Shown: positions 1 to 59,816, counted from the stretch's first letter. The stretch: 59,816 nt of DNA from an uncultured virus (IMG/VR IMGVR_UViG_3300042922_000886) (IMGVR_UViG_3300042922_000886:62001-121816); one strand, 5' to 3'. The notes: generated by a model from the letters alone, not told the origin. Made by a program: numbers and translations.

Positions 1-399
1 ATAAATCAAGTTTTTCAGGAGTTGGTTTTCACGACTATAAAAACTGCGAATTGTCTGTTTTGAAATTTGTTGACAATGAAAACAATGCTTACGTTTGTGA
101 AGGTTTACGTAATCTAAATAGTATTATTGAAAGAATTATGCAAAGAGTGAAAGACAATGCGATACAGTTACAAAGAATCGAAATCATCAATGTCGGAAGT
201 AATGTGTCATGATGGATAATAAATTTAAAATTGTCTGTTGTAAATGTGGAAGTGAAAGTCGTTGGTGGTATATCGAAAATGACTACACTTTGAGTCTTAA
301 ATGTAATAATGAAGATTGTGGAAACCAGAAAAATTATGAGGAAGATTAAAAGCAAATGAAAGGATTCTTGTATTGGATAAAATAAGAAAGGGCGGTTAA

Positions 400-1101
400 A
401 TGACAATAAGTTCTAAGCCTGTAAGTGCAAATATTTTATATAAAGTGGTTGATGAAAAAATATATAAGTTATGCTCAATATGTGAAGAATATAAGCCAAT
501 GAATGAGGAGAATTATAGTAAAAATAAAACCAATAAACGTGATGGCTTTCATCCTTACTGTAAACCTTGCAACAGTAGAAAATCTAGGCAATGGGAAATT
601 GATAATCCTGAAAAATATAAAGCGTTAAATAAAACAAAATTGCCTAGTAAGAATCCAGTTAGATTGGAACGCTTACGAACATATAGAAAGACTGAAAAAT
701 CTAAAGATTATATGACTGATTGGCGCAATAACAATAAAGATAAAATAAAAACATACAATGCATATAGATTGCAACACAAGACTCATGAGATAAGTCATAA
801 AGAGTGGGAATATTGCAAAACTTATTTCAATAACAGATGTGCTTATTGTGGTCTACACTACAATGATCATTACCGAATGTACGCAGGTGAACCCCAAAAA
901 ATTGATTTACACAAAGAACACGTTGACCACTTTGGTAGTAATAAAATTGATAATTGCGTCCCATCTTGTTTGTCTTGTAATTCAAAGAAACACAATAAAG
1001 AATTAGTTAGTTGGTATAATGAAAAAAATGTAAATTTTACGCAATATCGAATCCAAAGAATATATTTATGGCTTGCGGAAGACTATAAGAAAATCCAATA
1101 A
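400..1101 (+). CDS. HNH endonuclease
   Basis: N-terminal CxxC pairs; C-terminal CAYCG...EHVDH...N...NCVPSCLSCNSKK HNH motif. Confidence 0.85.
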   Translation: MTISSKPVSANILYKVVDEKIYKLCSICEEYKPMNEENYSKNKTNKRDGFHPYCKPCNSRKSRQWEIDNPEKYKALNKTKLPSKNPVRLERLRTYRKTEKSKDYMTDWRNNNKDKIKTYNAYRLQHKTHEISHKEWEYCKTYFNNRCAYCGLHYNDHYRMYAGEPQKIDLHKEHVDHFGSNKIDNCVPSCLSCNSKKHNKELVSWYNEKNVNFTQYRIQRIYLWLAEDYKKIQ

Positions 1102-1133
1102 AAGAAGTATTTTAAGGGGTGATGAAACGAAAA

Positions 1134-1286
1134 ATGAAAAACGCAAAAGAAATGAATCCCGCTGAACTTATTGATGAATTAGAGACACTTACATTGAAAC
1201 GATGGAATGCAAACTACACAGAAGGCTATAGACTTGATAATCGGTTAAGAGAACTTCGAATTGAAATGATGGAGAGAATGAAATAA
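1134..1286 (+). CDS. Small hypothetical protein (50 aa, MKNAKEMNPAELIDEL...)
   Basis: Read by hand; GGGGTGA RBS; bounded by junction palindromes. Confidence 0.6.
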   Translation: MKNAKEMNPAELIDELETLTLKRWNANYTEGYRLDNRLRELRIEMMERMK

Positions 1287-1316
1287 GTCATTTATTTGGA
1301 AAGGTGAGTTATAAAT

Positions 1317-1709
1317 ATGAATGTTTACAAAAGCCTTGGAGAAATTGTGAGTGATTATAATGCGGGTGTCTACAAGAGTACGCTGCCTTATCCTACCGGC
1401 AGATTTAGAGAGGATCATGTCTTTGATGAAGACCAATCAATAAAATGGAATAAAGATGAGGTTGTAAGAAGAAATAGCGAATACGACCAGAAAAGAAATG
1501 AGTACCGTGCTGATAACAATAGATTAGATAAGTTACTCAAAGATGATGTAACTTACAACTTGATTTATGATTTTGACTTGAATCAAGAACAGGCCGAATA
1601 TACTTATGACATTGCATATACTGAAAAGCATTCTAGTATGACTGACGTATTCTATTATGCGGTTGAATTAGCAGAGTATTTTGTGAAAATGAAAGTACTT
1701 GAAAGATGA
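1317..1709 (+). CDS. Hypothetical phage protein
   Basis: ORF track; AAGGTGA RBS. Confidence 0.7.
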   Translation: MNVYKSLGEIVSDYNAGVYKSTLPYPTGRFREDHVFDEDQSIKWNKDEVVRRNSEYDQKRNEYRADNNRLDKLLKDDVTYNLIYDFDLNQEQAEYTYDIAYTEKHSSMTDVFYYAVELAEYFVKMKVLER

Positions 1710-1746
1710 TAAAAGAGCGATTTTAATGGGAGGTGTGTTAGAGGAT

Positions 1747-2025
1747 ATGGATTGCCCGATTGATTTTGATTATAACAGATGCTCTTCAAAGGACTTCGGT
1801 TTGCAGTGTGATACATGTGTTCATGCTCCAGAGTTTCAAATTTATCAGCACGGTCTAATGTGGGTTGTATCAGACGATAAATACATTGCAACCGGCAAGA
1901 CAAGAGATGGAGCAATTGACAACTTCATTGAACTATTAAATAAAGAGTATGCTCGGTTGAAGCAAAAGGTCGATCAGGATATTCAAGAATCAAGAACGAA
2001 GCATCGGAAACTATGGAATTACTGA
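1747..2025 (+). CDS. Hypothetical Cys-containing protein
   Basis: ORF 1699..2025 with start moved downstream of the junction palindrome and RBS. Confidence 0.6.
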   Translation: MDCPIDFDYNRCSSKDFGLQCDTCVHAPEFQIYQHGLMWVVSDDKYIATGKTRDGAIDNFIELLNKEYARLKQKVDQDIQESRTKHRKLWNY

Positions 2026-2073
2026 GCAAATGAAAAAGCAATTTTATTTAATAAAACTATTCAATATAAATTA

Positions 2074-2391
2074 ATGAATAAAGAGGTGCGCTGCATGACA
2101 ATTATTCGTAAACGATTTATTGAACGAGACTATCTTTTTAAAAAGATCATGCTGAATAGCGAAGCAATTACGGAATCCATGGCCAATGAATTGTTGGACG
2201 ACATGAAATGCCCATTTGCTGATTATACTTTTTATTTCATTCCCATTGGAGCAGGATGGAGAACGGAAATCAAAGATAACGATTCGGGAATGCTTGTGCC
2301 GGTATCAGATATAACAGGATTTGCAAATGATTTTTATATTAAACAACTAATCGAACTTACAAAGAACAAACTCCAACAACAAATTGCGTGA
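2074..2391 (+). CDS. Hypothetical protein
   Basis: ORF track; GAGGTG RBS before internal Met. Confidence 0.6.
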   Translation: MNKEVRCMTIIRKRFIERDYLFKKIMLNSEAITESMANELLDDMKCPFADYTFYFIPIGAGWRTEIKDNDSGMLVPVSDITGFANDFYIKQLIELTKNKLQQQIA

Positions 2392-2585
2392 GGTGGATGT
2401 GTATGAGTATAGTTGACTTCGCAAAGAACATTTTAAAGGTTCCTCTGAATTTCTACCAAGTAGAACTTCTTGAATTGCTGCAGATCAGCGGAGATAGTGC
2501 CTTTTACTCTTCACGTCCACGCACACACGGCATGCTACTGATCCATGAGATTTACCAAAAATACAAGAACGCAGATTCAATGTAA
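2388..2585 (+). CDS. Hypothetical protein
   Basis: ORF track; overlaps upstream stop. Confidence 0.55.
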   Translation: MRWMCMSIVDFAKNILKVPLNFYQVELLELLQISGDSAFYSSRPRTHGMLLIHEIYQKYKNADSM

Positions 2586-2603
2586 TCTTCTGATAAGGAG
2601 AGG

Positions 2604-2795
2604 TTGGAGTCAGTGAGATGTAATGTATTCAGAAGATTAATGGATAGAATCAAGAGACAGAAGATACATGCTTCGGTAAATCGTATATGTGAAATTCAAT
2701 CAGAGGAAATAAACTTGCTGAGGGCTGAGAACCAATTGCTAAAGAGAATGATAGCAATGTTGGAGGAGGAAAATAAAAAAAAGAATAAAGACTAA
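2604..2795 (+). CDS. Hypothetical coiled-coil protein
   Basis: ORF track; AAGGAG RBS. Confidence 0.55.
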   Translation: MESVRCNVFRRLMDRIKRQKIHASVNRICEIQSEEINLLRAENQLLKRMIAMLEEENKKKNKD

Positions 2796-2834
2796 GGTTA
2801 CGGTTCATGTGCCAATAGTCCATAAGAGGCTCAG

Positions 2835-2898
2835 GTATACAAAAAGTATACGAGTATACAGTAGAATACCATTGATTTTATAAGGAGTGAAAGTATAC
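2835..2898. promoter_or_regulatory. Cluster of four GTATAC palindromes upstream of the RHH/coiled-coil gene (putative autoregulatory operator)
   Basis: GTATAC at 2835, 2846, 2854 and 2893. Confidence 0.5.
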
Positions 2899-2902
2899 CT
2901 TT

Positions 2903-3733
2903 ATGTCAGATATCCAGAAGCATACGACAATTAAAGTAAACGATGACATTAAAGATCGAATCAATACTTTGGTCGAAGAGTTGGGTGCCAGTAGTCAAAA
3001 AGATGCGATGGATTATTTGTTAGGTTTACATGCAGTCAAAAGAGAAATTGAGAGCGGTAAAGAAATTCCTCGGATCACTGACATGAAGTATCACTTTGCT
3101 CGTATCGAAGGTATTTTCACTGAGTTTGTACTAACATCAAGAGACCGTGAGGTTTTTGATGCTGAGACCATTAGTATACTGAAACAAACTATAGAAGATC
3201 AAAAGATCCAACTGTATGACAAGTCGATTGAGAATAGTAGTCTGAGAGAAAATTATGATCAATCTATGCAAGAGTTGACTACTAGGCACGAAAATGAAAT
3301 ATCTGTTTACTCTGCTGAATTTGACAGAGTAAAAGGTGTAAGTGCTCTTGTTAAAGAAAATACAGCCAAAGAACTTAAACAGATGGAGCAGCTGGTCGAG
3401 CAGTATAAGGAGTCAAAAGAGCAAGCTGAGAAGTTAGTCAAGTTAGCACAAGAAGCAAGCGAAAATGCTCAAAATAAACTTAATGAATATTCAAATAAGG
3501 TGAAGGAATATGACTTGCTTCAACAAGTGAATGAGGATCTGAAAAGCAAATTATCAGAAATTAAGAATTTGCTTAAAGGAAAAGAGTATGAATGCAAAGA
3601 AGCGATATTGACTACCGAGAGAAAGCGTCTCGAACAGGTTGGTAAATTGCGTGAAGAGTTAGCGTCTCAAAGAGAAATATATGCTGAACTCAAGATCGAA
3701 TCATCTCGGTTAAGAGGAGCACACGATAAATAA
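2903..3733 (+). CDS. Coiled-coil protein with N-terminal ribbon-helix-helix-like DNA-binding segment (KfrA-like architecture)
   Basis: HTTIKVNDDIKDRINTL strand-helix start; long E/K/Q heptad-rich remainder. Confidence 0.6.
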   Translation: MSDIQKHTTIKVNDDIKDRINTLVEELGASSQKDAMDYLLGLHAVKREIESGKEIPRITDMKYHFARIEGIFTEFVLTSRDREVFDAETISILKQTIEDQKIQLYDKSIENSSLRENYDQSMQELTTRHENEISVYSAEFDRVKGVSALVKENTAKELKQMEQLVEQYKESKEQAEKLVKLAQEASENAQNKLNEYSNKVKEYDLLQQVNEDLKSKLSEIKNLLKGKEYECKEAILTTERKRLEQVGKLREELASQREIYAELKIESSRLRGAHDK

Positions 3734-3762
3734 AATAAATAACAGAATAGGAGTTACTATAA

Positions 3763-4062
3763 ATGAAACTTGAAAAGTACCTTGAGGAAAACCATCCTGA
3801 TGTGCTTGGTCAATATCGTGCATTTATTAGAAAAGATACACTTCCCAAAATCGGGGTTACTGTAAAGACCATTCGAGGTGGATTTGGTGACTGGAAGGGT
3901 GGACGGCATCTTAGAGTAGTAGGTTATGGATATAAGGGAGAGAAAAGTGGTGGCGCGACATGGGGCGATAACTTCATCGTCTTAAGAGGGGATAGTCGGA
4001 AGGATGAGTACCTTTCAAGAATGGACGAATGGTGGAACGACTTTGTTATTGTGAATGAATGA
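3763..4062 (+). CDS. Hypothetical protein
   Basis: ORF track; AGGAG RBS. Confidence 0.7.
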   Translation: MKLEKYLEENHPDVLGQYRAFIRKDTLPKIGVTVKTIRGGFGDWKGGRHLRVVGYGYKGEKSGGATWGDNFIVLRGDSRKDEYLSRMDEWWNDFVIVNE

Positions 4063-4085
4063 ATTCACTATTTCATCGGAGGAAT

Positions 4086-4556
4086 ATGATGGAACAAATT
4101 AGCAAATACCACTATAAAACTTACGTAGGTTTCAAAGAGGATAATGGATATAGAATGAGTTGGAATTCAAGTCATCCAGATCTTGAGCCAACAGAAACAT
4201 TCAGTTTAGGTTATACAGATGTTTATTGTGTCTATTGTTGTGGTCAAGCGTATCCAATTCAAGCAGGACTAAAAGGAGTTGTATACGGCTACACCAAAAA
4301 CTATGATGTGACCGGTTATACATGTATCTGTGAAGCAGCCGAGAATGAAAAGTTACAAAGAAAAGAATTGAAGGAGTTACAAGAAAGACATAAAAAAGAA
4401 GAATTAGAACTGATGAGAAAGTTTCAACCACTTCTAAAGCAGGATAAACGGAAACGTCTTGAATTGAAGCATAAACGAGAATTGTATGAGCTTGAAAATG
4501 ATGAGAAATACGAAAGACAGATGTCGTTGAGAAGTAATGAAGTAGTTAGGAAATAA
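4086..4556 (+). CDS. Hypothetical protein with CxxC and coiled-coil tail
   Basis: ORF 4059..4556 with start moved to ATG after GGAGG. Confidence 0.7.
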   Translation: MMEQISKYHYKTYVGFKEDNGYRMSWNSSHPDLEPTETFSLGYTDVYCVYCCGQAYPIQAGLKGVVYGYTKNYDVTGYTCICEAAENEKLQRKELKELQERHKKEELELMRKFQPLLKQDKRKRLELKHKRELYELENDEKYERQMSLRSNEVVRK

Positions 4557-4569
4557 AATCGGTAATTCG

Positions 4570-5037
4570 TTGGGAGTTGAAAATAAAAATATGCAGGATA
4601 TAAATATAGTGATTCAATGGTTAAAAGAAGGAAAAAAGATTCGACCAAAGCAGCGCAATATGATGATACAAACATCTGCCCCATGTATAAAATTGACTTT
4701 TAAAGATGGAACATCAAAATTAAGTGGTTTTTCACCAACAAGTGATTATTATGGCGCTGGCTGGATTGAAGTACAAGCAAATGATAAGGATATTGCCAAA
4801 GTTGAGATTGTTGGTTATGGATCTGACAGAGTATATAAAGTGGAGTACATTTATTTCAATCCTCAATGTAATAGAACTCTGTGCAGATTGACAACAGGAG
4901 AAACTGCAGATTATCCATTCGATTTGACAGATTTTATCTATGATGAGTTTGAAATTGTCACTGATGTTGAACCACTTTTATTGACACTAAAAGAAGTTGA
5001 GTTAAAGTTTGGAAGACCAGTTCGGATTATTGGATAA
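4570..5037 (+). CDS. Hypothetical protein
   Basis: ORF track. Confidence 0.65.
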   Translation: MGVENKNMQDINIVIQWLKEGKKIRPKQRNMMIQTSAPCIKLTFKDGTSKLSGFSPTSDYYGAGWIEVQANDKDIAKVEIVGYGSDRVYKVEYIYFNPQCNRTLCRLTTGETADYPFDLTDFIYDEFEIVTDVEPLLLTLKEVELKFGRPVRIIG

Positions 5038-5097
5038 GCAATAAAATTTGTGTTTCATCTTATAAAACCAAAATTAAACTAAAGGGAGAACTAGTAA

Positions 5098-7137
5098 ATG
5101 GAATTTAAACAATTCAAGGATATGCTGCAAGCAAATTTTCAACAAATGTCTAAAGAAGTAACGCACTTATTTGAAGTGAACTTGGATAAGGATGAACTCT
5201 GGAACTTATACTTAGACAGTTTCCCAGATGGAACTAATTTGATTTTCAGAGAACGTAGAGAATACGACTGCTCTTGCTGTAGACAATTTGTTAAAAATAT
5301 TGGCAATGCAGTTGTGATTAAAAACAATACATTAACTACCATTTGGGATTTTCAAACTAATGACGAGAAATTCCAACCTGTTCTCGATGTGCTATCTTCG
5401 TTTGTTAAATCTAAAGCCGTTTCTGACGTATACATTAGCAAATTTAAGAAGATGGGAACAGATAAGAATTTCGAAGAGGCTAACGGTAGTGCGAAGGAAT
5501 GGCAGCACCTTTACCTTGAACTCCCTGATAAATATGTAGATAAGAGTTCTCGCTCTGAAGGTGATATTAAGGGAACTTATCGTGACACCAGAAATGTCTT
5601 CAAGAGATCCTTAGATGAAATTACTGAAGATAGTCTTCTAACTGTTCTGGAACTCATTTCACAAAACTCGCTCTATAAAGGCGAAGAGTGGAAATCGGCA
5701 TTGACTGAATTCCATAAGCACAAGAAAGAATACAACAAGTTACCAACTCAACAAGAAAAATCAAATTATGCTTGGGAACAATCTGTAAAAGTTGGTGGTG
5801 CTATCGGTAGAATACGAAACCATAGCATGGGTACATTGCTGATTAACCTGAGCGAAGGAATGGATCTTGATACAGCCATTAGAAAGTACGAAGTAATTGT
5901 TGCTCCGTCTAATTACAAAAGGCCGAAAGCAATCTTTACTAAGAAGATGTTAGATGATGCAAAAGAAACGTTGCAGCAACTTGGATATATGGATTCACTA
6001 AATCGGCGTTTCGCTACATTGGACGATATTACAGTCAATAATATTTTGTTCTCCAATAAAGATTCTGCGAAACGAATTAACGGTTCGGATGTATTCGATG
6101 AAATGTTGGGCGAAGTTGCTATTAATCCAAAGAAATTTTCTAAAGTTGAAGAAATTCCGGTTGAAGCATTTATCAAAGAAGTGCTGCCGACATCTAAGGA
6201 AGTCGAAGTGCTCCTTGAAAACAAACATTCCAACAACATGGTTTCCTTGATTGCTCCAGAAAATAAGGACGCCAAGACTATGTTTAAATGGAGAAACGGA
6301 TTTAGTTGGGCATACTCTGGAAACATTACCGACAGTGAAATGAAAGATCGAGTGAAGTCAGCAGGTGGCAATGTAGAAGGGGTATTGCGATTCTCGATTC
6401 AATGGAATGACGGCAATTTCAACGGTAATGATTTCGACGCTCACTGTATCGAGCCAAATGGCAATCAAATTTATTACGGTAGCAAGAAAAACTGGGCCAC
6501 TACTGGTGAATTGGATGTAGATATCATTCGTCCCGAAAGAAGCAAGCCAGCAGTTGAAAATATTACATGGACAAATAGAGATAAGATGGTAAAAGGAACT
6601 TATAAATTCTTTGTTCACTGCTACTCTAACAATGGCGGTCGGGATGGATTTAAGGCAGAGATCGAGTTCGGTGGACAAATTTATTCCTTTGAATACAACA
6701 AAGAACTTCGTCAAGGCGAGAAGGTGCATGTTGCAGAAGTTACTTTCGATCAAGATGGATTTACAGTTAATGAAAAACTGCCTTCCAATGTATCCTCTCG
6801 CGACATTTGGAATGTAAAATCGAATCAATTTGTTCCGGTTTCGGTCGTCATGTATTCGCCTAACTATTGGGATGAGCAGCATGGCATTGGACATAAGCAT
6901 TATTTCTTCATGTTGAAAGATTGCGTTAATCCTGAAAATCCAAATGGATTTTACAATGAATTCTTGAAGGAGGAGTTAGTTCAACACAAACGAGTATTTG
7001 AAGCATTGGGCGGCAAGATGGCAGTTAAAGATGTAGATGATCAATTGTCGGGTGTTGGATTCTCTTCGACAAAACGAAATGAGCTGTTGGTAAAAGTAAA
7101 AGGGCAAACCGAACGAGTATTGCAAATTAAATTCTAA
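5098..7137 (+). CDS. Large phage protein with N-terminal DCSCC motif and a YfaP/DUF2135-like beta domain
   Basis: 679 aa; DFDAHCIEP...ELDVD...AVENITW resembles the DUF2135 signature; GGGAG RBS. Confidence 0.65.
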
Positions 7138-7163
7138 ATTAAACTAAGGAGATGTTTTAGATT

Positions 7164-7556
7164 ATGACAAATGCAAATATGTTTGAGGTAGCAGTTCGGA
7201 CTAAGATGCGGTTTCCGTTTAAAGGCGTAATTTCTGTAGAGGATTTGTGGGATTTGTCGGTTGAGAATTTGGATACAATTTTCAAAACACTCAATTCGCA
7301 ACTGAAGCAAGTAAATGAAGAAAGTTTATTGAGCACAAAAACGAAAGAAGACAGAGAACTGGACGTAAAAATCGAAATCGTAAAATACATTGTTAATGTG
7401 AAATTGGAAGAGCGAGATAAGCAGCAAAAAGCGAAAGAGCAAAAGGAAAAGAAGCAGAAGATTCTTGAGCTAATCTCTAACAAACAAGATGAAGCCTTGC
7501 AAAATAAATCCATTGAAGAACTTCAAGCAATGCTTAACGAATTGGAAACTAAGTGA
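7164..7556 (+). CDS. Coiled-coil phage protein, probable partner of the upstream 679-aa protein
   Basis: RFPFKGVISVEDLWDL motif; tightly linked; AAGGAG RBS. Confidence 0.7.
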   Translation: MTNANMFEVAVRTKMRFPFKGVISVEDLWDLSVENLDTIFKTLNSQLKQVNEESLLSTKTKEDRELDVKIEIVKYIVNVKLEERDKQQKAKEQKEKKQKILELISNKQDEALQNKSIEELQAMLNELETK

Positions 7557-7846
7557 GGGAAAGTGGGGTGGTGGTTTCTTACCACTGCCCCATGAAACTC
7601 GTCTTACATTTGAAAGGAAATAGAAAATTGCATAAAAGATTAGCAGATAGATTTGTTAAAGCGAGACTTGTACGTCCGACAAATAAGTATTTCACACATG
7701 ATCAAGGTAGTTATGTAAATGGTAACTCACACAATACACTAGTGGAAGCAGAGATGTATCAACAAAAATATCCAAGCAGACGTATTGTGTTGATAACATG
7801 GCGTGGAGAATGGATTACAATCAAGAAAGGCAAATATGAAAGTTAA
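7553..7846 (+). CDS. Hypothetical basic protein
   Basis: ORF track. Confidence 0.5.
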   Translation: MRESGVVVSYHCPMKLVLHLKGNRKLHKRLADRFVKARLVRPTNKYFTHDQGSYVNGNSHNTLVEAEMYQQKYPSRRIVLITWRGEWITIKKGKYES

Positions 7847-7875
7847 TAAAATTCGTATTTTATTGGAGGGTTAGT

Positions 7876-8046
7876 ATGGAACTGAGTGGAAAGTTTGAAT
7901 TTCTGCGTAATATTGATAAATTGATTCAGCGATCAGAGAGATGGATTAAAGACGCTACTGAACGTAAGGACTGGAGTGATGTGGACCATTACAGCGGCCA
8001 AAAGAAAGCTTTTGAAGAAGTCAGGGATATGATTTTCGATCAATAA
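7876..8046 (+). CDS. Small hypothetical protein (56 aa, MELSGKFEFLRNIDK...)
   Basis: Read by hand; GGAGGG RBS; flanked on both sides by junction palindromes. Confidence 0.65.
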   Translation: MELSGKFEFLRNIDKLIQRSERWIKDATERKDWSDVDHYSGQKKAFEEVRDMIFDQ

Positions 8047-8165
8047 AATCCGCATTTTATAAAATAAAAATATAGAGTACTCATTTAATTTAATTAAGAA
8101 TACCTCTTATACATAACATATCAGTCACCTTAGAGAATGACAAAAAAATCAAAGAGGTGATTTTT

Positions 8166-8336
8166 ATTGGACGGTATTTATTGGAGAAAATGATTGGCTA
8201 CGATCCGAACACTAAAGTTGAAACTTGGCAAAAGGTAATGGAGAGCGATGATTTGGATACTCTAAAAGAATTTCTTGGTAATAATTATCGAATCATTGAT
8301 CGTGCAACTTCGACAATTAAAACTTCGAAAGAGTAA
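8166..8336 (+). CDS. Small hypothetical protein (possible ATT start, MGRYLLEKMIGYDPN...)
   Basis: Read by hand; GAGGTGA RBS 5 nt before ATT. Confidence 0.5.
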   Translation: MGRYLLEKMIGYDPNTKVETWQKVMESDDLDTLKEFLGNNYRIIDRATSTIKTSKE

Positions 8337-8394
8337 ATGAGAAGAATTGAACGATTTTAGAATTTTACAATAGAAGAATAAATCAGAAGAAATA

Positions 8395-8420
8395 TAAAAA
8401 ACCTGCCAAATCAGCAGGTC
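8395..8420 (-). terminator. Rho-independent terminator of the minus-strand moron
   Basis: ACCTGC/GCAGGT stem with adjacent A-run (U-tail on the minus strand). Confidence 0.55.
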
Positions 8421-8477
8421 GATATGGAACTCCTTTTTCTTCTTGTTGTTATTATTTTTTGTGCTATTGATCGAGAA

Positions 8478-9095
8478 CTACTTTGACAATATTTTACTTG
8501 CATTCGCAACAATATCTTTTTTTAGCTTCGCGTAGCCTTCGTTGTGTTTCTCTACTTCAGTTTCTCTTGCGTCCCTGTTGTCAAGATTATATTTTCCGTA
8601 GTGTGCACCAGCTACATGATATTTTTGCTCTTGTGCATTCCAACTCAAGAGGAACATATACTTAAGGCCGCTTTGGGCTTTTCTATAGTCTTCTAGTGGG
8701 GTTTCGATTTTACCCAGTTTTTCATCTTGTATAAATGCAGTTGTCTCAATAATCGGAATTACTTGATTGGCTTGAACATCTCCTTTGACATTTTTTAAAA
8801 TTCGTTCTACTCTAATGTCAGTTAAAGTTCTATTTACAACTACGTTAGCCGGTCCTTCATACGAGATTTTGTACGGTGCGCTATTCGGCGTTACAGTTGC
8901 CTCAACCACTAAATGAACATTACTATCGTTTAAAAGTTCTTCTGCACTGCTATAAGGATAAATCCAAGCAGCACTCGATCTCACTATTATTTCGTCATTC
9001 TTTTTATTATTTATGAAAATTAGGTAAACGACAGAAATTAGAATAATTAGAACTATAACAGTTATTAATGTTGCTTTTTTTGTTTGAACAGACAT
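8478..9095 (-). CDS. Membrane-anchored extracellular protein, partner of the metalloprotease
   Basis: Basic N-terminus plus single hydrophobic helix; GGGAGTGA RBS. Confidence 0.75.
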   Translation of the reverse strand: MSVQTKKATLITVIVLIILISVVYLIFINNKKNDEIIVRSSAAWIYPYSSAEELLNDSNVHLVVEATVTPNSAPYKISYEGPANVVVNRTLTDIRVERILKNVKGDVQANQVIPIIETTAFIQDEKLGKIETPLEDYRKAQSGLKYMFLLSWNAQEQKYHVAGAHYGKYNLDNRDARETEVEKHNEGYAKLKKDIVANASKILSK

Positions 9096-9148
9096 TAGAC
9101 ACGATCACTCCCTTTGTATGAACTAAAACTAACTGGTCATTTCAAATC

Positions 9149-9781
9149 CTAATAATCATTAAGAAATTTATATTGTGCGTGTTGAATATCAGTTGTTGTA
9201 AGTGTATAAGTTGAAGCACCAGCATTCATTACATTTGATCCCGTATGTGCAGGGGAATTAGTAAGGTGACTCACTCCTAAAGTATGACCGGTTTCATGCG
9301 TAACAATTGTATGTCTAAGTGATGGTCCGAATCCTGACAAGGTTTTAAGATAATCATGATGAATCACAACAATTGCATGTTTGTATCCTATGTCAGTACC
9401 TTCAACACTGTTTGAAATATCTAGATCTACTGAATTATAAAAGAATACTTGCCCACCTACTAATGGATCAAGTGTACCTATGTAGTATTTAATCTGAGCG
9501 TTTGATTCTGAACTGCTGTTGAAAGATGGTATATAAGCTTGTGGTCCCCACTGAGACACAGCTTCTGTCACAGAGTCACTGTAGCCATATTGTGTTATTG
9601 AGAGGTCGCTCCAGTAACCTAATGAACTAGGAGCCGATGAGTAACCTTCAAATTTACCTCCATACAAGTGGCACCCATTGCACTGAGTGTAATCTGCTGA
9701 TGCAGGAACCGATGAAAAAGATGCAAGCAGTATAATAAACATAATCGTGTAAATCTTATATTTTTTTCTCTTTGGGGACAT
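9149..9781 (-). CDS. Secreted metzincin (matrixin/M10-M57-like) zinc metalloprotease
   Basis: Signal peptide ending ASA; HETGHTLGVSH zinc motif; Met-turn NVMN; GGAGGT RBS. Confidence 0.85.
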   Translation of the reverse strand: MSPKRKKYKIYTIMFIILLASFSSVPASADYTQCNGCHLYGGKFEGYSSAPSSLGYWSDLSITQYGYSDSVTEAVSQWGPQAYIPSFNSSSESNAQIKYYIGTLDPLVGGQVFFYNSVDLDISNSVEGTDIGYKHAIVVIHHDYLKTLSGFGPSLRHTIVTHETGHTLGVSHLTNSPAHTGSNVMNAGASTYTLTTTDIQHAQYKFLNDY

Positions 9782-10241
9782 TACTATACCTCCATATTAT
9801 AAGTCTTTTTGAATACCTTGTGTCTTCATAAAAAATTACCAATTATTAAAGAACAATGTTCAACAAACAAACACTTAACAAGACTGAATCATTTTATTCC
9901 CTCCTATACTTTTTATTTTTCTAGGAACACCAACGATGATTTGCGTCCTTTCCGTTGAAACCATTCACCACCTTTTGTAATATATGGTACTATCAATTTC
10001 CAATATAAGTAAATGGTCGCCAAATACTATTTTTGACGCAAAAAAACCAATAAATTGTCGAATATGTAATTAAAAGGGCATGGTATTATAATACAGTTTT
10101 GTGAAAAGAAATCAACGTAAGTGGATGAATTATAATAAATAAATATATATAATAAATTATAATTGTTATACAATGTTATTGTAAATATATGGGGCGATTC
10201 GTGGTATAATTAAGGAATAAAAGTCTGATTTTAAGGGGAGA

Positions 10242-10433
10242 TTGGTGATGGTTCGTGCTTCTAGAAGTGATAGTTTGTTTTACAGTATTAAAGAACTTCA
10301 TGGGAAATATATAGTTGCATTGTATCGGCAAAACGGAGAAGAGATAAGGACATATGACCAACCTTTTAGTACAGAAGTAGATGCGATAAATGCGGCAAGA
10401 GTGGCAGTTAAAGTCTTTGAGGAGTCCAAGTGA
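10242..10433 (+). CDS. Hypothetical protein
   Basis: ORF track; downstream of extended -10 TGGTATAAT at ~10202-10210. Confidence 0.6.
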   Translation: MVMVRASRSDSLFYSIKELHGKYIVALYRQNGEEIRTYDQPFSTEVDAINAARVAVKVFEESK

Positions 10434-10666
10434 GACATACAACGAAACACGGATTTCATGGGAAAGGAAGAGAATACAAAATGAATGGTGCAGAAGTCCA
10501 AATCAGAGACAAAACATCCAGATTTGATGGGATGGTTGGAAGGATTGTGAAAGTCCAGAAGACACTGCAAGGAAACGATCTTTATATAGTAGCAATGAAT
10601 CCATTCATCTCTGAGTCATTCTTTCCTGATGAAGTGTTTGTTTTAGATGATCCAATAAAAAACTGA
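10430..10666 (+). CDS. Hypothetical small beta-barrel (KOW/SH3-like) protein
   Basis: GAEVQI...FDGMVGRIVKV pattern. Confidence 0.5.
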   Translation: MRHTTKHGFHGKGREYKMNGAEVQIRDKTSRFDGMVGRIVKVQKTLQGNDLYIVAMNPFISESFFPDEVFVLDDPIKN

Positions 10667-10692
10667 TTTTATAGGGGAGGAAATTATTAAAA

Positions 10693-10920
10693 ATGAGTAA
10701 ACATGTAATTTTGGAAGAATGTAATAATGGGGAACTCAAATATTTTAAAGAATTTGATGAAGTCAATGGGAATCCAATATTTGTGAATTCTAGAGATGAA
10801 GCTAAAATCTATTTTGGTTCTGACGAGGAATTAGAATTATATTCAGAGCATTACACGAGTCTGAGAGTTAAAGGATTCAATGTAAAGGTAGTTGAAATTG
10901 TTAAAGGATTACCCAAATAG
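10693..10920 (+). CDS. Hypothetical protein
   Basis: ORF track; GGGGAGG RBS. Confidence 0.65.
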   Translation: MSKHVILEECNNGELKYFKEFDEVNGNPIFVNSRDEAKIYFGSDEELELYSEHYTSLRVKGFNVKVVEIVKGLPK

Positions 10921-11173
10921 TATGAAGAAGTCAATTGCTGAGAATATGGCAGATGTCTTAATTGAAAGTAATCGTGATTCGGTTTGGTATGGTGATTTAG
11001 ATGAGATTCATGCATGTGCACGGCGGTCAGGAATGTATGACCGCCCAGGTAATACTCATCCTCTAGCAATCAATAAAAGGGTATTGAGTGCATTGGACAA
11101 GAGCGACTTATTTGATAAAGGATATATAAAGCATTTGGGAAGACCGGCAAGACACTTTAAATTAAAAAAGTAA
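10892..11173 (+). CDS. Hypothetical protein
   Basis: ORF track. Confidence 0.6.
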   Translation: MKLLKDYPNSMKKSIAENMADVLIESNRDSVWYGDLDEIHACARRSGMYDRPGNTHPLAINKRVLSALDKSDLFDKGYIKHLGRPARHFKLKK

Positions 11174-11227
11174 AGCACAAGAAAATTAGACGATAAAACG
11201 GAGGTTTTATAAGGAGGAGGTTAAACA

Positions 11228-11353
11228 ATGACTTTTAAAAGTTGCGAGAGTTGCAGATGGGTTGCCTGCAAACATTATGGCTGGAAACGACCTACTTGCA
11301 TAAATTATATTCCAGACCATACTGTTAAGAGTGAAAGCGCTAAAGGCAAATAA
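11228..11353 (+). CDS. Small Cys-rich protein (41 aa, MTFKSCESCRWVACKHYGW...)
   Basis: Read by hand; AAGGAGGAGG RBS; palindromes on both sides. Confidence 0.65.
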   Translation: MTFKSCESCRWVACKHYGWKRPTCINYIPDHTVKSESAKGK

Positions 11354-11381
11354 AAGATTGGTTTCATGGGGAGTGGATGAT

Positions 11382-11581
11382 TTGGAGGAATTATTGGCTG
11401 TAATCGAGCGATACAAAGAAACATTTAGGCGAAAAGAAAGATTGCTTAAACCATATCGTGATAAAAAAGAACGACAGAAGATTTACTTATAAATGAATCA
11501 ATCTCAATGTTAATTTTGGAGGCCGAAATACGTCAATTGAAAGAAATCATCGAGGATCTTGAACATGTTGTTAGCAGATAA
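11382..11581 (+). pseudogene. Frameshifted small coiled-coil gene
   Basis: MEELLAVIERY...RDKK continues in another frame as RTTEDLLINES...LEHVVSR*; break at the A-run near 11463. Confidence 0.45.
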
Positions 11582-11601
11582 AAGACTCGTTTCATTGATA
11601 T

Positions 11602-11895
11602 TTGGAGGATGGATATATGAATATTAGTTTAAACGAGACCAATGAAGGCTATGTAGTTGAAGTTAAATATTTTGAAAATAATGTTCAAATTAATCGAATT
11701 ACTCAATTAATAATAGGTCATGAGTACATCGTTGTTCCTCCTCTTTATGCAAAACAGAAATTTCTAGAAGGTAGAAAGTGTGTCCTAGAAGAATACATTA
11801 ATGGGAAAAGTGGTTGGGTTGAAAAGTTGAAAGTAAGATATCCCGATAATAACAGAGTAGGTAGAGTTTCAATCGAGAACGTCATGAAATACTAG
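11602..11895 (+). CDS. Hypothetical protein
   Basis: ORF track; GGAGG RBS before internal Met. Confidence 0.65.
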   Translation: MEDGYMNISLNETNEGYVVEVKYFENNVQINRITQLIIGHEYIVVPPLYAKQKFLEGRKCVLEEYINGKSGWVEKLKVRYPDNNRVGRVSIENVMKY

Positions 11896-11929
11896 TTTCA
11901 TTTTGAAATAATTTATAGGAGATGATGGC

Positions 11930-12169
11930 ATGGCACTTATGGAAGGGGAAAATATTTCACCAAAAACGGCTGCTGAAGCCAAGAAATTAATTGGTAAGCA
12001 TGTTCGCTATTTAAGGAGTCAAGACATTGATAAGTCGGGAAGAGGTTATTTCTTTCCAAGATTCGGGATAATTTCTGAAGTTCATGGAAGAAATATATTT
12101 ATGGAAAATGGAACAGACATTCAATTGAGCGAGTTGGTTGAGATGGTTGAGATTCAAGTGACTGAATGA
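11930..12169 (+). CDS. Hypothetical protein
   Basis: ORF track; AGGAG RBS. Confidence 0.7.
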   Translation: MALMEGENISPKTAAEAKKLIGKHVRYLRSQDIDKSGRGYFFPRFGIISEVHGRNIFMENGTDIQLSELVEMVEIQVTE

Positions 12170-12200
12170 AAGAAAGAACTGTTTTATCTGGGAGGATGAA

Positions 12201-12656
12201 ATGGAATCGTTGAATGGACTGTTCCTAGAAAAAATGAAAATGTTAGTTCATTGCCATACTGGTCTGCCTCTAATAGAATTTGATAATGACTACTACGAAA
12301 AAACCACAATGTTTATGGGTTATAACTTTGATGAAAAACTTATAGCATATAATCTACCAATGTACGAACTTAATAAGAGTCAAATTCCTGAATTAGCACA
12401 TCTTTCATTAGAGAAGTTTTTTGAAATAGCAGTTTATCACGAAATAGGACACCATCTTGATTACATTGCAAACCCGAATAGGAAGATATACAGAGAAATG
12501 CATGTTAACGATGCGACCAATGAGTTTATTCTTGAAGGTGAACTCAATGCTTATAAATATGGTAGGGATCTTGTGCCCGACTCCCTAATAAGTTATTACG
12601 ATATTTTGAACCAATTCAACATAGAGAAGTACAATGAAATGGCAAATGAAACCTGA
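12201..12656 (+). CDS. Putative HExxH metallopeptidase-like protein (ImmA/IrrE-like)
   Basis: AVYHEIGHHLD plus downstream ELNAY. Confidence 0.6.
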   Translation: MESLNGLFLEKMKMLVHCHTGLPLIEFDNDYYEKTTMFMGYNFDEKLIAYNLPMYELNKSQIPELAHLSLEKFFEIAVYHEIGHHLDYIANPNRKIYREMHVNDATNEFILEGELNAYKYGRDLVPDSLISYYDILNQFNIEKYNEMANET

Positions 12657-12674
12657 ATTTCATGGGGTGTCAAA

Positions 12675-12998
12675 ATGAGAAAATGGAAATTGGAACATAA
12701 TGATTACTGGCAAAACTATAACTTATATGAAGATGCACCACTGGGTAAGCAGTTATTAACCCACATAACTGACTCTGAGCTTGAAAGAATTAAGCAGTTA
12801 GTTGACCACCATAACACTCAGGTTGAAGAAACTGAGAAAAATACCAGAGTAGAAGAAGCAATAAAGGCACTAGAAGGAGTTATGGAAGAGTTATTCCCAC
12901 ATCTAAAGGATCGAGAGAAACTCCGTAAGGGAAGCACTAATGATGCAATATACCGTGCTTATTGGAGTATTTCTAGCGTAATACGAGAAATCCAATGA
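12675..12998 (+). CDS. Hypothetical protein
   Basis: ORF track. Confidence 0.7.
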   Translation: MRKWKLEHNDYWQNYNLYEDAPLGKQLLTHITDSELERIKQLVDHHNTQVEETEKNTRVEEAIKALEGVMEELFPHLKDREKLRKGSTNDAIYRAYWSISSVIREIQ

Positions 12999-13070
12999 AA
13001 ACTGACTTTCATTGATTGAGGGAGTGACCACTAGGTCGATATTTTTTAACAAAACAGGTTGGGGGTTCTT

Positions 13071-13346
13071 ATGTTAACCGAAGAAGAGAGACGCAGAATT
13101 ATTGAGGAAGAATTATTAAGAGAAGAAATACGAAGAAGGCCGTATTGGGGACCGCTTATCGGTAAAACGATAGTTTATTTCTTTTTATGGGCAGTAATGT
13201 TTTGGGTATCAATGGCAATTATTTACTTTGGCCTTTTTGCAGTTCCGAGTACTGGATTTCGTATGTTTGTTGCATTAACTACGGCCCCAATCATTTCGTT
13301 AATACTTACAATCATGGTTGGCCGGAAACTGGGCAAAAAGCTATAA
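13071..13346 (+). CDS. Two-TM membrane protein (MLTEEERRRIIEEE family)
   Basis: Two hydrophobic helices; paralogous to 14865..15173. Confidence 0.7.
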   Translation: MLTEEERRRIIEEELLREEIRRRPYWGPLIGKTIVYFFLWAVMFWVSMAIIYFGLFAVPSTGFRMFVALTTAPIISLILTIMVGRKLGKKL

Positions 13347-13378
13347 TAAAGAAACTTGGCAAGGAGGGCATTTTTAAA

Positions 13379-13595
13379 GTGGTTGAAGTAAAAGAAGCGT
13401 TATGTATTAAAGATGTGATCAACATAGGTAATTCAAGGATTTCAGTAGCATTCTATAATGGAAGAACATACCCCGTTTATATAGAAGACGATGGCCGAAG
13501 TATTTGGGCATTTAACGAAAAGGGATCGACCAAATGTTACGTGATTTTGAAACGCCTGATTTCTTCTTTGACGATCATTTTAGTATCATTGACTG
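13379..13595 (+). pseudogene. Probable frameshifted small gene (VVEVKEALCIKDV...)
   Basis: AAGGAGG RBS; after FNEKG a protein-like tail IDQMLRDFETPDFFFDDHFSIID* lies in another frame. Confidence 0.4.
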
Positions 13596-13607
13596 AAATT
13601 GTAACAG

Positions 13608-13859
13608 ATGAAAAACAGATTCGAGTCAATCAATCACAACATAGTTGAAAGGTTGATTTGTTTGAACAAACTATTCATATTTGCATTCTCCTCTGCTATA
13701 GGTTCAATCGTAATGATAATACTAAATCTAATTTTTTACGGAAACACACTGGCAACCGGTATATTAGCAGCATCAACAGCGTTAAATTGTGCAATGCTTT
13801 GGACTTTTCATAGAGAAGAAACTGTCGATGCGCTGAAGAGAATATTTTGGAGAAAATAA
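13608..13859 (+). CDS. Small two-TM membrane protein
   Basis: Hydrophobic helices; start probably further downstream. Confidence 0.55.
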   Translation: MKNRFESINHNIVERLICLNKLFIFAFSSAIGSIVMIILNLIFYGNTLATGILAASTALNCAMLWTFHREETVDALKRIFWRK

Positions 13860-13904
13860 AACTTGCTCTTATACAAATTCTAAGATAAAGGGGATGTTCT
13901 TAAA

Positions 13905-14348
13905 GTGAATAGTTATCTCGAAAGATACATTGAAAATCTTACGGGTAGAACTTTTATCAAAAGCGTAGTGCAAATGGAAGATAAGCTTTTTATTTTCTTT
14001 TATAACTCATACCAAGAGTTTCGGGAAGACAAAAACACTACTCAGATTACCGAGGAAGATTATCAGGAGTATTTTACACAGAACTCCATTGAAAAAATCT
14101 TAGTTGGTGAACCAGCGAGGATCTTGAGGGAGTTTCCCTTTATTGATTCAGTAGAGATTAAAATACCAAACTATGCCATCAATATCAAAAGAGACCTCCT
14201 GAATGAGTTTCTTGGTTTCCGAATTGAACAAACAAGTGTTTTTGATGGTACTTGGAGAAGTCAATTTTCAGATGTGTACATTTATAATAAAACCAAGCGG
14301 AAGCAATTTATTACCGAGTTCGTTGATATCGAAAAAGAAGGTCAATGA
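13905..14348 (+). CDS. Hypothetical protein
   Basis: ORF track. Confidence 0.7.
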   Translation: MNSYLERYIENLTGRTFIKSVVQMEDKLFIFFYNSYQEFREDKNTTQITEEDYQEYFTQNSIEKILVGEPARILREFPFIDSVEIKIPNYAINIKRDLLNEFLGFRIEQTSVFDGTWRSQFSDVYIYNKTKRKQFITEFVDIEKEGQ

Positions 14349-14382
14349 AAGTTCACTTTTATCGAGTAATTGAAAGGAAGAA

Positions 14383-14625
14383 ATGCCTATGGATGGACTT
14401 CCAAAATACATTATTGAGGCGATAAAAAAGTCTGCAAAGTATCATGAAAAAGCAAGAGAGCACCAAAAAGTTTTTGAAACTTGGATTCAAGAGAATTTTG
14501 GTGAAGATGCAATTAATGATGATGGTATTAGAGACGCAATTATCGATAGAATCGAACAATCAAATGATCCCGAGGGAGCTATCGAGAGTATTGTAAATGT
14601 GCTCGATGAGTACAAGATCAAATAA
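14383..14625 (+). CDS. Hypothetical protein
   Basis: ORF track; bounded by palindromes. Confidence 0.7.
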   Translation: MPMDGLPKYIIEAIKKSAKYHEKAREHQKVFETWIQENFGEDAINDDGIRDAIIDRIEQSNDPEGAIESIVNVLDEYKIK

Positions 14626-14658
14626 AAGGTCAATTTCATATAAGGTGTGACATAACAG

Positions 14659-14844
14659 ATGCCCTTACATTCTGTTGAATTTATAAACTGGCTCAAATCA
14701 TTAATAACTGACCTAGAAGGACAGGAGATTGCTGTCGCTGAGAATAAAAGCTATGTAGCAGCCGAAGCCTTTTATAACCAGAGGAAGACGGTAGAGATGA
14801 TTCTTGAGGTTATTGAAACAGGATGTTTTGATATAGAAAAGTGA
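14659..14844 (+). CDS. Hypothetical protein
   Basis: ORF track; bounded by palindromes. Confidence 0.65.
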   Translation: MPLHSVEFINWLKSLITDLEGQEIAVAENKSYVAAEAFYNQRKTVEMILEVIETGCFDIEK

Positions 14845-14864
14845 TTTCAGAAAGAAGGCTCTAG

Positions 14865-15173
14865 ATGTTAACCGATGAAGAAAGACGTAAAATAATAGAA
14901 GAAGAGCAACTTCGAATACAACTTAGAATGGAGCACTATAATCGACCGGTTGTGCGTCCATTCTTAGGAAAAGTTTTAGTAATGGTCTTTGCATTTGCCT
15001 TCATTTGTGCAGCGATGTTCTTAGGATCAGCTATTATATTGTTCATCATTTTAAATCTACTTCAAAATAAAGACAATATGAATATTGTTGTACTGGGATC
15101 TTTCATATTTTCAATTGTTACTACACCAATTATTTGGATACTCCTGATGAAAAATTTGTTTAAGAGAAAATAA
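14865..15173 (+). CDS. Two-TM membrane protein (MLTDEERRKIIEEE family)
   Basis: Paralogue of 13071..13346. Confidence 0.7.
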   Translation: MLTDEERRKIIEEEQLRIQLRMEHYNRPVVRPFLGKVLVMVFAFAFICAAMFLGSAIILFIILNLLQNKDNMNIVVLGSFIFSIVTTPIIWILLMKNLFKRK

Positions 15174-15217
15174 TAGAAGACGATGAAATGTGAGTTTTAT
15201 GTGAAAGGAGTAAAGTT

Positions 15218-15412
15218 ATGAAAGTTGGAGAACTGATCGACAATATTAAAGTTGGACAAGTTGCACTTGGAGTATACGAGAATGAGCAATGGTTTATTAC
15301 GAAGACACCTGAAGAGCAAATCCGTATTTGTGATAATAGAGGCGTTTCAATCGGAGAGATGATGCCACTTCGGATTCAAACTTTGAAAGCAAAGTGGAAA
15401 ATAATTAAATAA
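15218..15412 (+). CDS. Hypothetical protein
   Basis: ORF track; AAAGGAG RBS. Confidence 0.65.
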   Translation: MKVGELIDNIKVGQVALGVYENEQWFITKTPEEQIRICDNRGVSIGEMMPLRIQTLKAKWKIIK

Positions 15413-15440
15413 AAATCCATTTTATAAAGGAGATGAATAA

Positions 15441-15677
15441 ATGAAAAGTGAAAAAGTTACAAAGACATTTAGTGAAATGAGTCAAGCAGAATATAGACTC
15501 GGAAACGCAATCGATGATCTGAAATATGCTCAAATGGCATATAAAAATGAATTGATTGACGAGTGCATTGGACACATTATGCGGCTGCAAGATGAGGCTG
15601 GGAAGTTAACAGAACGAGATCTCGCAATCTTTTTGCGGGACTTGGTAAGTAAAGTTTCAGATATTAAATCACGATAA
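15441..15677 (+). CDS. Hypothetical protein
   Basis: ORF track; AAAGGAG RBS. Confidence 0.65.
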   Translation: MKSEKVTKTFSEMSQAEYRLGNAIDDLKYAQMAYKNELIDECIGHIMRLQDEAGKLTERDLAIFLRDLVSKVSDIKSR

Positions 15678-15798
15678 AAAGTAATGAGATTGAACAAAAG
15701 TGGATTTTTTGGTGTGATGAAGAAACAGGGATCGGACGATTTAGATGTATACTACGCATACAGTAGAAGTTTCTATTCAATCATACTGAGGTGCTATT

Positions 15799-16635
15799 AT
15801 GACAACTTTGAAAAGTATGTACGAAGATATTCTACTAGGCAGAAGACAGAAATTTACTCAAGGTACTTGGGAGTTGCATTATGGTGGAAAAGAAAATTTT
15901 AAAGGGCTGCTTCGTTACTTGGTCTTTGAAAGACTAACTTTAACAAGAGAGCAGTTCCTTGAAGAAATATCATTTCAGTTTTTAAAAAAGTGGAAGCTTG
16001 CAAGTCCAGCACAAATGCTATATCAGTCTAAAACCTTAGACATTGTGAATGATATTTTTCCTGAATGGAATATCAAAGGATGGGAATTGAGGATGGTTCC
16101 CCCTTTTTTTTGGAATGAGGAAACCATTAAAGAAGCTATTAGGCATTATTATTTGTGTGAATTGAAATGGGATCGGAATGATTTAGTCACCAAGTTTTCA
16201 AGTGGCATGCTGAAATCTACAAGGTATTATGAAGCAATGGTTAGATTTAGAGATATGAAACTATATGAGAATTTAGGTAGAAGTAAATCAAGTGCCTACG
16301 CTTTATTGTTGTATTGTTTTCCAGAATATAACCTTAAAATCTATGAATTTTCGGGTACGATGGAAAACTGGGATGACATTGATATTAGAAATACGTTGTA
16401 TGAATTGTTCTATGACAAACTAGGTTGGGGCGAGGATGAGTTAAAGGCAAAGATTAATATAAGAGTATTTATTGACAATGGTTTCGAGCAGTTCTTTAAT
16501 TACTTCTTCAAGGGGAGTACATATAGAGTGATGACTTATTTATTCCCGAAGGATGATTGGGAACATCTGAAGAGGAATAAAGATAAGAATTTTAAAAATA
16601 AACCAAATTACTCGATGATTGTATATAGGAGATGA
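15799..16635 (+). CDS. DUF4046-like repeat protein (putative DNA binding)
   Basis: YEDILLGRRQKF..GTW start; repeated FPEW/FPEY...WE/YE units; VPPFFWN. Confidence 0.6.
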   Translation: MTTLKSMYEDILLGRRQKFTQGTWELHYGGKENFKGLLRYLVFERLTLTREQFLEEISFQFLKKWKLASPAQMLYQSKTLDIVNDIFPEWNIKGWELRMVPPFFWNEETIKEAIRHYYLCELKWDRNDLVTKFSSGMLKSTRYYEAMVRFRDMKLYENLGRSKSSAYALLLYCFPEYNLKIYEFSGTMENWDDIDIRNTLYELFYDKLGWGEDELKAKINIRVFIDNGFEQFFNYFFKGSTYRVMTYLFPKDDWEHLKRNKDKNFKNKPNYSMIVYRR

Positions 16636-16828
16636 AAAGTTCATTTTACTTGAGAAGGAGACAATAAATATGTGGTACGAAAATAAAATTATCACAACAG
16701 AAGATCCACAACTTGATGGTTTGAACGTTCGTTTGAAAATAGAGTCCTACGAACAGGCAATTGAGTTGGTAAAGTTATTTATGGATCAAGGCTATAAAGT
16801 GCAAATTGTAGAAACGGATGAAGATTGA
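16619..16828 (+). CDS. Hypothetical protein
   Basis: ORF track; real start likely MWYENK after AAGGAG. Confidence 0.55.
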   Translation: MYIGDEKFILLEKETINMWYENKIITTEDPQLDGLNVRLKIESYEQAIELVKLFMDQGYKVQIVETDED

Positions 16829-16853
16829 CTTGATAAAGTTTCTTTTATGAGGT

Positions 16854-17183
16854 ATGAAAATGGCAATAATCATTTGTGTAAAATGTAAAAAGGTTAATGT
16901 TGATGACTCGGATAAGAGTCAGAGATGTGGGAGATGTAAAGCTAGAAGTGGGCAGCATCATAAAAACTTTAGAGCAAACGCACTGAAACATTATGGTGCA
17001 AAATGCATGAACATTGAATGCCCAGTTATTCCGGGACGCTTAGATGAAAATGATCTGGATGTTCATCATAAACGAGAGGTAAGTGATTTTCCAGATAATG
17101 CAACGGTTCAGGAAATTAACTCTGTTAGCAACGCGGAGATATACTGCAAGATATGCCATAGTAGGAAGCATAGGAGTAAATGA
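16854..17183 (+). CDS. HNH endonuclease
   Basis: CxxC pairs; LDVHHKR...N...YCKICHSRKH. Confidence 0.8.
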   Translation: MKMAIIICVKCKKVNVDDSDKSQRCGRCKARSGQHHKNFRANALKHYGAKCMNIECPVIPGRLDENDLDVHHKREVSDFPDNATVQEINSVSNAEIYCKICHSRKHRSK

Positions 17184-17509
17184 AAATACTAATTCATTGG
17201 GAGAGGAATGATAAGTTGACTACTGATAAGTTAATTGAAAAGGGATTTTCCATAGTAAAATATGAAGATGAGGATTTTTATTCTAGAACAATTAGTGATA
17301 TGCACACTGTTCAAAAACTTCTTAAATTAACCGGCGAAGATGGTGGTCAGTTTGACTTTGACTATGTTGGCGTACATTGTGTACTTGAAATAAAACCCGA
17401 TTTTTCTTTTGCTCAATATTTGTTTAGAGATATTGATACTGATGGATCGTGGTTCACACATGACCAACTGACGGTTGAAGAATTCGAAAAAATAATTGAT
17501 GAAATCTAA
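17180..17509 (+). CDS. Hypothetical protein
   Basis: ORF track; start probably downstream of palindrome 17180-17197. Confidence 0.6.
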   Translation: MKILIHWERNDKLTTDKLIEKGFSIVKYEDEDFYSRTISDMHTVQKLLKLTGEDGGQFDFDYVGVHCVLEIKPDFSFAQYLFRDIDTDGSWFTHDQLTVEEFEKIIDEI

Positions 17510-17552
17510 TGAATGAAAGAAAATCTTTCATGGGGAAGTAGGAGGTGCATAA

Positions 17553-17813
17553 ATGAGACTTACAGATAAAACGGGTGCTTGGGATAGATTAAAAAGATGG
17601 GAAGGAAAGTATAAAAAGTTTGAAGTATCAATTAATCAGGGCAGTAGTGATCCACATAGAGGCATTGTAGACTACTATTACTTCGTGGTAATTTGCAACG
17701 AACCTGATTTAAGACACAATTCTTTGTGGACTAAGGATAAATACAGTTCAAAAGAAGAGGCTGAACAAGCAGCAATTAATTGGATTGATGAAAAACTGAA
17801 GGCGATAAAATAA
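17553..17813 (+). CDS. Hypothetical protein
   Basis: ORF track; AGGAGGTG RBS. Confidence 0.7.
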   Translation: MRLTDKTGAWDRLKRWEGKYKKFEVSINQGSSDPHRGIVDYYYFVVICNEPDLRHNSLWTKDKYSSKEEAEQAAINWIDEKLKAIK

Positions 17814-17840
17814 CGGTGTTGTAGAAAGGGAGAGGGGAAA

Positions 17841-18053
17841 ATGTATAAGGTTGGAGATTGGGTTAAAACATCTCAGACATCGAGCGACTATATAAGAATA
17901 ATTGAACTCAACGAATCAGACTCTAAAGGTGTGGGATACCTGTATGGGTATCATAGCAAATACTCTAAGAGAAGGAAACCAGCGGGGTTCAATACAAATA
18001 TAAATGAGAACAAGTCAGAAATGTACAAAGGGAAGAAGCGAATAATAAAATAA
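17841..18053 (+). CDS. Hypothetical protein
   Basis: ORF track. Confidence 0.6.
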   Translation: MYKVGDWVKTSQTSSDYIRIIELNESDSKGVGYLYGYHSKYSKRRKPAGFNTNINENKSEMYKGKKRIIK

Positions 18054-18082
18054 CTTTCATAGGGAAATAGGAGGCATTAAAT

Positions 18083-18904
18083 TTGAGCAAAGCTAAAAAG
18101 AAAATCGATGTAAACTCAGAAGAATTTAAAGTGCAGCAACACAGGGATAATCTTATACGTATTGAGGAACGATTGATTCACATTCCAGAGCCAACTGTTA
18201 CTTTTGAGATTGGAGAAAGTGTAAGGGTGGGTAGTCTTGAAGATGAGATTGTTTTTTCAATTCTTCATGGTGGCAAAATTCTTGAAATCGATTATACCTC
18301 TGTTAAGTCAAATTACGGAAATCCAATTCGCGAGGAGCATCAAAAGGGGTATTGGACATGGACAGACACAAGAAAGAAAAATGACAATGTTAATTCTCTA
18401 ATTGAGAACGACGATATCCGTTTGAACTACTCTCAAACCCATCTACGTGGATTGCTAACTAAAGTCTATCATTTTGGCGTAGATTTTAATCCTGATTATC
18501 AGCGTGATTACGTTTGGGATAAGAGCGACAAAGTTAAGTTAATTGATGCAATATACAAAAATGTAGACATTGGGAAGTTCGCCTTTGTTCGGGTATCCGA
18601 TAGAAAGTGGGAAGATAACGGGCATATCTACAGTTATGAAATTCTAGACGGTAAGCAGCGACTCAGAGCAATTCTCGATTATTATGAAAATCGTTTCCCG
18701 TACAAAGGATTTTATTTCAATGACTTATCACGCAGGGATCAAAATCATATGATGGAATACAGTGTTAATGTGGCCGAAGTATCCGAGCTAACTTACGAGC
18801 AAACGTTACGATACTTCCTGATGCTCAACACTAGTGGACGGATTATGAGTGAAGAACATCTAGACAAGGTTCGTCAATTGCTTGATCAAGAGACGATGAA
18901 ATAA
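18083..18904 (+). CDS. DUF262 (ParB/Srx-fold, GmrSD N-terminal-like) domain protein
   Basis: PDYQRDYVW, EILDGKQRL and F..LN.SG motifs. Confidence 0.85.
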   Translation: MSKAKKKIDVNSEEFKVQQHRDNLIRIEERLIHIPEPTVTFEIGESVRVGSLEDEIVFSILHGGKILEIDYTSVKSNYGNPIREEHQKGYWTWTDTRKKNDNVNSLIENDDIRLNYSQTHLRGLLTKVYHFGVDFNPDYQRDYVWDKSDKVKLIDAIYKNVDIGKFAFVRVSDRKWEDNGHIYSYEILDGKQRLRAILDYYENRFPYKGFYFNDLSRRDQNHMMEYSVNVAEVSELTYEQTLRYFLMLNTSGRIMSEEHLDKVRQLLDQETMK

Positions 18905-18912
18905 CGGTTTCA

Positions 18913-19281
18913 TTGGGAATGGAGGTTAATGTTTTGAACAAAGAATTATTTATTAAAAGGATCGTATCCTCAAGAGAAAACCTTAACTTGACACAAATTG
19001 AAGTTGGACAGCGAATAGGAATCAATAACAAAACTTTAAGCGGTTATGAAAGAGGTGTTTCTGAACCTGATCTTCAGACATTAGTTCAAATTGCAAATCT
19101 TTATCAGGTTTCCATCGACTGGCTTTTAGGGAACGAGCAACTTGATAAATTGCTTTATCAGAGGTCAGAAGCTGCAAATAAATTGATAAATGCCCAAAAG
19201 AAGCACATTGAATCCCTAGAGGCAATGGTTCAATCTTTATCAGTATTCAAGGAATTATGCGACAATTACAGTAAGATTTAG
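18913..19281 (+). CDS. XRE-family HTH transcriptional regulator
   Basis: LTQIEVGQRIGINNKTLSGYERGVSEPDLQTLVQIANLYQVSIDWLLG. Confidence 0.9.
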   Translation: MGMEVNVLNKELFIKRIVSSRENLNLTQIEVGQRIGINNKTLSGYERGVSEPDLQTLVQIANLYQVSIDWLLGNEQLDKLLYQRSEAANKLINAQKKHIESLEAMVQSLSVFKELCDNYSKI

Positions 19282-19335
19282 TTAACACACAGAGAATGAG
19301 ACATAAATCGAAGTCTGATAAAATGAATTCAAAGG

Positions 19336-19944
19336 GTGGTTATTATGAATCAATGGGCCACAGATAACTCTGCTTTAATAAGCATGATAAATACATTTGG
19401 AATGATCGTTTTAACAGGGATATATGTTTTGTTTACGATATTAATTCAAAGAGCGAATAATAAGGTAGTGGAACAAAATGAAGCAATTAGAAAAGAAAAC
19501 AATATGCCTAATGTCATTGTCTACTTCGATATGAAGATATTAAATCTCTTAGATTTAAAAATAAAAAATATAGGCAAGTCTCCAGCATGCAATATTGTTG
19601 TATTTTTAGAAGCCGAGAATGAAATAGTAAATGTGAAACATTTGGATCGCTCTTCAATATTAAAAGGTATCGCTTTCTTGGCTCCAGAACAAGATATAAA
19701 AACGTTTGTTGGCTCTACAATGGAAATAAGAAATTCAAACGATGAATTTCCAATATATAAAGTTAAAATTAAATTTTCAGATATAGCAGGACATGAATAC
19801 TGTAATGAATACATGATAGATGCCAACATGTATAAAGGAAATGTTCAAGCAGTCGATAAGTCAATTCATCATCTTACGAAGGAAATGGAAAAAGTAAATA
19901 CAACTTTAATTAAAATGACAAGAAATATAGCCGAATTGAAGTAA
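19336..19944 (+). CDS. Single-TM protein with Ig-like soluble domain
   Basis: N-terminal TM; IKNIGKSPA...LAPEQ motif. Confidence 0.7.
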   Translation: MVIMNQWATDNSALISMINTFGMIVLTGIYVLFTILIQRANNKVVEQNEAIRKENNMPNVIVYFDMKILNLLDLKIKNIGKSPACNIVVFLEAENEIVNVKHLDRSSILKGIAFLAPEQDIKTFVGSTMEIRNSNDEFPIYKVKIKFSDIAGHEYCNEYMIDANMYKGNVQAVDKSIHHLTKEMEKVNTTLIKMTRNIAELK

Positions 19945-19989
19945 GAGAACAGCAAATAAAACGATGATTTTACAAGGAGCTGTGGTTGG

Positions 19990-20193
19990 ATGGTTTGGAT
20001 GTATACAATTGTAAAAAGAGCTGAAGATAGAGTGGGAAATAAGTGGACAATTGATGGAGAAATTTATAACCCCTTCACAGATAAGAGTCTGAACTATGTC
20101 TTGAACCAGTATGGCGCAGAAGGATGGGAACTAGTGACTAAAGAGGATGCAAATACTTATATCTTTAAGAAGTTGCATCAAGAAAACGAGTGA
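19990..20193 (+). CDS. DUF4177-like small protein
   Basis: LNQYGAEGWELV...YIFKK. Confidence 0.7.
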   Translation: MVWMYTIVKRAEDRVGNKWTIDGEIYNPFTDKSLNYVLNQYGAEGWELVTKEDANTYIFKKLHQENE

Positions 20194-20438
20194 TAAGGGG
20201 GAGGCTATCGGAGGCTATGAGCAGACTGAAGGAAGCACAGTTGCTTCTAAGTAGATACATCCTGTTAACAGATCAACTCGAAGATTTGCTCGGCAAGTTG
20301 CGCGACGAGGAAGACATTGTTAAACCTAAATTGAATAAGTTATTAAGCCAAATGAATGTTGAAGAAAAGAATTCCTTATTCGAACAATTAAAGCATGATT
20401 CAGTTATAAAATTCCACGTCTTTAAGACAATAAAATGA
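20190..20438 (+). CDS. Hypothetical protein
   Basis: ORF track; GGGGGAGG RBS. Confidence 0.6.
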   Translation: MIRGRLSEAMSRLKEAQLLLSRYILLTDQLEDLLGKLRDEEDIVKPKLNKLLSQMNVEEKNSLFEQLKHDSVIKFHVFKTIK

Positions 20439-20445
20439 CGATTTC

Positions 20446-20703
20446 GTGGGGGTTCCGATGTCTGTAGAGTGGAAAGGGAAATATACTTGTAAAGAATGTG
20501 GCAACAGTAGGTTTTTCTATAATGAAGTTTCTGTTCAAGCAAAGAGAAGAATTGATCTTAAGAATGGCCCTAAAAACGATGTAGTGTATGATATAGAAAA
20601 AGATATAGATGATGGTTTTTTCGAAATCATTTATTGTGGAAAATGCGATGAGCCTGTTGATAATGAAGAATGGGAAGAAAAAATTGCTTTTAAAGAACTT
20701 TAA
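20446..20703 (+). CDS. Zinc-ribbon protein
   Basis: CKECGN...CGKCD. Confidence 0.65.
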   Translation: MGVPMSVEWKGKYTCKECGNSRFFYNEVSVQAKRRIDLKNGPKNDVVYDIEKDIDDGFFEIIYCGKCDEPVDNEEWEEKIAFKEL

Positions 20704-20711
20704 GTAAATAG

Positions 20712-20951
20712 ATGTCAAGAGGTGTAGTGAGGATGGTTGAGAAGAATAGAATTGATATGACACTTCTGGAATTGTTAGATGAATATAAGAGGAGAAAAGC
20801 GAATTTAAATAATTATAGAGATACTGTTTTCATGAAGGATGTAGATGAAAAAGACGAGGTAACTAAGAAAAGACATATTAAAGAATATGATGAGATTAGA
20901 CAAGAGACTTTAGAAGTGGCGTGTTTTATTGCAGAGAAACTGCTAAAGTAA
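20712..20951 (+). CDS. Hypothetical protein
   Basis: ORF track. Confidence 0.6.
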   Translation: MSRGVVRMVEKNRIDMTLLELLDEYKRRKANLNNYRDTVFMKDVDEKDEVTKKRHIKEYDEIRQETLEVACFIAEKLLK

Positions 20952-20996
20952 ACAACACAATAAAAACATGCTTTTATAGGTTAAAAAGTTAGGAAG

Positions 20997-21440
20997 GTGT
21001 GGCGAAAAGTGAAAACCAAAGATTACATTAAGATGTTACAAGTAGGAAAAAATCCAGTTGTTCGCTTTACTAAAATGATTGATACATTTGAGTGCGAAGT
21101 GGACGAAGGAATGCTGGCTAGAGCGGTATCTGTTAGGGACGAGGGAGACGGAACAGCGAAAGTTGTATTCGAAGTAAAAGAGTTTGAAGAAATTAATATC
21201 CCTTTTATGAAACCTAACTATTATGATAAAGATGGAAATCCGACCTTGAGATGGATCGACACAAACTTTTATCCTAAAGACGGCATTGAAAAATTTTACA
21301 TTGAGACTGATGGTGAAACACCCTTTGAAGTTATTGAAGACAACGTTGCATTGAATGATTATAGGAACAGCGGATCTAATCTTAGCTATATTCAGTGGCT
21401 AGAGGAGCAGTATTTGAAATTATCAAAGAAGCATATCTAA
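20997..21440 (+). CDS. Hypothetical phage protein
   Basis: ORF track. Confidence 0.7.
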   Translation: MWRKVKTKDYIKMLQVGKNPVVRFTKMIDTFECEVDEGMLARAVSVRDEGDGTAKVVFEVKEFEEINIPFMKPNYYDKDGNPTLRWIDTNFYPKDGIEKFYIETDGETPFEVIEDNVALNDYRNSGSNLSYIQWLEEQYLKLSKKHI

Positions 21441-21465
21441 ACCTTTTACCAAGGATGAGAGCGGT

Positions 21466-21729
21466 ATGACTATAGATAAATGTACAATTGAAGGCTGCAC
21501 TGATCCTGTTAAAGCCAAAGGCTTGTGTAGCATGCACCATCAAAGGTTAAGACGTACCGGAAGTGTAGAAGCAAAAAAACCAAAAGAAACACAAAGGATC
21601 GCTAGTAAAACTTCAAGGTCGTTCCAGTTTAAAAAATGTAATGCTTATGGATGCGATGAAAACGCCTCAAGCATGGGACTCTGTAAGAAGCACTTGGAAG
21701 AATGGGATTGTAGGATTAAAATACGATAG
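21466..21729 (+). CDS. Tandem zinc-finger protein (C-x4-C...GLC..H)
   Basis: CTIEGC...AKGLCSMH and CNAYGC...MGLCKKH. Confidence 0.7.
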   Translation: MTIDKCTIEGCTDPVKAKGLCSMHHQRLRRTGSVEAKKPKETQRIASKTSRSFQFKKCNAYGCDENASSMGLCKKHLEEWDCRIKIR

Positions 21730-21814
21730 CTGATTTGTAAATGATTGTTGATCATTTTATGAGTGTTTCTGAAGTGTGACAATGAAAAGGTAATTTCATG
21801 GGGTCTAATTAACG

Positions 21815-22342
21815 ATGACGCTATACTGGACACTGCAAAAAGAGGAAATATGGGACCAAAGCAAGCAACAAGGATACTTAGAAGGGAAACAGCAATATGC
21901 TATGTATCCAACGGAATATCTCTGGATGATGGAACAAATGAAAAATAGAATTCCTAATTATAGTGGAGAGTATCCAATTTGGCTATGGATCAAGAAACCC
22001 GATATGCGGTCAACTAGTCACTTTGGAAGTTATACTAAATGCGTAAGAATAACCGTCGAGCTAGAACCAGCAGATGTCCTTGTTTCAGATTTTCTTGATT
22101 GGCACTGTGTTCTAAATGACGGATTCAACGCACACAATGAACAAGAATATGATGATTTTTATGAAGGAAAACTTGTTATTACAAAAGAGCAAAGTTGGGA
22201 ACGAATGTTTGATTATAATCGTCCAAGAGATCCTGTTTGGGGTGGTTCAGGGGATTGGCTTCAGGGAGTAACCGGAAGAATTTACTTGGGTCAGATTAGA
22301 AAAGTTGAACATTTTATAAGCCGAAAGCAAGCCGTTTTATAG
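21815..22342 (+). CDS. DUF3841-like protein
   Basis: YWTLQ...Y.WMMEQM...YPIWLW...VLVSDFLDWHCVLN...SWERMFD. Confidence 0.75.
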   Translation: MTLYWTLQKEEIWDQSKQQGYLEGKQQYAMYPTEYLWMMEQMKNRIPNYSGEYPIWLWIKKPDMRSTSHFGSYTKCVRITVELEPADVLVSDFLDWHCVLNDGFNAHNEQEYDDFYEGKLVITKEQSWERMFDYNRPRDPVWGGSGDWLQGVTGRIYLGQIRKVEHFISRKQAVL

Positions 22343-22366
22343 ATCAAAATAAGCGAGGGTGTTACA

Positions 22367-22819
22367 ATGCCAGTCAATATTATACAAGGTGATTTACTCA
22401 GTGCTTCAGAGAACATTATTGGGCATCAGGTTAATTGTCAGGCCGTAATGGGATCAGGTGTAGCTAGAGCTTTGAGGGACAAGTATTCCGGTTTATACTC
22501 AGCATACACTGAGTTTTGTACGGGAAACTCACCAAAAGAATTATTAGGACAGTTGCAAATTGTACCAGTCGCAAAAGACAAGTATGTGGCTAATCTATTA
22601 GGTCAGTTGAATTTTGGACGATCTAACATTACATACACTAATTATAACGCACTAAAGGCTGCGTTACTTACCTTAAAAGAATTTGCCAAAGAAAATGGAT
22701 ATACTGTTGCTCTTCCCTATAATATTGGTTGTGGATTGGCCAACGGTAAGTGGTCCATTGTCGAACCGATGATTCAAGAAGTGTTTGCAGACTATGAAGT
22801 TACTCTTTATAAAATCTGA
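22367..22819 (+). CDS. Macro domain (ADP-ribose binding/hydrolase) protein
   Basis: GDLL; HQVNCQAVMGSGVA; LPYNIGCGLANGKW. Confidence 0.9.
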   Translation: MPVNIIQGDLLSASENIIGHQVNCQAVMGSGVARALRDKYSGLYSAYTEFCTGNSPKELLGQLQIVPVAKDKYVANLLGQLNFGRSNITYTNYNALKAALLTLKEFAKENGYTVALPYNIGCGLANGKWSIVEPMIQEVFADYEVTLYKI

Positions 22820-22856
22820 ATAAAACAACAATTTCATGAGGAGATGAGGCAAGTCT

Positions 22857-23141
22857 TTGGAGATTAATAAAAAGTACAAATATTGGGAGTTTTACTATGA
22901 TGAATCTAATGGCAAGTCTGTGTGCCCTACAAAAGTGAGTCGTCAATGTGTTGCTTCTATTTGGGATGAGGAATGGAGAGGTGTGGAGTTGCTAAAATAT
23001 AGTGATGAAGAATTGAGAACCAATCTACTTCAGGACATAGAAGATAAGAGGAAATATGAAGGTGTGAGAATTAATAAAGGATTGATTCGTCATGCAATTG
23101 CTGAATTGAGGAAAATAAAAGAAGAACTTGGAGTCAGATAA
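22857..23141 (+). CDS. Hypothetical protein
   Basis: ORF track. Confidence 0.6.
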   Translation: MEINKKYKYWEFYYDESNGKSVCPTKVSRQCVASIWDEEWRGVELLKYSDEELRTNLLQDIEDKRKYEGVRINKGLIRHAIAELRKIKEELGVR

Positions 23142-23161
23142 AACAAATAATTCATGGGGAG

Positions 23162-23371
23162 TTGGCGTACATGCAAGAGTTTAAATTTAAAGGGAAAGTT
23201 GTTACCGATCCTATTGACGAAAATAATGTAGCATGGTTAATAGAAGATTCTTTTGGAGTACGACACAATGCAGCAGACCTTCTAACTGGAATTGATCTCC
23301 TGAGTAATAGTTTCCGCACTGAAGATGGAGATGAAGTAGAGATTATAGTTCATAAGAAGGTCATAAAATAA
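23162..23371 (+). CDS. Hypothetical protein
   Basis: ORF track; bounded by palindromes. Confidence 0.65.
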   Translation: MAYMQEFKFKGKVVTDPIDENNVAWLIEDSFGVRHNAADLLTGIDLLSNSFRTEDGDEVEIIVHKKVIK

Positions 23372-23378
23372 TACTTTC

Positions 23379-23567
23379 ATGGGGGATGGGAGAGACATGC
23401 AAAAAGAAATCATCGGATGGTTGGGTGGCTATTATGATCGGTTGTCTATTCATGACAATAAAAAAGATGCAGAACGAGGGCAGTACGGCGGAGAAACGTT
23501 AGATGAACTAACAAGAGAATTTCAAGACAAAAAAGTAAGGATAGTCATCGAAGTAATTGAAGAGTAA
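23379..23567 (+). CDS. Hypothetical protein
   Basis: ORF track; bounded by palindromes. Confidence 0.6.
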   Translation: MGDGRDMQKEIIGWLGGYYDRLSIHDNKKDAERGQYGGETLDELTREFQDKKVRIVIEVIEE

Positions 23568-23637
23568 ATAAAACAATTCTTTCATTTGGAGATGATCTAA
23601 TATAAAAAAGGAAGAAGCGATATTTACAGTCCAAAGA

Positions 23638-23859
23638 ATGTTTCGTGAGATACAGTTTGAATCCGATCATAAAGGTGGTTTCAGTGAGATGGATCAAACA
23701 CAAACTGAATTTACGCTGTCTGATGAGTTTTTAAATGAAGTTAGTTTAAAAGGGCTAAAAATGTTGATGAGTTTAGTTGAAAGTAATTCGAGTTCTGGCG
23801 TTAGTCGAAGAAAGGCACTATCGCAAGAGGAAATTGAAAAAAGATTGTCTAACGGATAA
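23638..23859 (+). CDS. Hypothetical protein
   Basis: ORF track. Confidence 0.5.
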   Translation: MFREIQFESDHKGGFSEMDQTQTEFTLSDEFLNEVSLKGLKMLMSLVESNSSSGVSRRKALSQEEIEKRLSNG

Positions 23860-23920
23860 GGTCATAAAACAGCGATTTCATTAATGAATACTCTCTGTAA
23901 AATAATTCTCTAGCAATATG

Positions 23921-23939
23921 CGAACGTATGTTCTATAAT
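23921..23939 (+). promoter_or_regulatory. LexA (SOS/Cheo) box overlapping a TATAAT -10 element
   Basis: CGAAC-GTAT-GTTCT at 23921-23934; TATAAT at 23934-23939. Confidence 0.7.
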
Positions 23940-24048
23940 GGCGATATAGCCATTATGCTGATTAAGTGGAACTCAGTGATGTCAGTTTCGTACTATTAGA
24001 ATCAATTAGGACAATAATATATCGTTTTAATGGAAAGGTGAGAATCAT

Positions 24049-24186
24049 ATGGCGGATGAAAAACTAAAAAGTCTTTATGAGGAACTTCTTAAGTTAAGCG
24101 ATGATGAGAGACTTGAACTATTCAATAAATTCTGCAAAAAATGCGGAGATATTGACCCACGTTGTAAATGCTGGAACGATGACTGA
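24049..24186 (+). CDS. Small Cys-rich protein (45 aa, MADEKLKSLYEELL...FCKKCGDIDPRCKCWNDD)
   Basis: Read by hand; AAAGGTGA RBS. Confidence 0.65.
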   Translation: MADEKLKSLYEELLKLSDDERLELFNKFCKKCGDIDPRCKCWNDD

Positions 24187-24407
24187 TGAACGAATGAAAT
24201 TGGCATTGGCATTTCAATTGATCATTGGGGAGAGTTCCAAGTTTTGAAGAGTATGATGAATATATAAATCGGCACCTGTAAAACGGGACTATTTTCCTAT
24301 TATAAATAAACAAGAAGTAATTTGAAAAATAAAACTAATACATATATCCTCAATAATATGAAAATAAAAATTGAGGTGTTTATGTGTTTGTTTTATTTTT
24401 TAATATT

Positions 24408-24418
24408 TGTGATATAAT
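24408..24418 (+). promoter_or_regulatory. Extended -10 sigma-A promoter for the repressor operon
   Basis: TGTGATATAAT ~35 nt before the ATG at 24454. Confidence 0.6.
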
Positions 24419-24453
24419 ATATACCAAAGGGTAAAAAATGAGGAGTTGAGGTA

Positions 24454-25761
24454 ATGATTAGAGATCGTTCTGAACTTGAGCTACATCTGCAAGAGGCTAT
24501 CGAACGAATAAAATATAAAAGAAAAAATGTCGAAGAAGTAAATAAATCTTTGTTAGAATATGACGTTCCACCGGGATTTTTCAATGAAGTTTGTAAGAAA
24601 TACTCGATTCTTCAAGAAATCGATGCAGCATTGTTATGCTTAATAGCTAAAGCAGTATTTATGATTGATGGTAGTGATTCCATTAGAGTGGAAAATTACT
24701 TCACACAGGGCGAAATTGAGAGTGCTTCAAAATATAAACTAGAAAGAGATCAAGATATAAAACTGCCCATTATCCTTAATGAAGTTATTAAAATAGACAA
24801 TGACCGGTACTTTACAAAGATCAAGATGACGGATTTAGTACAATGGTATCACTCAAAGTTAATTGTATATGACGCAGAAACACAGAGAGGTTTAAAATTT
24901 ATTCGCTCCAGAGATGGGGTTGTGCCGGTTCCAATTGTCAATAAAGATAGCGTTGACAATATTGCAAATCATATGGAAGACGAGACATTCTTCACAGACA
25001 CTATCCGATTAAATGTATACTCTGAGGAGTTTGAACCAGTTATATACAATCCTAAGACACGCATGTTAACGATTAAAGAAGGAGTCACAATTTCTATTCT
25101 TGATGGTTTCCATCGGCTTCAAGGTGGTGTCAGAGCCGTCATGAAAAACCCCGAACTGCCACTTATAGAAGAACTGTCTATTTGTATCTATGACACAGAA
25201 ACAGCTAAGAAGTTTTTTGGACAAATTAACAAATACAACCCCATTGATCCTCAACGTCTTGAAGAATTAGATGAGGAAAAAGTATCATTTGCAGCAGTTA
25301 AACAGTTAAAAATACACTCAGTCTTAAAAGGCAGAATTGCATCTGGATCTAAGATTAGTGGATTAGTCGGACATCTTACAACGGAAAGTATACTTGCAAC
25401 GGCTATTGAGGAAGTTTTCGAACCCAGAAACACCCCACAAGCAAACTCTGTTGGAGTATATCTTGTAGAGTTTTTTAATTATTTATTTGAGACGTTTAAA
25501 GATCAAATTAACAACAAAGATTCGCTACTTGGACATCAGAGAATGTTTATTGGGTACATTGTGATAGCAAAACAATTTAAAGATTATGACATTCCTTTAG
25601 AAGAGATCAAAGTGGTTGTTAATTATTTTAACTCTGATTATAATGAAGAATTGAGACAATTACTCACCAACAATAGAGGAACACAAGCGAGATTACAGAA
25701 ACTTGTTAAAGAATACTTTGAAAAGACAGATGTGAAATCAATTTTGAAATCAGGAGAGTAA
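24454..25761 (+). CDS. DndB/ParB-like (DGQHR-type) protein resembling SPbeta YopQ
   Basis: ETQRG, SILDGFHRL and FFGQIN motifs; directly upstream of the MrpR-like gene. Confidence 0.75.
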   Translation: MIRDRSELELHLQEAIERIKYKRKNVEEVNKSLLEYDVPPGFFNEVCKKYSILQEIDAALLCLIAKAVFMIDGSDSIRVENYFTQGEIESASKYKLERDQDIKLPIILNEVIKIDNDRYFTKIKMTDLVQWYHSKLIVYDAETQRGLKFIRSRDGVVPVPIVNKDSVDNIANHMEDETFFTDTIRLNVYSEEFEPVIYNPKTRMLTIKEGVTISILDGFHRLQGGVRAVMKNPELPLIEELSICIYDTETAKKFFGQINKYNPIDPQRLEELDEEKVSFAAVKQLKIHSVLKGRIASGSKISGLVGHLTTESILATAIEEVFEPRNTPQANSVGVYLVEFFNYLFETFKDQINNKDSLLGHQRMFIGYIVIAKQFKDYDIPLEEIKVVVNYFNSDYNEELRQLLTNNRGTQARLQKLVKEYFEKTDVKSILKSGE

Positions 25762-25764
25762 AAC

Positions 25765-26763
25765 ATGTCCAATAAGATTTATCAAGGTGGTTTTTATAAC
25801 GAATATCAAAAATTTCGTTATCTAAAAACACTGCCTGAAAAATCGGTCGCACAAGCATCCCGAATTTTGAGTCGAGCAAGGCCAATAGAAGAACAATATG
25901 ACATTGATTTATACAATTTCAGTCTACATCAAGTTGAAAACCTATTTAATTATCTCGAACCTTCAACTTTAAATGCGAGTCGTTCAAATTTCTATATTGT
26001 GCAAAACTATATCAGGTGGGGCATTGAGCAAAACTTAAGAGATGACAACCTCAATCCTATTGAATTGTTTTCAGATGTTGCATACTTCAACAGATTCATC
26101 GATCAATCAAAAAAGGCACTTTACACAAAAGATGAGATTGATGACATTGTTGATACATGTAAGAATGCTCAAGATTCGTTAGTGATCCAATTGATTTTTG
26201 AAGGCGTATTTGGAGTATCTGGCTATACAGAACTTCTAAATTTAACAACAAATGATGTACTGGAAAACAACACATTGCGGCTCAAAGATGGAGATAGCGA
26301 AAGACTTATTCGAGTGTCTGATAAATGTATCAGATTAATTGAAAAAGCCATTAATGAAGAAGTTTATTATAAAAAGAATGGTAATGCCAGTGTAAACCTC
26401 AAATCAGCAGATCATGCCGAGTTAGTTAAAAATAATTATGTTTTAAGAAATGTTAACACGAGAAGTAAAGATGACGGGATCGCAGACGCTCACCTTGTAT
26501 TAAGAAGAATTAAAGCTATAAAAGAATATGCTGAATTAAAAGTTTTAACTCCTTATATTGTAAGGAATTCAGGAATGTTGTACTTAGCGAAAAAGATATA
26601 CGAAGAAGAAAACAAATTAGAAAAAGATCAAATAATATCAGTGTGTAGACAGTTTGGTATTCGAAAGATAAATAACAATGGTTATGAAGTTTATAATACT
26701 CATAGATACACTGAAGACTTTTTAAATGTTAGGACTATCGATGAGGTATATGCAGACAGTTAA
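25765..26763 (+). CDS. Catalytically degenerate tyrosine-recombinase-fold protein resembling SPbeta master repressor MrpR (YopR)
   Basis: YNE.QK..YL start; LIFEGVFGVSGYTELLNL lacks the catalytic Arg; TPYIVRNSG replaces HxxR; follows the YopQ-like gene. Confidence 0.75.
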   Translation: MSNKIYQGGFYNEYQKFRYLKTLPEKSVAQASRILSRARPIEEQYDIDLYNFSLHQVENLFNYLEPSTLNASRSNFYIVQNYIRWGIEQNLRDDNLNPIELFSDVAYFNRFIDQSKKALYTKDEIDDIVDTCKNAQDSLVIQLIFEGVFGVSGYTELLNLTTNDVLENNTLRLKDGDSERLIRVSDKCIRLIEKAINEEVYYKKNGNASVNLKSADHAELVKNNYVLRNVNTRSKDDGIADAHLVLRRIKAIKEYAELKVLTPYIVRNSGMLYLAKKIYEEENKLEKDQIISVCRQFGIRKINNNGYEVYNTHRYTEDFLNVRTIDEVYADS

Positions 26764-26782
26764 CTCTCTGTCTGCATTTTTT
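26751..26782 (+). terminator. Rho-independent terminator
   Basis: TGCAGACAG/CTGTCTGCA stem followed by T6. Confidence 0.85.
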
Positions 26783-26831
26783 GTTGTTTTCTGACTGTGA
26801 AACTACTTTAAACATTTATTTATAAAATGTG

Positions 26832-26861
26832 TTGACGGACTTAGGAAGAATGTGGTACATT
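26832..26861 (+). promoter_or_regulatory. Sigma-A promoter of the agr-like operon
   Basis: TTGACG-N18-TACATT with TGTG extension. Confidence 0.55.
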
Positions 26862-26924
26862 TATATCAAGAAAACAAACAGTAGATGTTTTAAAGATTTA
26901 TGTTATAAAACATAATGGGGAAGA

Positions 26925-27575
26925 GTGATATCGATGGATGCAGTTAGATTTTTCATGTTATCTATCTTAGAAGTTTCAACTTTGTTTGTTCTCATGTTCT
27001 CGATATTTAGATTCAAAGTTAGGTTCTATATAAAAGAAATAATTTTTATAAGCGTGTTGATTTCGTTGGCATCTTATTATCTTAGATTTTTTGAGAATCT
27101 ATATAGTTTAGTTCCGATAATACTCCTTGTTCTTATAATAATAAATTTATGGATTGTGTTTAAAATATCACCTTTCTACGCAGCTATTATGGGGATTGCT
27201 TCCTACGTCGGTTATAGTGTTGTACAGGCACTGATACTTTGGATCATGCAAGAGGCCAACTTTGTTACATTCAATCAGATAAAAGAAAACAATCTACAAA
27301 CTGGTCAGTTACTTCAGATAATATCGGTTGCCATTACTCTACTGATATCTGTTGTTTTAGTAAGGTTTAGACTATGGTTTACGTTTGTTCCTGTATCAAA
27401 TTCTGTACTCATAAAGATCAACTCGAAGAATCTTATTACACTAATTGCAATTACAATATCTATCATCATAGTAGGATCGATTTTTAATATAAATAATATC
27501 GCTCTTATACTCATTGGATTAGTATTTGTCGCTGGATTTATTTATTACCTTCTATATAAAAGGGAGACAACATGA
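26925..27575 (+). CDS. Polytopic membrane protein resembling the AgrC sensor domain, with no histidine kinase domain
   Basis: About 6-7 hydrophobic helices over 216 aa; no H-box/ATPase motifs; ATGA overlap with agrB. Confidence 0.7.
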   Translation: MISMDAVRFFMLSILEVSTLFVLMFSIFRFKVRFYIKEIIFISVLISLASYYLRFFENLYSLVPIILLVLIIINLWIVFKISPFYAAIMGIASYVGYSVVQALILWIMQEANFVTFNQIKENNLQTGQLLQIISVAITLLISVVLVRFRLWFTFVPVSNSVLIKINSKNLITLIAITISIIIVGSIFNINNIALILIGLVFVAGFIYYLLYKRETT

Positions 27576-28099
27576 TTGATAAATTAACTCATACAATTGG
27601 TATGAAAATCAAAAAGAATTATCCAGAAGCAAACATTGAAATCCTTAAATACTCATTGAACGTAATAATAAACCCACTAGCAACAATTATTCTCTCAATG
27701 GTAATATCACACTTTACTAATGATACTTATGATGTTGTAATCGCTATGGTTTCGTTCGCTGTACTTAGGGCATTCTCTGGCGGAATACATATTAAATCAT
27801 CGGAGCTATGCATAATTATCTCAACGACATTATTTATTGGAATCTCTTTTTTGCACGATTACCTCGTTGACTATACACTAATACTCACTATCGTATCATC
27901 ATTATTAACCTTGACTTTTGCACCATCTAGAATTTATGGTCAAACAAGAATTCCGGAGCAGTTCTATCCGATTCTAAAAGTTGTTTCATTGGGTATTATT
28001 TCAATTAATTATATATTTAACAGCAGTGTACTTGCTTTAACTTTTTTCATACAAAGTATGCTGCTGATTAACATCGGGAAAGGAGGTGAAAACAAATGA
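27572..28099 (+). CDS. agrB: Accessory gene regulator B (AIP-processing peptidase/cyclase)
   Basis: ILKYSL; LRAFSGGIH...ELC (catalytic His/Cys); FAP motif; multi-TM. Confidence 0.9.
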   Translation: MIDKLTHTIGMKIKKNYPEANIEILKYSLNVIINPLATIILSMVISHFTNDTYDVVIAMVSFAVLRAFSGGIHIKSSELCIIISTTLFIGISFLHDYLVDYTLILTIVSSLLTLTFAPSRIYGQTRIPEQFYPILKVVSLGIISINYIFNSSVLALTFFIQSMLLINIGKGGENK

Positions 28100-28221
28100 A
28101 AAAAATCATCGCAAAATATGCTACCTTGGCTTTGTCTGCAGTTGCTGTTGCTACCGTTAGTGGTACTGCAAGTTTGGTTTTCGTACACAATCCTAAAGTA
28201 CCTCAAGATCTCTTGAAGTAA
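28096..28221 (+). CDS. agrD: Cyclic lactone autoinducer peptide precursor (41 aa: MKKIIAKYATLALSAVAVATVSGTASLVFVHNPKVPQDLLK)
   Basis: Not in ORF track; AAAGGAGGTGA RBS; ATGA overlap with agrB; amphipathic leader, S-x4 core, HxPxxP tail. Confidence 0.9.
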   Translation: MKKIIAKYATLALSAVAVATVSGTASLVFVHNPKVPQDLLK

Positions 28222-28232
28222 TTTTAGGTTGA

Positions 28233-28280
28233 AATTGTTGGACTCGGAGAGTGATCGCTGTACTTTCCAGTCCAACAATT
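28233..28280 (+). promoter_or_regulatory. Long RNA hairpin between agrD and the LytTR gene
   Basis: AATTGTTGGACT...AGTCCAACAATT perfect 12-bp arms, extendable with one bulge and G-U pairs; no clean U-tail. Confidence 0.7.
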
Positions 28281-28311
28281 ATAGTTTCTAGAACTGGAGG
28301 ATATCTTTGCT

Positions 28312-28695
28312 ATGGAGTTTTTCGCAAAAAAGAAAGATGGGAAGAATATTTCAGAAAAAGTTGAAAAAATTCATAGCAAGGATATCTGCTATGTAACCAC
28401 CGAAGGAAGAAAAGCTCATACAATTGCAAAAATGAAAGATGGCTCTGTATATTATATTTCTATGCCAATATCAGAAATTGTTCAAGGATTGGAGGAATAT
28501 GAAAATTTCAAAACAACGGATCGCAGTGTAACAGTCAATATGGATAACGTTACATATTACGAAACGCTGTACGATAGGTTATTTTTTGAACATAACAATG
28601 AAATGAGGGAGTTTACGTTTATTACTGTAGCTAGATCATATGCTAAGGAAATCAAAGTCCTAATGAGGGAATTACGTGTAGAATTTAGGGAATAA
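28312..28695 (+). CDS. Stand-alone LytTR DNA-binding domain protein (no receiver domain)
   Basis: DICYV...FKTTDRSVTVNMDNV...ITVARSY LytTR signature; 127 aa; GGAGG RBS. Confidence 0.8.
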   Translation: MEFFAKKKDGKNISEKVEKIHSKDICYVTTEGRKAHTIAKMKDGSVYYISMPISEIVQGLEEYENFKTTDRSVTVNMDNVTYYETLYDRLFFEHNNEMREFTFITVARSYAKEIKVLMRELRVEFRE

Positions 28696-28833
28696 AGGTT
28701 TTTCAAATATAAAGTAAAACATTAGAATATATTAAACAATTTTATGTGACATATTGCGACAAAATTTTCAATATAATTACATTACATGAAAATGTCAACT
28801 ACATTTTGTCAAGACGAACTGTAATTGAAATGA

Positions 28834-29202
28834 GTGTATTTATATATTAATATTTACCTTAATAAAGTATGTAAGGGGGATACATCAAAGTTATATATTA
28901 AGTGCAATACCGTGATGAACAAATCCTGCACTCATCAAATAAAAACTCAGCAAGGGGATGATTTTTTGAATAGTAAAAATTATTCAATTGGATTTAAACG
29001 CATAGATTTGCGATGGGTTATTGTCTATGGTAATGCTGCATTGGTTGAAAAGTGGATATCAAAGAATGTAACTGGTGGCAGGTTATATGGTGAGGTACAT
29101 AAGTCGGAAGAAAAGATGAATAAACAGTTAGAGTATTATAAGAATGAATACGATGATGTATCCATACATAGAGTTGAAGATGCGATAAAGGAAATTGCGT
29201 AA
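28834..29202 (+). CDS. Hypothetical protein (true start likely ~28966)
   Basis: AAGGGGATG RBS before TTG-NSKNYSIG. Confidence 0.55.
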   Translation: MYLYINIYLNKVCKGDTSKLYIKCNTVMNKSCTHQIKTQQGDDFLNSKNYSIGFKRIDLRWVIVYGNAALVEKWISKNVTGGRLYGEVHKSEEKMNKQLEYYKNEYDDVSIHRVEDAIKEIA

Positions 29203-29222
29203 GAGCTGAGAAATCAGCTTTT
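29203..29222 (+). terminator. Rho-independent terminator
   Basis: AGCTGA-GAAA-TCAGCT followed by T-run. Confidence 0.6.
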
Positions 29223-29601
29223 ACATATCATATTAAATAAAAGAATAAAATAACTTGCAAAATATATATTAATGTGTTATTCTAATTGAGGGGATAATCC
29301 ACTAATCAATAGATCGGCTGTGACATTTGTGAAGAAATTGGACGTAACAACTATTTTGCAACAAATGGGGATCGATTGGGAAAAAGTGAAGAGGATTCTG
29401 AATAAGATCAGTTGATCGAAGGAGTCTTATCAATAAGACTCTTACATACTAAGATTATTCTGAAAAGTTTTTCTTGTCGAGGAAGACCTAGCGTTAAAAA
29501 ATAGCGCTGCAAAGCGATTATATAGATAAGATTATACTTAGGTGGTGATAAAATATCCCAATAAAAGATGAATTTCATCGGACGATTTGAGGTTAAACTA
29601 A

Positions 29602-30519
29602 ATGACATTAGAACCTACTTACGGAAGCTTTGACACCATTGGAATGGTGACCGGCCTTTCAAACGAAAGGTCATTTACCGAAGGACAGAAGGATGGGAAT
29701 AACCCTTGGGTCAAAATCAATTTTGGGGTCAAGGTAAGTGATCGAGCGTTTGTATATGTTGAACTTATGGGTTCAAAAACACCAAATGTAAAAATCGCTT
29801 ACCGAGATCCAATGACAAAGAAATTCAACAAGGAAGATTCGTTATTGATACCATGGGAATCAAGATATAATCCTAGTCGAATTAATTATGAAATACATAT
29901 GCCAGTCAGGTTAAATCTTAATGAAAGTTCATCTGATGAGTCAATTTTAACTTCCTACGATGCTGCATGTGCTCTAAAAGAAAATTTGAATGACAGTGAC
30001 ATAGTTTATGTTCATGGAAATCTTCAGTTTTCGGAGTATGAAGGGAAATCAAAAGAAACGTATTGTGTAACGAGTCTTTCAAAAATAAAAGAAATGAATA
30101 AAGTAAATTACAAGCCGGTCGCTTCTTTTACTCAAGATTGTGTATTTTTGAACTGCAATAAAGATGATGAAAAGTTATTAATCGATACATACATAATTTG
30201 CAGGAAAAATGGAGATTTAACATGTATTCCTTATACGTTTGTTGCAAGATGTATTGATTTAATCGAGCATTTTGAGAACAACATTACATATGGATCATTG
30301 ATTAAAGTTCATGGTAACATACATAATCGTGCCGATATTGTTAAGATTGATGGGCAACTTGTAGTAAAAGGAATTGTTAAAGAACTAGAAATTAAAGGCG
30401 GCAATTTACTCGAAAAGGATAAGTACACCGAGGCAGATTTAACTTCAATTAGTAAAGAGAGCATTTTTGCGACACAGGGAACAGGATTTGGATCAATTGA
30501 GGAAGATCCGTTCGGTTAA
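29602..30519 (+). CDS. Tandem OB-fold SSB-like protein
   Basis: VYVHGNLQFSEY and IKVHGNIHNR strands; acidic EEDPFG tail. Confidence 0.6.
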   Translation: MTLEPTYGSFDTIGMVTGLSNERSFTEGQKDGNNPWVKINFGVKVSDRAFVYVELMGSKTPNVKIAYRDPMTKKFNKEDSLLIPWESRYNPSRINYEIHMPVRLNLNESSSDESILTSYDAACALKENLNDSDIVYVHGNLQFSEYEGKSKETYCVTSLSKIKEMNKVNYKPVASFTQDCVFLNCNKDDEKLLIDTYIICRKNGDLTCIPYTFVARCIDLIEHFENNITYGSLIKVHGNIHNRADIVKIDGQLVVKGIVKELEIKGGNLLEKDKYTEADLTSISKESIFATQGTGFGSIEEDPFG

Positions 30520-30637
30520 CTTGAAAGGATGTGAGTATATAGTTAACGGTACTATAAGAAGTCCTCCATATTGATTTAGTATATTATAAAAATAAAACAT
30601 AAAAATAATAAAAAATTAAGGGAGATGTCCATACGTA

Positions 30638-31576
30638 ATGTCCGAGAAAAAAGAATTGCGTCAAGCCGAAAACGTAGCAAAAATTGAAGGTATTGTTGCA
30701 GATATTCGTATTGAAACAAAAGAAGTAAATGGTAAACCGGCTATCAGTGGAGAAATTGATATTCTAGTCGGTGAAGATACTCATACAGTGAATGTATTTT
30801 CTTATAAGAAGAATGGAGAAGGGAAAGAGAGCGGACTATACAAGGGGTTTGTAACGGTCATGAACGATTACAAGTCCATTAAAGCACATGGAAAAGATGC
30901 TGCCGATAAAGTACGCATTACTCAAGGTCAAATCGATCTGAATGATTACTATGGGGCAGACGGACTATTGCGATCCTTCCCACAACTCAAAACAAACTTT
31001 GTCAATCGTCTTCAGTCCGGGGATACATTTGAACCAAAGGCAGAGTTTACCCTTGAGATGGTAATTGCAGTGGTTAAGGAAGAAATGAAAGATAATGAAG
31101 CAACAGGTCGAGCGATTATTAAAGGATATGTCCCCGTTTATGGGAATAAAGTAATTCCATTCGATGTAGTAGTTGCTGAGAAAAAAGCCGTAGACTATGT
31201 TACCTCTAATTATGAAAAAGGAACAACAGTTACTGTCCACGGTGAAATTGTAAATAAGAAAGTTCTTACTACAAAAGAAGTTGAAGTTGAATTCGGTGAT
31301 CCGAAAGTGGATACTTCTGAGCGAACTGTTCGAGAGTATTCTGTTAAGGGCGGGACAGCACCAAAAGACCAAGAAGATGTAAAAGCTTATAAAGTTGCTG
31401 ATATCAAAAAGGGACTCGAAGAGCGAGAAAAGATGCTTGCCGAAAAGAAAGAGAAAGCAGCGAAGAAGGATAGCAACAATTCTTCATCCAACAAGAGCAA
31501 AGATCCATTTGGCGATAGTGAAGCCTTTGGAAAACCGATTGACATTAGCGATGATGACCTTCCTTTTTTACTATAA
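30638..31576 (+). CDS. Single-stranded DNA-binding protein (YorF-like)
   Basis: LRQAEN...IEG start; OB-like strands; IDISDDDLPF acidic SSB tail. Confidence 0.75.
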   Translation: MSEKKELRQAENVAKIEGIVADIRIETKEVNGKPAISGEIDILVGEDTHTVNVFSYKKNGEGKESGLYKGFVTVMNDYKSIKAHGKDAADKVRITQGQIDLNDYYGADGLLRSFPQLKTNFVNRLQSGDTFEPKAEFTLEMVIAVVKEEMKDNEATGRAIIKGYVPVYGNKVIPFDVVVAEKKAVDYVTSNYEKGTTVTVHGEIVNKKVLTTKEVEVEFGDPKVDTSERTVREYSVKGGTAPKDQEDVKAYKVADIKKGLEEREKMLAEKKEKAAKKDSNNSSSNKSKDPFGDSEAFGKPIDISDDDLPFLL

Positions 31577-31658
31577 ATGTAAAATAAATAAAGCAAAGCA
31601 ATGGGGTAGTTAAATAAACAACTGCCCCTTAATAAAAAATAGGAGGAAAATAATTTAA

Positions 31659-32651
31659 ATGTCATTAGATATCTTTAATCCGCAAATTTCCGTTATTTCG
31701 AGTGGTCTTGAAGGAAAGGTAATATTGATTTATGGTAGCAACTCCTTAGGTAAAACGTTTCAAACCACAAGAATGAAAAAGCCTTACTATTTAGGTTTTG
31801 AAAAAGGGCTTGGAGCAATCTCAGGGATTCCATTTGCACCGATCAATAAATGGAGCGACTTCAAAAAGGTTAATCGTCAGTTAACTTCTCCTTCGACACT
31901 AGAAAAAGCAAAGGAACTTTATCAAACGATTATTTTTGATGAGGTAGAAGCTTCTGCACGGTATTGCCAAAAATATATTTGTGATTTGTACGAAGCAGAT
32001 AGTATTAAAAGCGGTAACGAAGGGTACGGTTTGTGGAAGGAATATGAACTTGAATATTGGACTGAGATTGATAAATTGTTAGGTGCTGGTTATACAATTG
32101 CTTTTATTGCACATCAAGACTTCAGTAAGGAATTAGATAAAATTTATCCTAAAGGTGACAAACGTGCTTTAGCACCGATTGTTGATAATAGCGATGTAAT
32201 TGTTTACTTGCGCTCAAATGGTATTGATGAGAAAAACAATGTCATTAAATCAAGTGCATATTTTAATGAGACTAAAGAATTTTTCGCTCGTAGTCGATTT
32301 AATTATATTCAAAATCATCTTCCTGAATTTACGGCAGAAAATTTGGAGCAAGCACTAATTCAAGCAATTAAAAAGCAGGAAGAAGTTGAAGGAATTAAGT
32401 CGGTTACATATGAACAAAAGAAAGAAGTATACGATTCTGGCGAACTAGACTTCGATAAAATTGTAGCAGAGATCAATGAGTTGGGTAAAAAATTCCAAGC
32501 AGCTAAACGACTTGTAGAATGCACTGAGATTATTGAAAGACACATTGGAAAAAATAAAAAGATTAAAGAATGTACGAAATCACAGGTTGAAGCATTATCG
32601 CTTATCCTAGACGAGATTAAAGAGTTGCCACAACCTCAAGTAGAAGCATAA
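31659..32651 (+). CDS. AAA ATPase (YorG/Sak4-like recombination protein)
   Basis: YGSNSLGKT Walker A; TIIFDEV Walker B; GYGLW; FIAH. Confidence 0.85.
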   Translation: MSLDIFNPQISVISSGLEGKVILIYGSNSLGKTFQTTRMKKPYYLGFEKGLGAISGIPFAPINKWSDFKKVNRQLTSPSTLEKAKELYQTIIFDEVEASARYCQKYICDLYEADSIKSGNEGYGLWKEYELEYWTEIDKLLGAGYTIAFIAHQDFSKELDKIYPKGDKRALAPIVDNSDVIVYLRSNGIDEKNNVIKSSAYFNETKEFFARSRFNYIQNHLPEFTAENLEQALIQAIKKQEEVEGIKSVTYEQKKEVYDSGELDFDKIVAEINELGKKFQAAKRLVECTEIIERHIGKNKKIKECTKSQVEALSLILDEIKELPQPQVEA

Positions 32652-32754
32652 GATAGCCATTTAAATAATCATTTCATTCGGAGGCATTACAGTTGAGTCG
32701 AGGACTGTAGGGTGGTTGGGGATGCTCAAATGGCGTGGGAAGCCATTAAAATAA

Positions 32755-33342
32755 ATGAATATAATATATAAAAAGTCTAAGTTTATTGGAGGCATGATGA
32801 GGAAGGCAGAGGTTAGCCTATCTGTTGGATTGATTGGGTTCAGTTTATTTGGACTTTTTTTGATACTAACCAACACAACAGAAATTAAAAACACGACTTC
32901 AATAGATGTTGTCGCTAAACAGACCGAGGTTGAGCAAGAATTTTTGAATGCTAATACATCATCTCCAGAATCAATACTGTTGAGTGCCGAACCAAGAGTA
33001 GAAATAGAACTATCCAAAGAAACAAAAGAAGAACTCGCTATATTCGCTGTTACGGCGTACACATCGGGCTACGAGTCAACTCAAAAGAAAAAAGGTGATC
33101 CGTTATATGGAATTACAGCCAGTGGAGAACGTGCTGTAGAAGGTCTAACAGTCTCTGCAGATTGGAGAGTGTTGCCAAAAGGGACTCGAGTTTATATAGA
33201 GGGAATTGGTGAAAGAGTCGTGCAAGATAAAGGTGGCGCAATAAAAGGAAATAAACTGGACGTATATTTTGAAAGTTTAAAAGACGCCAAGGCATTCGGT
33301 AAACAAAAATTAGCAGTAACAATATTGGAAAGAGGTGATTGA
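32755..33342 (+). CDS. Membrane-anchored 3D-domain cell wall enzyme (YorM-like)
   Basis: VTAYT...YGITASG...SADWRVLPKGTRVYI...QDKGGAIKGNKLDVY. Confidence 0.9.
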   Translation: MNIIYKKSKFIGGMMRKAEVSLSVGLIGFSLFGLFLILTNTTEIKNTTSIDVVAKQTEVEQEFLNANTSSPESILLSAEPRVEIELSKETKEELAIFAVTAYTSGYESTQKKKGDPLYGITASGERAVEGLTVSADWRVLPKGTRVYIEGIGERVVQDKGGAIKGNKLDVYFESLKDAKAFGKQKLAVTILERGD

Positions 33343-33616
33343 AATTAGTTTTTCTGCATCTGAACGAGAGACTGTAATTCAGACTGATGATGAGAGTGGT
33401 AAATATAAAATCTACACATTACAACAAAAAGTGCAAACCAAACTAAAGAGAGCAAACATATTACCATATAAAACTGATACTGACGGTGCAATGTACTTCG
33501 AATTAGATTTTAATCAAATAAGTTTTCGTGCTAAGAGTGATAAGCCTAAGCGAGTAATGAGTGATGAACACAAGGACAAGTTGAGGAAAGGGAGGGAAGC
33601 AAAATCAAGATTATAG
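33335..33616 (+). CDS. Hypothetical protein
   Basis: ORF track; KRVMSDEHKDKL tail. Confidence 0.65.
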   Translation: MIEISFSASERETVIQTDDESGKYKIYTLQQKVQTKLKRANILPYKTDTDGAMYFELDFNQISFRAKSDKPKRVMSDEHKDKLRKGREAKSRL

Positions 33617-34209
33617 CAATCGAGGGCTTAGATAAATCAGGGAAAGCAACCCAATCTAATATGTTGTATAAAAAAATTGAACAATATGGCTATAAAGTTG
33701 CCAAAAGTGAATTCCACCGATACGACACGAATACTGGAAAACTCATTATGGATTGGTTAACTCGAAAATGGGATGTGAGTCAAAAGTCTATTGAATTGAT
33801 TATGGCTGCCGACAAGCAAGCACAGCAGGAATGGTTTTCTCAACTCGATAAAGAAGGTTACGACTACCTTATTCTAGACAGGTACACGCTAAGTCAAGCT
33901 GCATATGGTGTAGCCAATGGGATTCAAGGATCATGGATAATTGAGTTGCAAAAGTATATGCGCAAACCTGATTTAGACATAGTAATCGACATTCCTGCTG
34001 AAATCAGTATGAGTCGAAAGGGTAAACACAACAACGGTCAAAACGATAAGTATGAATCCGACTTAGAAATGTTGAAGCGTGTTCGGGAGAACTATAAATC
34101 TTTTTCTACATACTACTCAGCACCCGTAAAGAAAATAGTTGATGGTACAAAATCGATTGAGGAAATACATAATGAAATCTTTAATATTGTTCTGGGGGTA
34201 GGAAGTTGA
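33604..34209 (+). CDS. tmk: Thymidylate (dTMP) kinase; start extended to a non-canonical ATC/ATT
   Basis: P-loop IAIEGLDKSGKATQ lies in frame upstream of the track ATG at 33661; LILDRYTLS..AYG; KPDL. Confidence 0.85.
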   Translation: MKIIAIEGLDKSGKATQSNMLYKKIEQYGYKVAKSEFHRYDTNTGKLIMDWLTRKWDVSQKSIELIMAADKQAQQEWFSQLDKEGYDYLILDRYTLSQAAYGVANGIQGSWIIELQKYMRKPDLDIVIDIPAEISMSRKGKHNNGQNDKYESDLEMLKRVRENYKSFSTYYSAPVKKIVDGTKSIEEIHNEIFNIVLGVGS

Positions 34210-34517
34210 GCACAAAAGTAGTTTACATTTCAGGGCCAATGACTGGCGTAAAGGCCAATAATTTTCATGAATTTAATCGTGTAGCAGCCATTTTAAGGAA
34301 TAGCGGATATGAAGTTATCAATCCTGCAGATCATGGGTGTTCGGAAAGTTTATCATGGTCAGATTATATGAGGATGGATATTGCGGATCTCATTGAGTGC
34401 GATCTAATTGCTACTCTTGATGGGTGGGAACTCTCAAAAGGAGCAAGATTAGAGGTACATATAGCAAAAGAATTAGGAATGGATGTTTTGGATTATCGTG
34501 AGCTGATCAACAAATAA
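34206..34517 (+). CDS. DUF4406 family (nucleoside deoxyribosyltransferase-like)
   Basis: VYISGPMTG...VINPA...WSDYM...GWELSKGARLE. Confidence 0.85.
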   Translation: MSTKVVYISGPMTGVKANNFHEFNRVAAILRNSGYEVINPADHGCSESLSWSDYMRMDIADLIECDLIATLDGWELSKGARLEVHIAKELGMDVLDYRELINK

Positions 34518-34530
34518 AATATATTTTTTA

Positions 34531-34827
34531 TTGGATAGAGAAAAGGAGAATTTGAAAATGGAAAACATTAAATTGGTGGCAGAAAAACTTAAAGAAATTG
34601 AGGAGTTCGTAAAGAAAAATCTAAGTACTCATTATGATGATGTGCTTGAACATGTTGAATACAAACTAGATGCCGTGAAACAGATTGCTCAAGCCAACCA
34701 TATTCCTTTGATCGTTACTGCGGAGGATATTATCAACAAGTACCGTGAAGAAGAAGAATCATCTGAATATGAGGAAGAGAGTAGTAGTTATTATTATGAA
34801 GAAGAATCATCTTATTATGAAGAATAG
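34531..34827 (+). CDS. Small protein with acidic Ser/Tyr-rich tail
   Basis: EEEESSEYEEESSSYYYEEESSYYEE; AAAGGAG RBS. Confidence 0.7.
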   Translation: MDREKENLKMENIKLVAEKLKEIEEFVKKNLSTHYDDVLEHVEYKLDAVKQIAQANHIPLIVTAEDIINKYREEEESSEYEEESSSYYYEEESSYYEE

Positions 34828-34838
34828 GAGATTAACAA

Positions 34839-35822
34839 ATGATCGTTATAGGATCTAAGGCACTAACTTTTCGGTTAGAACAAACAGAAGAAGTTGTTGA
34901 ACGGTGGTATAAAACGGACTATGACGTTTTGATGAGTATCGATGAATTCAAATCGTGGTGTAGCAGGTATAAAGAAGAGATAATTAAACTCTACCCAACG
35001 CAGGAGAATAAGTATAAAGCCATTCTTTCTAAATATGGTAGGAAGAAACAATACGAAATCGAGATTGGATATGAAGGAACATCTGCAGAATTCTTATTGA
35101 AACACGAACAGAATGTTACCGACTGTGCTGTATTTGGTTACTTTGGCGAATTGTTCAATGCACTCAGCCTTCAATATCAGTTTTTAACCAAACGCTCTCA
35201 TTTGATTTATCCGGTACATTTCGAGAAAAATATGAACGACTACCATCTTATAAAGTCGCTCATTGGAGATTTCAAAAGAGATGAGCTAATGCAGGAGTAT
35301 TATAAATTGCGCGCTGCCGAGGCAAAGGAACGGTACAGTCGATTTAAGACGCCAAAATTGAATGTTACAAACGAAGACTTCTTTAGTTCAAAGTTGGCAG
35401 TTGAAAATTACTTTGTACATGACGACATTCATGAGGTAATGAAGCATCACGATGTCCCTGTTTATGAAATGATGAAGCGAGATTTTGGATTGGCCAAATG
35501 TGAAAAAGATATGTTCTTTGCATTGCCTTATGATTATCAAATTCAAGCTGTTCAAGAAGAAGCGTACACTATAGCCTTAGAAAGATACATAGTACCCCAA
35601 GCAGGAGAGGATTGGCAGAATTACTTAAATTGCTATAAGAAAGCACTAATGCGAATCTGCACAACCCTTTGTTCTGGATGGTTCAGGAGCTTTGCTATCG
35701 AAAACTATAATGTTATAGTCGAAAGGTACAATCCTGATTTTGTGAAGAGGTTTAAGGCAGCTTTTGATACAGGAGAAATTAAGGCACTCGAAGACAAAGT
35801 TGTTCCAGAAATGATTGCTTAA
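34839..35822 (+). CDS. Phage protein with N-terminal nucleotidyltransferase-like motif
   Basis: VIGSKAL...TDYDVL; HDDIHE; EEAY.IALER; ICTTLCSGWFR. Confidence 0.6.
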   Translation: MIVIGSKALTFRLEQTEEVVERWYKTDYDVLMSIDEFKSWCSRYKEEIIKLYPTQENKYKAILSKYGRKKQYEIEIGYEGTSAEFLLKHEQNVTDCAVFGYFGELFNALSLQYQFLTKRSHLIYPVHFEKNMNDYHLIKSLIGDFKRDELMQEYYKLRAAEAKERYSRFKTPKLNVTNEDFFSSKLAVENYFVHDDIHEVMKHHDVPVYEMMKRDFGLAKCEKDMFFALPYDYQIQAVQEEAYTIALERYIVPQAGEDWQNYLNCYKKALMRICTTLCSGWFRSFAIENYNVIVERYNPDFVKRFKAAFDTGEIKALEDKVVPEMIA

Positions 35823-35872
35823 TTAATTTTATATTAAATAAAATGTTTTAATATACGGAGGAGTGATATGAA

Positions 35873-36880
35873 ATAAAGATAGTAGGATTATTTAGTGGGG
35901 CCGGTGGTTTAGAATTAGGGTTTAAAAAACAAGGATTCGAATTTGAGTATGCTCTTGACTACATGCCAGCAGCCTGTGAAACAAATAAACGAAATCTTGG
36001 AAATCATATCGTTTGTAAAGACATAAGGCATGTTAGTGCAAGAGAAATTCCAAAAGGCAGTGGATACATTTACCTGATCGGGGCATCTTGCAGAGGATTT
36101 AGTAACTCGAATATGAAGACGTCATTTTTGGAGAATCCAGATAATGAACTTACATATGATTGGATAAATAAAGTAAAACATAACAAACCGGATATTATTA
36201 TATCTGAAAACGTACCACAAATCCTTACAAAATTTAATGGAGCTTTCGCACAAGAGATAATTGACAATTTATCAGATGTTTATCATATAGAGGTGAAAGT
36301 TCTAAACGCTGCTGACTACGGAGTCGCCCAAGACAGAAAACGTTGCATTATGATTGGCAGCCGTATTGGTGCAATTAAACATCCTGAGCCGACACATAAA
36401 ACTTGGAAGACTGTTGGGGAAGCGCTTGAGGGATTACATGATGGAGTTCCTAATCAGACGAATATCCGTAAGTCTTCTAGTGAGGTGATACAGCGATTTA
36501 AGCAAGTTCCGCAGGGTGGAAATTGGAGAAACATTGGAGAGTTCGCAGGAAAGGATAAACATTCGATTCTGTACCGTCGATTAACTTTTGATGAGACTAG
36601 TCCTACGTTCCCTCATGCTGGAAAGAATCTCGTGCTGCATCCTTCAAATGATCGAATTCTTTCAGTTCGTGAGTGTGCAAGAATCATGAGTTTTCCCGAT
36701 GATTTTGTTTTCTATGGTGGACTTACCGACATGTATCAGCAAGTTGCAAATGCAGTTCCTCCATTGATGGCGGAGGCAATTGCAAAAGAAGTCAGAAAAT
36801 TAATAAATATAAGCAATACATATAAGAACAAGTTTAGTATTCAAAGAATAAATGAAGATTCAATGCAGGACGCTAATTAA
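35873..36880 (+). CDS. C5-cytosine DNA methyltransferase; start extended to ATA (MKIVGLFSGAGG)
   Basis: Motif I FSGAGG in frame upstream of track start 35963; ASCRGFS (IV), ENV (VI), QDRKR (VIII), RECARIMSFPDDF, NAVPP. Confidence 0.85.
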   Translation: MKIVGLFSGAGGLELGFKKQGFEFEYALDYMPAACETNKRNLGNHIVCKDIRHVSAREIPKGSGYIYLIGASCRGFSNSNMKTSFLENPDNELTYDWINKVKHNKPDIIISENVPQILTKFNGAFAQEIIDNLSDVYHIEVKVLNAADYGVAQDRKRCIMIGSRIGAIKHPEPTHKTWKTVGEALEGLHDGVPNQTNIRKSSSEVIQRFKQVPQGGNWRNIGEFAGKDKHSILYRRLTFDETSPTFPHAGKNLVLHPSNDRILSVRECARIMSFPDDFVFYGGLTDMYQQVANAVPPLMAEAIAKEVRKLINISNTYKNKFSIQRINEDSMQDAN

Positions 36881-36917
36881 TCGGGGAATAAAATAATGTT
36901 TTTATTAGGAGAAGGTA

Positions 36918-37295
36918 ATGAGAGAGGAAAAACAGACGATTTATATCACAGATGATGGTAAGGCATTTACTGATAAAAAAGAAGCAACGATTCATGAAAC
37001 TAAGTTAAATAATGTTAAAAATTACTTAGTCAGATACTCTCCTGATTTAACCGAAGGAAGAGGATTTCAGGCAGCAGGGATCGTTATGGTTCATGCTAAG
37101 GGTTCGCATAAGGAGTTTGTTGAACATTGGTGTTATAAAAAGTTTGGAAACAGAATCGATTTTTGCATGGGAGCGTATGGCTCAAACGCAATCACTGACT
37201 CTTGGGATATCAAAGAAGCAAGTGAAGACGATTTAAGAAAGTACGATATCCTATATAGGATTGAAGAAAACTTTGTAACAAAAATATGGAATTAG
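36918..37295 (+). CDS. Hypothetical protein
   Basis: ORF track; AGGAG RBS. Confidence 0.7.
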   Translation: MREEKQTIYITDDGKAFTDKKEATIHETKLNNVKNYLVRYSPDLTEGRGFQAAGIVMVHAKGSHKEFVEHWCYKKFGNRIDFCMGAYGSNAITDSWDIKEASEDDLRKYDILYRIEENFVTKIWN

Positions 37296-37328
37296 ACAAT
37301 ATAATCGGCTTTTCGTTGGGAGGGGTAT

Positions 37329-37619
37329 ATGGCACATTATTATGATCGCGAATATGACTTGAAAGAAATGAAAGAGAGAGCGCATAAGAAGATAGACTTT
37401 TACAAAGTTGAAACTACAAAAATTAATCAATTCCTAAAAGAAACTAACTTGCACAGCATTGATATACCTGAACCAATAAGTAGGCATATTGATAATATTT
37501 TATCAAATTTCGGACATTATGTCGCTAATGAAAATACGTGGATCGGTAAGGCAAATCTAATGCTCAGTCTAGGAAAGAGATATCTTGATTTTGATGATTA
37601 TCATGAGCACTTTAAGTGA
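37329..37619 (+). CDS. Hypothetical protein
   Basis: ORF track; GGGAGG RBS. Confidence 0.7.
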   Translation: MAHYYDREYDLKEMKERAHKKIDFYKVETTKINQFLKETNLHSIDIPEPISRHIDNILSNFGHYVANENTWIGKANLMLSLGKRYLDFDDYHEHFK

Positions 37620-37659
37620 ATGAAATTGGACATTTATTTGGAATAAGAGGGTAGATAAC

Positions 37660-37926
37660 GTGATCGAAAAGAGACTAGATAATGAGGGTTGCATTCTAAC
37701 TATACATAGTGCTGTCAGAAACGATACGATGAAAGTCTATTGGAACGCAGACACACCAGAGAGAAGTAAGGAAATATCAAACGGCGAAGAAATATTTATT
37801 TTTGTACAATCTTTTCATTCGAAAAGAATGGAATCAAATTCAATTTCATTGTCTATGGATGAGGCTGAGTGTCTGAGAGACGTATTAGATCATATGATAA
37901 GTGAACTTAAGAAGATGCAAAACTAA
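37660..37926 (+). CDS. Hypothetical protein
   Basis: ORF track. Confidence 0.65.
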   Translation: MIEKRLDNEGCILTIHSAVRNDTMKVYWNADTPERSKEISNGEEIFIFVQSFHSKRMESNSISLSMDEAECLRDVLDHMISELKKMQN

Positions 37927-37972
37927 GACCAATGAAACTGGAGTTTCATTGGATGATAAATCGGAGGATCAT

Positions 37973-38169
37973 TTGAGACTAGATATAATGACTGATATTG
38001 AAACACTAGGGACTAAACAAGACGCAACAATCTTTCAAATCTCTGCTGTAGCGTTCGATATCATGACTGGAGAACACATTTCAACATTCAATCAGATCGC
38101 TGATATTGAGAAGAATGCTATTGTACGTGTAGACGGCTCAACAATTAAATGGTGGCTGAATACTAACAA
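37973..38169 (+). pseudogene. DEDD 3'-5' exonuclease (Rv2179c/ExoVIII-N-like), truncated by IS insertion
   Basis: IMTDIETLGT...IFQISAVAFD...STIKWW; reading frame runs into the IS end at 38170. Confidence 0.75.
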
Positions 38170-38670
38170 CTCACATTCCGCACCCCTATGACTCTAAAAA
38201 TGGCGAATTTTGGTGTATGCTAGAGTCATAGAAATGAGAGTCGGGAGCGAAGTGTGGGCATGCAAATCGAAAATTTTTATGAAGTCGGCTATCTTCCTTT
38301 ACTAAGCGGAATCATGAACGATTTGGGACTCCGCAAGAAGATCGATCAATTTGTACCTGTCGATTCGCAGTGTTGGACTACTGCAGGCGAAGCCGTCCAG
38401 TTGTTGTTGCTCGACATGCTGAGCGGTCGAAATGCCCTGATGAATGTAGACAAATGGGCAGCGGAGCAGGACTTGGATCAACTGCTCCGCCCCGGTCTGC
38501 AAGCGTCCTGGTTCAACGATGACGCACTCGGCCGCCATTTGGACCGGCTGTATGAGGCGGATATCCATCAAATCTACTCCGCTTTCCAACTGCACGTGTA
38601 CCAGCACGAGCGCATCCCGATGGGCGTCTTCCACGGCGATACGACGAGCATGTCTGTCTATGGCGATTAT
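38170..38670 (+). mobile_element. Truncated IS1634-family insertion sequence (left end plus 5' part of transposase)
   Basis: Abrupt GC rise; begins CTCACATTCCGCAC; internal IR 38186-38196/38221-38231; no right end found. Confidence 0.8.
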
Positions 38671-38688
38671 AGGTCAGGTTATTGTTAA
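38254..38688 (+). pseudogene. IS1634-family transposase N-terminal fragment (DUF4277)
   Basis: FNDDALGRHLDRLY and HGDTTSMSVYG motifs; ends just after the first catalytic Asp. Confidence 0.85.
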
Positions 38689-38979
38689 GACACTTATGCA
38701 GGGAGCCGGTAGTCTTGTAATTGGTAAACTAAACAAGCAATAAAAGGGTCATTTCATTGCGATAGGAGATAGAAAATGATTTATTTAGTAATCAAGAGAA
38801 AAATATATAATGATACATACACTGTACGTTACGCACTAGTAAATAAAGAATTAGCAGAGAGTTTTGTAAAGTGGGCAAACCACGACAACCAAGACGAGGA
38901 TACGGTTTATGAATTATTAGAACAATACGTTATAAAATGATGATGAAATTAAGATTGCATTGGAATAGTAGGAGGAGAA

Positions 38980-39210
38980 ATGAGTAAAGTTACATTCGGA
39001 AATAATATCGGAGCAAAGCAATGGAGTTTCATGCTCGATAAAGAGAATAAGATTCTACATACGGCATGGTTTCCTCTGATCGAAGTCAATGGAAAGATGG
39101 CGACAATTAAGGACGACAATTATCCAGTTGGCATCAAGGAGGCTGAGAGCAGATATAAAGCTAGAAAGATGGCGCAAGAGTTTTTGAATCGAGTAAAAGA
39201 AGAAACATGA
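38980..39210 (+). CDS. Hypothetical protein
   Basis: ORF track; AGGAGG RBS. Confidence 0.7.
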   Translation: MSKVTFGNNIGAKQWSFMLDKENKILHTAWFPLIEVNGKMATIKDDNYPVGIKEAESRYKARKMAQEFLNRVKEET

Positions 39211-39241
39211 AGAAATATGATTTCGTGGGAAGAGGTGTAAG

Positions 39242-39514
39242 GTGATTAATAATAAGCCAACAAATGAGGAATTGATAAAGTGGAAACAACATCTTCAAGA
39301 ACTGGACGATGAAAAGTACCCAATTGCAATAGCTGCGGTAATGGAGTCCAAAGAGAAATATACAGAAGGTGAAGCATATACTTCTGTATATTTCTTGCAA
39401 AGAAAAGTAAGAGTAGGATACTCGCAAGGTCAACGACTCATCGAGCGTATGGTACAAGATAATATTCTTCAACCAGAAATAAAAGAGAATTATATAAGGT
39501 ACAAGATCCGATAA
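39242..39514 (+). CDS. FtsK-gamma-like winged-helix protein
   Basis: SVYFLQRKVRVGYSQGQRLIERMVQDNIL resembles the FtsK gamma domain. Confidence 0.65.
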   Translation: MINNKPTNEELIKWKQHLQELDDEKYPIAIAAVMESKEKYTEGEAYTSVYFLQRKVRVGYSQGQRLIERMVQDNILQPEIKENYIRYKIR

Positions 39515-39568
39515 AAGGTAGATTGCATAAGAAAAGGAACTGCCAAGTACGACAGCTCCAATCAGATA

Positions 39569-39682
39569 TTACTTAAAGAAGAATCCTATGATACTCGCAA
39601 GACTCAGTTTGAATCGGAATTTCTTGGTTTCTGTGGTCTTATTCGGTTCTTTTACGGTTGTTCTCTCGTAAACATATTCCAT
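39569..39682 (-). CDS. Small peptide (37 aa, MEYVYERTTVKEPNKTTETKKFRFKLSLASIIGFFFK)
   Basis: Read by hand; GAGGGGGG RBS; downstream hairpin plus U-run at ~39532-39559. Confidence 0.55.
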   Translation of the reverse strand: MEYVYERTTVKEPNKTTETKKFRFKLSLASIIGFFFK

Positions 39683-40126
39683 ATCTTTATCCCCCCTCGC
39701 AAACTAATTATCGTTGTCTCACTCTATATAGTTGCAACGAGAGGGTAAATTATTCAATTTGGCAGACCTAATATTGTTCAAGGTTGTTCAGGTACTTTTA
39801 TTATAGATGATAAGCGATTTTCCGTACACTATTAAAATTCAATACAAGTTAGTTGCATATAAGAGATTTGATCAGTATTTGTATTGCGTTTCCGAAGAAG
39901 GTTTGAAACTTCTTGAGAGGATTTTTGAAGTGAGGATTACTGAGCTAGAATAGCCCATTAAAATACGGGCTTCATGGGGTGAGAAAAATGAAGTTGGGAT
40001 ATGCAGTAGTAGGTAAGTTATATGGAGAACCGTGGGAGAGCATGATTTACGAGGATGCTGAAGAATGTGATAGTGCTTATCGCGATCTAGTTAACGACAG
40101 TGATTATAGTGACTTAAAGAGATGTA

Positions 40127-40453
40127 ATGTTTATATCCATTACGAAGAATGGCGATGAAAGACGGATTTTATTTACTAGCGAAATAGGAAAAAATCACTG
40201 GAGGGAGTCTATGATAGGCAAGATTTCAGTAAGAGGCTGTATCGTTGCATTATCTGATGGTAACCTATCTGGACCTAGTGTACGTGTCTATTCATCAGAC
40301 AATAGAATTATTCTTGATAGATATTATACACAAATGTCCACCGCAATCGAACAGTACGGATACATCTTACTATCTCTATATGAGGGAATCGATTCATTCA
40401 GGTTAACGTCTAAAGTGTTGCCAAGTGACAACATCAAATGGGCTAGCATTTAG
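40127..40453 (+). CDS. Hypothetical protein (start likely ~40211)
   Basis: GGAGGGAG RBS before MIGKISV. Confidence 0.55.
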   Translation: MFISITKNGDERRILFTSEIGKNHWRESMIGKISVRGCIVALSDGNLSGPSVRVYSSDNRIILDRYYTQMSTAIEQYGYILLSLYEGIDSFRLTSKVLPSDNIKWASI

Positions 40454-40498
40454 AAAACAAATGAAAATTCATTTTCATTTGCCGGGAAGGATGATGCA

Positions 40499-40702
40499 AT
40501 GACGTACAACAATGTAAAGTATTGTAGTTTTGACTGTGAGGAAATAGGTGGAGTCTGCGATAACTGCATCCATTACGACTTCAATGGTGACGAGGAAGGC
40601 ATATATGTTGGAGATGGCTATTGTAACTATCACGAAGATCACTCAGAACCGCACAATGGGTGCGAAGATTTTGTTTGTCTTGGGGTGAGAAATAATGAAT
40701 AA
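40499..40702 (+). CDS. Cys-rich small protein
   Basis: CDNCIHY...YCNYH...CEDFVC. Confidence 0.65.
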   Translation: MTYNNVKYCSFDCEEIGGVCDNCIHYDFNGDEEGIYVGDGYCNYHEDHSEPHNGCEDFVCLGVRNNE

Positions 40703-41039
40703 AATTATAAAATACATAAATGAAACCGAAATATCGGCAGTGGTCGATTCTATTGTCAAAAACAACAAAGATATCTGGAGTGTAATCGAACAGATTAAGG
40801 AGTCTAGGATAGAGTATCAGAAAAAGTCGCAGGAGCTGCAGAATGAACTCGTTAAGTTGTTACCCGACTACAAAGTGGGTATGATCCTCGAGGCTAAAGA
40901 AGACTGTCTGAACAATTGGCGTAAGGGTGATCGTGTAGAAATAACACTCGTCAAAGGAAATGATTGTGTTTTAGATGGTGCGGCTGCTATCGATGAGAAA
41001 TGGATTCGTAAGTATTTTATGATCATTGGGAGCAAATGA
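40695..41039 (+). CDS. Hypothetical protein
   Basis: ORF track. Confidence 0.65.
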   Translation: MNKIIKYINETEISAVVDSIVKNNKDIWSVIEQIKESRIEYQKKSQELQNELVKLLPDYKVGMILEAKEDCLNNWRKGDRVEITLVKGNDCVLDGAAAIDEKWIRKYFMIIGSK

Positions 41040-41073
41040 AGTGCAGTGTGTATTTTTAGAAAGGAGATAGTGA

Positions 41074-41826
41074 TTGTTAGAAATAAACAAAATATATAAT
41101 GAGGATTGCATTGGATTAAACGGAATGCGTTTGATCCAAGATAAATCAATTAACTTAATTCTCGCTGACCTACCCTACGAGGAAACGCAAAATGTTTGGG
41201 ATTCTGTTATTACACCTGAAATAATGTGGAATGAGTATAAAAGAATCATTAAAGATAACGGGGTTATTGCACTTACTGCATCGTTTCAATTTGCTTCAAA
41301 GATATATGAGTCTAGAAAGGTTCCGTTTCGATATGATATAGTTTGGCGCAAAAATAAGAGCACAGGATTCTTAAATGCTAAGAAAATGCCACTACGTCAA
41401 CACGAACTAATTCTCATTTTTTACCGCAAACTGCCAGTTTATAATCCGCAAAAAACTACAGGTCATAAACCAGCGAATTCATATACTAAACATACTGGTG
41501 ATGGTAGCAATTATGGAAAAACTAAAATCGGGGTATCTGGTGGAGGACAGACAGATAGATATCCAACAAGTGTATGGGATATACCTGTGATGAATAATGA
41601 CTCGAAAGATAAATGGCATCCCACACAAAAACCTGTAGAGCTATTCGAAAGAATTATTAAAACATACTCCAATCAAGGCGATTTGGTATTGGATAACGCT
41701 AGTGGGTCAGGAACTACTGCTGAAGCTTGCATGAATACTCAGAGGGATTATATCTGCTTCGAAAAAGATAGAACATACTGGGAAAAATCGATTGCACGTA
41801 TTCATCGATTGAATAATAATACATAA
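41074..41826 (+). CDS. Beta-class amino (N6-A/N4-C) DNA methyltransferase
   Basis: LILADLPY; HPTQKPVEL; VLDNASGSGTT. Confidence 0.9.
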   Translation: MLEINKIYNEDCIGLNGMRLIQDKSINLILADLPYEETQNVWDSVITPEIMWNEYKRIIKDNGVIALTASFQFASKIYESRKVPFRYDIVWRKNKSTGFLNAKKMPLRQHELILIFYRKLPVYNPQKTTGHKPANSYTKHTGDGSNYGKTKIGVSGGGQTDRYPTSVWDIPVMNNDSKDKWHPTQKPVELFERIIKTYSNQGDLVLDNASGSGTTAEACMNTQRDYICFEKDRTYWEKSIARIHRLNNNT

Positions 41827-41863
41827 TTTATGCAAATAAAATGTTAGTTTAATTGGAGGAAGT

Positions 41864-42106
41864 ATGGGAGAGAACAATTTGACTTTGATTATTGGGGATG
41901 ATTGGGAAGGCATTTATCACGATGGACTACTGATTTATGAGGGACATGAAGTGCAAAGAAGAGAGTTAGTAAACTTAATGAAAAGCCATGAAACATTTAA
42001 TGTGGAATTTAAAGCGCTCAATGATATGGGGATTGATTGGTTGCATGAGGAAGGAAGTTTACCTGAATACATATCTGGAATCCCATATCAGTGTATCGAG
42101 CAATAA
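41864..42106 (+). CDS. Hypothetical protein
   Basis: DDWEGIY.DG motif; GGAGG RBS. Confidence 0.7.
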   Translation: MGENNLTLIIGDDWEGIYHDGLLIYEGHEVQRRELVNLMKSHETFNVEFKALNDMGIDWLHEEGSLPEYISGIPYQCIEQ

Positions 42107-42131
42107 AACCTGTATTTCATAGGGAGGAAAA

Positions 42132-42488
42132 ATGGAACAAATACAAAATCACGAAATTAAAGACATCTGGAGAATTAGAGACGGCTTACTGGTTGAGGTG
42201 TTTAAGTACAAATCTATTGGTCATCACAGTTATACTAAGAAGCAAGAAAAACGTGTTATGGGTTGCAAAGGATTGACAGTACTAACGTCTAGTTATACAG
42301 ACTCATATAGCAAGAAAACTTATTCCAAAGGAACACTTCTTTACAATAGTTGTCCAGTTGAACCGTTGGATGATAAGAGTCAATTTAAATTTGAAATTAA
42401 GTCGAGCGGCGGATCAATCTTTGGTTCGGTTAATGAAATTGAAAAAGTGTTAAAAGACATTGAAAACTTGATGAGAAAATATCAATAA
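42132..42488 (+). CDS. Hypothetical protein
   Basis: ORF track; GGGAGG RBS. Confidence 0.7.
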   Translation: MEQIQNHEIKDIWRIRDGLLVEVFKYKSIGHHSYTKKQEKRVMGCKGLTVLTSSYTDSYSKKTYSKGTLLYNSCPVEPLDDKSQFKFEIKSSGGSIFGSVNEIEKVLKDIENLMRKYQ

Positions 42489-42513
42489 AAATTGGATTAA
42501 TACTGGAGTCGAT

Positions 42514-42834
42514 TTGTTGATTAGAAGATTTAAAACAACTGTTATCCGAGAAGACGAATACATAATTGAGATCGATGATGAAGTTATTGACGAAGAATGG
42601 ATGAAAAAGTATAGTGAGGACTTTAGAAACATTCCTTCGCTCAAAGGACATATTGAAAATCTAGCTTGGAATCGAATGGTCAATGGCGAGGACTTTTATG
42701 AAGGATATGGAAACGTGTTGCATGACGGAGCAATAGCTTGGCAAGCAACCGGATATGTTGAGAAAGGTATTAACATTAAAGTTGTAAATAAGGATGATAT
42801 TGAAGTATTTGCCGAAGAGATGTTAAGGATTTAA
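42514..42834 (+). CDS. Hypothetical protein
   Basis: ORF track. Confidence 0.65.
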   Translation: MLIRRFKTTVIREDEYIIEIDDEVIDEEWMKKYSEDFRNIPSLKGHIENLAWNRMVNGEDFYEGYGNVLHDGAIAWQATGYVEKGINIKVVNKDDIEVFAEEMLRI

Positions 42835-42916
42835 TATTGGATTCAAAAGTTGATTATAGTAACGAAATCTTACTTAATGATTATCAAAATTATTAATAAA
42901 AAATAAAAGGAGTGTA

Positions 42917-43177
42917 TTGAAAATGATTTTACATCCTGATGGACGAGTAGAGGGTACAGCCGAAGAGTTGATTATGTGGAAAGAAATGCTGTCAAAAAAA
43001 GTAGAACAGGAATATTACAAGAAGTTCACCTCGAGTGGAAAAGGTTATACACCATGGATTACTGGAACAACTAGTGTTAGCACTGGAAACTGTCCAAATG
43101 AAGGTGGACCATGTTATTGTACAGGCGCATGCAGAGGTGGGACTATTACGTATGGCGGAAAGGAGGCGAATCATTGA
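42917..43177 (+). CDS. Hypothetical protein with CPNEGGPCYCTGAC motif
   Basis: ORF track; AAAGGAG RBS. Confidence 0.65.
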   Translation: MKMILHPDGRVEGTAEELIMWKEMLSKKVEQEYYKKFTSSGKGYTPWITGTTSVSTGNCPNEGGPCYCTGACRGGTITYGGKEANH

Positions 43178-43539
43178 ATAAAGAAACACAATTAAGGGCG
43201 GAGAACCAAAAGTATAAAATTATTGCAGCGTTGCGCGAGGCTGGTGCAAGTGGCTTAACGAATGCACAGCTCTCCAAAATTGCACTTCGATACAATGCTC
43301 GAATTCAAGAAATGTATGTTCTCGGCTTTGGCATAAGCACAGTCCCAATGTCAGGCGGACTAACTAGATATGTATTAAACTCAGAACCTAAATCGATACA
43401 TAGCAAGCCCGATCACGCTTTGAATATCCTCATTAAAGAGATAGATAAGTGCGGAGGCAATGTTGATAAGGAACAGTTGCTAGGCTTATTGGAAGCTAAT
43501 AATTTCACAGTGAGACGTAAAGTTGGTTCATTCAGTTAA
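43174..43539 (+). CDS. Winged-helix DNA-binding protein
   Basis: GLTNAQLSKIALRYNARIQEM; start moved to TTG after AAGGAGG. Confidence 0.65.
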   Translation: MNKETQLRAENQKYKIIAALREAGASGLTNAQLSKIALRYNARIQEMYVLGFGISTVPMSGGLTRYVLNSEPKSIHSKPDHALNILIKEIDKCGGNVDKEQLLGLLEANNFTVRRKVGSFS

Positions 43540-43583
43540 AATAAATGAATAGAAAAAGAATTTAATGGACGAGGAGTGGTCTA

Positions 43584-44135
43584 ATGAGTAAATTCTTTAC
43601 TGATTTGAAGGAAGTTTTAATCAATGCAGGTAGTCAAAACAATATTAATGCTTGCGGGTATTATAATGCACTCCTTCAAAATAGTAATATGCTGGATGAA
43701 ATCATTGAATCATATAAAATAAACAATATGTATATAACATGGCATCCTGATGATACCGGTGATTACACTGACGGTTTGATTCTAATTTCGTTTAGAGATT
43801 ATCGCGATGGAAATTTCAAGTATAAAATACAACTTACATCGGAGCAGTCATGGGACGGATATTGTGAGTGTACTCCTGAAACACCGCACTACAACCCAAA
43901 ATATGATTGTTCGGGATACTGTGACTGGTATATCCCAACATTTTCAATTGAAAAACACACAGATATTGGACATGAGAAATTTAAAGGTTATGCAAAAGAT
44001 ATGTGGGAATTAGACGCTCAATGGCAAGAAGAACTTGGAATCCACGAAGATGATAAAACAGCTGAACAAATTGCAAATATTAATCTTCAAATTGAACAAC
44101 TTCTGAAGCGTAAAGAGGCGCTTAGAAATAAATAA
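43584..44135 (+). CDS. Hypothetical protein
   Basis: ORF track; GAGGAG RBS. Confidence 0.7.
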   Translation: MSKFFTDLKEVLINAGSQNNINACGYYNALLQNSNMLDEIIESYKINNMYITWHPDDTGDYTDGLILISFRDYRDGNFKYKIQLTSEQSWDGYCECTPETPHYNPKYDCSGYCDWYIPTFSIEKHTDIGHEKFKGYAKDMWELDAQWQEELGIHEDDKTAEQIANINLQIEQLLKRKEALRNK

Positions 44136-44161
44136 ATTCGTGATTTCATTGAGGAGAGAAA

Positions 44162-44491
44162 ATGAAAAAGATATTTTTTGACATTGATAATGGAGAAGTA
44201 GTGAAACCGAGAAATATCACAGCGCCAGCATATTTAGCTGTGATAGAAGATGAAAGTTTAAAAATTACCGAACTGTACTCATGTTTTAGCAAATTTAAGC
44301 TTGAAGCATACGGTTATAAGTGGGAGAATGCTATGCTTCATCAGGATTGTTTTGAGTGGGTTAACTATTCATGGTTGATGAAGAGTTTACGAAAATATAT
44401 ATTGTTGATTGCGAAGCGCAGTGATAAAGATGACTATGAAGATGAGTATAGAGAGCATTATAGGTATTTGAGATTCTGGAAGAGGCATTGA
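44162..44491 (+). CDS. Hypothetical protein
   Basis: ORF track. Confidence 0.65.
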   Translation: MKKIFFDIDNGEVVKPRNITAPAYLAVIEDESLKITELYSCFSKFKLEAYGYKWENAMLHQDCFEWVNYSWLMKSLRKYILLIAKRSDKDDYEDEYREHYRYLRFWKRH

Positions 44492-44521
44492 AATTGTAAT
44501 TTTATAAAGAGGTGTATTTGA

Positions 44522-44719
44522 ATGATGGGAAAAGTTAAATGGTTCATCCAAGAACTTGGATACGGCTACTTTACTTCGGATGACGGAATAGATATTTTTG
44601 TATCAGTTAAAAACCCTTTCGAACAGTCGTTTATACAAGGAGACAGAGTAAAGTTTGATCTAATTGAGTGCCAATATGGTGGTCTGACAGCTATAAACAC
44701 TGAGAAGATAAAAATATAA
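44522..44719 (+). CDS. Cold-shock domain protein (degenerate)
   Basis: GKVKWF...GYGYF...DIFV...GDRVKF. Confidence 0.8.
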   Translation: MMGKVKWFIQELGYGYFTSDDGIDIFVSVKNPFEQSFIQGDRVKFDLIECQYGGLTAINTEKIKI

Positions 44720-44748
44720 TTTATCTACAAATTGAAGGAGAGATAGAT

Positions 44749-45060
44749 TTGTTAAAGATTGAGGATAAAAATATTACAGGTTTTACAGTTAAAGTTTTAA
44801 ATAAAAAAGTAGTTATTGAAATGCCAATTGCCAATCTGGTTAGAGGTTTTAATCTGAGTCCTAATAATTATGGCGAATGTAAGATTAAACGAGGTAAAAG
44901 ACAAGAATTTGCGAAATGGTTGGTTGAAAATCTTTTAGATGAAGCAAACGTGGATACAGGTGATAATTTTATTGTAACTATGCTAGACAGTGTCTATGAA
45001 AGAGCATATGAAGGCGCAGAAGACGAGTTTGTTAAGTACGGATATGACGTTGAAGAGTAA
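44749..45060 (+). CDS. Hypothetical protein
   Basis: ORF track; AAGGAG RBS. Confidence 0.65.
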   Translation: MLKIEDKNITGFTVKVLNKKVVIEMPIANLVRGFNLSPNNYGECKIKRGKRQEFAKWLVENLLDEANVDTGDNFIVTMLDSVYERAYEGAEDEFVKYGYDVEE

Positions 45061-45099
45061 ATAAAATAGGAAATTTATCTGCCGAGCAAGGAGGGAGTA

Positions 45100-45210
45100 A
45101 TCATTATTGACCCGACTCAAGATGGTATATCTCACATAAATATCTATAGCCAAGGCAAGACAGAGCTTGGACGGATGTTAAGCAACTTCTATGGGTATGG
45201 ATGGAGGTAA
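45100..45210 (+). pseudogene. N-terminal remnant of a phage protein (DGISHINIYSQGKTELGRMLSNF)
   Basis: Read by hand; AAGGAGGGAG RBS; stops where the HNH gene RBS begins. Confidence 0.5.
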
Positions 45211-45856
45211 AATTATTACAAAATATATTGATATAACAGGTGAAAAATTTGGTAGGTGGACAGTTATTGAAAGAGGAAAAAATGACAAAAACGGCAAAGC
45301 GATGTGGTTATGTCAATGTGAATGCGGAAGTCAACCAAGAGAAGTAAACAGTTCGAGTTTAAGAAATGGCGTATCAAATAGTTGTGGTTGTCTAAATCTG
45401 GAGAAAATTAGTAGTAGGTTTAAACTACACGGAAAATCAAAGACCAGATTGAATAATATTTGGTTTAACATGAAACAGCGTTGTTATAATTCAAAAAATC
45501 CAAATTACGCTGATTATGGTGGTAGAGGCATTAAGATTTGCGATGAATGGCTTAATGATTTTTTAAATTTCTATAATTGGTCAATTGAGAATGGACATTC
45601 GGATGAATTAAGTATTGAAAGAATAAATGTAAATGGAGATTATGATAAACATAATTGTAAATGGGCAACTGATTTAGAACAGGCAAACAATAAAAGAAAT
45701 AATGTTTACATTACAATTAACAATGTGACTAGAACTGCGGCTCAATGGGAGAAAGATAGCGGAATAAATAAATCGACTTTTAGAAATAGAATTCGAAGAG
45801 GACTTCAAGGCGAAGAATTGTTGAGTATTAATAGAAGTAAAAATATAAAGTTATAG
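45191..45856 (+). CDS. HNH-type homing endonuclease
   Basis: DITGEKFGRWTV...WLCQCECG...YGGRGIKIC.EW...SIERINVNGDY...NCKWA. Confidence 0.85.
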   Translation: MGMDGGKIITKYIDITGEKFGRWTVIERGKNDKNGKAMWLCQCECGSQPREVNSSSLRNGVSNSCGCLNLEKISSRFKLHGKSKTRLNNIWFNMKQRCYNSKNPNYADYGGRGIKICDEWLNDFLNFYNWSIENGHSDELSIERINVNGDYDKHNCKWATDLEQANNKRNNVYITINNVTRTAAQWEKDSGINKSTFRNRIRRGLQGEELLSINRSKNIKL

Positions 45857-45965
45857 TTAATTGAAGCCATTAGAAATGGTATTTGATTCAGGAACACACT
45901 TAGTGAATACTAAAAATATCAATAAAGTTTTGCTCGAATGAATGAGCAAATAAAAGGAGACAATT

Positions 45966-46616
45966 TTGGATAAGGTTAAATTAAAATATATAAAAATACG
46001 GCTTGAATTAGAAAAACAACAATTGACAGATATGCTTCCTGAAGAATTCAGAGAAAGGTTTCAAAAACTTGCATATATAGCCGGTGGATGTATTTACTCA
46101 ATTTATAATAACACAGAACCAAAAGATTATGATTTCTTTTTACGTGATAGTAAATTAGCCAATGATTTGAGAAAATATTTTATTTCACTATCAGGTTATC
46201 ACGGGAAAACAGTGTCAGGTGGTATGTATAAAGATAGTTCCTTAGTAGTAACTGAAAATGCCGTTACACTCGGAAAGCATCAGATAATCACTCGTTGGGT
46301 AGGTGAACCGATGGAAGTTTGTGGAGAATTCGATTTTTGCCATCTTCAGTACTACTACGATGGCAACGAAATTGAAACAATCAGTGATTTTGAATTTCTA
46401 GAAAGTAAGACATTGCGATACAACGAGAGTCGTGCGCGGGACATCGTTGGTTCGGTAATGAGGCTGAATAAATTCGTTGAACGGGGGATGAAAGCCCCGC
46501 AAAAAGAAGTGAGTAAAATGTTGCTCAAATTAAAAGAAGTCGGGTTCAATGAGCGCGAAGTTGAAATTTTAGAAGAAGCAAAAGAAAGGTCTGATACAGA
46601 TCATTTTGGTTCGTGA
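45966..46616 (+). CDS. Nucleotidyltransferase-like protein (poly(A) polymerase/CCA head-like motif)
   Basis: YIAGGCIYS...KDYDFF; FDF; R..KF.ERG. Confidence 0.65.
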   Translation: MDKVKLKYIKIRLELEKQQLTDMLPEEFRERFQKLAYIAGGCIYSIYNNTEPKDYDFFLRDSKLANDLRKYFISLSGYHGKTVSGGMYKDSSLVVTENAVTLGKHQIITRWVGEPMEVCGEFDFCHLQYYYDGNEIETISDFEFLESKTLRYNESRARDIVGSVMRLNKFVERGMKAPQKEVSKMLLKLKEVGFNEREVEILEEAKERSDTDHFGS

Positions 46617-46819
46617 GGTGCATAATGGTTAATCATTTTGTTTTAACAGATGAAGAGTTAGTTGACGAATTAATTGATCTTATCGAGTGCTCGGTCGAAG
46701 TCGACTACGATCTTGTTGATAATGACTTTGACATCAATACTGACTGCAGTTTTCATTACAAGAGAAACAGAGAGTATCACGAAATTCGTAAAGAACTGTT
46801 ATATAGATTGAGCAAATAA
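46613..46819 (+). CDS. Hypothetical acidic protein
   Basis: ORF track; GAGGTG RBS. Confidence 0.6.
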   Translation: MRCIMVNHFVLTDEELVDELIDLIECSVEVDYDLVDNDFDINTDCSFHYKRNREYHEIRKELLYRLSK

Positions 46820-46864
46820 AATAAAAGAGTATTTTCATTGACCTAAGAATAGGGAGGAAACGAG

Positions 46865-47758
46865 TTGAAAGCAAGTACAAATGAAGATTTCAAATTGATT
46901 GCAATTAAAACAAAAGATAGAGTATACATTTCTGACAATATTACTAATTCGAGTTATTTCAATTCACAAATTAAATATTTCCTATTCGATGAAACGGAAG
47001 CAAAAAGTACATATAAGAGCGACTGGTACGAGGTTTCCGCGATTCCCAATAAAATAGAAAAGAGAATTCCTAAGCAAGTTATTAAATCTTGGTATGAGTT
47101 GAAGGAGGCACATTATAATACTAGTTTACCAAGAGTACTTTATAGCAAAGATTTCGCGGAAGATGGAGAATACGAATCAGTTTATGGACTTTATCAGATT
47201 AAAAATGAATATGATGAAGGTGGATTAGAATCTATTAAATTTCAACTAAACGTTATTGAAGAACTCGATGATTTTGTTATTACAAGAAGTGACTACGAAC
47301 TACAACATCCAATTCTTGATAAGATTCAAACACATCCGATTTTACTCACAACTAAACACTGTAGCCTAAGCAGAGAAGATAGTTATAAAATTGTACGTAA
47401 ATATATTAAAGAAAATATTAATCATAAATATGCAACCATTACAAGTGACTATGATTTTTGCTTTACAGTTGCAAAGAAAATTGACCATGATCCTGAACCT
47501 TATCAAGTTAATGTAGGCAAAAGAAAACCGAAGTATGAAACAAGATATCAGAGAACACGAACAGTAAAGACTTACGAAATTGCCCCAAAAGCATATCAAA
47601 ACTATCCTGTAATTGAGCCATTTCAAGGTAAAAATGAACAGGACCTAAAAAATAATATTCAATCATATTTGGATGAAGTTATGGCAGTTATTAATAAACC
47701 ACTTGTTGAATGTGAGCATTGCAAAGGATTGGGGGTTGTAAAGACAAATGAAATTTAA
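46865..47758 (+). CDS. Phage protein with C-terminal CxxCxGxG
   Basis: ITSDYDFCFTV; CEHCKGLG. Confidence 0.7.
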   Translation: MKASTNEDFKLIAIKTKDRVYISDNITNSSYFNSQIKYFLFDETEAKSTYKSDWYEVSAIPNKIEKRIPKQVIKSWYELKEAHYNTSLPRVLYSKDFAEDGEYESVYGLYQIKNEYDEGGLESIKFQLNVIEELDDFVITRSDYELQHPILDKIQTHPILLTTKHCSLSREDSYKIVRKYIKENINHKYATITSDYDFCFTVAKKIDHDPEPYQVNVGKRKPKYETRYQRTRTVKTYEIAPKAYQNYPVIEPFQGKNEQDLKNNIQSYLDEVMAVINKPLVECEHCKGLGVVKTNEI

Positions 47759-48017
47759 GACAAGTTTTCTGAGAAAAGAACTTGATTTGCCTGATGCCGC
47801 GATTAAAGACGAGATTACTGATACTTCCCGATGGAGTATCCATCATAGAATTGTTTTTGAACATAATGGCATATTTTATCAAACCTACTATTCTGTCGGA
47901 GCAACAGAGATGCAAGATGAAGGTCCATGGGAGCATGAGTCAGAAGTTGATTGTGTTGAGGTTGAATTAAAACCGACAACCGTTATGAAGTGGGTTCCTG
48001 TTAAAAATAATAAATAA
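47748..48017 (+). CDS. Hypothetical phage protein
   Basis: SRWSIHH...YSVGATEMQDEGPWE. Confidence 0.7.
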   Translation: MKFKTSFLRKELDLPDAAIKDEITDTSRWSIHHRIVFEHNGIFYQTYYSVGATEMQDEGPWEHESEVDCVEVELKPTTVMKWVPVKNNK

Positions 48018-48097
48018 AACTATGCAATAATAAATATATGTGATAATATTAAAATGAAGGTGAATGCCCCTTTCATATTAATATAAATATTAGGGAG

Positions 48098-48322
48098 ATG
48101 AAACAAGTGAATATTGAGTCAATGCAAGTAGTGTCCGAACGTAACGGTTTTGTCATACGTGAAGACAAGGATAATCGTTTCAAGTATGTTGTTTATCATC
48201 CTAATTTCGATGGTGTATATATCGATGCATTTAAGTACCTAGAAGAAGCTGAAGAGTTTTGCGATGAAGAAGACCCAGTTGTTTGTGCCGAAGATATTCA
48301 AAATGGCTTCCTATGTACATAA
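48098..48322 (+). CDS. Hypothetical protein
   Basis: ORF track; AGGGAG RBS. Confidence 0.65.
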   Translation: MKQVNIESMQVVSERNGFVIREDKDNRFKYVVYHPNFDGVYIDAFKYLEEAEEFCDEEDPVVCAEDIQNGFLCT

Positions 48323-48460
48323 TTTACGATTGCTTTAAAAAAGAAAACATTCGGATTTATAAGGTTTTTGAAGATTTTCCCTTCATTGAGTATTTATCTC
48401 GAGACGACATAAATACTGGCGGATTTTACATGATTACAACTGAAGAGAGGGGAATAAAGA

Positions 48461-49294
48461 ATTAAACTTGATATCACAGGACAAAAATTTGGGAAACTCA
48501 CTGCAATTAAATATGTTGGCAAAGATAATCGACGTGGATCATTGTGGTTATGCGAATGTAATTGCGAACAAAAGACTCAAAAAATCTGCAAACTAGGCAA
48601 ATTAAAAAGTGGAGGAGTTAAAAGTTGCGGTTGTTTAGGAACTAATAACACCCACAGCCTTTCTAATCATAGGCTATACAAGATTTGGAGCGGTATGAAG
48701 ATTCGCTGTTATGACCGCAATGAACCTAATTATCCTAATTACGGAGGCAGGGGCATTAAAGTTTGTGATGAATGGTTTAATAAAGAAAATGGTTTCATTA
48801 ATTTTTATAATTGGGCAATAGAAAATGAATACCGAGGTGATCTATCAATTGATCGAATCGATGTTAACGGGAACTATGAACCTTCGAATTGCAGATGGGC
48901 CACAAGGAAGGTCCAAGGAAATAATAAAAGAAACAATAGAGTAATAGAAATAAACGGAGAAGAAAAGACAATAACTGAGTGGGCTGATGAATATAAGTTA
49001 AATCCTTCCACATTTATCCACAGAATAAAGCTAGGTATATCCGGAGACCTGTTGTTATCCCCTGCTGGCTCGGTTCCTAAAATACCTTCTCATACTCGCA
49101 AAATAGTTCAGTTAACATTAGATGGCAAATTCATAAGAGAATATAATTCTTCTATGGAGGCGGAGAGGGTGAATGAAGGCGTGAGGGCAAATTGTATAAC
49201 AAGAGCCTGTCAAGGAAAAATAAGACATCATAAAGGATATAGGTGGATTTATAAAGAAAACTATAATGCAAAGAATGAAAACGATGAGAATTAA
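48461..49294 (+). CDS. HNH-type homing endonuclease with C-terminal NUMOD1-like domain; start extended to ATT
   Basis: In-frame KLDITGQKFGKLT upstream of track start 48542; SIDRIDVNGNYEPSNCRWA; IVQLTLDGKFIREY...KGYRW. Confidence 0.85.
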   Translation: MKLDITGQKFGKLTAIKYVGKDNRRGSLWLCECNCEQKTQKICKLGKLKSGGVKSCGCLGTNNTHSLSNHRLYKIWSGMKIRCYDRNEPNYPNYGGRGIKVCDEWFNKENGFINFYNWAIENEYRGDLSIDRIDVNGNYEPSNCRWATRKVQGNNKRNNRVIEINGEEKTITEWADEYKLNPSTFIHRIKLGISGDLLLSPAGSVPKIPSHTRKIVQLTLDGKFIREYNSSMEAERVNEGVRANCITRACQGKIRHHKGYRWIYKENYNAKNENDEN

Positions 49295-49385
49295 TGAATT
49301 TTAAAAGTCCAGTTATGTATCTTGGAATCCAAGAGAGCCTTGAAAGATAAAGCTGATATATGGTCGAAAATACATATATAACCGG

Positions 49386-49415
49386 TTGATATACGAACGT
49401 TTGTTCGATTATAAT
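49386..49415 (+). promoter_or_regulatory. Sigma-A promoter with a consensus LexA box in the spacer
   Basis: TTGATA 49386-49391; CGAAC-GTTT-GTTCG 49394-49407; TATAAT 49410-49415. Confidence 0.85.
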
Positions 49416-49431
49416 AAAGAAAAACCAGCAG

Positions 49432-49824
49432 GTGATACATATGACCAAACCGGTACAATCTGAGGAAGAACTCAGCCTTATAAAAGAATATGTCCTTTAC
49501 TCTGTTATCATGGATACTATAGAGAAAGACATTGTAACAATGAAGGAAGTTAAACTGAAGATGGCAGAAGTATACACTCGTTCGCTTCGAAAAGTACAGA
49601 ATGCTGCAACCGAAAAACATTCTCGGGTTAGAAAAGAACTGAGGAATCGTGGAATCAAGGTTTATGAAGAAATTCGAGACAGGGAACATCTTAAATCAAA
49701 ATTTATTTGCCGAGGCTATCATGGCGAGTTGCTGATTTTGTGGAACGTAATAAAAGTTGAAGTTGAGGAGCGACTATATACGTATATGGATATCGATCCA
49801 AATGAAGATACATTGATACCATGA
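49432..49824 (+). CDS. Putatively SOS-regulated hypothetical protein
   Basis: First gene behind the LexA box; AGGTGA RBS. Confidence 0.75.
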   Translation: MIHMTKPVQSEEELSLIKEYVLYSVIMDTIEKDIVTMKEVKLKMAEVYTRSLRKVQNAATEKHSRVRKELRNRGIKVYEEIRDREHLKSKFICRGYHGELLILWNVIKVEVEERLYTYMDIDPNEDTLIP

Positions 49825-49879
49825 ATTTATTTTCATGAAATATAATGGATAGATTTTTTATCCAAACGAGGTGAAAATC

Positions 49880-50215
49880 ATGATAAGCAAAAAACTTAGC
49901 GGTAATGGTTTATGGGAGTCCTCAAGAATGGTGCTTCCAGAACATAGGATCAGGATGTTTAAACATAATGAAGAAAGAGGGTACAAGGAAAAGCCAAGTT
50001 TGCATGAAGATGAGTTGGAGATGTTATTTCAGAATATAAATTACTCCATCAATCAAAGAGAAATAGTAAGCATGACAGTATTCGGAGTAGGACAAGACCG
50101 GGTTATTAATGGTGTTGTTACGTACATCAATTATGACAAAAAGAAGCTGAGAATTGAATTTGATGATGGTTATGAGTTTGTAGATTTTGATGAGATTATA
50201 AATGTGCGTATGTAA
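49880..50215 (+). CDS. YolD-like family protein
   Basis: GNGLWESSRMVLPEH...KPSLHEDELE; SOS box upstream. Confidence 0.85.
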   Translation: MISKKLSGNGLWESSRMVLPEHRIRMFKHNEERGYKEKPSLHEDELEMLFQNINYSINQREIVSMTVFGVGQDRVINGVVTYINYDKKKLRIEFDDGYEFVDFDEIINVRM

Positions 50216-50270
50216 TGCTCAATAATGGTCAATAAAAGAGACATTTTATTAGATGAAAGCGAGGTGAAAG

Positions 50271-50570
50271 ATGAAGTTAACATCTGATTTGATTTCACGA
50301 AGAAACAGTTACTCACTCTGGAAGTACGAAGATGCAGTTAAAGCAATTCATCATTGGGAGACGGATAAATATCAGAGCGGTAGGTTATCTGTAAGTGAAT
50401 GTAAGACATGCTACTATTTAAAGAATGGAGCAAGTTTACAAGCATTCACTAACTACATATGCAAGAACTGCAATCAAGAAAAAAATCACCATGATTCTTC
50501 TACGCCAGATTATTGTCCTGATTGCTGTAAAGAACATAATGTTTGTCGAAGATGTGGAGCGGACGTTTGA
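50271..50570 (+). CDS. Multi-CxxC zinc-binding protein
   Basis: CKTC, CKNC, CPDC, CRRC. Confidence 0.7.
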   Translation: MKLTSDLISRRNSYSLWKYEDAVKAIHHWETDKYQSGRLSVSECKTCYYLKNGASLQAFTNYICKNCNQEKNHHDSSTPDYCPDCCKEHNVCRRCGADV

Positions 50571-50615
50571 CTTGTCGTTTTACACGATTACCCAAGAAAT
50601 AAGCGAGGTGATACT

Positions 50616-50843
50616 ATGTATCAACAATATGATGAGGAATATGATAAGCGTTATGAACTCGAAGCATATTTGGCTGTAGATGTTGCCGAAAATGGGGATC
50701 GTGCCAGAATTGCAAAGAATTACTTTAGCAAAAGCGAACTACCGGCGCTTGATAAAATTGCGACTAAACTAAAAGAAAATGGGTTTGACACCTTCGAGAT
50801 TCGAGAGATTACTGAATTGAAACGAAGATACTCCATTATGTAA
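50616..50843 (+). CDS. Hypothetical protein
   Basis: ORF track; GAGGTGA RBS. Confidence 0.65.
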   Translation: MYQQYDEEYDKRYELEAYLAVDVAENGDRARIAKNYFSKSELPALDKIATKLKENGFDTFEIREITELKRRYSIM

Positions 50844-50867
50844 AAGTATATAATAAATGATAATCCA

Positions 50868-51509
50868 TTGGTGAGAGGCGAAGGGTTTTTGACCAAAAAC
50901 AAGGAATTGATTAACCGTAGGGCGTTTAAAGGGGAATTTTATGATGAGATTAACGATGGCATCAGTGAGAAATATCAAGCAATATATCCTAATAGTAAAA
51001 TAAGAGTTGAATACATCTTAGATAGAGAATTGTTCCTTTGGCAAGTGTATATTGACGGTCATACATATTCAGAAGACGGAAAAATTATCGAAGCATTAAT
51101 TCATGTTGACACATTCAAGAATCTAACTGCAATTAAACTGTTCTCTTCAATAAGTTTGTCAGAGTATGAAGCAGAATACAATGATTATAGTGAAGATAAT
51201 TATAAATTGTTGAGACAAGGTATCAATGATTTGGTGATGGAGTTTTCGGCCAAGGGAGTTATTTTTGAAGAGAACGAAGTAAGCACTGGAGGCTATCGAG
51301 TTGTTTTCTACCATCCTGAATTCAGCTCAAGAAATTCATACATGAGTTCTTGGGATAGGGAACGGATGAAGGAGAGTTTACACTATGATCTATACCGTAG
51401 TTCAAGTTATGGACATTTTAATGTGCAGCCAATTTCAAAAGCAACTGTAAAAAGTAAACTTAGCGATGTTAGGAGAAGTATTAAACGGTTACTTGAAAAG
51501 AAACAATAG
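50868..51509 (+). CDS. Hypothetical protein
   Basis: ORF track. Confidence 0.7.
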   Translation: MVRGEGFLTKNKELINRRAFKGEFYDEINDGISEKYQAIYPNSKIRVEYILDRELFLWQVYIDGHTYSEDGKIIEALIHVDTFKNLTAIKLFSSISLSEYEAEYNDYSEDNYKLLRQGINDLVMEFSAKGVIFEENEVSTGGYRVVFYHPEFSSRNSYMSSWDRERMKESLHYDLYRSSSYGHFNVQPISKATVKSKLSDVRRSIKRLLEKKQ

Positions 51510-51539
51510 ACGATCCTTTCATTAACTTTGAGGTGAGGT

Positions 51540-51737
51540 ATGGATAGATTCATTCGTGTTATTTTTTTAAGTTTTCTTATGGTGCTATTTGAGGAACTTA
51601 GTGATCAAGCATATGAAAAAGGTCAAACTTGGTCTGGAATTTCTTTGTTTGCAATTGTATTATTTTTTGGTTATTTGTTGCTATCAAGAGCATATCAAGA
51701 TGGAAAGAAAGATGCTGAAAAGAAATCGAGGTGGTAA
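51540..51737 (+). CDS. Small two-TM membrane protein
   Basis: Two hydrophobic segments; GAGGTGAGG RBS. Confidence 0.65.
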   Translation: MDRFIRVIFLSFLMVLFEELSDQAYEKGQTWSGISLFAIVLFFGYLLLSRAYQDGKKDAEKKSRW

Positions 51738-51738
51738 G

Positions 51739-52275
51739 ATGGCATCTGTTTTTTGCCAGTATTGTAAGGTAAAAGACGAGAAGAATTTGATGAAAAGAGG
51801 AATCACAAAAACCGGCTATATACATAACACTTGTATTCCTCGATGGGAGAAAGATCAGGAATATAAGAAAATAGAAAATGAACAATGGAGTTCACTTTAT
51901 GAGTATCTTCGCTCCCTACATAATGCCCTAGATATTCCTCCACGAAATATTAAACGACTTAGAGAAATTAAAGAAAATAAAAATATTTCATATAAATTAA
52001 TGATTGATGCATATAAAGTTGCAGAAGATAAAATTAAGTGGTTTATTCGCGAAGTACTTCAGGACGGGAACAATGCAGAAGATATAAATAAGGTAATAAC
52101 GGTTATGATGAATTCAGGGTTGAATCAAGCGGCAAGAGAAGAACAAATGAGAAAAAGGCAGCAACAAGAAAAAGAAAAACTGATGGCACAGGAGACAAGT
52201 AACGATATGTCTCATGATAATTTAATAAATAAAAAAAATACAAAAGATATACTGGATATATCGGAGTTTCTTTAA
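51739..52275 (+). CDS. YorH-like replication-associated protein
   Basis: CQYC...H..C zinc motif; DISEFL tail; directly precedes the helicase; start moved after GAGGTGG. Confidence 0.65.
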   Translation: MASVFCQYCKVKDEKNLMKRGITKTGYIHNTCIPRWEKDQEYKKIENEQWSSLYEYLRSLHNALDIPPRNIKRLREIKENKNISYKLMIDAYKVAEDKIKWFIREVLQDGNNAEDINKVITVMMNSGLNQAAREEQMRKRQQQEKEKLMAQETSNDMSHDNLINKKNTKDILDISEFL

Positions 52276-52294
52276 TGCTCAGGAGGGGTAAGTT

Positions 52295-53791
52295 ATCGCA
52301 GAATATATCAAAGAGTTTGTTGACCCGTCTGGAGTTCATGAATCCTTATTCGTAGGGTATTTATGGAAAACTCCAAGTCTATACTCTAAATATAAAGTCC
52401 ATAAAACAGAGAAGGACACATTTACAAAACCAGTATGGTATTTTTACTATTATATAGGAAAAGAAATGTATGAGAATGGTATGCGTACTTTTGACGACGC
52501 TTCTGTTTATTCATATCTTACTTCGAAGCCGAAAGAAAATGGAAAAAAATCATACTTTGAATATTACAACGAACACGGTGGATGGTCCACTATTGAAGAG
52601 ATCTTAAATGAATGTGATCCAGATAAAGGGAATGTAGACTATCATTTTAGTGAAGTTCAAAAATATGAAAGTTTGCGTATGTTTCAAAAGGAAGGCTTTA
52701 TCAATGTACTGAGTTCGGATTTGATCAGCAAATTAACAAACATGAATCTGATCCAACTACAGCAATTCATGCAACTCAAGGTTAAGTCTGGATTCTCACA
52801 AGTGAATTCTGGGGAAATAGTTATCTCGTATTTGGGCGATGATCTAAGTGAGACCATTAAAGAATTAAAAAATGGAGAACAGGCAGGAATTCCTTTATTT
52901 GAATCACCAAGACTCAATAGAAAAATAAACGGACAAAAACTAGGGAATTTAAATTACTTGATATTGCCTTCAGGTGTAGGTAAATCAAGTATATTGACAG
53001 AGAAAGCGGTAATGAGTCTATATGAAAATGACGAAAAAGGAATCATTTTTGCTAACGAGGAGGGGATAAAACGTTGGAGATCCAGACTGCTTGTTACTGT
53101 GGCAGCAAGGGTATTAAAAAAGCCGGTCGCAAGAGACGTTGTTAATCGAGGATTTGGTGACGAGGTTGAGGCGATTCTGCATGAAGCAAGAGAATGGATT
53201 GAATCGCATCGAAAAGAGAACATACTCTTTATCAATCTAAAGAAATATAGAATCCAAGACGTAATAAGTAATATTGAATTGTATAGGCCAAAGGGATACA
53301 AACACATATATTTTGATACTTTTAAACCTGATTTAACGCAGCAGATTGAAAGATGGTTGGCATTTTCTAATTCAGCGCAATATTTGTATGACACTATAAA
53401 AGACGATGCCTACAATTGTCATTGTCTAGCTACTGTACAATTAAAAATTGGTAAAGAATTTAGATACATTGATCTTGATTGTATCGGAAAATCGGTCGAA
53501 ATCTCAGAGGTCGGTGCTGTAATAATGGCCGGACGCTTAATGTTTGATGATGAATATAAAGTAGAAGGACACAAAAACAGGCTTAATCCGTACAATTGGG
53601 AGAAGGATGAACTCAACGGAAAGTGGTTTAAGAAAGAGTATAGACTTGATCCAGAGAAAAAATATCTAATTCTCTTCCTGCCAAAAAATCGTGAAGGGAG
53701 TGAAGATGAGCAGATCATCTTTGAAGTGAATTATGATTTTAACATATGGAGAGAAGTATCTCTAGTCCAAGTACCAAACAATGGAAGGTAA
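52295..53791 (+). CDS. DnaB-like replicative helicase (YorI-like); start extended to ATC
   Basis: PSGVGKSS Walker A; FANEE; YFDTFK; TVQL; KNREG; frame open for 57 more codons back to AGGAGG. Confidence 0.85.
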   Translation: MAEYIKEFVDPSGVHESLFVGYLWKTPSLYSKYKVHKTEKDTFTKPVWYFYYYIGKEMYENGMRTFDDASVYSYLTSKPKENGKKSYFEYYNEHGGWSTIEEILNECDPDKGNVDYHFSEVQKYESLRMFQKEGFINVLSSDLISKLTNMNLIQLQQFMQLKVKSGFSQVNSGEIVISYLGDDLSETIKELKNGEQAGIPLFESPRLNRKINGQKLGNLNYLILPSGVGKSSILTEKAVMSLYENDEKGIIFANEEGIKRWRSRLLVTVAARVLKKPVARDVVNRGFGDEVEAILHEAREWIESHRKENILFINLKKYRIQDVISNIELYRPKGYKHIYFDTFKPDLTQQIERWLAFSNSAQYLYDTIKDDAYNCHCLATVQLKIGKEFRYIDLDCIGKSVEISEVGAVIMAGRLMFDDEYKVEGHKNRLNPYNWEKDELNGKWFKKEYRLDPEKKYLILFLPKNREGSEDEQIIFEVNYDFNIWREVSLVQVPNNGR

Positions 53792-53808
53792 TCCTCTAAG
53801 GGAGGAGC

Positions 53809-54888
53809 ATGATGAGTGATGTTCTAACAGAAATAAGAAAAAAATTGTTACAAGATGACAATATACATACATTGCTTGAAAAGGCAGAGTGTGAAAATAT
53901 AAAACGTCGAAGCAACAGGTATGAAGCAACGTTGCCAAGCAGGTTTAATTCAGATAACGATAGAGCCGTGCAAGTGTATTTAAATGAATCAATAACCTGT
54001 AAAATAAGAAGTCGAACCTTTTTAGGAAAAGGTATTTATGACTTAATTTCATATATTGTATTTGGATGTATAGAAATAAAAGAAATAAATAAATGCCTTC
54101 CGAAATCAAAAAGATGGATTTGTGAGCAATTGGGTTTTTTTGAGTATCTAAATAACTCATGGTATCATGAAAAGCCAAAGGAAGACCCGTTAAAATGGTT
54201 AAAAGATTTAAAGAGGAAACGAAACAAGGAAATTAAGATAATTGAAAATACCGTGCTAGATGATACTGTATTTAATCAGTACATTATGTATCCTTACATT
54301 AATTATTTGAAAGAAGGCATCGACTATAACACGCAGCTCGAGTTTCAAATCGGTCTTGACCTAGTTAGTGAACGCGTAATCTTTCCTATACATAATAAAT
54401 ACGGAGACTTGATTGGAATAAAGGGTAGAACTCTAGATCCAGATTACAAAACTAAAAAAATCCCGAAGTTTATGCATTTATATAATGTAAATATGATTTC
54501 CGAGCTGTACAACTGGCATCGCGCGCTTTACTACATAATGGAGCAGAAAGAAATCATATTTTACGAAGCTGAAAAAACTTGCTGGCTAAGTACTCAATGG
54601 GGATATAGAAATTGCGTTGCTTTGGGGAGCAGTGAGATAACCGAGTGGCATGTCCAGATGGTCAAGGAACTTGGCTTAGATATCCGAATCGTGTTGGGTT
54701 ACGACAAAGATAAGGAAGCAAAGGAAATAAAGGAAGCAGCTAAGATGTTTGGATTCACTCACTCAATCAACGTTATGTGGGATGGGAGGAATGCATTTTC
54801 TGCAGAGAAGAAGCACTCTCCAACGGATTTAGGCAAAGATGCATTTGACCAACTATACAATGACAGGTATAAATACAAAATAACATGA
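53809..54888 (+). CDS. DNA primase (YorJ-like, TOPRIM)
   Basis: RVIFPIHNKYGDLIGIKGR; FYEAEK; LGYDKD. Confidence 0.85.
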   Translation: MMSDVLTEIRKKLLQDDNIHTLLEKAECENIKRRSNRYEATLPSRFNSDNDRAVQVYLNESITCKIRSRTFLGKGIYDLISYIVFGCIEIKEINKCLPKSKRWICEQLGFFEYLNNSWYHEKPKEDPLKWLKDLKRKRNKEIKIIENTVLDDTVFNQYIMYPYINYLKEGIDYNTQLEFQIGLDLVSERVIFPIHNKYGDLIGIKGRTLDPDYKTKKIPKFMHLYNVNMISELYNWHRALYYIMEQKEIIFYEAEKTCWLSTQWGYRNCVALGSSEITEWHVQMVKELGLDIRIVLGYDKDKEAKEIKEAAKMFGFTHSINVMWDGRNAFSAEKKHSPTDLGKDAFDQLYNDRYKYKIT

Positions 54889-54916
54889 CAAATAAAATCG
54901 ATATTTCATTCAATGG

Positions 54917-54955
54917 TAGCAAGCACAACTTGGAAAATAGTGCTTGCTATTCTTT
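54917..54955 (+). terminator. Rho-independent terminator after primase
   Basis: TAGCAAGCAC/GTGCTTGCTA stem followed by TTCTTT. Confidence 0.75.
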
Positions 54956-55150
54956 GTATCTTGATATAAAATAAAAGTATGAAATAAACTAATTGATGAG
55001 GAGGCGGACTAAATATTCGATGTTTGTCTGGTGGATCATTGGAATATGTATTTACTTCTGTTTAGTAGTACTTATCGCAAAATGCTGTGGAGGAAATACA
55101 ACTTTCGATTATAAAATAAAACATAATAATACATATGGGGAGAATGAGCG

Positions 55151-55483
55151 ATGAAGTTGTATCAATTGGGCAAAGGGGTATATAAAACTTACCGGGAAAC
55201 AGTTAAAGGGAATCAAAATATCACTCCACAACAAGCACAAAAGAAATTGACTCGAAACATTATACTGGCTTTTAAAGTTTCAAAAAGCAATAATGAAAAT
55301 TTAAAGCAACGGTACTTCTATGGTAACTTGCACATACTCGTAGTTGGAAATAAAATCGTCTGGATCAAAAATATTAAGCAGAATGGCAACTGGTTTTATA
55401 AGGATCAGAAAAAGTATGATGAATTGAATGTGCTGCTTGGTATTGAAAATGATTCTGAAACTATTAATCAAAGAGTCAGTTAA
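55151..55483 (+). CDS. Hypothetical basic phage protein
   Basis: TYRETVKGN...KLTRNI...YGNLHI. Confidence 0.7.
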   Translation: MKLYQLGKGVYKTYRETVKGNQNITPQQAQKKLTRNIILAFKVSKSNNENLKQRYFYGNLHILVVGNKIVWIKNIKQNGNWFYKDQKKYDELNVLLGIENDSETINQRVS

Positions 55484-55498
55484 TAAGAGGGAGAAAAC

Positions 55499-55729
55499 AT
55501 GAGTGAGGCACTAAAAAATGCCCTATACGATGTAGTAGAAAAAGCAAAGAAATACGATGCGATTATACATCTTAGAAAAAATGGAGAAATCCATTGTGAT
55601 TTTTGCGGTAAGTGTCAATGCGATGTTAAGAAGTTAGTAGCTGGACCAAGAGTTTTTATTTGCGACGAATGCATAGAACTATGTGTTGAAGTTATTAAAG
55701 AAGAGAAAGTGAATGAGGAAGACAAATAA
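55499..55729 (+). CDS. ClpX C4-type zinc finger protein
   Basis: CDFCGK...[20 protein letters not shown]. Confidence 0.9.
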
Positions 55730-55771
55730 AATTATGCTTTCATTGAAGAAAGGGGCGCCTATTGGAAAAAT

Positions 55772-56206
55772 ATGAGGGATACAAGGGAAATTAAATTCCG
55801 GGGACGCCGAATTTGCAATGGTGAGTGGGTATACGGTTGGTTGTATTCAATCGTTCCATATGGAAATCCTCATGAGCGTGGTTTTATGATCAAAGAGGAT
55901 ATAGGAGACGATTATGAGGTCGATCCCGAATCAGTAGGTCAATATAGCGGCGTTAACGATGACGACAAGGATGAAGAGTTATTTTCTGGAGACATCATAC
56001 AGGTGGGATACGACGGCGAAACGATTGTCTGTGAAGTGATGAGAGAAGGTCCGGGATTCTTGCTGGCATCAGGCGAATTTGATGACGGATATATCTGGAT
56101 CAGTGAAATAGTAGAATCGCTTGATGGCAAGTTTTATATACCTGATTCGGAATTGTTGGGAAATCGCTGGGAGCATCCTCATCTATTAGGAGGGAACCAA
56201 GCATGA
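55772..56206 (+). CDS. YopX family protein
   Basis: REIKFRG...WVYG...VDPESVGQYSG...GDII...GNRWEHPHLL. Confidence 0.9.
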   Translation: MRDTREIKFRGRRICNGEWVYGWLYSIVPYGNPHERGFMIKEDIGDDYEVDPESVGQYSGVNDDDKDEELFSGDIIQVGYDGETIVCEVMREGPGFLLASGEFDDGYIWISEIVESLDGKFYIPDSELLGNRWEHPHLLGGNQA

Positions 56207-56589
56207 GGATAGACGATATGAAGCCGGGACCGGAATTGAATGCGGAATTTGCGAAAGCACTCGGAAAGCCGAATTTGCGCAAATATAACCACTGCTATGT
56301 TTGGGACAATGTGGGGTACGTCAACGGAAAACCAGTTGGATCAGTAATGGGAACGATCGATGTTCCAGAATACTCCACAACATGGGACGGAATGAGCGAA
56401 GTTGTTGGGGAGATGCAACGACGGGGATACAGATATTTGCTCCATGACACTCATAACGGCATATCGCTTGCGCAGTTTCAAAAATATAATGCAGAATACG
56501 AACTGACTGGGTTCGGCAGGAGTGAAGGAAAAACGGCCCCTCACGCTGTAACGTTGGCAGCTATTAGGGCTCTACAAGGGGAGCAATAA
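56203..56589 (+). CDS. Phage ABA-sandwich (BC1872-like) protein
   Basis: PGPELNA...PEYSTTWDGM...TAPHAVTLAAIRAL. Confidence 0.7.
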   Translation: MRIDDMKPGPELNAEFAKALGKPNLRKYNHCYVWDNVGYVNGKPVGSVMGTIDVPEYSTTWDGMSEVVGEMQRRGYRYLLHDTHNGISLAQFQKYNAEYELTGFGRSEGKTAPHAVTLAAIRALQGEQ

Positions 56590-56766
56590 ACGTATGAAGA
56601 CGCTATGTACACGTTGTAAAAAGCCGGTTTATAAAAATCGAAACCACTGGACAGATGTACACGGAAATCGCAAGCATATTCGCTGCCAAAAAGAAGAAGA
56701 ACAGGAGCGCCGTGAACGAGATAAAAGAACATCTCGCATGGAGGCTCTACAAGGGGAGGATACCCA

Positions 56767-56994
56767 ATGAGTAAAAAAGGCGGAGATATACTTTGTGATC
56801 TCTGGAGCCGAGTCGATCAAGCGGATTTTGACACCATGATTACGGAAGCATTCAAGAAGATTCCTACGAAAATCCAAAAGAAATTCATTGCAGAAATTCT
56901 TGAAAATAATATTTGGGATTTGAACGGAAAGCCTGATGATAGAACTTTATCCGAGTGCTGGGAATTTGTTGATGCAGGGGAGGATACCCGATGA
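56767..56994 (+). CDS. Hypothetical protein
   Basis: ORF track; junction motif RBS. Confidence 0.65.
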   Translation: MSKKGGDILCDLWSRVDQADFDTMITEAFKKIPTKIQKKFIAEILENNIWDLNGKPDDRTLSECWEFVDAGEDTR

Positions 56995-57188
56995 ATAACT
57001 GTGGAGTATGCAATCATCACTTAGACATCAACCATGCCCAATTAAGACGATTCGAATTGGATGGGACTCTTACGCCGTACCATATGGGTTGTGAGGGTGA
57101 GGCGCGGAAACTTAAGCCTTGTGTAGACTGCGGCCAACATCGACTATTATGCAGCGATTGTGCAGAGGTAGGGGAGGATACCCAATGA
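56991..57188 (+). CDS. Small zinc-binding protein
   Basis: CGVC, CVDC, CSDC. Confidence 0.6.
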   Translation: MNNCGVCNHHLDINHAQLRRFELDGTLTPYHMGCEGEARKLKPCVDCGQHRLLCSDCAEVGEDTQ

Positions 57189-57382
57189 ATATTATACCAA
57201 TCATCAGAAATGAAAGAGGTAGCCTGACGCTTAATAGGGCTGATTTGGATATCATCATTGGTCAGATTATTGATATATGCAGAACAGAAAAGGAACTGGA
57301 ATGGGTTCAAGATCAATTAATAGGCTGCATTGAATCCATGGTGGAAGGAAAATTGGAAGAGTTGGAGGATACCCAACCATGA
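57185..57382 (+). CDS. Hypothetical protein (MNIIPIIRNERG...)
   Basis: ORF 57119..57382 with start moved to the junction-motif ATG. Confidence 0.6.
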   Translation: MNIIPIIRNERGSLTLNRADLDIIIGQIIDICRTEKELEWVQDQLIGCIESMVEGKLEELEDTQP

Positions 57383-57582
57383 AATACGCGATAAAGTTCC
57401 AAGGCGAATATATGCGCCAAAGATACGGATCAGATTGCTTTACCGACGATCTTGGTTTCGCTGTCCTATTCGATTCTCGGGAAGAAGCTGTATCCGAACT
57501 TTTCGGTGATGAGCATGTCGTTGAAATACAAGAAGACGAAGAAGGCGGAATCTGGGAGGATACAGCAAATGGAATGGATTAA
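57379..57582 (+). CDS. Hypothetical acidic protein
   Basis: ORF track. Confidence 0.6.
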   Translation: MKYAIKFQGEYMRQRYGSDCFTDDLGFAVLFDSREEAVSELFGDEHVVEIQEDEEGGIWEDTANGMD

Positions 57583-57886
57583 TTGCAGCGACAGAATGCC
57601 GGAACCGGCTCAACGTGTACTTGCAGTATTCCCAACAGGGTATAAGGGTGTCAGGCATATTTCCTTAGTCATTTACGTTCCGGCCAAATCAGTAAAGGCG
57701 GAAGATTTGTGGGACGACGACAGTGATTGTGTTGAATACGACGAAGAGAAGGATTGCTTCTACGTCGAAGAAGGTTGGTATGAATCGTCTTACGAGTCGG
57801 AAAAGGATTGGCGTTTGAATTACGAGGTAACTCACTGGATGCCATTACCTCATGTTCCAGTGGCACAAGGGGAGGATAAAGGGTGA
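57569..57886 (+). CDS. DUF551 family protein
   Basis: MEWINCSDRMPE...VTHWMPLP. Confidence 0.85.
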   Translation: MEWINCSDRMPEPAQRVLAVFPTGYKGVRHISLVIYVPAKSVKAEDLWDDDSDCVEYDEEKDCFYVEEGWYESSYESEKDWRLNYEVTHWMPLPHVPVAQGEDKG

Positions 57887-58143
57887 AACAGCCAAACATA
57901 AAAATATTCGGAAAAACTCATAAAGTCGTTCAAATCGAATTTAACGACGATGGCTTAATCCAAAAGATCATATATAAGGCAAATCAACACAATAACAGAA
58001 TAGTATTCCGACGAGACGATATGGTGGATGAATCGCTCGTACGGAAATACAAAATCCACGAGCCAACAAATCATCCATACCACAACTATGCTCATGCGCC
58101 TGATCTGGAGTCTTTATTGGTACAAGGGGAGGATACCCAATGA
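57883..58143 (+). CDS. Hypothetical protein
   Basis: ORF track. Confidence 0.65.
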   Translation: MKQPNIKIFGKTHKVVQIEFNDDGLIQKIIYKANQHNNRIVFRRDDMVDESLVRKYKIHEPTNHPYHNYAHAPDLESLLVQGEDTQ

Positions 58144-58405
58144 AGCGTGAACTGATTATATCCGGTTCGGTAGAAAAATGTTGGGCTTGCAAGGGTCGAG
58201 GATATTCGGGATCTGAAAACCATCCCGAATGCGTAGTTTGTAGTGGATATGGTTGGTTGCCGAAGGGAGAAGAAGATGCCGAGACGCCATCCAGATGAAG
58301 TTAAGCAAAAATGCGGACGATGCAGCCGAGAGAGATACGAACTCGTTAAATGTGGCGGAATATATGTATGTTGGAACTGCTGCAACTACCTAAAAAAGTC
58401 GGGGG

Positions 58406-58762
58406 ATGATACCCATGGAACCAGTAAGTAATGCTGATAAGTTGAGAGATAAAGCACCGGAAGATATAGACGATGTCCTATCCGAACTCGAAGACTTGAG
58501 CAAATTTTGGAAAGAGGCAATGAGGGAGCAAGCCGAGGAATATATTGAATCTCTCCAATCCATACAGCAGGAAAGGGATAAACTGCTTCGCAAACTGAAC
58601 TATAAAGACTTGATTATCTCAAATGCGGTGGAATTAGTTGAGGATCGAGAAAAAGTGCTTTCGGAATTGCGACCATTCGTTTCACCAGAGCATCAAAAAT
58701 TAATAGATTCAGTGGTGGACAACGGGAGTTTCAATGTCGGAGTAGGGGAGGAAAGGACATGA
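58406..58762 (+). CDS. Hypothetical coiled-coil protein
   Basis: ORF track. Confidence 0.65.
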   Translation: MIPMEPVSNADKLRDKAPEDIDDVLSELEDLSKFWKEAMREQAEEYIESLQSIQQERDKLLRKLNYKDLIISNAVELVEDREKVLSELRPFVSPEHQKLIDSVVDNGSFNVGVGEERT

Positions 58763-59025
58763 CCGAATTGACGGAACAGCGAAAACGGGAGATCGCTGAG
58801 ATGGCCCGGAGGGATTTAAACGCTCATGCATGGTTATGCGAACAAGAGCAGGAAGAATATGCCACTGAGGTTCTTTCCCTCCAACAACAGGTAAACACGC
58901 TGACGAAACAGATTGAGGCAGCGTTAACCGATTTGGAAGCATATAAACCTTTAACGGCTATAGTCGTCCTTAAAAGTGCCATACAGTCTATAAAGGAATC
59001 CCCGAGGGAGGAGCAAGGGAAATGA
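58759..59025 (+). CDS. Hypothetical coiled-coil protein
   Basis: ORF track; ATGA overlap. Confidence 0.65.
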   Translation: MTELTEQRKREIAEMARRDLNAHAWLCEQEQEEYATEVLSLQQQVNTLTKQIEAALTDLEAYKPLTAIVVLKSAIQSIKESPREEQGK

Positions 59026-59288
59026 TTAAATTGACATATTTTGAAGGTGACGCGCTGTATATTGCGCCAGATCGAATTATCGCCGTTTATGATGATATTT
59101 CCGCGACAACGATAAGTTGCGGTGGAGAACTTTTCAGCGTGGAAGAAAAGCCAGAAGAAGTAGTACGCAAGATCATGGATTACAAACTGGCTATGATTGA
59201 ATACCGTTCGAAATTCCAAAACAATAAATCTGTTGCTGACATATTGTGGGTAATGAATAAACTGGCCGGATTGGAGCAGACCCCATGA
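59022..59288 (+). CDS. FlbD-like family protein
   Basis: MIKLT...LYIAPDRI...TTI...FSVEEKPEEVVRKIMDYK. Confidence 0.7.
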   Translation: MIKLTYFEGDALYIAPDRIIAVYDDISATTISCGGELFSVEEKPEEVVRKIMDYKLAMIEYRSKFQNNKSVADILWVMNKLAGLEQTP

Positions 59289-59689
59289 TAGTACGAATCA
59301 CATTTGGCGACCGAGTAATGATGTTTGGAGATAGCTATAAGCCGTGGCACATGCAGATGGACGAATATATGCGGCGATGTGCAGAAGGATTGCCAAGACC
59401 GGAAAGGGTTGAAGTATCAAAATCAAAGTGGATCGGGTGGGGTGGCTTAAAGTGGTGTTCATCGGATAACTTTCAGCATGAGTTGAACCGTGAAGGGTGC
59501 CAAGAAAGCGATCCAGACAATTCTCGGCCACGTAAATACGCTGATATGGAGTTTGCTCCGGCAAAAGGAAAGGTGTTGGGGAAAGTATACGATGCATGGG
59601 AGTCTGGTCAGCGATTGATGAAAATCGGGAAATTAAATGATGAAGAATATAGGTTGTATCAGCGCGGAGAATTGAAAATAACTGTCTAG
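59285..59689 (+). CDS. Hypothetical phage protein
   Basis: SKWIGWGGLKWC...LNREG motif; ATGA overlap. Confidence 0.7.
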   Translation: MIVRITFGDRVMMFGDSYKPWHMQMDEYMRRCAEGLPRPERVEVSKSKWIGWGGLKWCSSDNFQHELNREGCQESDPDNSRPRKYADMEFAPAKGKVLGKVYDAWESGQRLMKIGKLNDEEYRLYQRGELKITV

Positions 59690-59816
59690 GCCCAATAGGG
59701 GATAAAGGGAGAGAAAATGAATGGCTAAATATGTGTTTTTTGCATCGACTGGGTATGTTGGATCAAGCCGTGAAGAAACTGTAGAAATTCCGGACGAGGA
59801 ACTTGAGGGCATGTCT

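Follow-up and report, generated by a model that had tools for sequence, protein, structure and literature searches.

Palindromes with unique centres mark accessory-gene junctions of an SPbeta-like phage and probably act as addressed recombination sites

Why does one 18-bp palindrome, ATRAAA-N6-TTTYAT, recur between the small accessory genes of an SPbeta-like phage? The window, meaning the whole analysed stretch of 59,816 nucleotides from an uncultured virus (IMG/VR IMGVR_UViG_3300042922_000886, 62001-121816), holds 33 exact matches (0.27 on average in shuffles, at most 2), and 60 with one mismatch allowed (5.11 on average, at most 13). The initial annotation had counted over 50 copies, which is right when one mismatch is allowed and too high for the exact pattern; the four sites it quoted as examples all lie where it placed them. 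A scan of spacers from 0 to 20 bp gave 33 window matches at 6 bp and 0-2 at any other length, bearing out the preference for a 6-bp core. The whole 121.8-kb contig (G000) carries 53 exact and 40 one-mismatch sites, and a single phage genome can hold 60-120 of them. The arms are symmetric and little information lies beyond the 18 bp, leaving inverted half-sites around a fixed 6-bp overlap, the geometry of a core-type tyrosine-recombinase site.

These 18-mers mark accessory-gene junctions (Table 1). An ORF starts within 60 bp downstream of 27 of the 33 exact sites, in agreement with the early remark that an RBS and ORF soon follow the right arm, and one of the 33 lies deep inside a called ORF. 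That the left arm "often" supplies the stop codon was too generous: it does so in a quarter to a third of cases (9/33 exact and 8/27 one-mismatch sites). Sites occupy 51/93 and 16/39 junctions in the two accessory zones of the genome, 2/20 in the last 9 kb, 3/38 in the structural arm and, as first reported, none of 13 in the yopQ/mrpR-agr-Sak4 block. G000 contains 33 single-gene units of the form site-RBS-ORF-site (median 80 aa). No site follows position 55,743 in the window, also as first reported, but beyond the window the statement fails: the site-free stretch is a gap of about 5.7 kb, and in a near-identical 183-kb relative sites begin again just past the point where the contig ends. A PADLOC search of 42 window ORFs returned three weak matches.

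Table 1. Positions of sites, arrays and genes discussed in the text (window coordinates unless a contig is named)
Feature	Position	Strand	Remarks
Main array	356..23881		21 exact and 17 one-mismatch sites among small co-oriented accessory genes; extends upstream of the window
One-mismatch site	7592..7609		Identity with G001 reaches only to 7603, the final base of the centre; right arm different
Example unit	11350..11595	+	Site GATTGG to site GACTCG; 99.5% identical in G001, alignment begins and stops at the sites
Example slot	12646..13012	+	Site CCTGAA, RBS, 107-aa ORF (12675-12998), site ACTGAC
MrpR-like protein	25765..26763	+	Weighed as site binder, judged unlikely
Isolated exact site	29561..29578		Centre GATGAA; 24 bp upstream of a 305-aa ORF at 29602
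Sak4-like ssDNA annealing protein	31659..32651	+	phrog_124, E 6e-37; enzyme of the rival microhomology model
Second array zone	34514..50249		9 exact sites and 10 with one mismatch; zone identical in G001
Site GAGTAT, then Gad1 homologue	46821..47758	+	Gabija anti-defence protein as cargo; PF25705, E 6e-115
Final two exact window sites	54892..55743		Centres TCGATA and TTATGC; after the primase gene
YomM-like tyrosine recombinase (P0001)	G000:C1:10384-11367	-	Candidate enzyme, outside the window, intact-looking
YopP-like tyrosine recombinase	G000:C1:35674-36714	+	Candidate enzyme, outside the window, intact-looking

The near-identical relative G001 reveals where sequence identity switches. Outside G000 57.9-86.2 kb the two genomes are 97.8-99.9% identical in long blocks; inside it, 17 of the 31 slots matched by hand give neither a blastn nor a blastp match between the same flanking centres in G001, which keeps the centres in order despite the replaced contents. 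The slots with DNA unrelated to that of G001 are those of the main array. Between centres CCTGAA and ACTGAC, for example, G001 has another, shorter insert and G008 has the two centres adjacent, and on both sides of the unit from GATTGG to GACTCG the slots are replaced in G001. Alignments of the two genomes end within 10 bp of a site in 18 of 34 cases, a proximity found for 5.4% of positions drawn at random and 14.2% of those in junction zones, and the remaining 16 ends lie more than 10 bp from any site. Breakpoints of this kind support the recombination-site half of the initial annotation's interpretation. Six of 13 site pairs that share one flank differ within the site, only at positions 12-18 where the upstream flank is shared and only at positions 3-5 where the downstream flank is shared; these six informative pairs bracket the exchange point between site positions 5 and 12, inside the overlap. 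At a place where G000 has a single TGGTTC, G001 also carries a 610-bp insertion with TGGTTA at one end and TGGTTC at the other. Three soil sequencing runs, of which X1 may be the source, were covered as assembled contigs. Both haplotypes occur together in one of them, and in run X2 19 of the 28 ends of 14 joints lie within 10 bp of a site; these joints repeat the G001 breakpoints and are hence not independent evidence. The contigs of the three runs listed no circle joint, and no crossover, circle or cointegrate was seen directly in assembled contigs.

The order of centres is conserved around unrelated genes in more distant phages. G000 shares 23 collinear identical centres with G002 (null mean 2.2, maximum 4) and 12 with G008 (null mean 1.5, maximum 3), and protein homology on either side of the shared centres is absent in 23/23 and 12/12, respectively. 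In the second array zone, GGTAGA, ATTCAT, CCTGTA and TAGGAA recur in the same order in G002 between unrelated flanks. Other pairs share 31 (G004/G005; null 2.2) and 28 centres (SPbeta/phi3Ts; null 0.9). Those common to SPbeta and phi3T between unrelated flanks include TGTAAG (83,687), GTAAAA (86,885) and TATTCC (116,414). Sharing was not above chance between G000 and SPbeta, phi3Ts, G012, G017, G005 or G007, nor between more distant Lactobacillus phage pairs (0-1 each). The same type of site is present in SPbeta, phi3T and Tsamsa, and seven of 24 phage records matching SPbeta 115,900-117,000 stop on the final base of the 116,414 site. In the Lactobacillus phages Lenus and Nyseid there are 18 and 16 TAAAA-N6-TTTTA sites, respectively, and 6 of the 16 that are shared show a flank switch. 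A search of 50,697 named phage records gave no direct DNA relative of the array, and the MrpR-like protein as query retrieved one IMG/VR record only and no GTDB contig.

Centres are also unique within a genome. The 93 sites of G000 include no repeated, reverse-complement or self-palindromic centre (5.4 expected, P 0.003), and neither do the 124 sites of G001 (10.6 expected; 0/3000 shuffles). The corresponding P values were 0.004 for G002, 0.001 for G004 and 0.012 for G017, and in eight smaller site sets the effect was not significant. Repeated or inverted centres are absent from 12 of 13 genomes, and Lenus has one reverse-complement pair. A recombinase that matches cores would need just such an absence. 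Adjacent centres resemble each other more than expected by chance (3.65 differences against 4.33; 0/2000 shuffles).

From these observations we infer, with a probability of roughly 0.78, that a tyrosine recombinase catalyses crossover between two phage genomes at sites with equal centres, and that a slot is swapped by two such events. Each 18-mer would be a core-type site with two symmetric ATRAAA half-sites and a 6-bp overlap. Since strand exchange needs matching overlaps, the partner of a site would be the equal-centre site of another phage genome, either a co-infecting phage or a resident prophage, and not one of its neighbours. A first crossover would join the two genomes or swap their arms, and a second, at the next shared centre, would replace the slot content by the partner's gene, with no need of homology and with gene order, orientation and RBS context preserved. 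Rare reactions of near-matching centres would add, drop or duplicate a unit and give rise to new addresses. In engineered cassette exchange with heterospecific lox or FRT sites, two non-matching sites make a cassette swappable with a donor and not excisable; here the arrangement would be natural, with dozens of addresses in series in phage genomes.

Many core-type sites with 6-bp spacers likewise bound accessory modules in Acinetobacter Rep_3 plasmids, for which the accessible part of PMC13141974 describes dif modules bounded by pdif sites and host XerC/XerD, recombination that needs identical or nearly identical spacers, and replacement of single modules between equal spacers via a cointegrate. 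Here, too, the spacer is 6 bp and equal spacers stand on both sides of replaced modules. As described in that part, pdif sites are 28 bp long with distinct XerC and XerD arms in alternating C/D modules, whereas the arms here are symmetric 6-mers unlike the printed ones; pdif sites also alternate in orientation and their spacers are repeated in one plasmid, leading to inversions and excisions, whereas centres here are unique and ordered (PMC13141974). In place of host XerC/XerD, the enzyme here is probably phage-encoded. It would resemble XerH/difH, XerS/difSL and XerA in that one enzyme acts on near-symmetric arms, and the printed left arm of difH, with ATGAAAA as its end beside the central region, is similar to the left arm here; in the available portion of PMC5357621, single-recombinase Xer systems differ in having one site per chromosome, 10-11-bp arms and a role in dimer resolution.

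A search for an active tyrosine recombinase elsewhere in the element had been suggested, and two intact-looking ones lie outside the window. P0001 retains R168, K205, H278, R281, H305 and Y314, all invariant in 59 homologues, and folds like XerA/Cre, with XerA as its best sequence and fold match. It scores far under the XerA, XerS, XerC and XerD cut-offs and reaches 46 bits against TIGR02249 (integron integrase; cut-off 265) through the C-terminal motif only; P0002 and P0003 had no TIGR02249 match, and P0002 no PDB sequence match. Lenus and Nyseid encode one PF00589 protein each, YomM-like, and this intact recombinase is the only candidate in the array-bearing Lactobacillus phages. Sak4 and other replication proteins are also common to Lenus, so co-occurrence does not single out YomM. 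The YomM-like carriers Sundance, VFW, PfEFR-4 and PBC4 have no excess at N6, and 949, AM9 and SEP9 have an excess of only about twofold; no variant array emerged from a de novo search for gapped palindromes in Sundance, VFW, PfEFR-4, 949, AM9 or SEP9. PBC4 has an excess at a 7-bp spacer (10 matches). G004 and G005 have 31 centres in common, yet their YomM-like proteins belong to different clades, and Sundance, with a close relative of the G012 protein, has no array. Given the rest of the model, the odds that the enzyme is the phage's YomM-like protein are about even.

Imperfect co-occurrence with YomM-like proteins and half-sites that are short for the tyrosine recombinase family, at 6 bp, weigh against addressed crossover, as do the three laboratory phi3Ts-SPbeta hybrids (Hyb1-3). 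Mapped in parts of about 72, 29 and 60 kb, these crossed over in long homology or away from sites, and the 116-bp duplication of Hyb1 lies about 500 bp from the nearest exact site. The published hybrid study, in its available part, places 15 of 16 junctions at homology. Its single non-homologous junction, "following yosA", may be the SPbeta site at 116,414, whose centre TATTCC is common to phi3Ts 107,396, and was left out of the evidence because no record with that joint turned up. Of 14 true pairs of homologous genes at ≥60% identity, four have unrelated centres in front of them (five of 19 rows, in which one ORF had two nearby sites, were dropped beforehand), so another route must also bring genes into slots.

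Several other readings were weighed against addressed crossover. A terminator, processing or translation-coupling hairpin would suit a position between stop codon and RBS. The exact 18-mers fold weakly, with a mean of -0.9 kcal/mol, and 14 of the 33 have an A-C mismatch between the arms; there is no covariation between variable arm bases (252 sites, Fisher P 0.77), outer flanks are barely complementary and Rfam has no match. No stable covarying stem was thus found, the initial annotation had rightly ruled out terminators, and an RNA role can be set aside with near certainty. If the sites instead served as closely packed operators for a repressor, the MrpR-like protein for instance, and played no part in exchange, their position just upstream of RBSs (27/33) would fit; among 14 named phages, moreover, the four with the most exact sites all belong to the five that have MrpR. 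MrpR has its own repeated intergenic motif in the SPbeta-like phages that encode it, SPBRE, but this is 15 bp long and non-palindromic, with about ten copies at promoters, which MrpR binds in SPbeta (accessible part of PMC10516654). Its consensus, YAAAWAATATGTATA, which we rebuilt from the ten promoters named there, has 11 matches in SPbeta and 0 in this genome; SPbeta holds both motifs at different places, and no SPBRE-like repeat stood out among the 12-mers of G001. Lenus has an array and no MrpR match, and Sundance has MrpR and no array. Operators would give an unread centre no reason to be conserved or diversified, and ordered centres around unrelated genes contradict them as the sole explanation; the MrpR operator reading of the initial annotation is highly improbable.

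Its other proposal was integron-like shuffling, with single genes excised as circles and reinserted elsewhere by a homology-tolerant recombinase. The 33 units do look like promoterless single-gene cassettes bounded by recombination sites, the G001 insertion is bracketed by near-identical centres (TGGTTA/TGGTTC), the centre in front of some gene families varies from phage to phage, and G007/G008 paralogues sit behind near-identical centres. The integron attC site folds as a single-strand hairpin; here there is no folded attC-type site, no arm covariation and no IntI, and in place of insertion at one attI beside intI the array lies 30-100 kb from the YomM-like gene. Centre order is preserved across distant phages, centres are unique and only the gene between fixed centres changes. 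Flanking centres of a unit differ, so excision by a core-matching enzyme would be blocked, and shuffling of this kind is very unlikely. The site is neither hairpin, SPBRE nor integron element. Alternatively, the palindrome may bind a protein with another job, such as regulation or DNA organisation, while Sak4/SSB annealing or RecA recombines the short identity of equal sites, so that swaps would gather there without a site-specific enzyme. Modular theory holds similarly that short conserved boundary or linker sequences at mosaic junctions channel exchange to gene borders; the accessible part of PMC3029335 presents these as putative substrates for homologous recombination and states that most junctions lack them. 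Unlike linkers, the sites here form one palindromic class with slot-specific centres and mark about half of accessory junctions. Annealing likewise predicts ordered conservation and avoidance of repeats, but matched sites have little in common outside the 6-bp centre: across 98 such pairs flanked by unrelated DNA, the variable arm bases are the same in 65% and 61% (unmatched sites, 54% and 49%), and flank similarity is close to background. Nor does annealing account for a spacer held strictly at 6 bp around a centre that is free to vary yet conserved, or for the avoidance of self-palindromic centres, and we regard this reading as unlikely.

How phages come to be single-gene mosaics is an old question, and the usual answer is recombination, either illegitimate or relaxed homologous, with subsequent selection. 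We found no paper describing an array of addressed sites. Tentatively, and at less than even odds, SPbeta-like, Tsamsa-like and some Lactobacillus phages may have a dedicated, self-encoded exchange system in which the conserved YomM-like enzyme acts on dozens of unique addresses spread over the genome, allowing homology-free, order-preserving crossing-over even between phages that have diverged to about 40% protein identity. An address pair would then be a locus and unrelated genes, for anti-defence and other functions, its "alleles", the recombinase gene included, and mosaicism would have a specific enzymatic cause, unnoticed in SPbeta. With one class of site at the junctions and centres fixed to slots, the site-specific route is directly testable in B. 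subtilis SPbeta and phi3T, since the same sites and a YomM gene exist in both. If true, it would give a conserved orphan recombinase a role, would allow accessory genes, including anti-defence genes, to be catalogued slot by slot as series of alleles, homologous or not, and would provide dozens of natural 18-bp sites that do not react with one another and might serve in DNA engineering.

The contig (G000; 121,816 bp, with the window as its right half) is an SPbeta-like phage that carries tape measure, YonK, HU, YopQ-like, MrpR-like, Sak4-like, helicase and primase genes; among named homologues, those nearest to its MrpR-like and YomM-like proteins belong to Paenibacillus. The palindromic site ATRAAA-N6-TTTYAT, two arms around a 6-bp centre, occurs 33 times exactly and 60 times with one mismatch in the window (shuffle means 0.27 and 5.11, respectively), which bears out its enrichment; the "over 50 copies" of the initial annotation holds with one mismatch and not for the exact pattern. 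The claimed 6-bp preference is also borne out, enrichment being confined to that spacer (33 matches vs 0-2 at other spacers), and the whole contig has 53 exact and 40 one-mismatch sites. With ORFs from a simple in-house caller, a start follows within 60 bp in 27/33 exact sites, in line with the RBS described shortly after the right arm, and 1/33 lies deep inside an ORF; the left arm, said often to supply the upstream stop codon, does so in 9/33. Sites mark 51/93 and 16/39 junctions in two accessory zones and 0/13 in the regulatory-replication block, in agreement with core operons free of sites. Window positions 55772-59816 hold about 14 small, often overlapping ORFs without any site and are identical in the near-identical 183,208-bp relative G001, and GC content climbs to 44.5% over the final 1.8 kb. 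The reported lack of sites after ~55.75 kb is thus true of the window, but in G001 they restart 1.4 kb beyond the point matching the contig end. Pooled over six genomes, the sites favour T at centre position 1 (106/252) and A at position 6 (124/252), a weak seventh arm pair.

G000 and G001 align in long blocks of 97.8-99.9% identity outside G000 57.9-86.2 kb and patchily inside. Breakpoints follow the motif in part: 18 of the 34 alignment ends are no more than 10 bp away from a site, as are 5.4% of positions drawn at random and 14.2% of those in junction zones, and 16/34 ends lie farther from any. Of 34 site pairs matched by eye, an agreement partly due to selection, 29 have identical centres, three differ at one base and two at two; an unbiased count gave 81 collinear identical centres (null 3.1). 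Unrelated DNA (no blastn or blastp match in the partner) fills 17/31 slots between matched window sites. Among 13 pairs with one shared flank, seven have identical sites; differences are confined to site positions 12-18 in the three informative upstream-shared pairs and to positions 3-5 in the three informative downstream-shared pairs, so the identity switch lies inside the centre. At window 7592, identity runs to the last centre base and then stops; at 10442, exceptionally, the right arm diverges in front of an identical slot. In the part of the contig before the window, G000 has a single TGGTTC where G001 holds TGGTTA and TGGTTC, and between these two a 610-bp unit that encodes a 125-aa ORF. 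The G001 sites near 81,947 and 88,621, homologous to those at window 14345 and 21782, have gained or lost one base, with 7-bp and 5-bp centres, respectively; both are at breakpoints and are possibly slipped or dead. On window 5001-25000, soil run X2 contains the window form (depth ~27) beside a G001-like form (~245), about 1:9, so potential partners do occur together in nature; the joints in this run are those already seen in G001 and are not independent evidence.

Exact sites were found in 23/25 further IMG/VR records located via MrpR homologues (3-64 per record; reversed-pattern control 0-5), and 7/25 were compared, namely the six with the most sites, enough for a comparison, and G012 (G007 in part). 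G000 shares, in order, 23 centres with G002 (null 2.2, maximum 4 of 30 shuffles), 12 with G008 (1.5, maximum 3) and 8 with G004 (2.1, maximum 5), and none above chance with SPbeta, phi3Ts, G005, G007, G012 or G017; therefore the address books are lineage-specific. G004 and G005 share 31 in order, and SPbeta and phi3Ts 28. Proteins shared by G001 have a median identity of 44% with G002 and 41% with G004. By blastp (E 1e-3, flanks of 250-300 bp), a search that may overlook distant homologues, matched sites lack a protein-homologous flank in 23/23 (G002), 12/12 (G008), 11/11 (G002/G004) and 18/31 (G004/G005) cases. On the question whether orthologous genes keep the same core, centre order is kept over the 23 and 12 pairs with no homologous gene detected beside them. 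Where flanks are unrelated (98 matched pairs), agreement of the variable arm bases is 65% and 61% (unmatched pairs, 54% and 49%); the centre is what matched sites share.

Within a genome, centres are unique. No repeat, reverse-complement pair or self-palindrome was found in 12/13 genomes (sites with at most one mismatch), against expected sums of 5.4 in G000 (P 0.003) and 10.6 in G001 (0 of 3000 shuffles); P was 0.004, 0.001 and 0.012 in G002, G004 and G017, respectively, and not significant in eight smaller sets. The Lactobacillus phage Lenus has one inverted pair, and the sole repeat seen in G000 is TAACGG (window 17805 and 18896), the first copy with two mismatches in its right arm. Such uniqueness is what a core-matching recombinase requires, because it would cause deletions between repeated centres and inversions at inverted or palindromic ones. 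In G000, G001, G002, G004 and G008, though in neither G005 nor G017, adjacent centres resemble each other beyond chance. Behind CATTGT, CATTGA and CAATGT stand tandem paralogues of G007/G008, as if new addresses arose from near-match reactions.

We consider it probable (roughly 0.78) that two phage genomes cross over site-specifically at sites with matching spacers, two such events swapping a slot. Tyrosine recombinases follow an overlap-homology rule. Yet 4/14 homologue pairs of at least 60% identity (two families) stand behind unrelated centres, which calls for a further route by which genes enter slots. Annealing at boundary sequences, for which the ssDNA annealing protein Sak4 would serve, is an unlikely alternative. 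Integron-like circles are considerably less likely: single genes do lie between sites, but integron identity was rejected on the IntI score of the recombinase P0001 and the kept centre order. Less credible still is a pure operator array; the sites recur at gene starts, and they are not SPBRE, the MrpR-bound SPbeta element (PMC10516654) with which a comparison had been proposed. An RNA hairpin is the most improbable. Variable arm bases do not covary (Fisher P 0.77; 252 sites, six genomes), A-C mismatches occur between the arms of 14/33 window sites, mean folding energy is -0.9 kcal/mol and Rfam gave no match to the sites; for want of covariation, stability and an Rfam match, the arms are not a stem and are most likely protein half-sites, and the earlier view that they are not terminators is upheld.

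Spacer-matched crossing-over would need an enzyme, and both candidates lie outside the window (table). P0001 retains R168, K205, H278, R281, H305 and Y314, invariant across 59 homologues; its structure model (pLDDT 91) best matches XerA and Cre, and its profile scores fall under every Xer and IntI cut-off. In P0002, H-S-L-K replaces H-x-x-R, as in SPbeta YomM. In G002 and G004 another gene, at the end of the record, encodes an integrase, which leaves YomM and YopP spare in those phages. One PF00589 protein, YomM-like, is encoded by each of five Lactobacillus phages, and Lenus has no MrpR or YopP match; no recombinase other than YomM is thus found in every array-bearing phage examined. Against YomM, four YomM-like carriers lack an array and three have only a weak one. 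G004 and G005 hold a YomM-like gene between one and the same pair of centres, but the two genes fall into different clades, so that the recombinase gene itself looks swapped. Sak4 and other proteins are likewise common to Lenus. We give the YomM-like protein about even odds of being the enzyme.

Features of the phage and its relatives (window coordinates unless stated)
Feature	Location	Strand	Remarks
agr-like module	26925-28695	+	Membrane protein, AgrB, 41-aa ORF (28096-28221; possible AgrD), LytTR protein; directly after mrpR-like gene
Gad1 homologue	46865-47758		E 6e-115; counter-defence-like cargo in array
Macro-domain DarG-like protein	22367-22819		Counter-defence-like cargo in array
GmrSD N-terminal domain protein	18083-18904		Counter-defence-like cargo in array
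Two opposite-strand ORFs	8478-9781	-	205 and 210 aa, without family match; in slot TCCGCA-GTCTGA; G001 lacks both
Two tandem phrog_2367 paralogues	29602-31576	+	Isolated site before first
DarA C-terminal domain protein, 928-aa unknown, 1006-aa N6-methylase/SNF2 helicase fusion	G000:C1:39813-50183		DarA/DarB-like anti-restriction set
YomM-like recombinase P0001	G000 10384-11367		Site 3 bp after its stop
YopP-like recombinase P0002	G000 35674-36714
YomM-like slot	G004 17,672-18,748; G005 18,306-20,587 (oriented)		Between GATGGA and TAACTC

The agr-like module is a candidate lysis-lysogeny communication system replacing arbitrium. The second phrog_2367 paralogue matches the family of SPbeta YorF through Lenus.

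In SPbeta, the exact pattern occurs 14 times and TAAAA-N6-TTTTA 34 times. A block 99.97% identical between SPbeta and phi3Ts begins at one site and ends within another. Of 24 records with a match to SPbeta 115,900-117,000, seven have their match end on the final base of the 116,414 site. Exact sites number 21 in Tsamsa, 15 in Izhevsk, 24 in E3, 10 in a Staphylococcus SPbeta-like phage and 0 in SPO1 and Bastille. Lenus and Nyseid carry 18 and 16 TAAAA-N6-TTTTA sites, 16 of them collinear, and flanks switch at six of these; the counts for B2, P1 and Ldl1 are 6, 7 and 4, respectively. Bacillus phage PBC4 has ten TRAAA-N7-TTTYA (0-5 at most other spacers), and its recombinase is a long-branch outlier. 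Laboratory phi3Ts-SPbeta hybrids, as mapped here and in their study (bioRxiv 10.1101/2020.05.06.055103; one non-homologous junction), crossed in long homology, so exchange directed by the sites can play no more than a minor part in a recA+ host.

The spacer-match rule is shown for pdif sites in PMC13141974. Acinetobacter dif-module exchange works alike, but its arms, alternation and repeated spacers set it apart from the sites here; the left arm of difH, as printed in PMC5357621, resembles theirs. Among the entries listed by a search of literature outside subscription journals (such as that of the 1999 SPbeta genome paper), none described the motif, and the available part of an SPbeta comparative preprint (10.1101/2021.11.22.469490) does not describe it. 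The array is real and probably serves a variant form of module exchange, Xer-type and matched by spacer.

Follow-up and report, generated by a model that had tools for sequence, protein, structure and literature searches.

A four-gene agr-type cassette that codes for neither a histidine kinase nor a receiver domain was found in a phage genome, directly 3′ of a gene pair related to yopQ-yopR of SPbeta and its terminator. The analysed window comprises 59,816 nucleotides of an uncultured virus (IMGVR_UViG_3300042922_000886:62001-121816), and all positions refer to its first letter. The four plus-strand genes code for a membrane protein, AgrB, AgrD, and a LytTR-only protein. Judged by sequence comparison, the cassette is an example of an agr-type unit of four genes that is both conserved and mobile. 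New in this case are the SPbeta-like host phage, the position beside an mrpR-like gene, and the Ser-type AgrD. The most likely reading, to which we give about an even chance, is that the cassette works as a complete peptide signalling circuit of its own that does without phosphotransfer, the membrane protein being both the sensor of the peptide and the controller of the LytTR protein.

That the DNA belongs to a phage, as the first-pass annotation had assumed, is borne out by its IMG/VR virus record and by genes for tail, tape-measure, Gad1, YolD, YopX, and MrpR-like proteins. The contig has 121.8 kb and is 99% identical to a complete relative of 183 kb. The host of the cassette is a large SPbeta-like temperate phage from soil, of roughly 183 kb. 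The first gene of the pair upstream of the cassette (24454..25761, plus strand) codes for a YopQ-like, DndB/DGQHR-like protein. It exceeds the Pfam cut-off for DndB (PF14072, 34.8 bits, cut-off 29.1), matches phrog_5732 (E 1.8e-96) and SPbeta YopQ (27% identity, E 6e-35), and stays under the family cut-off for TIGR03187 (E 1e-9). The second gene (25765..26763, plus strand) codes for an MrpR (YopR)-like protein of the tyrosine-recombinase fold, which carries both MrpR domains, each above its cut-off (PF22822, E 5e-22; PF22823, E 2e-19). In tblastn it shows 29% identity to SPbeta yopR and 34.5% to Geobacillus virus E3. The order yopQ-yopR is identical in the window and in SPbeta. The pair is an SPbeta-type lysogeny pair, with repressor activity predicted for the MrpR-like protein. 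A terminator-like hairpin with a T-run (26750..26777, plus strand; 10-pair stem with 5 GC pairs, T-rich tail) overlaps the mrpR-like stop codon.

The six ORFs of pair and cassette all lie on the plus strand at the coordinates that had been claimed, and profiles support the four gene products proposed for the cassette. The ATGA overlaps between the membrane gene and agrB and between agrB and agrD can be read directly in the sequence, and a GGAGG ribosome-binding site for agrD lies inside the 3′ end of agrB. The sigma-A promoter postulated together with these overlaps could not be substantiated. The promoter-like site (26832..26861, plus strand; TTGACG, 18 nt, TACATT, with TG before the -10 box) matches 9 of 12 consensus positions, but the region holds 37 such matches against 30.1 expected from shuffled sequence, which is not above chance. 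The grouping of four genes into one unit holds, with the restriction that the LytTR gene is set off from agrD by a 90-nt gap. This gap contains a strong, long hairpin (28233..28281, plus strand, by RNA fold); the fold of 28222-28311 reaches -29.5 kcal/mol (z -3.59), and 2 of 200 shuffled sequences were equally stable. In the other cassette loci only a few bases separate the two genes.

AgrB, the peptidase/cyclase (27572..28099, plus strand), is well supported by PF04647 (E 2.3e-18, 66.6 bits, cut-off 23) and phrog_10353 (E 1.3e-38). His73 and Cys80, which we take from work on S. aureus AgrB to be the catalytic pair, are invariant in an alignment with three phage AgrBs. The AgrD precursor (28096..28221, plus strand) has 41 residues and passes the NCBI model TIGR04223 with 21.8 bits (cut-off 19). 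Four other TIGR04223-positive peptides align in the same register at Ser26 and along the tail HNPKVPQDLLK, in agreement with the proposed ring register SLVFV / HNPKVP. A five-residue Ser-lactone ring, SLVFV, is thus predicted to precede this tail.

The membrane protein (26925..27575, plus strand) is a candidate peptide sensor. It had been described as an all-membrane protein of 216 residues; the former is correct, but since alignments of the family start only with residue 4, an ATG codon, translation probably begins at 26934 and the product has 213 aa. The protein matches phrog_15604 ('membrane protein', E 4.8e-16) over its full length, and no match was found in Pfam, NCBIfam, PADLOC, PDB, or BFVD. 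Its family, whose members stand alone and measure about 215 aa, comprises 308 representative clusters at E<=1e-3; among the 150 clusters listed, lengths range from 149 to 248 aa. The AF2 model (pLDDT 94.7, pTM 0.90) shows seven long helices, and the protein stops a few residues past helix 7. According to the positive-inside rule, the N-terminus is predicted to be outside and the C-terminus inside. With this predicted topology the outer loops are the least conserved (0.23-0.30) and the inner loops more so (0.43-0.62; Mann-Whitney p 5.6e-4 for the inner versus outer halves), and a conserved motif, G/W-F-x-F-V-P, falls into a cytoplasmic loop. Rapid variation of outer loops is common in membrane proteins and often has other causes. 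Kinase-fused forms of the family were not found, which is weak evidence. Hhalign detected no sequence or profile similarity to AgrC sensor domains, the probabilities being 0.2 and 0.9 for single AgrCs and 0.13 for a three-sequence alignment; the comparison set consisted of three clostridial AgrCs, and no solved AgrC sensor structure turned up. In common with AgrC, the protein has seven helices and the gene its position, and helix 1 shows a weak S-x-x-E-x-x-A match to the AgrC of phiCDHM1.

The last gene (28312..28695, plus strand) codes for a DNA-binding protein of 127 aa that matches PF04397 over residues 16-117 (29.6 bits, cut-off 22.6) and, according to Pfam, does not contain a PF00072 receiver domain. 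The asserted lack of kinase and receiver domains was confirmed by Pfam scans well beyond the cassette itself. None occurs in 130 of the 135 contig ORFs of at least 90 aa (hmmscan; the other five are cassette genes, which were scanned separately), nor in 40 of the 86 ORFs of at least 180 aa of the complete relative, these 40 being hand-chosen from outside the shared region or from its diverged parts. PF14501 and PF02518, looked for as the HPK10/HATPase_c_5 kinase of AgrC, likewise have no match in the cassette, the 130 contig ORFs, or the 40 ORFs of the relative. Six-frame family searches also returned no kinase or receiver, a weak result considering that the same tool missed the LytTR gene itself. 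No HATPase_c_5 kinase was found on two of the plasmids that carry related cassettes, pAP1 (79 kb) and the P. rhizovicinus plasmid (229 kb). These results apply to the phage and its complete relative; a kinase may be supplied by the host. As the membrane protein has no DHp/ATPase domain and the LytTR protein no receiver, phosphotransfer from AgrC to AgrA is impossible within the unit.

By AgrB similarity, 11 other loci were found in Paenibacillaceae phages, one viral contig, and plasmids. The identical four-gene order occurs in the Brevibacillus phages Davies (gp45-48), Emery (gp54-57), and Abouo (gp44-47), in the Paenibacillus larvae phage Harrison (gp38-41, as in Paisley), in one more viral contig, and on six Paenibacillaceae plasmids, among them pAP1, pHD02, p1821L02, and pY5S7-2. 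In all 11 loci AgrB, which is 33-41% identical to that of the window, directly follows a gene of the membrane family (family-profile E 1e-29 to 1e-42), and a small peptide gene comes next. In a tblastn search with the Davies membrane protein, the hits were exactly the 8 AgrB-carrying records of Brevibacillus and Paenibacillus phages. The gene after the peptide gene codes for 118-132 aa in the other loci and for 240 aa in pY5S7-2. It reaches the PF04397 cut-off in 7 of the 10 loci scanned with Pfam (Abouo gp47 was left out), including the 118-132 aa counterparts in six other loci; the match is below the cut-off in Davies and Emery, and there is none in P. rhizovicinus. The four proteins co-diverge, their pairwise identities being correlated with r 0.84-0.91 over 55 pairs. 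The cassettes share genes, order, overlapping gene ends, and membrane family, and those of the phages also lie in the lysogeny modules of temperate phages. They differ in that the window cassette adjoins an MrpR-type repressor in a 183-kb SPbeta-like phage, while an integrase or XRE repressor is found next to the other phage cassettes. In addition, the cassette of the window encodes a true AgrD whose ring position is Ser, while the phage relatives have neither Ser nor Cys there but a Lys one position later, and fail TIGR04223. It had been suspected that similar Paenibacillus cassettes might already be annotated. This is the case, under the names AgrB, 'cyclic lactone autoinducer peptide', and 'LytTR family', and kinase-less "AgrC-like" membrane proteins have been remarked upon in three of these phages (Hargreaves et al. 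2014).

If the cassette is indeed a self-contained signalling module, AgrB would use His73 and Cys80 to cut off the C-terminal tail of AgrD and to close the Ser-lactone ring, after which the N-terminal leader would be removed and the peptide released. The seven-helix protein would then sense the peptide; its gene occupies the agrC slot, because the order in phiCDHM1 is agrC-agrB-agrD with an 8-base overlap. It might exert direct control over the LytTR protein, which has no receiver; the simplest way would be retention at the membrane followed by release, a step modelled on the membrane inhibitors of streptococcal LytTR regulatory systems. The LytTR protein could in turn switch phage or host promoters. 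In favour of this reading we counted the domains, the conserved unit, its co-divergence, the seven-helix model, the loop conservation, the missing kinase, and the S. mutans precedent described below. Counted against it were the missing AgrC similarity, the lack of a match to inhibitor domains, the reversed gene order, the missing repeats, and the gene layout on plasmid pBTHD789-2.

The first-pass annotation had gone further and proposed that the LytTR protein feeds into the lysogeny switch. Such an arbitrium-like counter, in which the peptide comes from lysogens or infected cells and the freed LytTR protein would set lysogeny or induction through the MrpR/YopQ circuit or early lytic promoters, seems unlikely to us. 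It is the position of the cassette, and nothing else, that ties it to the lysis-lysogeny choice. In favour of such a counter, the cassette directly follows the mrpR-like terminator, and in SPbeta the peptide system adjoins the same operon, there on its upstream side. A low-sensitivity search without positive control turned up no homolog of SPbeta AimR (YopK) in the contig or the complete relative, and the Pfam-scanned ORFs of both include no TPR family. In five of five other phage loci the cassette is part of the lysogeny module and adjoins an integrase and/or repressor-type (XRE, helix-turn-helix) regulators. However, neither annotation nor ORF lists showed an mrpR-like gene at any of the 11 other loci, six of which are on plasmids. 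This goes part of the way towards the refutation that the first-pass annotation had itself named, and it points to a general accessory of mobile elements rather than to a part of the MrpR circuit. Furthermore, accessory 'moron' genes commonly adjoin lysogeny genes because this region is transcribed in lysogens. Searches for LytTR-type sites (9-bp direct repeats 11-13 bp apart with at most 2 mismatches) gave none with the 9 bp/12 bp spacing in 12 regions upstream of the cassettes of the window and 9 related loci, and none near mrpR or yopQ. In the phage as a whole, repeat pairs are not enriched (109 versus 65-92 in three shuffles), and the only 9-bp pair close to the cassette (28775-28805) lies 3′ of the LytTR gene and is no more than chance would give. 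Its occurrence on plasmids as well leads us to regard the cassette as an accessory module with which mobile elements sense density or kin; it would be expressed by the prophage, and its output may or may not reach the lysogeny switch.

The role of the membrane protein could also be a different one. It might serve in making the peptide (leader removal), in its transport, or in self-immunity, and the peptide would then be sensed by a host AgrC-type kinase or hit other cells, with the LytTR protein being constitutive or otherwise controlled. We regard this as doubtful, though the missing homology to AgrC sensors is in line with it, as are the conserved polar residues within the membrane (E16, Q101, and Q131) and the reported need for extra membrane factors such as MroQ in S. 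aureus AIP maturation (PMC9388083). On the B. thuringiensis plasmid pBTHD789-2, a family member is followed by a 52-aa peptide, with neither AgrB nor LytTR, so that LytTR is not an obligate output of the family and a peptide/immunity pair would fit as well. On the other hand, the start of this 52-aa peptide resembles, in our reading, a signal peptide, which would make a dedicated exporter superfluous. The His/Glu motifs of CPBP proteases are missing from the membrane family, for which no transporter or protease family gave a match, and a CPBP/Rce1-like protease is already present as a separate protein in the complete relative. Moreover, a LytTR-only protein without input domain needs a controller, and the membrane gene is its sole constant companion. 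More improbable still is interference with host quorum sensing, where the kinase-less sensor and the receiver-less LytTR protein would serve as decoys or dominant-negatives and the phage peptide would cross-inhibit host receptors. Both proteins do resemble the ligand-facing and DNA-facing halves of a two-component pair minus the catalytic parts. Yet the membrane protein has no detectable AgrC sensor similarity, and the four-gene set is conserved across distant phages and plasmids. Because the unit is conserved and its parts co-diverge, a self-contained circuit fits better than decoys for many hosts.

With canonical agrBDCA systems of Staphylococcus, Listeria, and Clostridium, and with agrC-agrB-agrD of phiCDHM1, the cassette shares an AgrB with catalytic His/Cys, an AgrD with a conserved proline-containing tail, a LytTR output domain, and a polytopic membrane protein at the agrC position. 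It differs from them in the lacking DHp/ATPase and receiver domains and in the undetectable AgrC-sensor similarity of the membrane protein. For S. mutans it is established that a membrane protein encoded alongside keeps stand-alone LytTR regulators inactive (Zou et al. 2018, PMC6193735). According to that paper, HdrRM and BrsRM resemble the cassette in combining a soluble LytTR-only regulator with a membrane protein and no kinase, but their operons contain no known peptide-making genes. There the regulator gene comes first, while in the window the membrane gene is first, the LytTR gene last, and agrB and agrD are in between; the same paper describes Bacteroides 'LRS-like' operons with the membrane gene first. 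It also places the 9-bp repeats of the autoregulated S. mutans promoters 12 bp apart and about 10 bp upstream of the -35 box, an arrangement not found here. The membrane proteins of the S. mutans systems belong to other families, and the window protein has no Pfam match to known inhibitor domains of LytTR systems. Arbitrium (AimR-AimP-AimX, SPbeta group) is likewise a secreted-peptide system beside the yopM-yopR/mrpR lysogeny operon of a large temperate Bacillales phage. It employs a linear hexapeptide and an intracellular TPR receptor, whereas the window cassette is predicted to produce a cyclic AgrD-type peptide that would be read at the membrane.

The six ORFs that the first-pass annotation had placed at 24454..28695 were all found as described. 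They comprise a YopQ-like gene (24454..25761) and an MrpR-like gene (25765..26763), followed by a terminator-like hairpin and then by a unit of four plus-strand genes which code for a membrane protein (26925..27575), AgrB (27572..28099), a 41-aa AgrD (28096..28221) and a LytTR protein (28312..28695). The ATGA overlaps within this cassette are real. The YopQ-like protein is DndB/DGQHR-like (phrog_5732) and shows 27% identity to SPbeta YopQ (E 6e-35), and the MrpR-like protein matches both MrpR Pfam domains. AgrB matches PF04647 and has retained the His and the Cys which are invariant among its phage relatives. The 41-aa ORF passes the AgrD model of NCBI (TIGR04223), and its Ser26 and tail align in the same register with four further positives of this model, the peptides from phiCDHM1 (SVWYI / NQPKMP), pHD02 (SLSWI / HNPEPP), P. 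cellulosilyticus (SAYYI / HQPETP) and P. rhizovicinus (SPWLT / NSPDVP). The cleavage site is presumed to be located six residues ahead of the conserved proline, after S. aureus AgrD. By Pfam, the product of the last gene consists of a LytTR domain only; its structure model, computed from 2 sequences, is poor (pLDDT 57.5).

The gap between agrD and the LytTR gene (28222-28311) is filled by a hairpin with a stem of roughly 20 bp (-29.5 kcal/mol, z -3.6) and no clear T-run, whereas only a few bases separate these genes in related cassettes. This hairpin may govern the level of LytTR expression relative to agrBD. The best promoter-like match of the region (TTGACA, 17 nt, TATATT; 11/12) is found on the minus strand at 28770-28805, 3′ of the LytTR gene and pointing back into it. 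A direct repeat of 9 bp, AATTACATT / AACTACATT, whose copies start 22 bp apart, overlaps this match. An antisense promoter or a site for a regulator is conceivable here, but statistically the site is at chance level.

A tblastn search with AgrB from the window retrieved ten phage records (Davies, Abouo, Harrison and phiCDHM1 twice each, Emery and Paisley) and seven plasmids, and a search with the membrane protein of Davies retrieved exactly the eight AgrB-bearing records from Brevibacillus and Paenibacillus phages. There was no match in the 'phages' database by blastn of the whole region or tblastn of the window's membrane protein, and two scans of bacterial genome contigs revealed no relative. 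Eleven other cassette loci were compared, from the phages Davies, Emery, Abouo and Harrison, from one 85-kb viral contig and from six Paenibacillaceae plasmids. In all 11, a member of the membrane protein family is encoded immediately 5′ of AgrB (family-profile E values from 1e-29 to 1e-42; the genes from the viral contig and Abouo were judged by ORF or annotation tables and tblastn), and a gene for a peptide of 38-82 aa follows AgrB. The next gene codes for 118-132 aa (240 aa in plasmid pY5S7-2). Its product reaches the PF04397 cut-off in seven of the ten cases scanned, which include the protein from the viral contig (81% identical to that of Davies); the matches from Davies and Emery are sub-threshold, and the P. 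rhizovicinus protein has no PF04397 match. Abouo gp47, which is outside the ten proteins scanned against Pfam, has no NCBIfam match. In several phage records the LytTR gene bears the annotation 'peptidase'. The four proteins co-diverge over 11 loci (r 0.84-0.91), the membrane protein and the LytTR protein being the most divergent (mean identity 30% and 29%, respectively, versus 38% for AgrB). Two Clostridium loci differ from the cassette in having full-length kinases and no member of the membrane protein family. The cassette is a real, conserved, kinase-less agr-type unit.

Some of the related loci have additional features. The 240-aa LytTR protein of pY5S7-2 from P. amylolyticus (L021:4691-5413) carries its LytTR domain at residues 138-234, and its N-terminal part of roughly 135 aa has no Pfam match and, by Pfam, no receiver domain. 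In Davies (L001:2604-3263) and Emery (L003:2607-3272), a second, paralogous seven-helix gene is found directly 5′ of the cassette. A stretch of roughly 45 nt immediately before the first membrane gene is near-identical in the 5′ regions of Davies (L001:2288-2603), Emery (L003:2300-2606) and a B. laterosporus plasmid (L020:3150-3335), and reads as a 12-codon mini-ORF that ends at the start of the membrane gene.

The peptide genes of the cassettes fall into two classes, Ser-type and Lys-type. Seven of the 12 cassette loci, with the window counted, belong to the Lys class, in which the ring position is occupied by neither Ser nor Cys and a conserved Lys stands one residue later. These peptides are encoded at L001:4525-4644 (Davies), L003:4527-4643 (Emery), L020:4521-4640 (B. 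laterosporus plasmid), L021:4530-4661 (pY5S7-2) and, in three further extracted loci, at L002:4513-4641, L013:5519-5671 and L034:3019-3147. Their cores (AKVSI, AKVTI, EKVFL, RKGFV, FKFTI, EKGVI and FKFGL) stand ahead of G-x-P-x-x-P-x-E-L-K. On the 85-kb viral contig (L025), the peptide tail is that of Emery, and there are eight Lys-type loci if this one is counted. The six Lys-class peptides scanned against TIGR04223, a set without Emery and L025, all fail, while the Ser-type peptides, including that of the window, pass. For the Lys class, the product of AgrB may be either a lactam or linear; we know of no agr signal that has a Lys-closed ring or is linear.

The first-pass annotation had described the unit as devoid of kinase and receiver, and no such domain turned up in the Pfam scans of the cassette, the contig and 40 ORFs of the complete relative, a 183-kb viral contig; a host-encoded kinase is conceivable. 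Histidine-kinase ATPase, HisKA and receiver domains are absent by Pfam from 130 of the 135 contig ORFs of at least 90 aa, the five cassette ORFs having been scanned separately, and from 40 of the 86 ORFs of at least 180 aa in the complete relative, picked because they fall in diverged portions of the shared region or beyond it. The sole receiver-like match is a small cREC_REC protein ('cyclic-phosphate processing receiver') far upstream (L007:16543-16854). Six-frame family searches for kinase and receiver were also negative; they carry little weight because the same search missed the LytTR gene in its own genome (hmmscan 29.6 bits), and its negatives for short or weak domains need caution.

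The membrane protein matches phrog_15604 end to end and belongs to no Pfam, NCBIfam or PADLOC family; PADLOC had no match for any of six proteins. Its AlphaFold model, based on an alignment of 81 sequences, is confident (pLDDT 94.7, pTM 0.90) and consists of seven long helices, for which the positive-inside rule, applied to the sequence by eye, predicts an N-terminus outside and a C-terminus inside. An exhaustive HMMER search retrieved 308 representative clusters (E<=1e-3), 124 of them with E<=1e-10. Lengths among the 150 matches listed are 149-248 aa and the family is therefore considered to be stand-alone; longer, fused forms, including fusions to kinases, were not found, which is weak evidence. 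Fold searches returned no solved or viral predicted structure that resembles it: Foldseek against PDB and BFVD gave nothing at E<=0.001, and the best VIA-align wide match (Z 6.9) covers helical hairpins only. A sequence profile search of PDB gave 0 matches, and the ESM Atlas only unnamed Bacillota clusters. An identity as CPBP/CAAX protease was rejected, as there is no PF02517 match and the family alignment has no His in any column that is invariant or nearly so.

Several observations argue for a role of this protein as sensor. It holds the slot of agrC in the agrC-agrB-agrD order of phiCDHM1, it has seven helices, and it is the sole constant companion of a regulator without input domain. Conservation is lowest in its predicted outer loops, and the predicted cytoplasmic loops are conserved, especially G/W-F-x-F-V-P. 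Against this role, or neutral, are the profile comparison with three clostridial AgrC sensors, which gave nothing, and the failure, noted above, to find resembling structures or kinase fusions. A complex prediction that paired the membrane protein (alignment of 81 rows) and the LytTR protein (2 rows), run without controls, scored 0.01 against a mark of 0.32 and thus speaks neither for nor against binding. A clear family member (E 1.5e-25 against the family profile) is found on the 235-kb plasmid pBTHD789-2 of B. thuringiensis HD-789 (L027:3968-4841). There it shares 8 bases with an ORF of 52 aa, the product of which begins like a signal peptide and is Trp-rich at its end; neither an AgrB nor a LytTR gene is nearby, and the neighbours are phage-like replication genes. 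This pairing ties the family to small exported peptides, and immunity fits it as well as sensing does.

How a sensor could act without kinase is illustrated by systems of S. mutans, which establish that a membrane protein can keep a LytTR-only regulator inactive without phosphorylation (PMC6193735). The cassette differs from these LytTR regulatory systems in that the regulator gene is not the first one, that the hallmark 9-bp repeats 12 bp apart 5′ of the -35 box occur neither in the window nor in nine related loci, and that the membrane proteins are unrelated. As these hallmarks are absent, the cassette works at most like a LytTR regulatory system and is not a member. A phosphotransfer-free mechanism is a plausible hypothesis.

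A role of the cassette in lysogeny is speculative, with position as the sole evidence. The proposed linkage to mrpR-like genes applies to the window, where the cassette is located 3′ of such a gene, but none was seen in the annotation and ORF lists of the 11 related loci. In the five other phage loci the cassette is found beside integrases and/or repressor-type regulators; plasmids, among them pAP1 with ParM, account for six of the 11 related loci. The phage shows no enrichment of LytTR-type repeats. The window shares its yopQ-yopR order with SPbeta, which differs in that the arbitrium genes yopK and yopL are found 5′ of yopM-yopR, and that the divergent yopS occupies the place held here by the cassette. 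A low-sensitivity search found no AimR homolog and the phage may thus lack arbitrium, which leaves room for the lysis-lysogeny system proposed in the first-pass annotation. It would be a bold and rather improbable extension that the seven-helix proteins are a new class of bacterial peptide receptors, which recognise cyclic peptides of the agr type at the membrane and, without phosphotransfer, relay the signal by binding directly to a bare LytTR protein, that this circuit replaces arbitrium as peptide input to the MrpR switch in the phage of the window, and that a sister branch (the seven Lys-type among 12 loci) may use AgrB for a Lys-closed ring or a linear peptide.

To our knowledge, agr signalling is understood solely as a kinase-to-regulator phosphorelay, and we know of no receptor for several agrBD loci, e.g. 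C. difficile agr1. A widespread cassette in which AgrB and AgrD are joined by a membrane protein that is no kinase and by a LytTR protein devoid of a receiver is a concrete, testable candidate for a second way of reading cyclic peptides. It is carried by temperate phages as well as plasmids, and may also serve mobile elements as a communication channel that is distinct from arbitrium and Rap-Phr. The window contributes a Ser-type version with a bona fide AgrD near a recognisable master repressor in an SPbeta-like phage, and is therefore the cleanest setting for the question of an effect of the signal on lysogeny. Its value is tempered as this kind of cassette is already in the databases and was partly noted in print in 2014, when Hargreaves et al. 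mentioned kinase-less "AgrC-like" membrane proteins in three of the related phages, without mention of the LytTR gene. A full-text literature search found no paper that describes the four-gene unit including the LytTR gene, none that tests it and none that joins a LytTR regulatory system with AgrB. In three further papers, AgrB and a 'peptidase' appear just in a table (P. larvae phages, 2016; PMC5056774), the phiCDHM1 story is retold (2025 review; PMC11945551), and a chromosomal agr locus with agrE is treated in text from which LytTR is absent (P. polymyxa AIP, 2025; PMC12180512).

The virus record has 121,816 bases and is 66% complete according to CheckV; the window is its right-hand 59.8 kb. 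The complete relative (183,208 bases, rated 100% complete) holds a 99%-identical cassette, and positions 1-68,866 and 86,193-121,816 of the first record align to it with 91.5-99.9% identity; the intervening stretch has no long alignment. The contig is a large SPbeta-like siphovirus, with tape-measure and tail genes, two tyrosine recombinases, PhoH, HU, several DNA methylases, Gad1, YolD, YopX and MazF-type toxins in the Pfam scan. Found in addition in the complete relative are a large serine recombinase, ribonucleotide reductase, ThyX, a PolIII alpha subunit and a GH25 lysin. No listed RNA run contains the stretch; most of it is present in three soil-metagenome runs, one of which may be its source. 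The Gabija anti-defence protein Gad1 is full-length (46865-47758 of the window; E 6e-115), and a PemK/MazF-type toxin gene is found at L008:5140-5553 of the phage. The complete relative also codes for a 196-aa Rce1/CPBP-type intramembrane protease (PF02517, E 1.4e-20; L043:5079-5669) at about 149 kb, past the end of the window's contig. MroQ, a protease of this class, has a role in AIP maturation in S. aureus, and on a C. estertheticum plasmid (L019) a CPBP gene abuts agrB. For the protease of the complete relative, removal of the AgrD leader is conceivable, as is an unrelated role as Abi/immunity gene.
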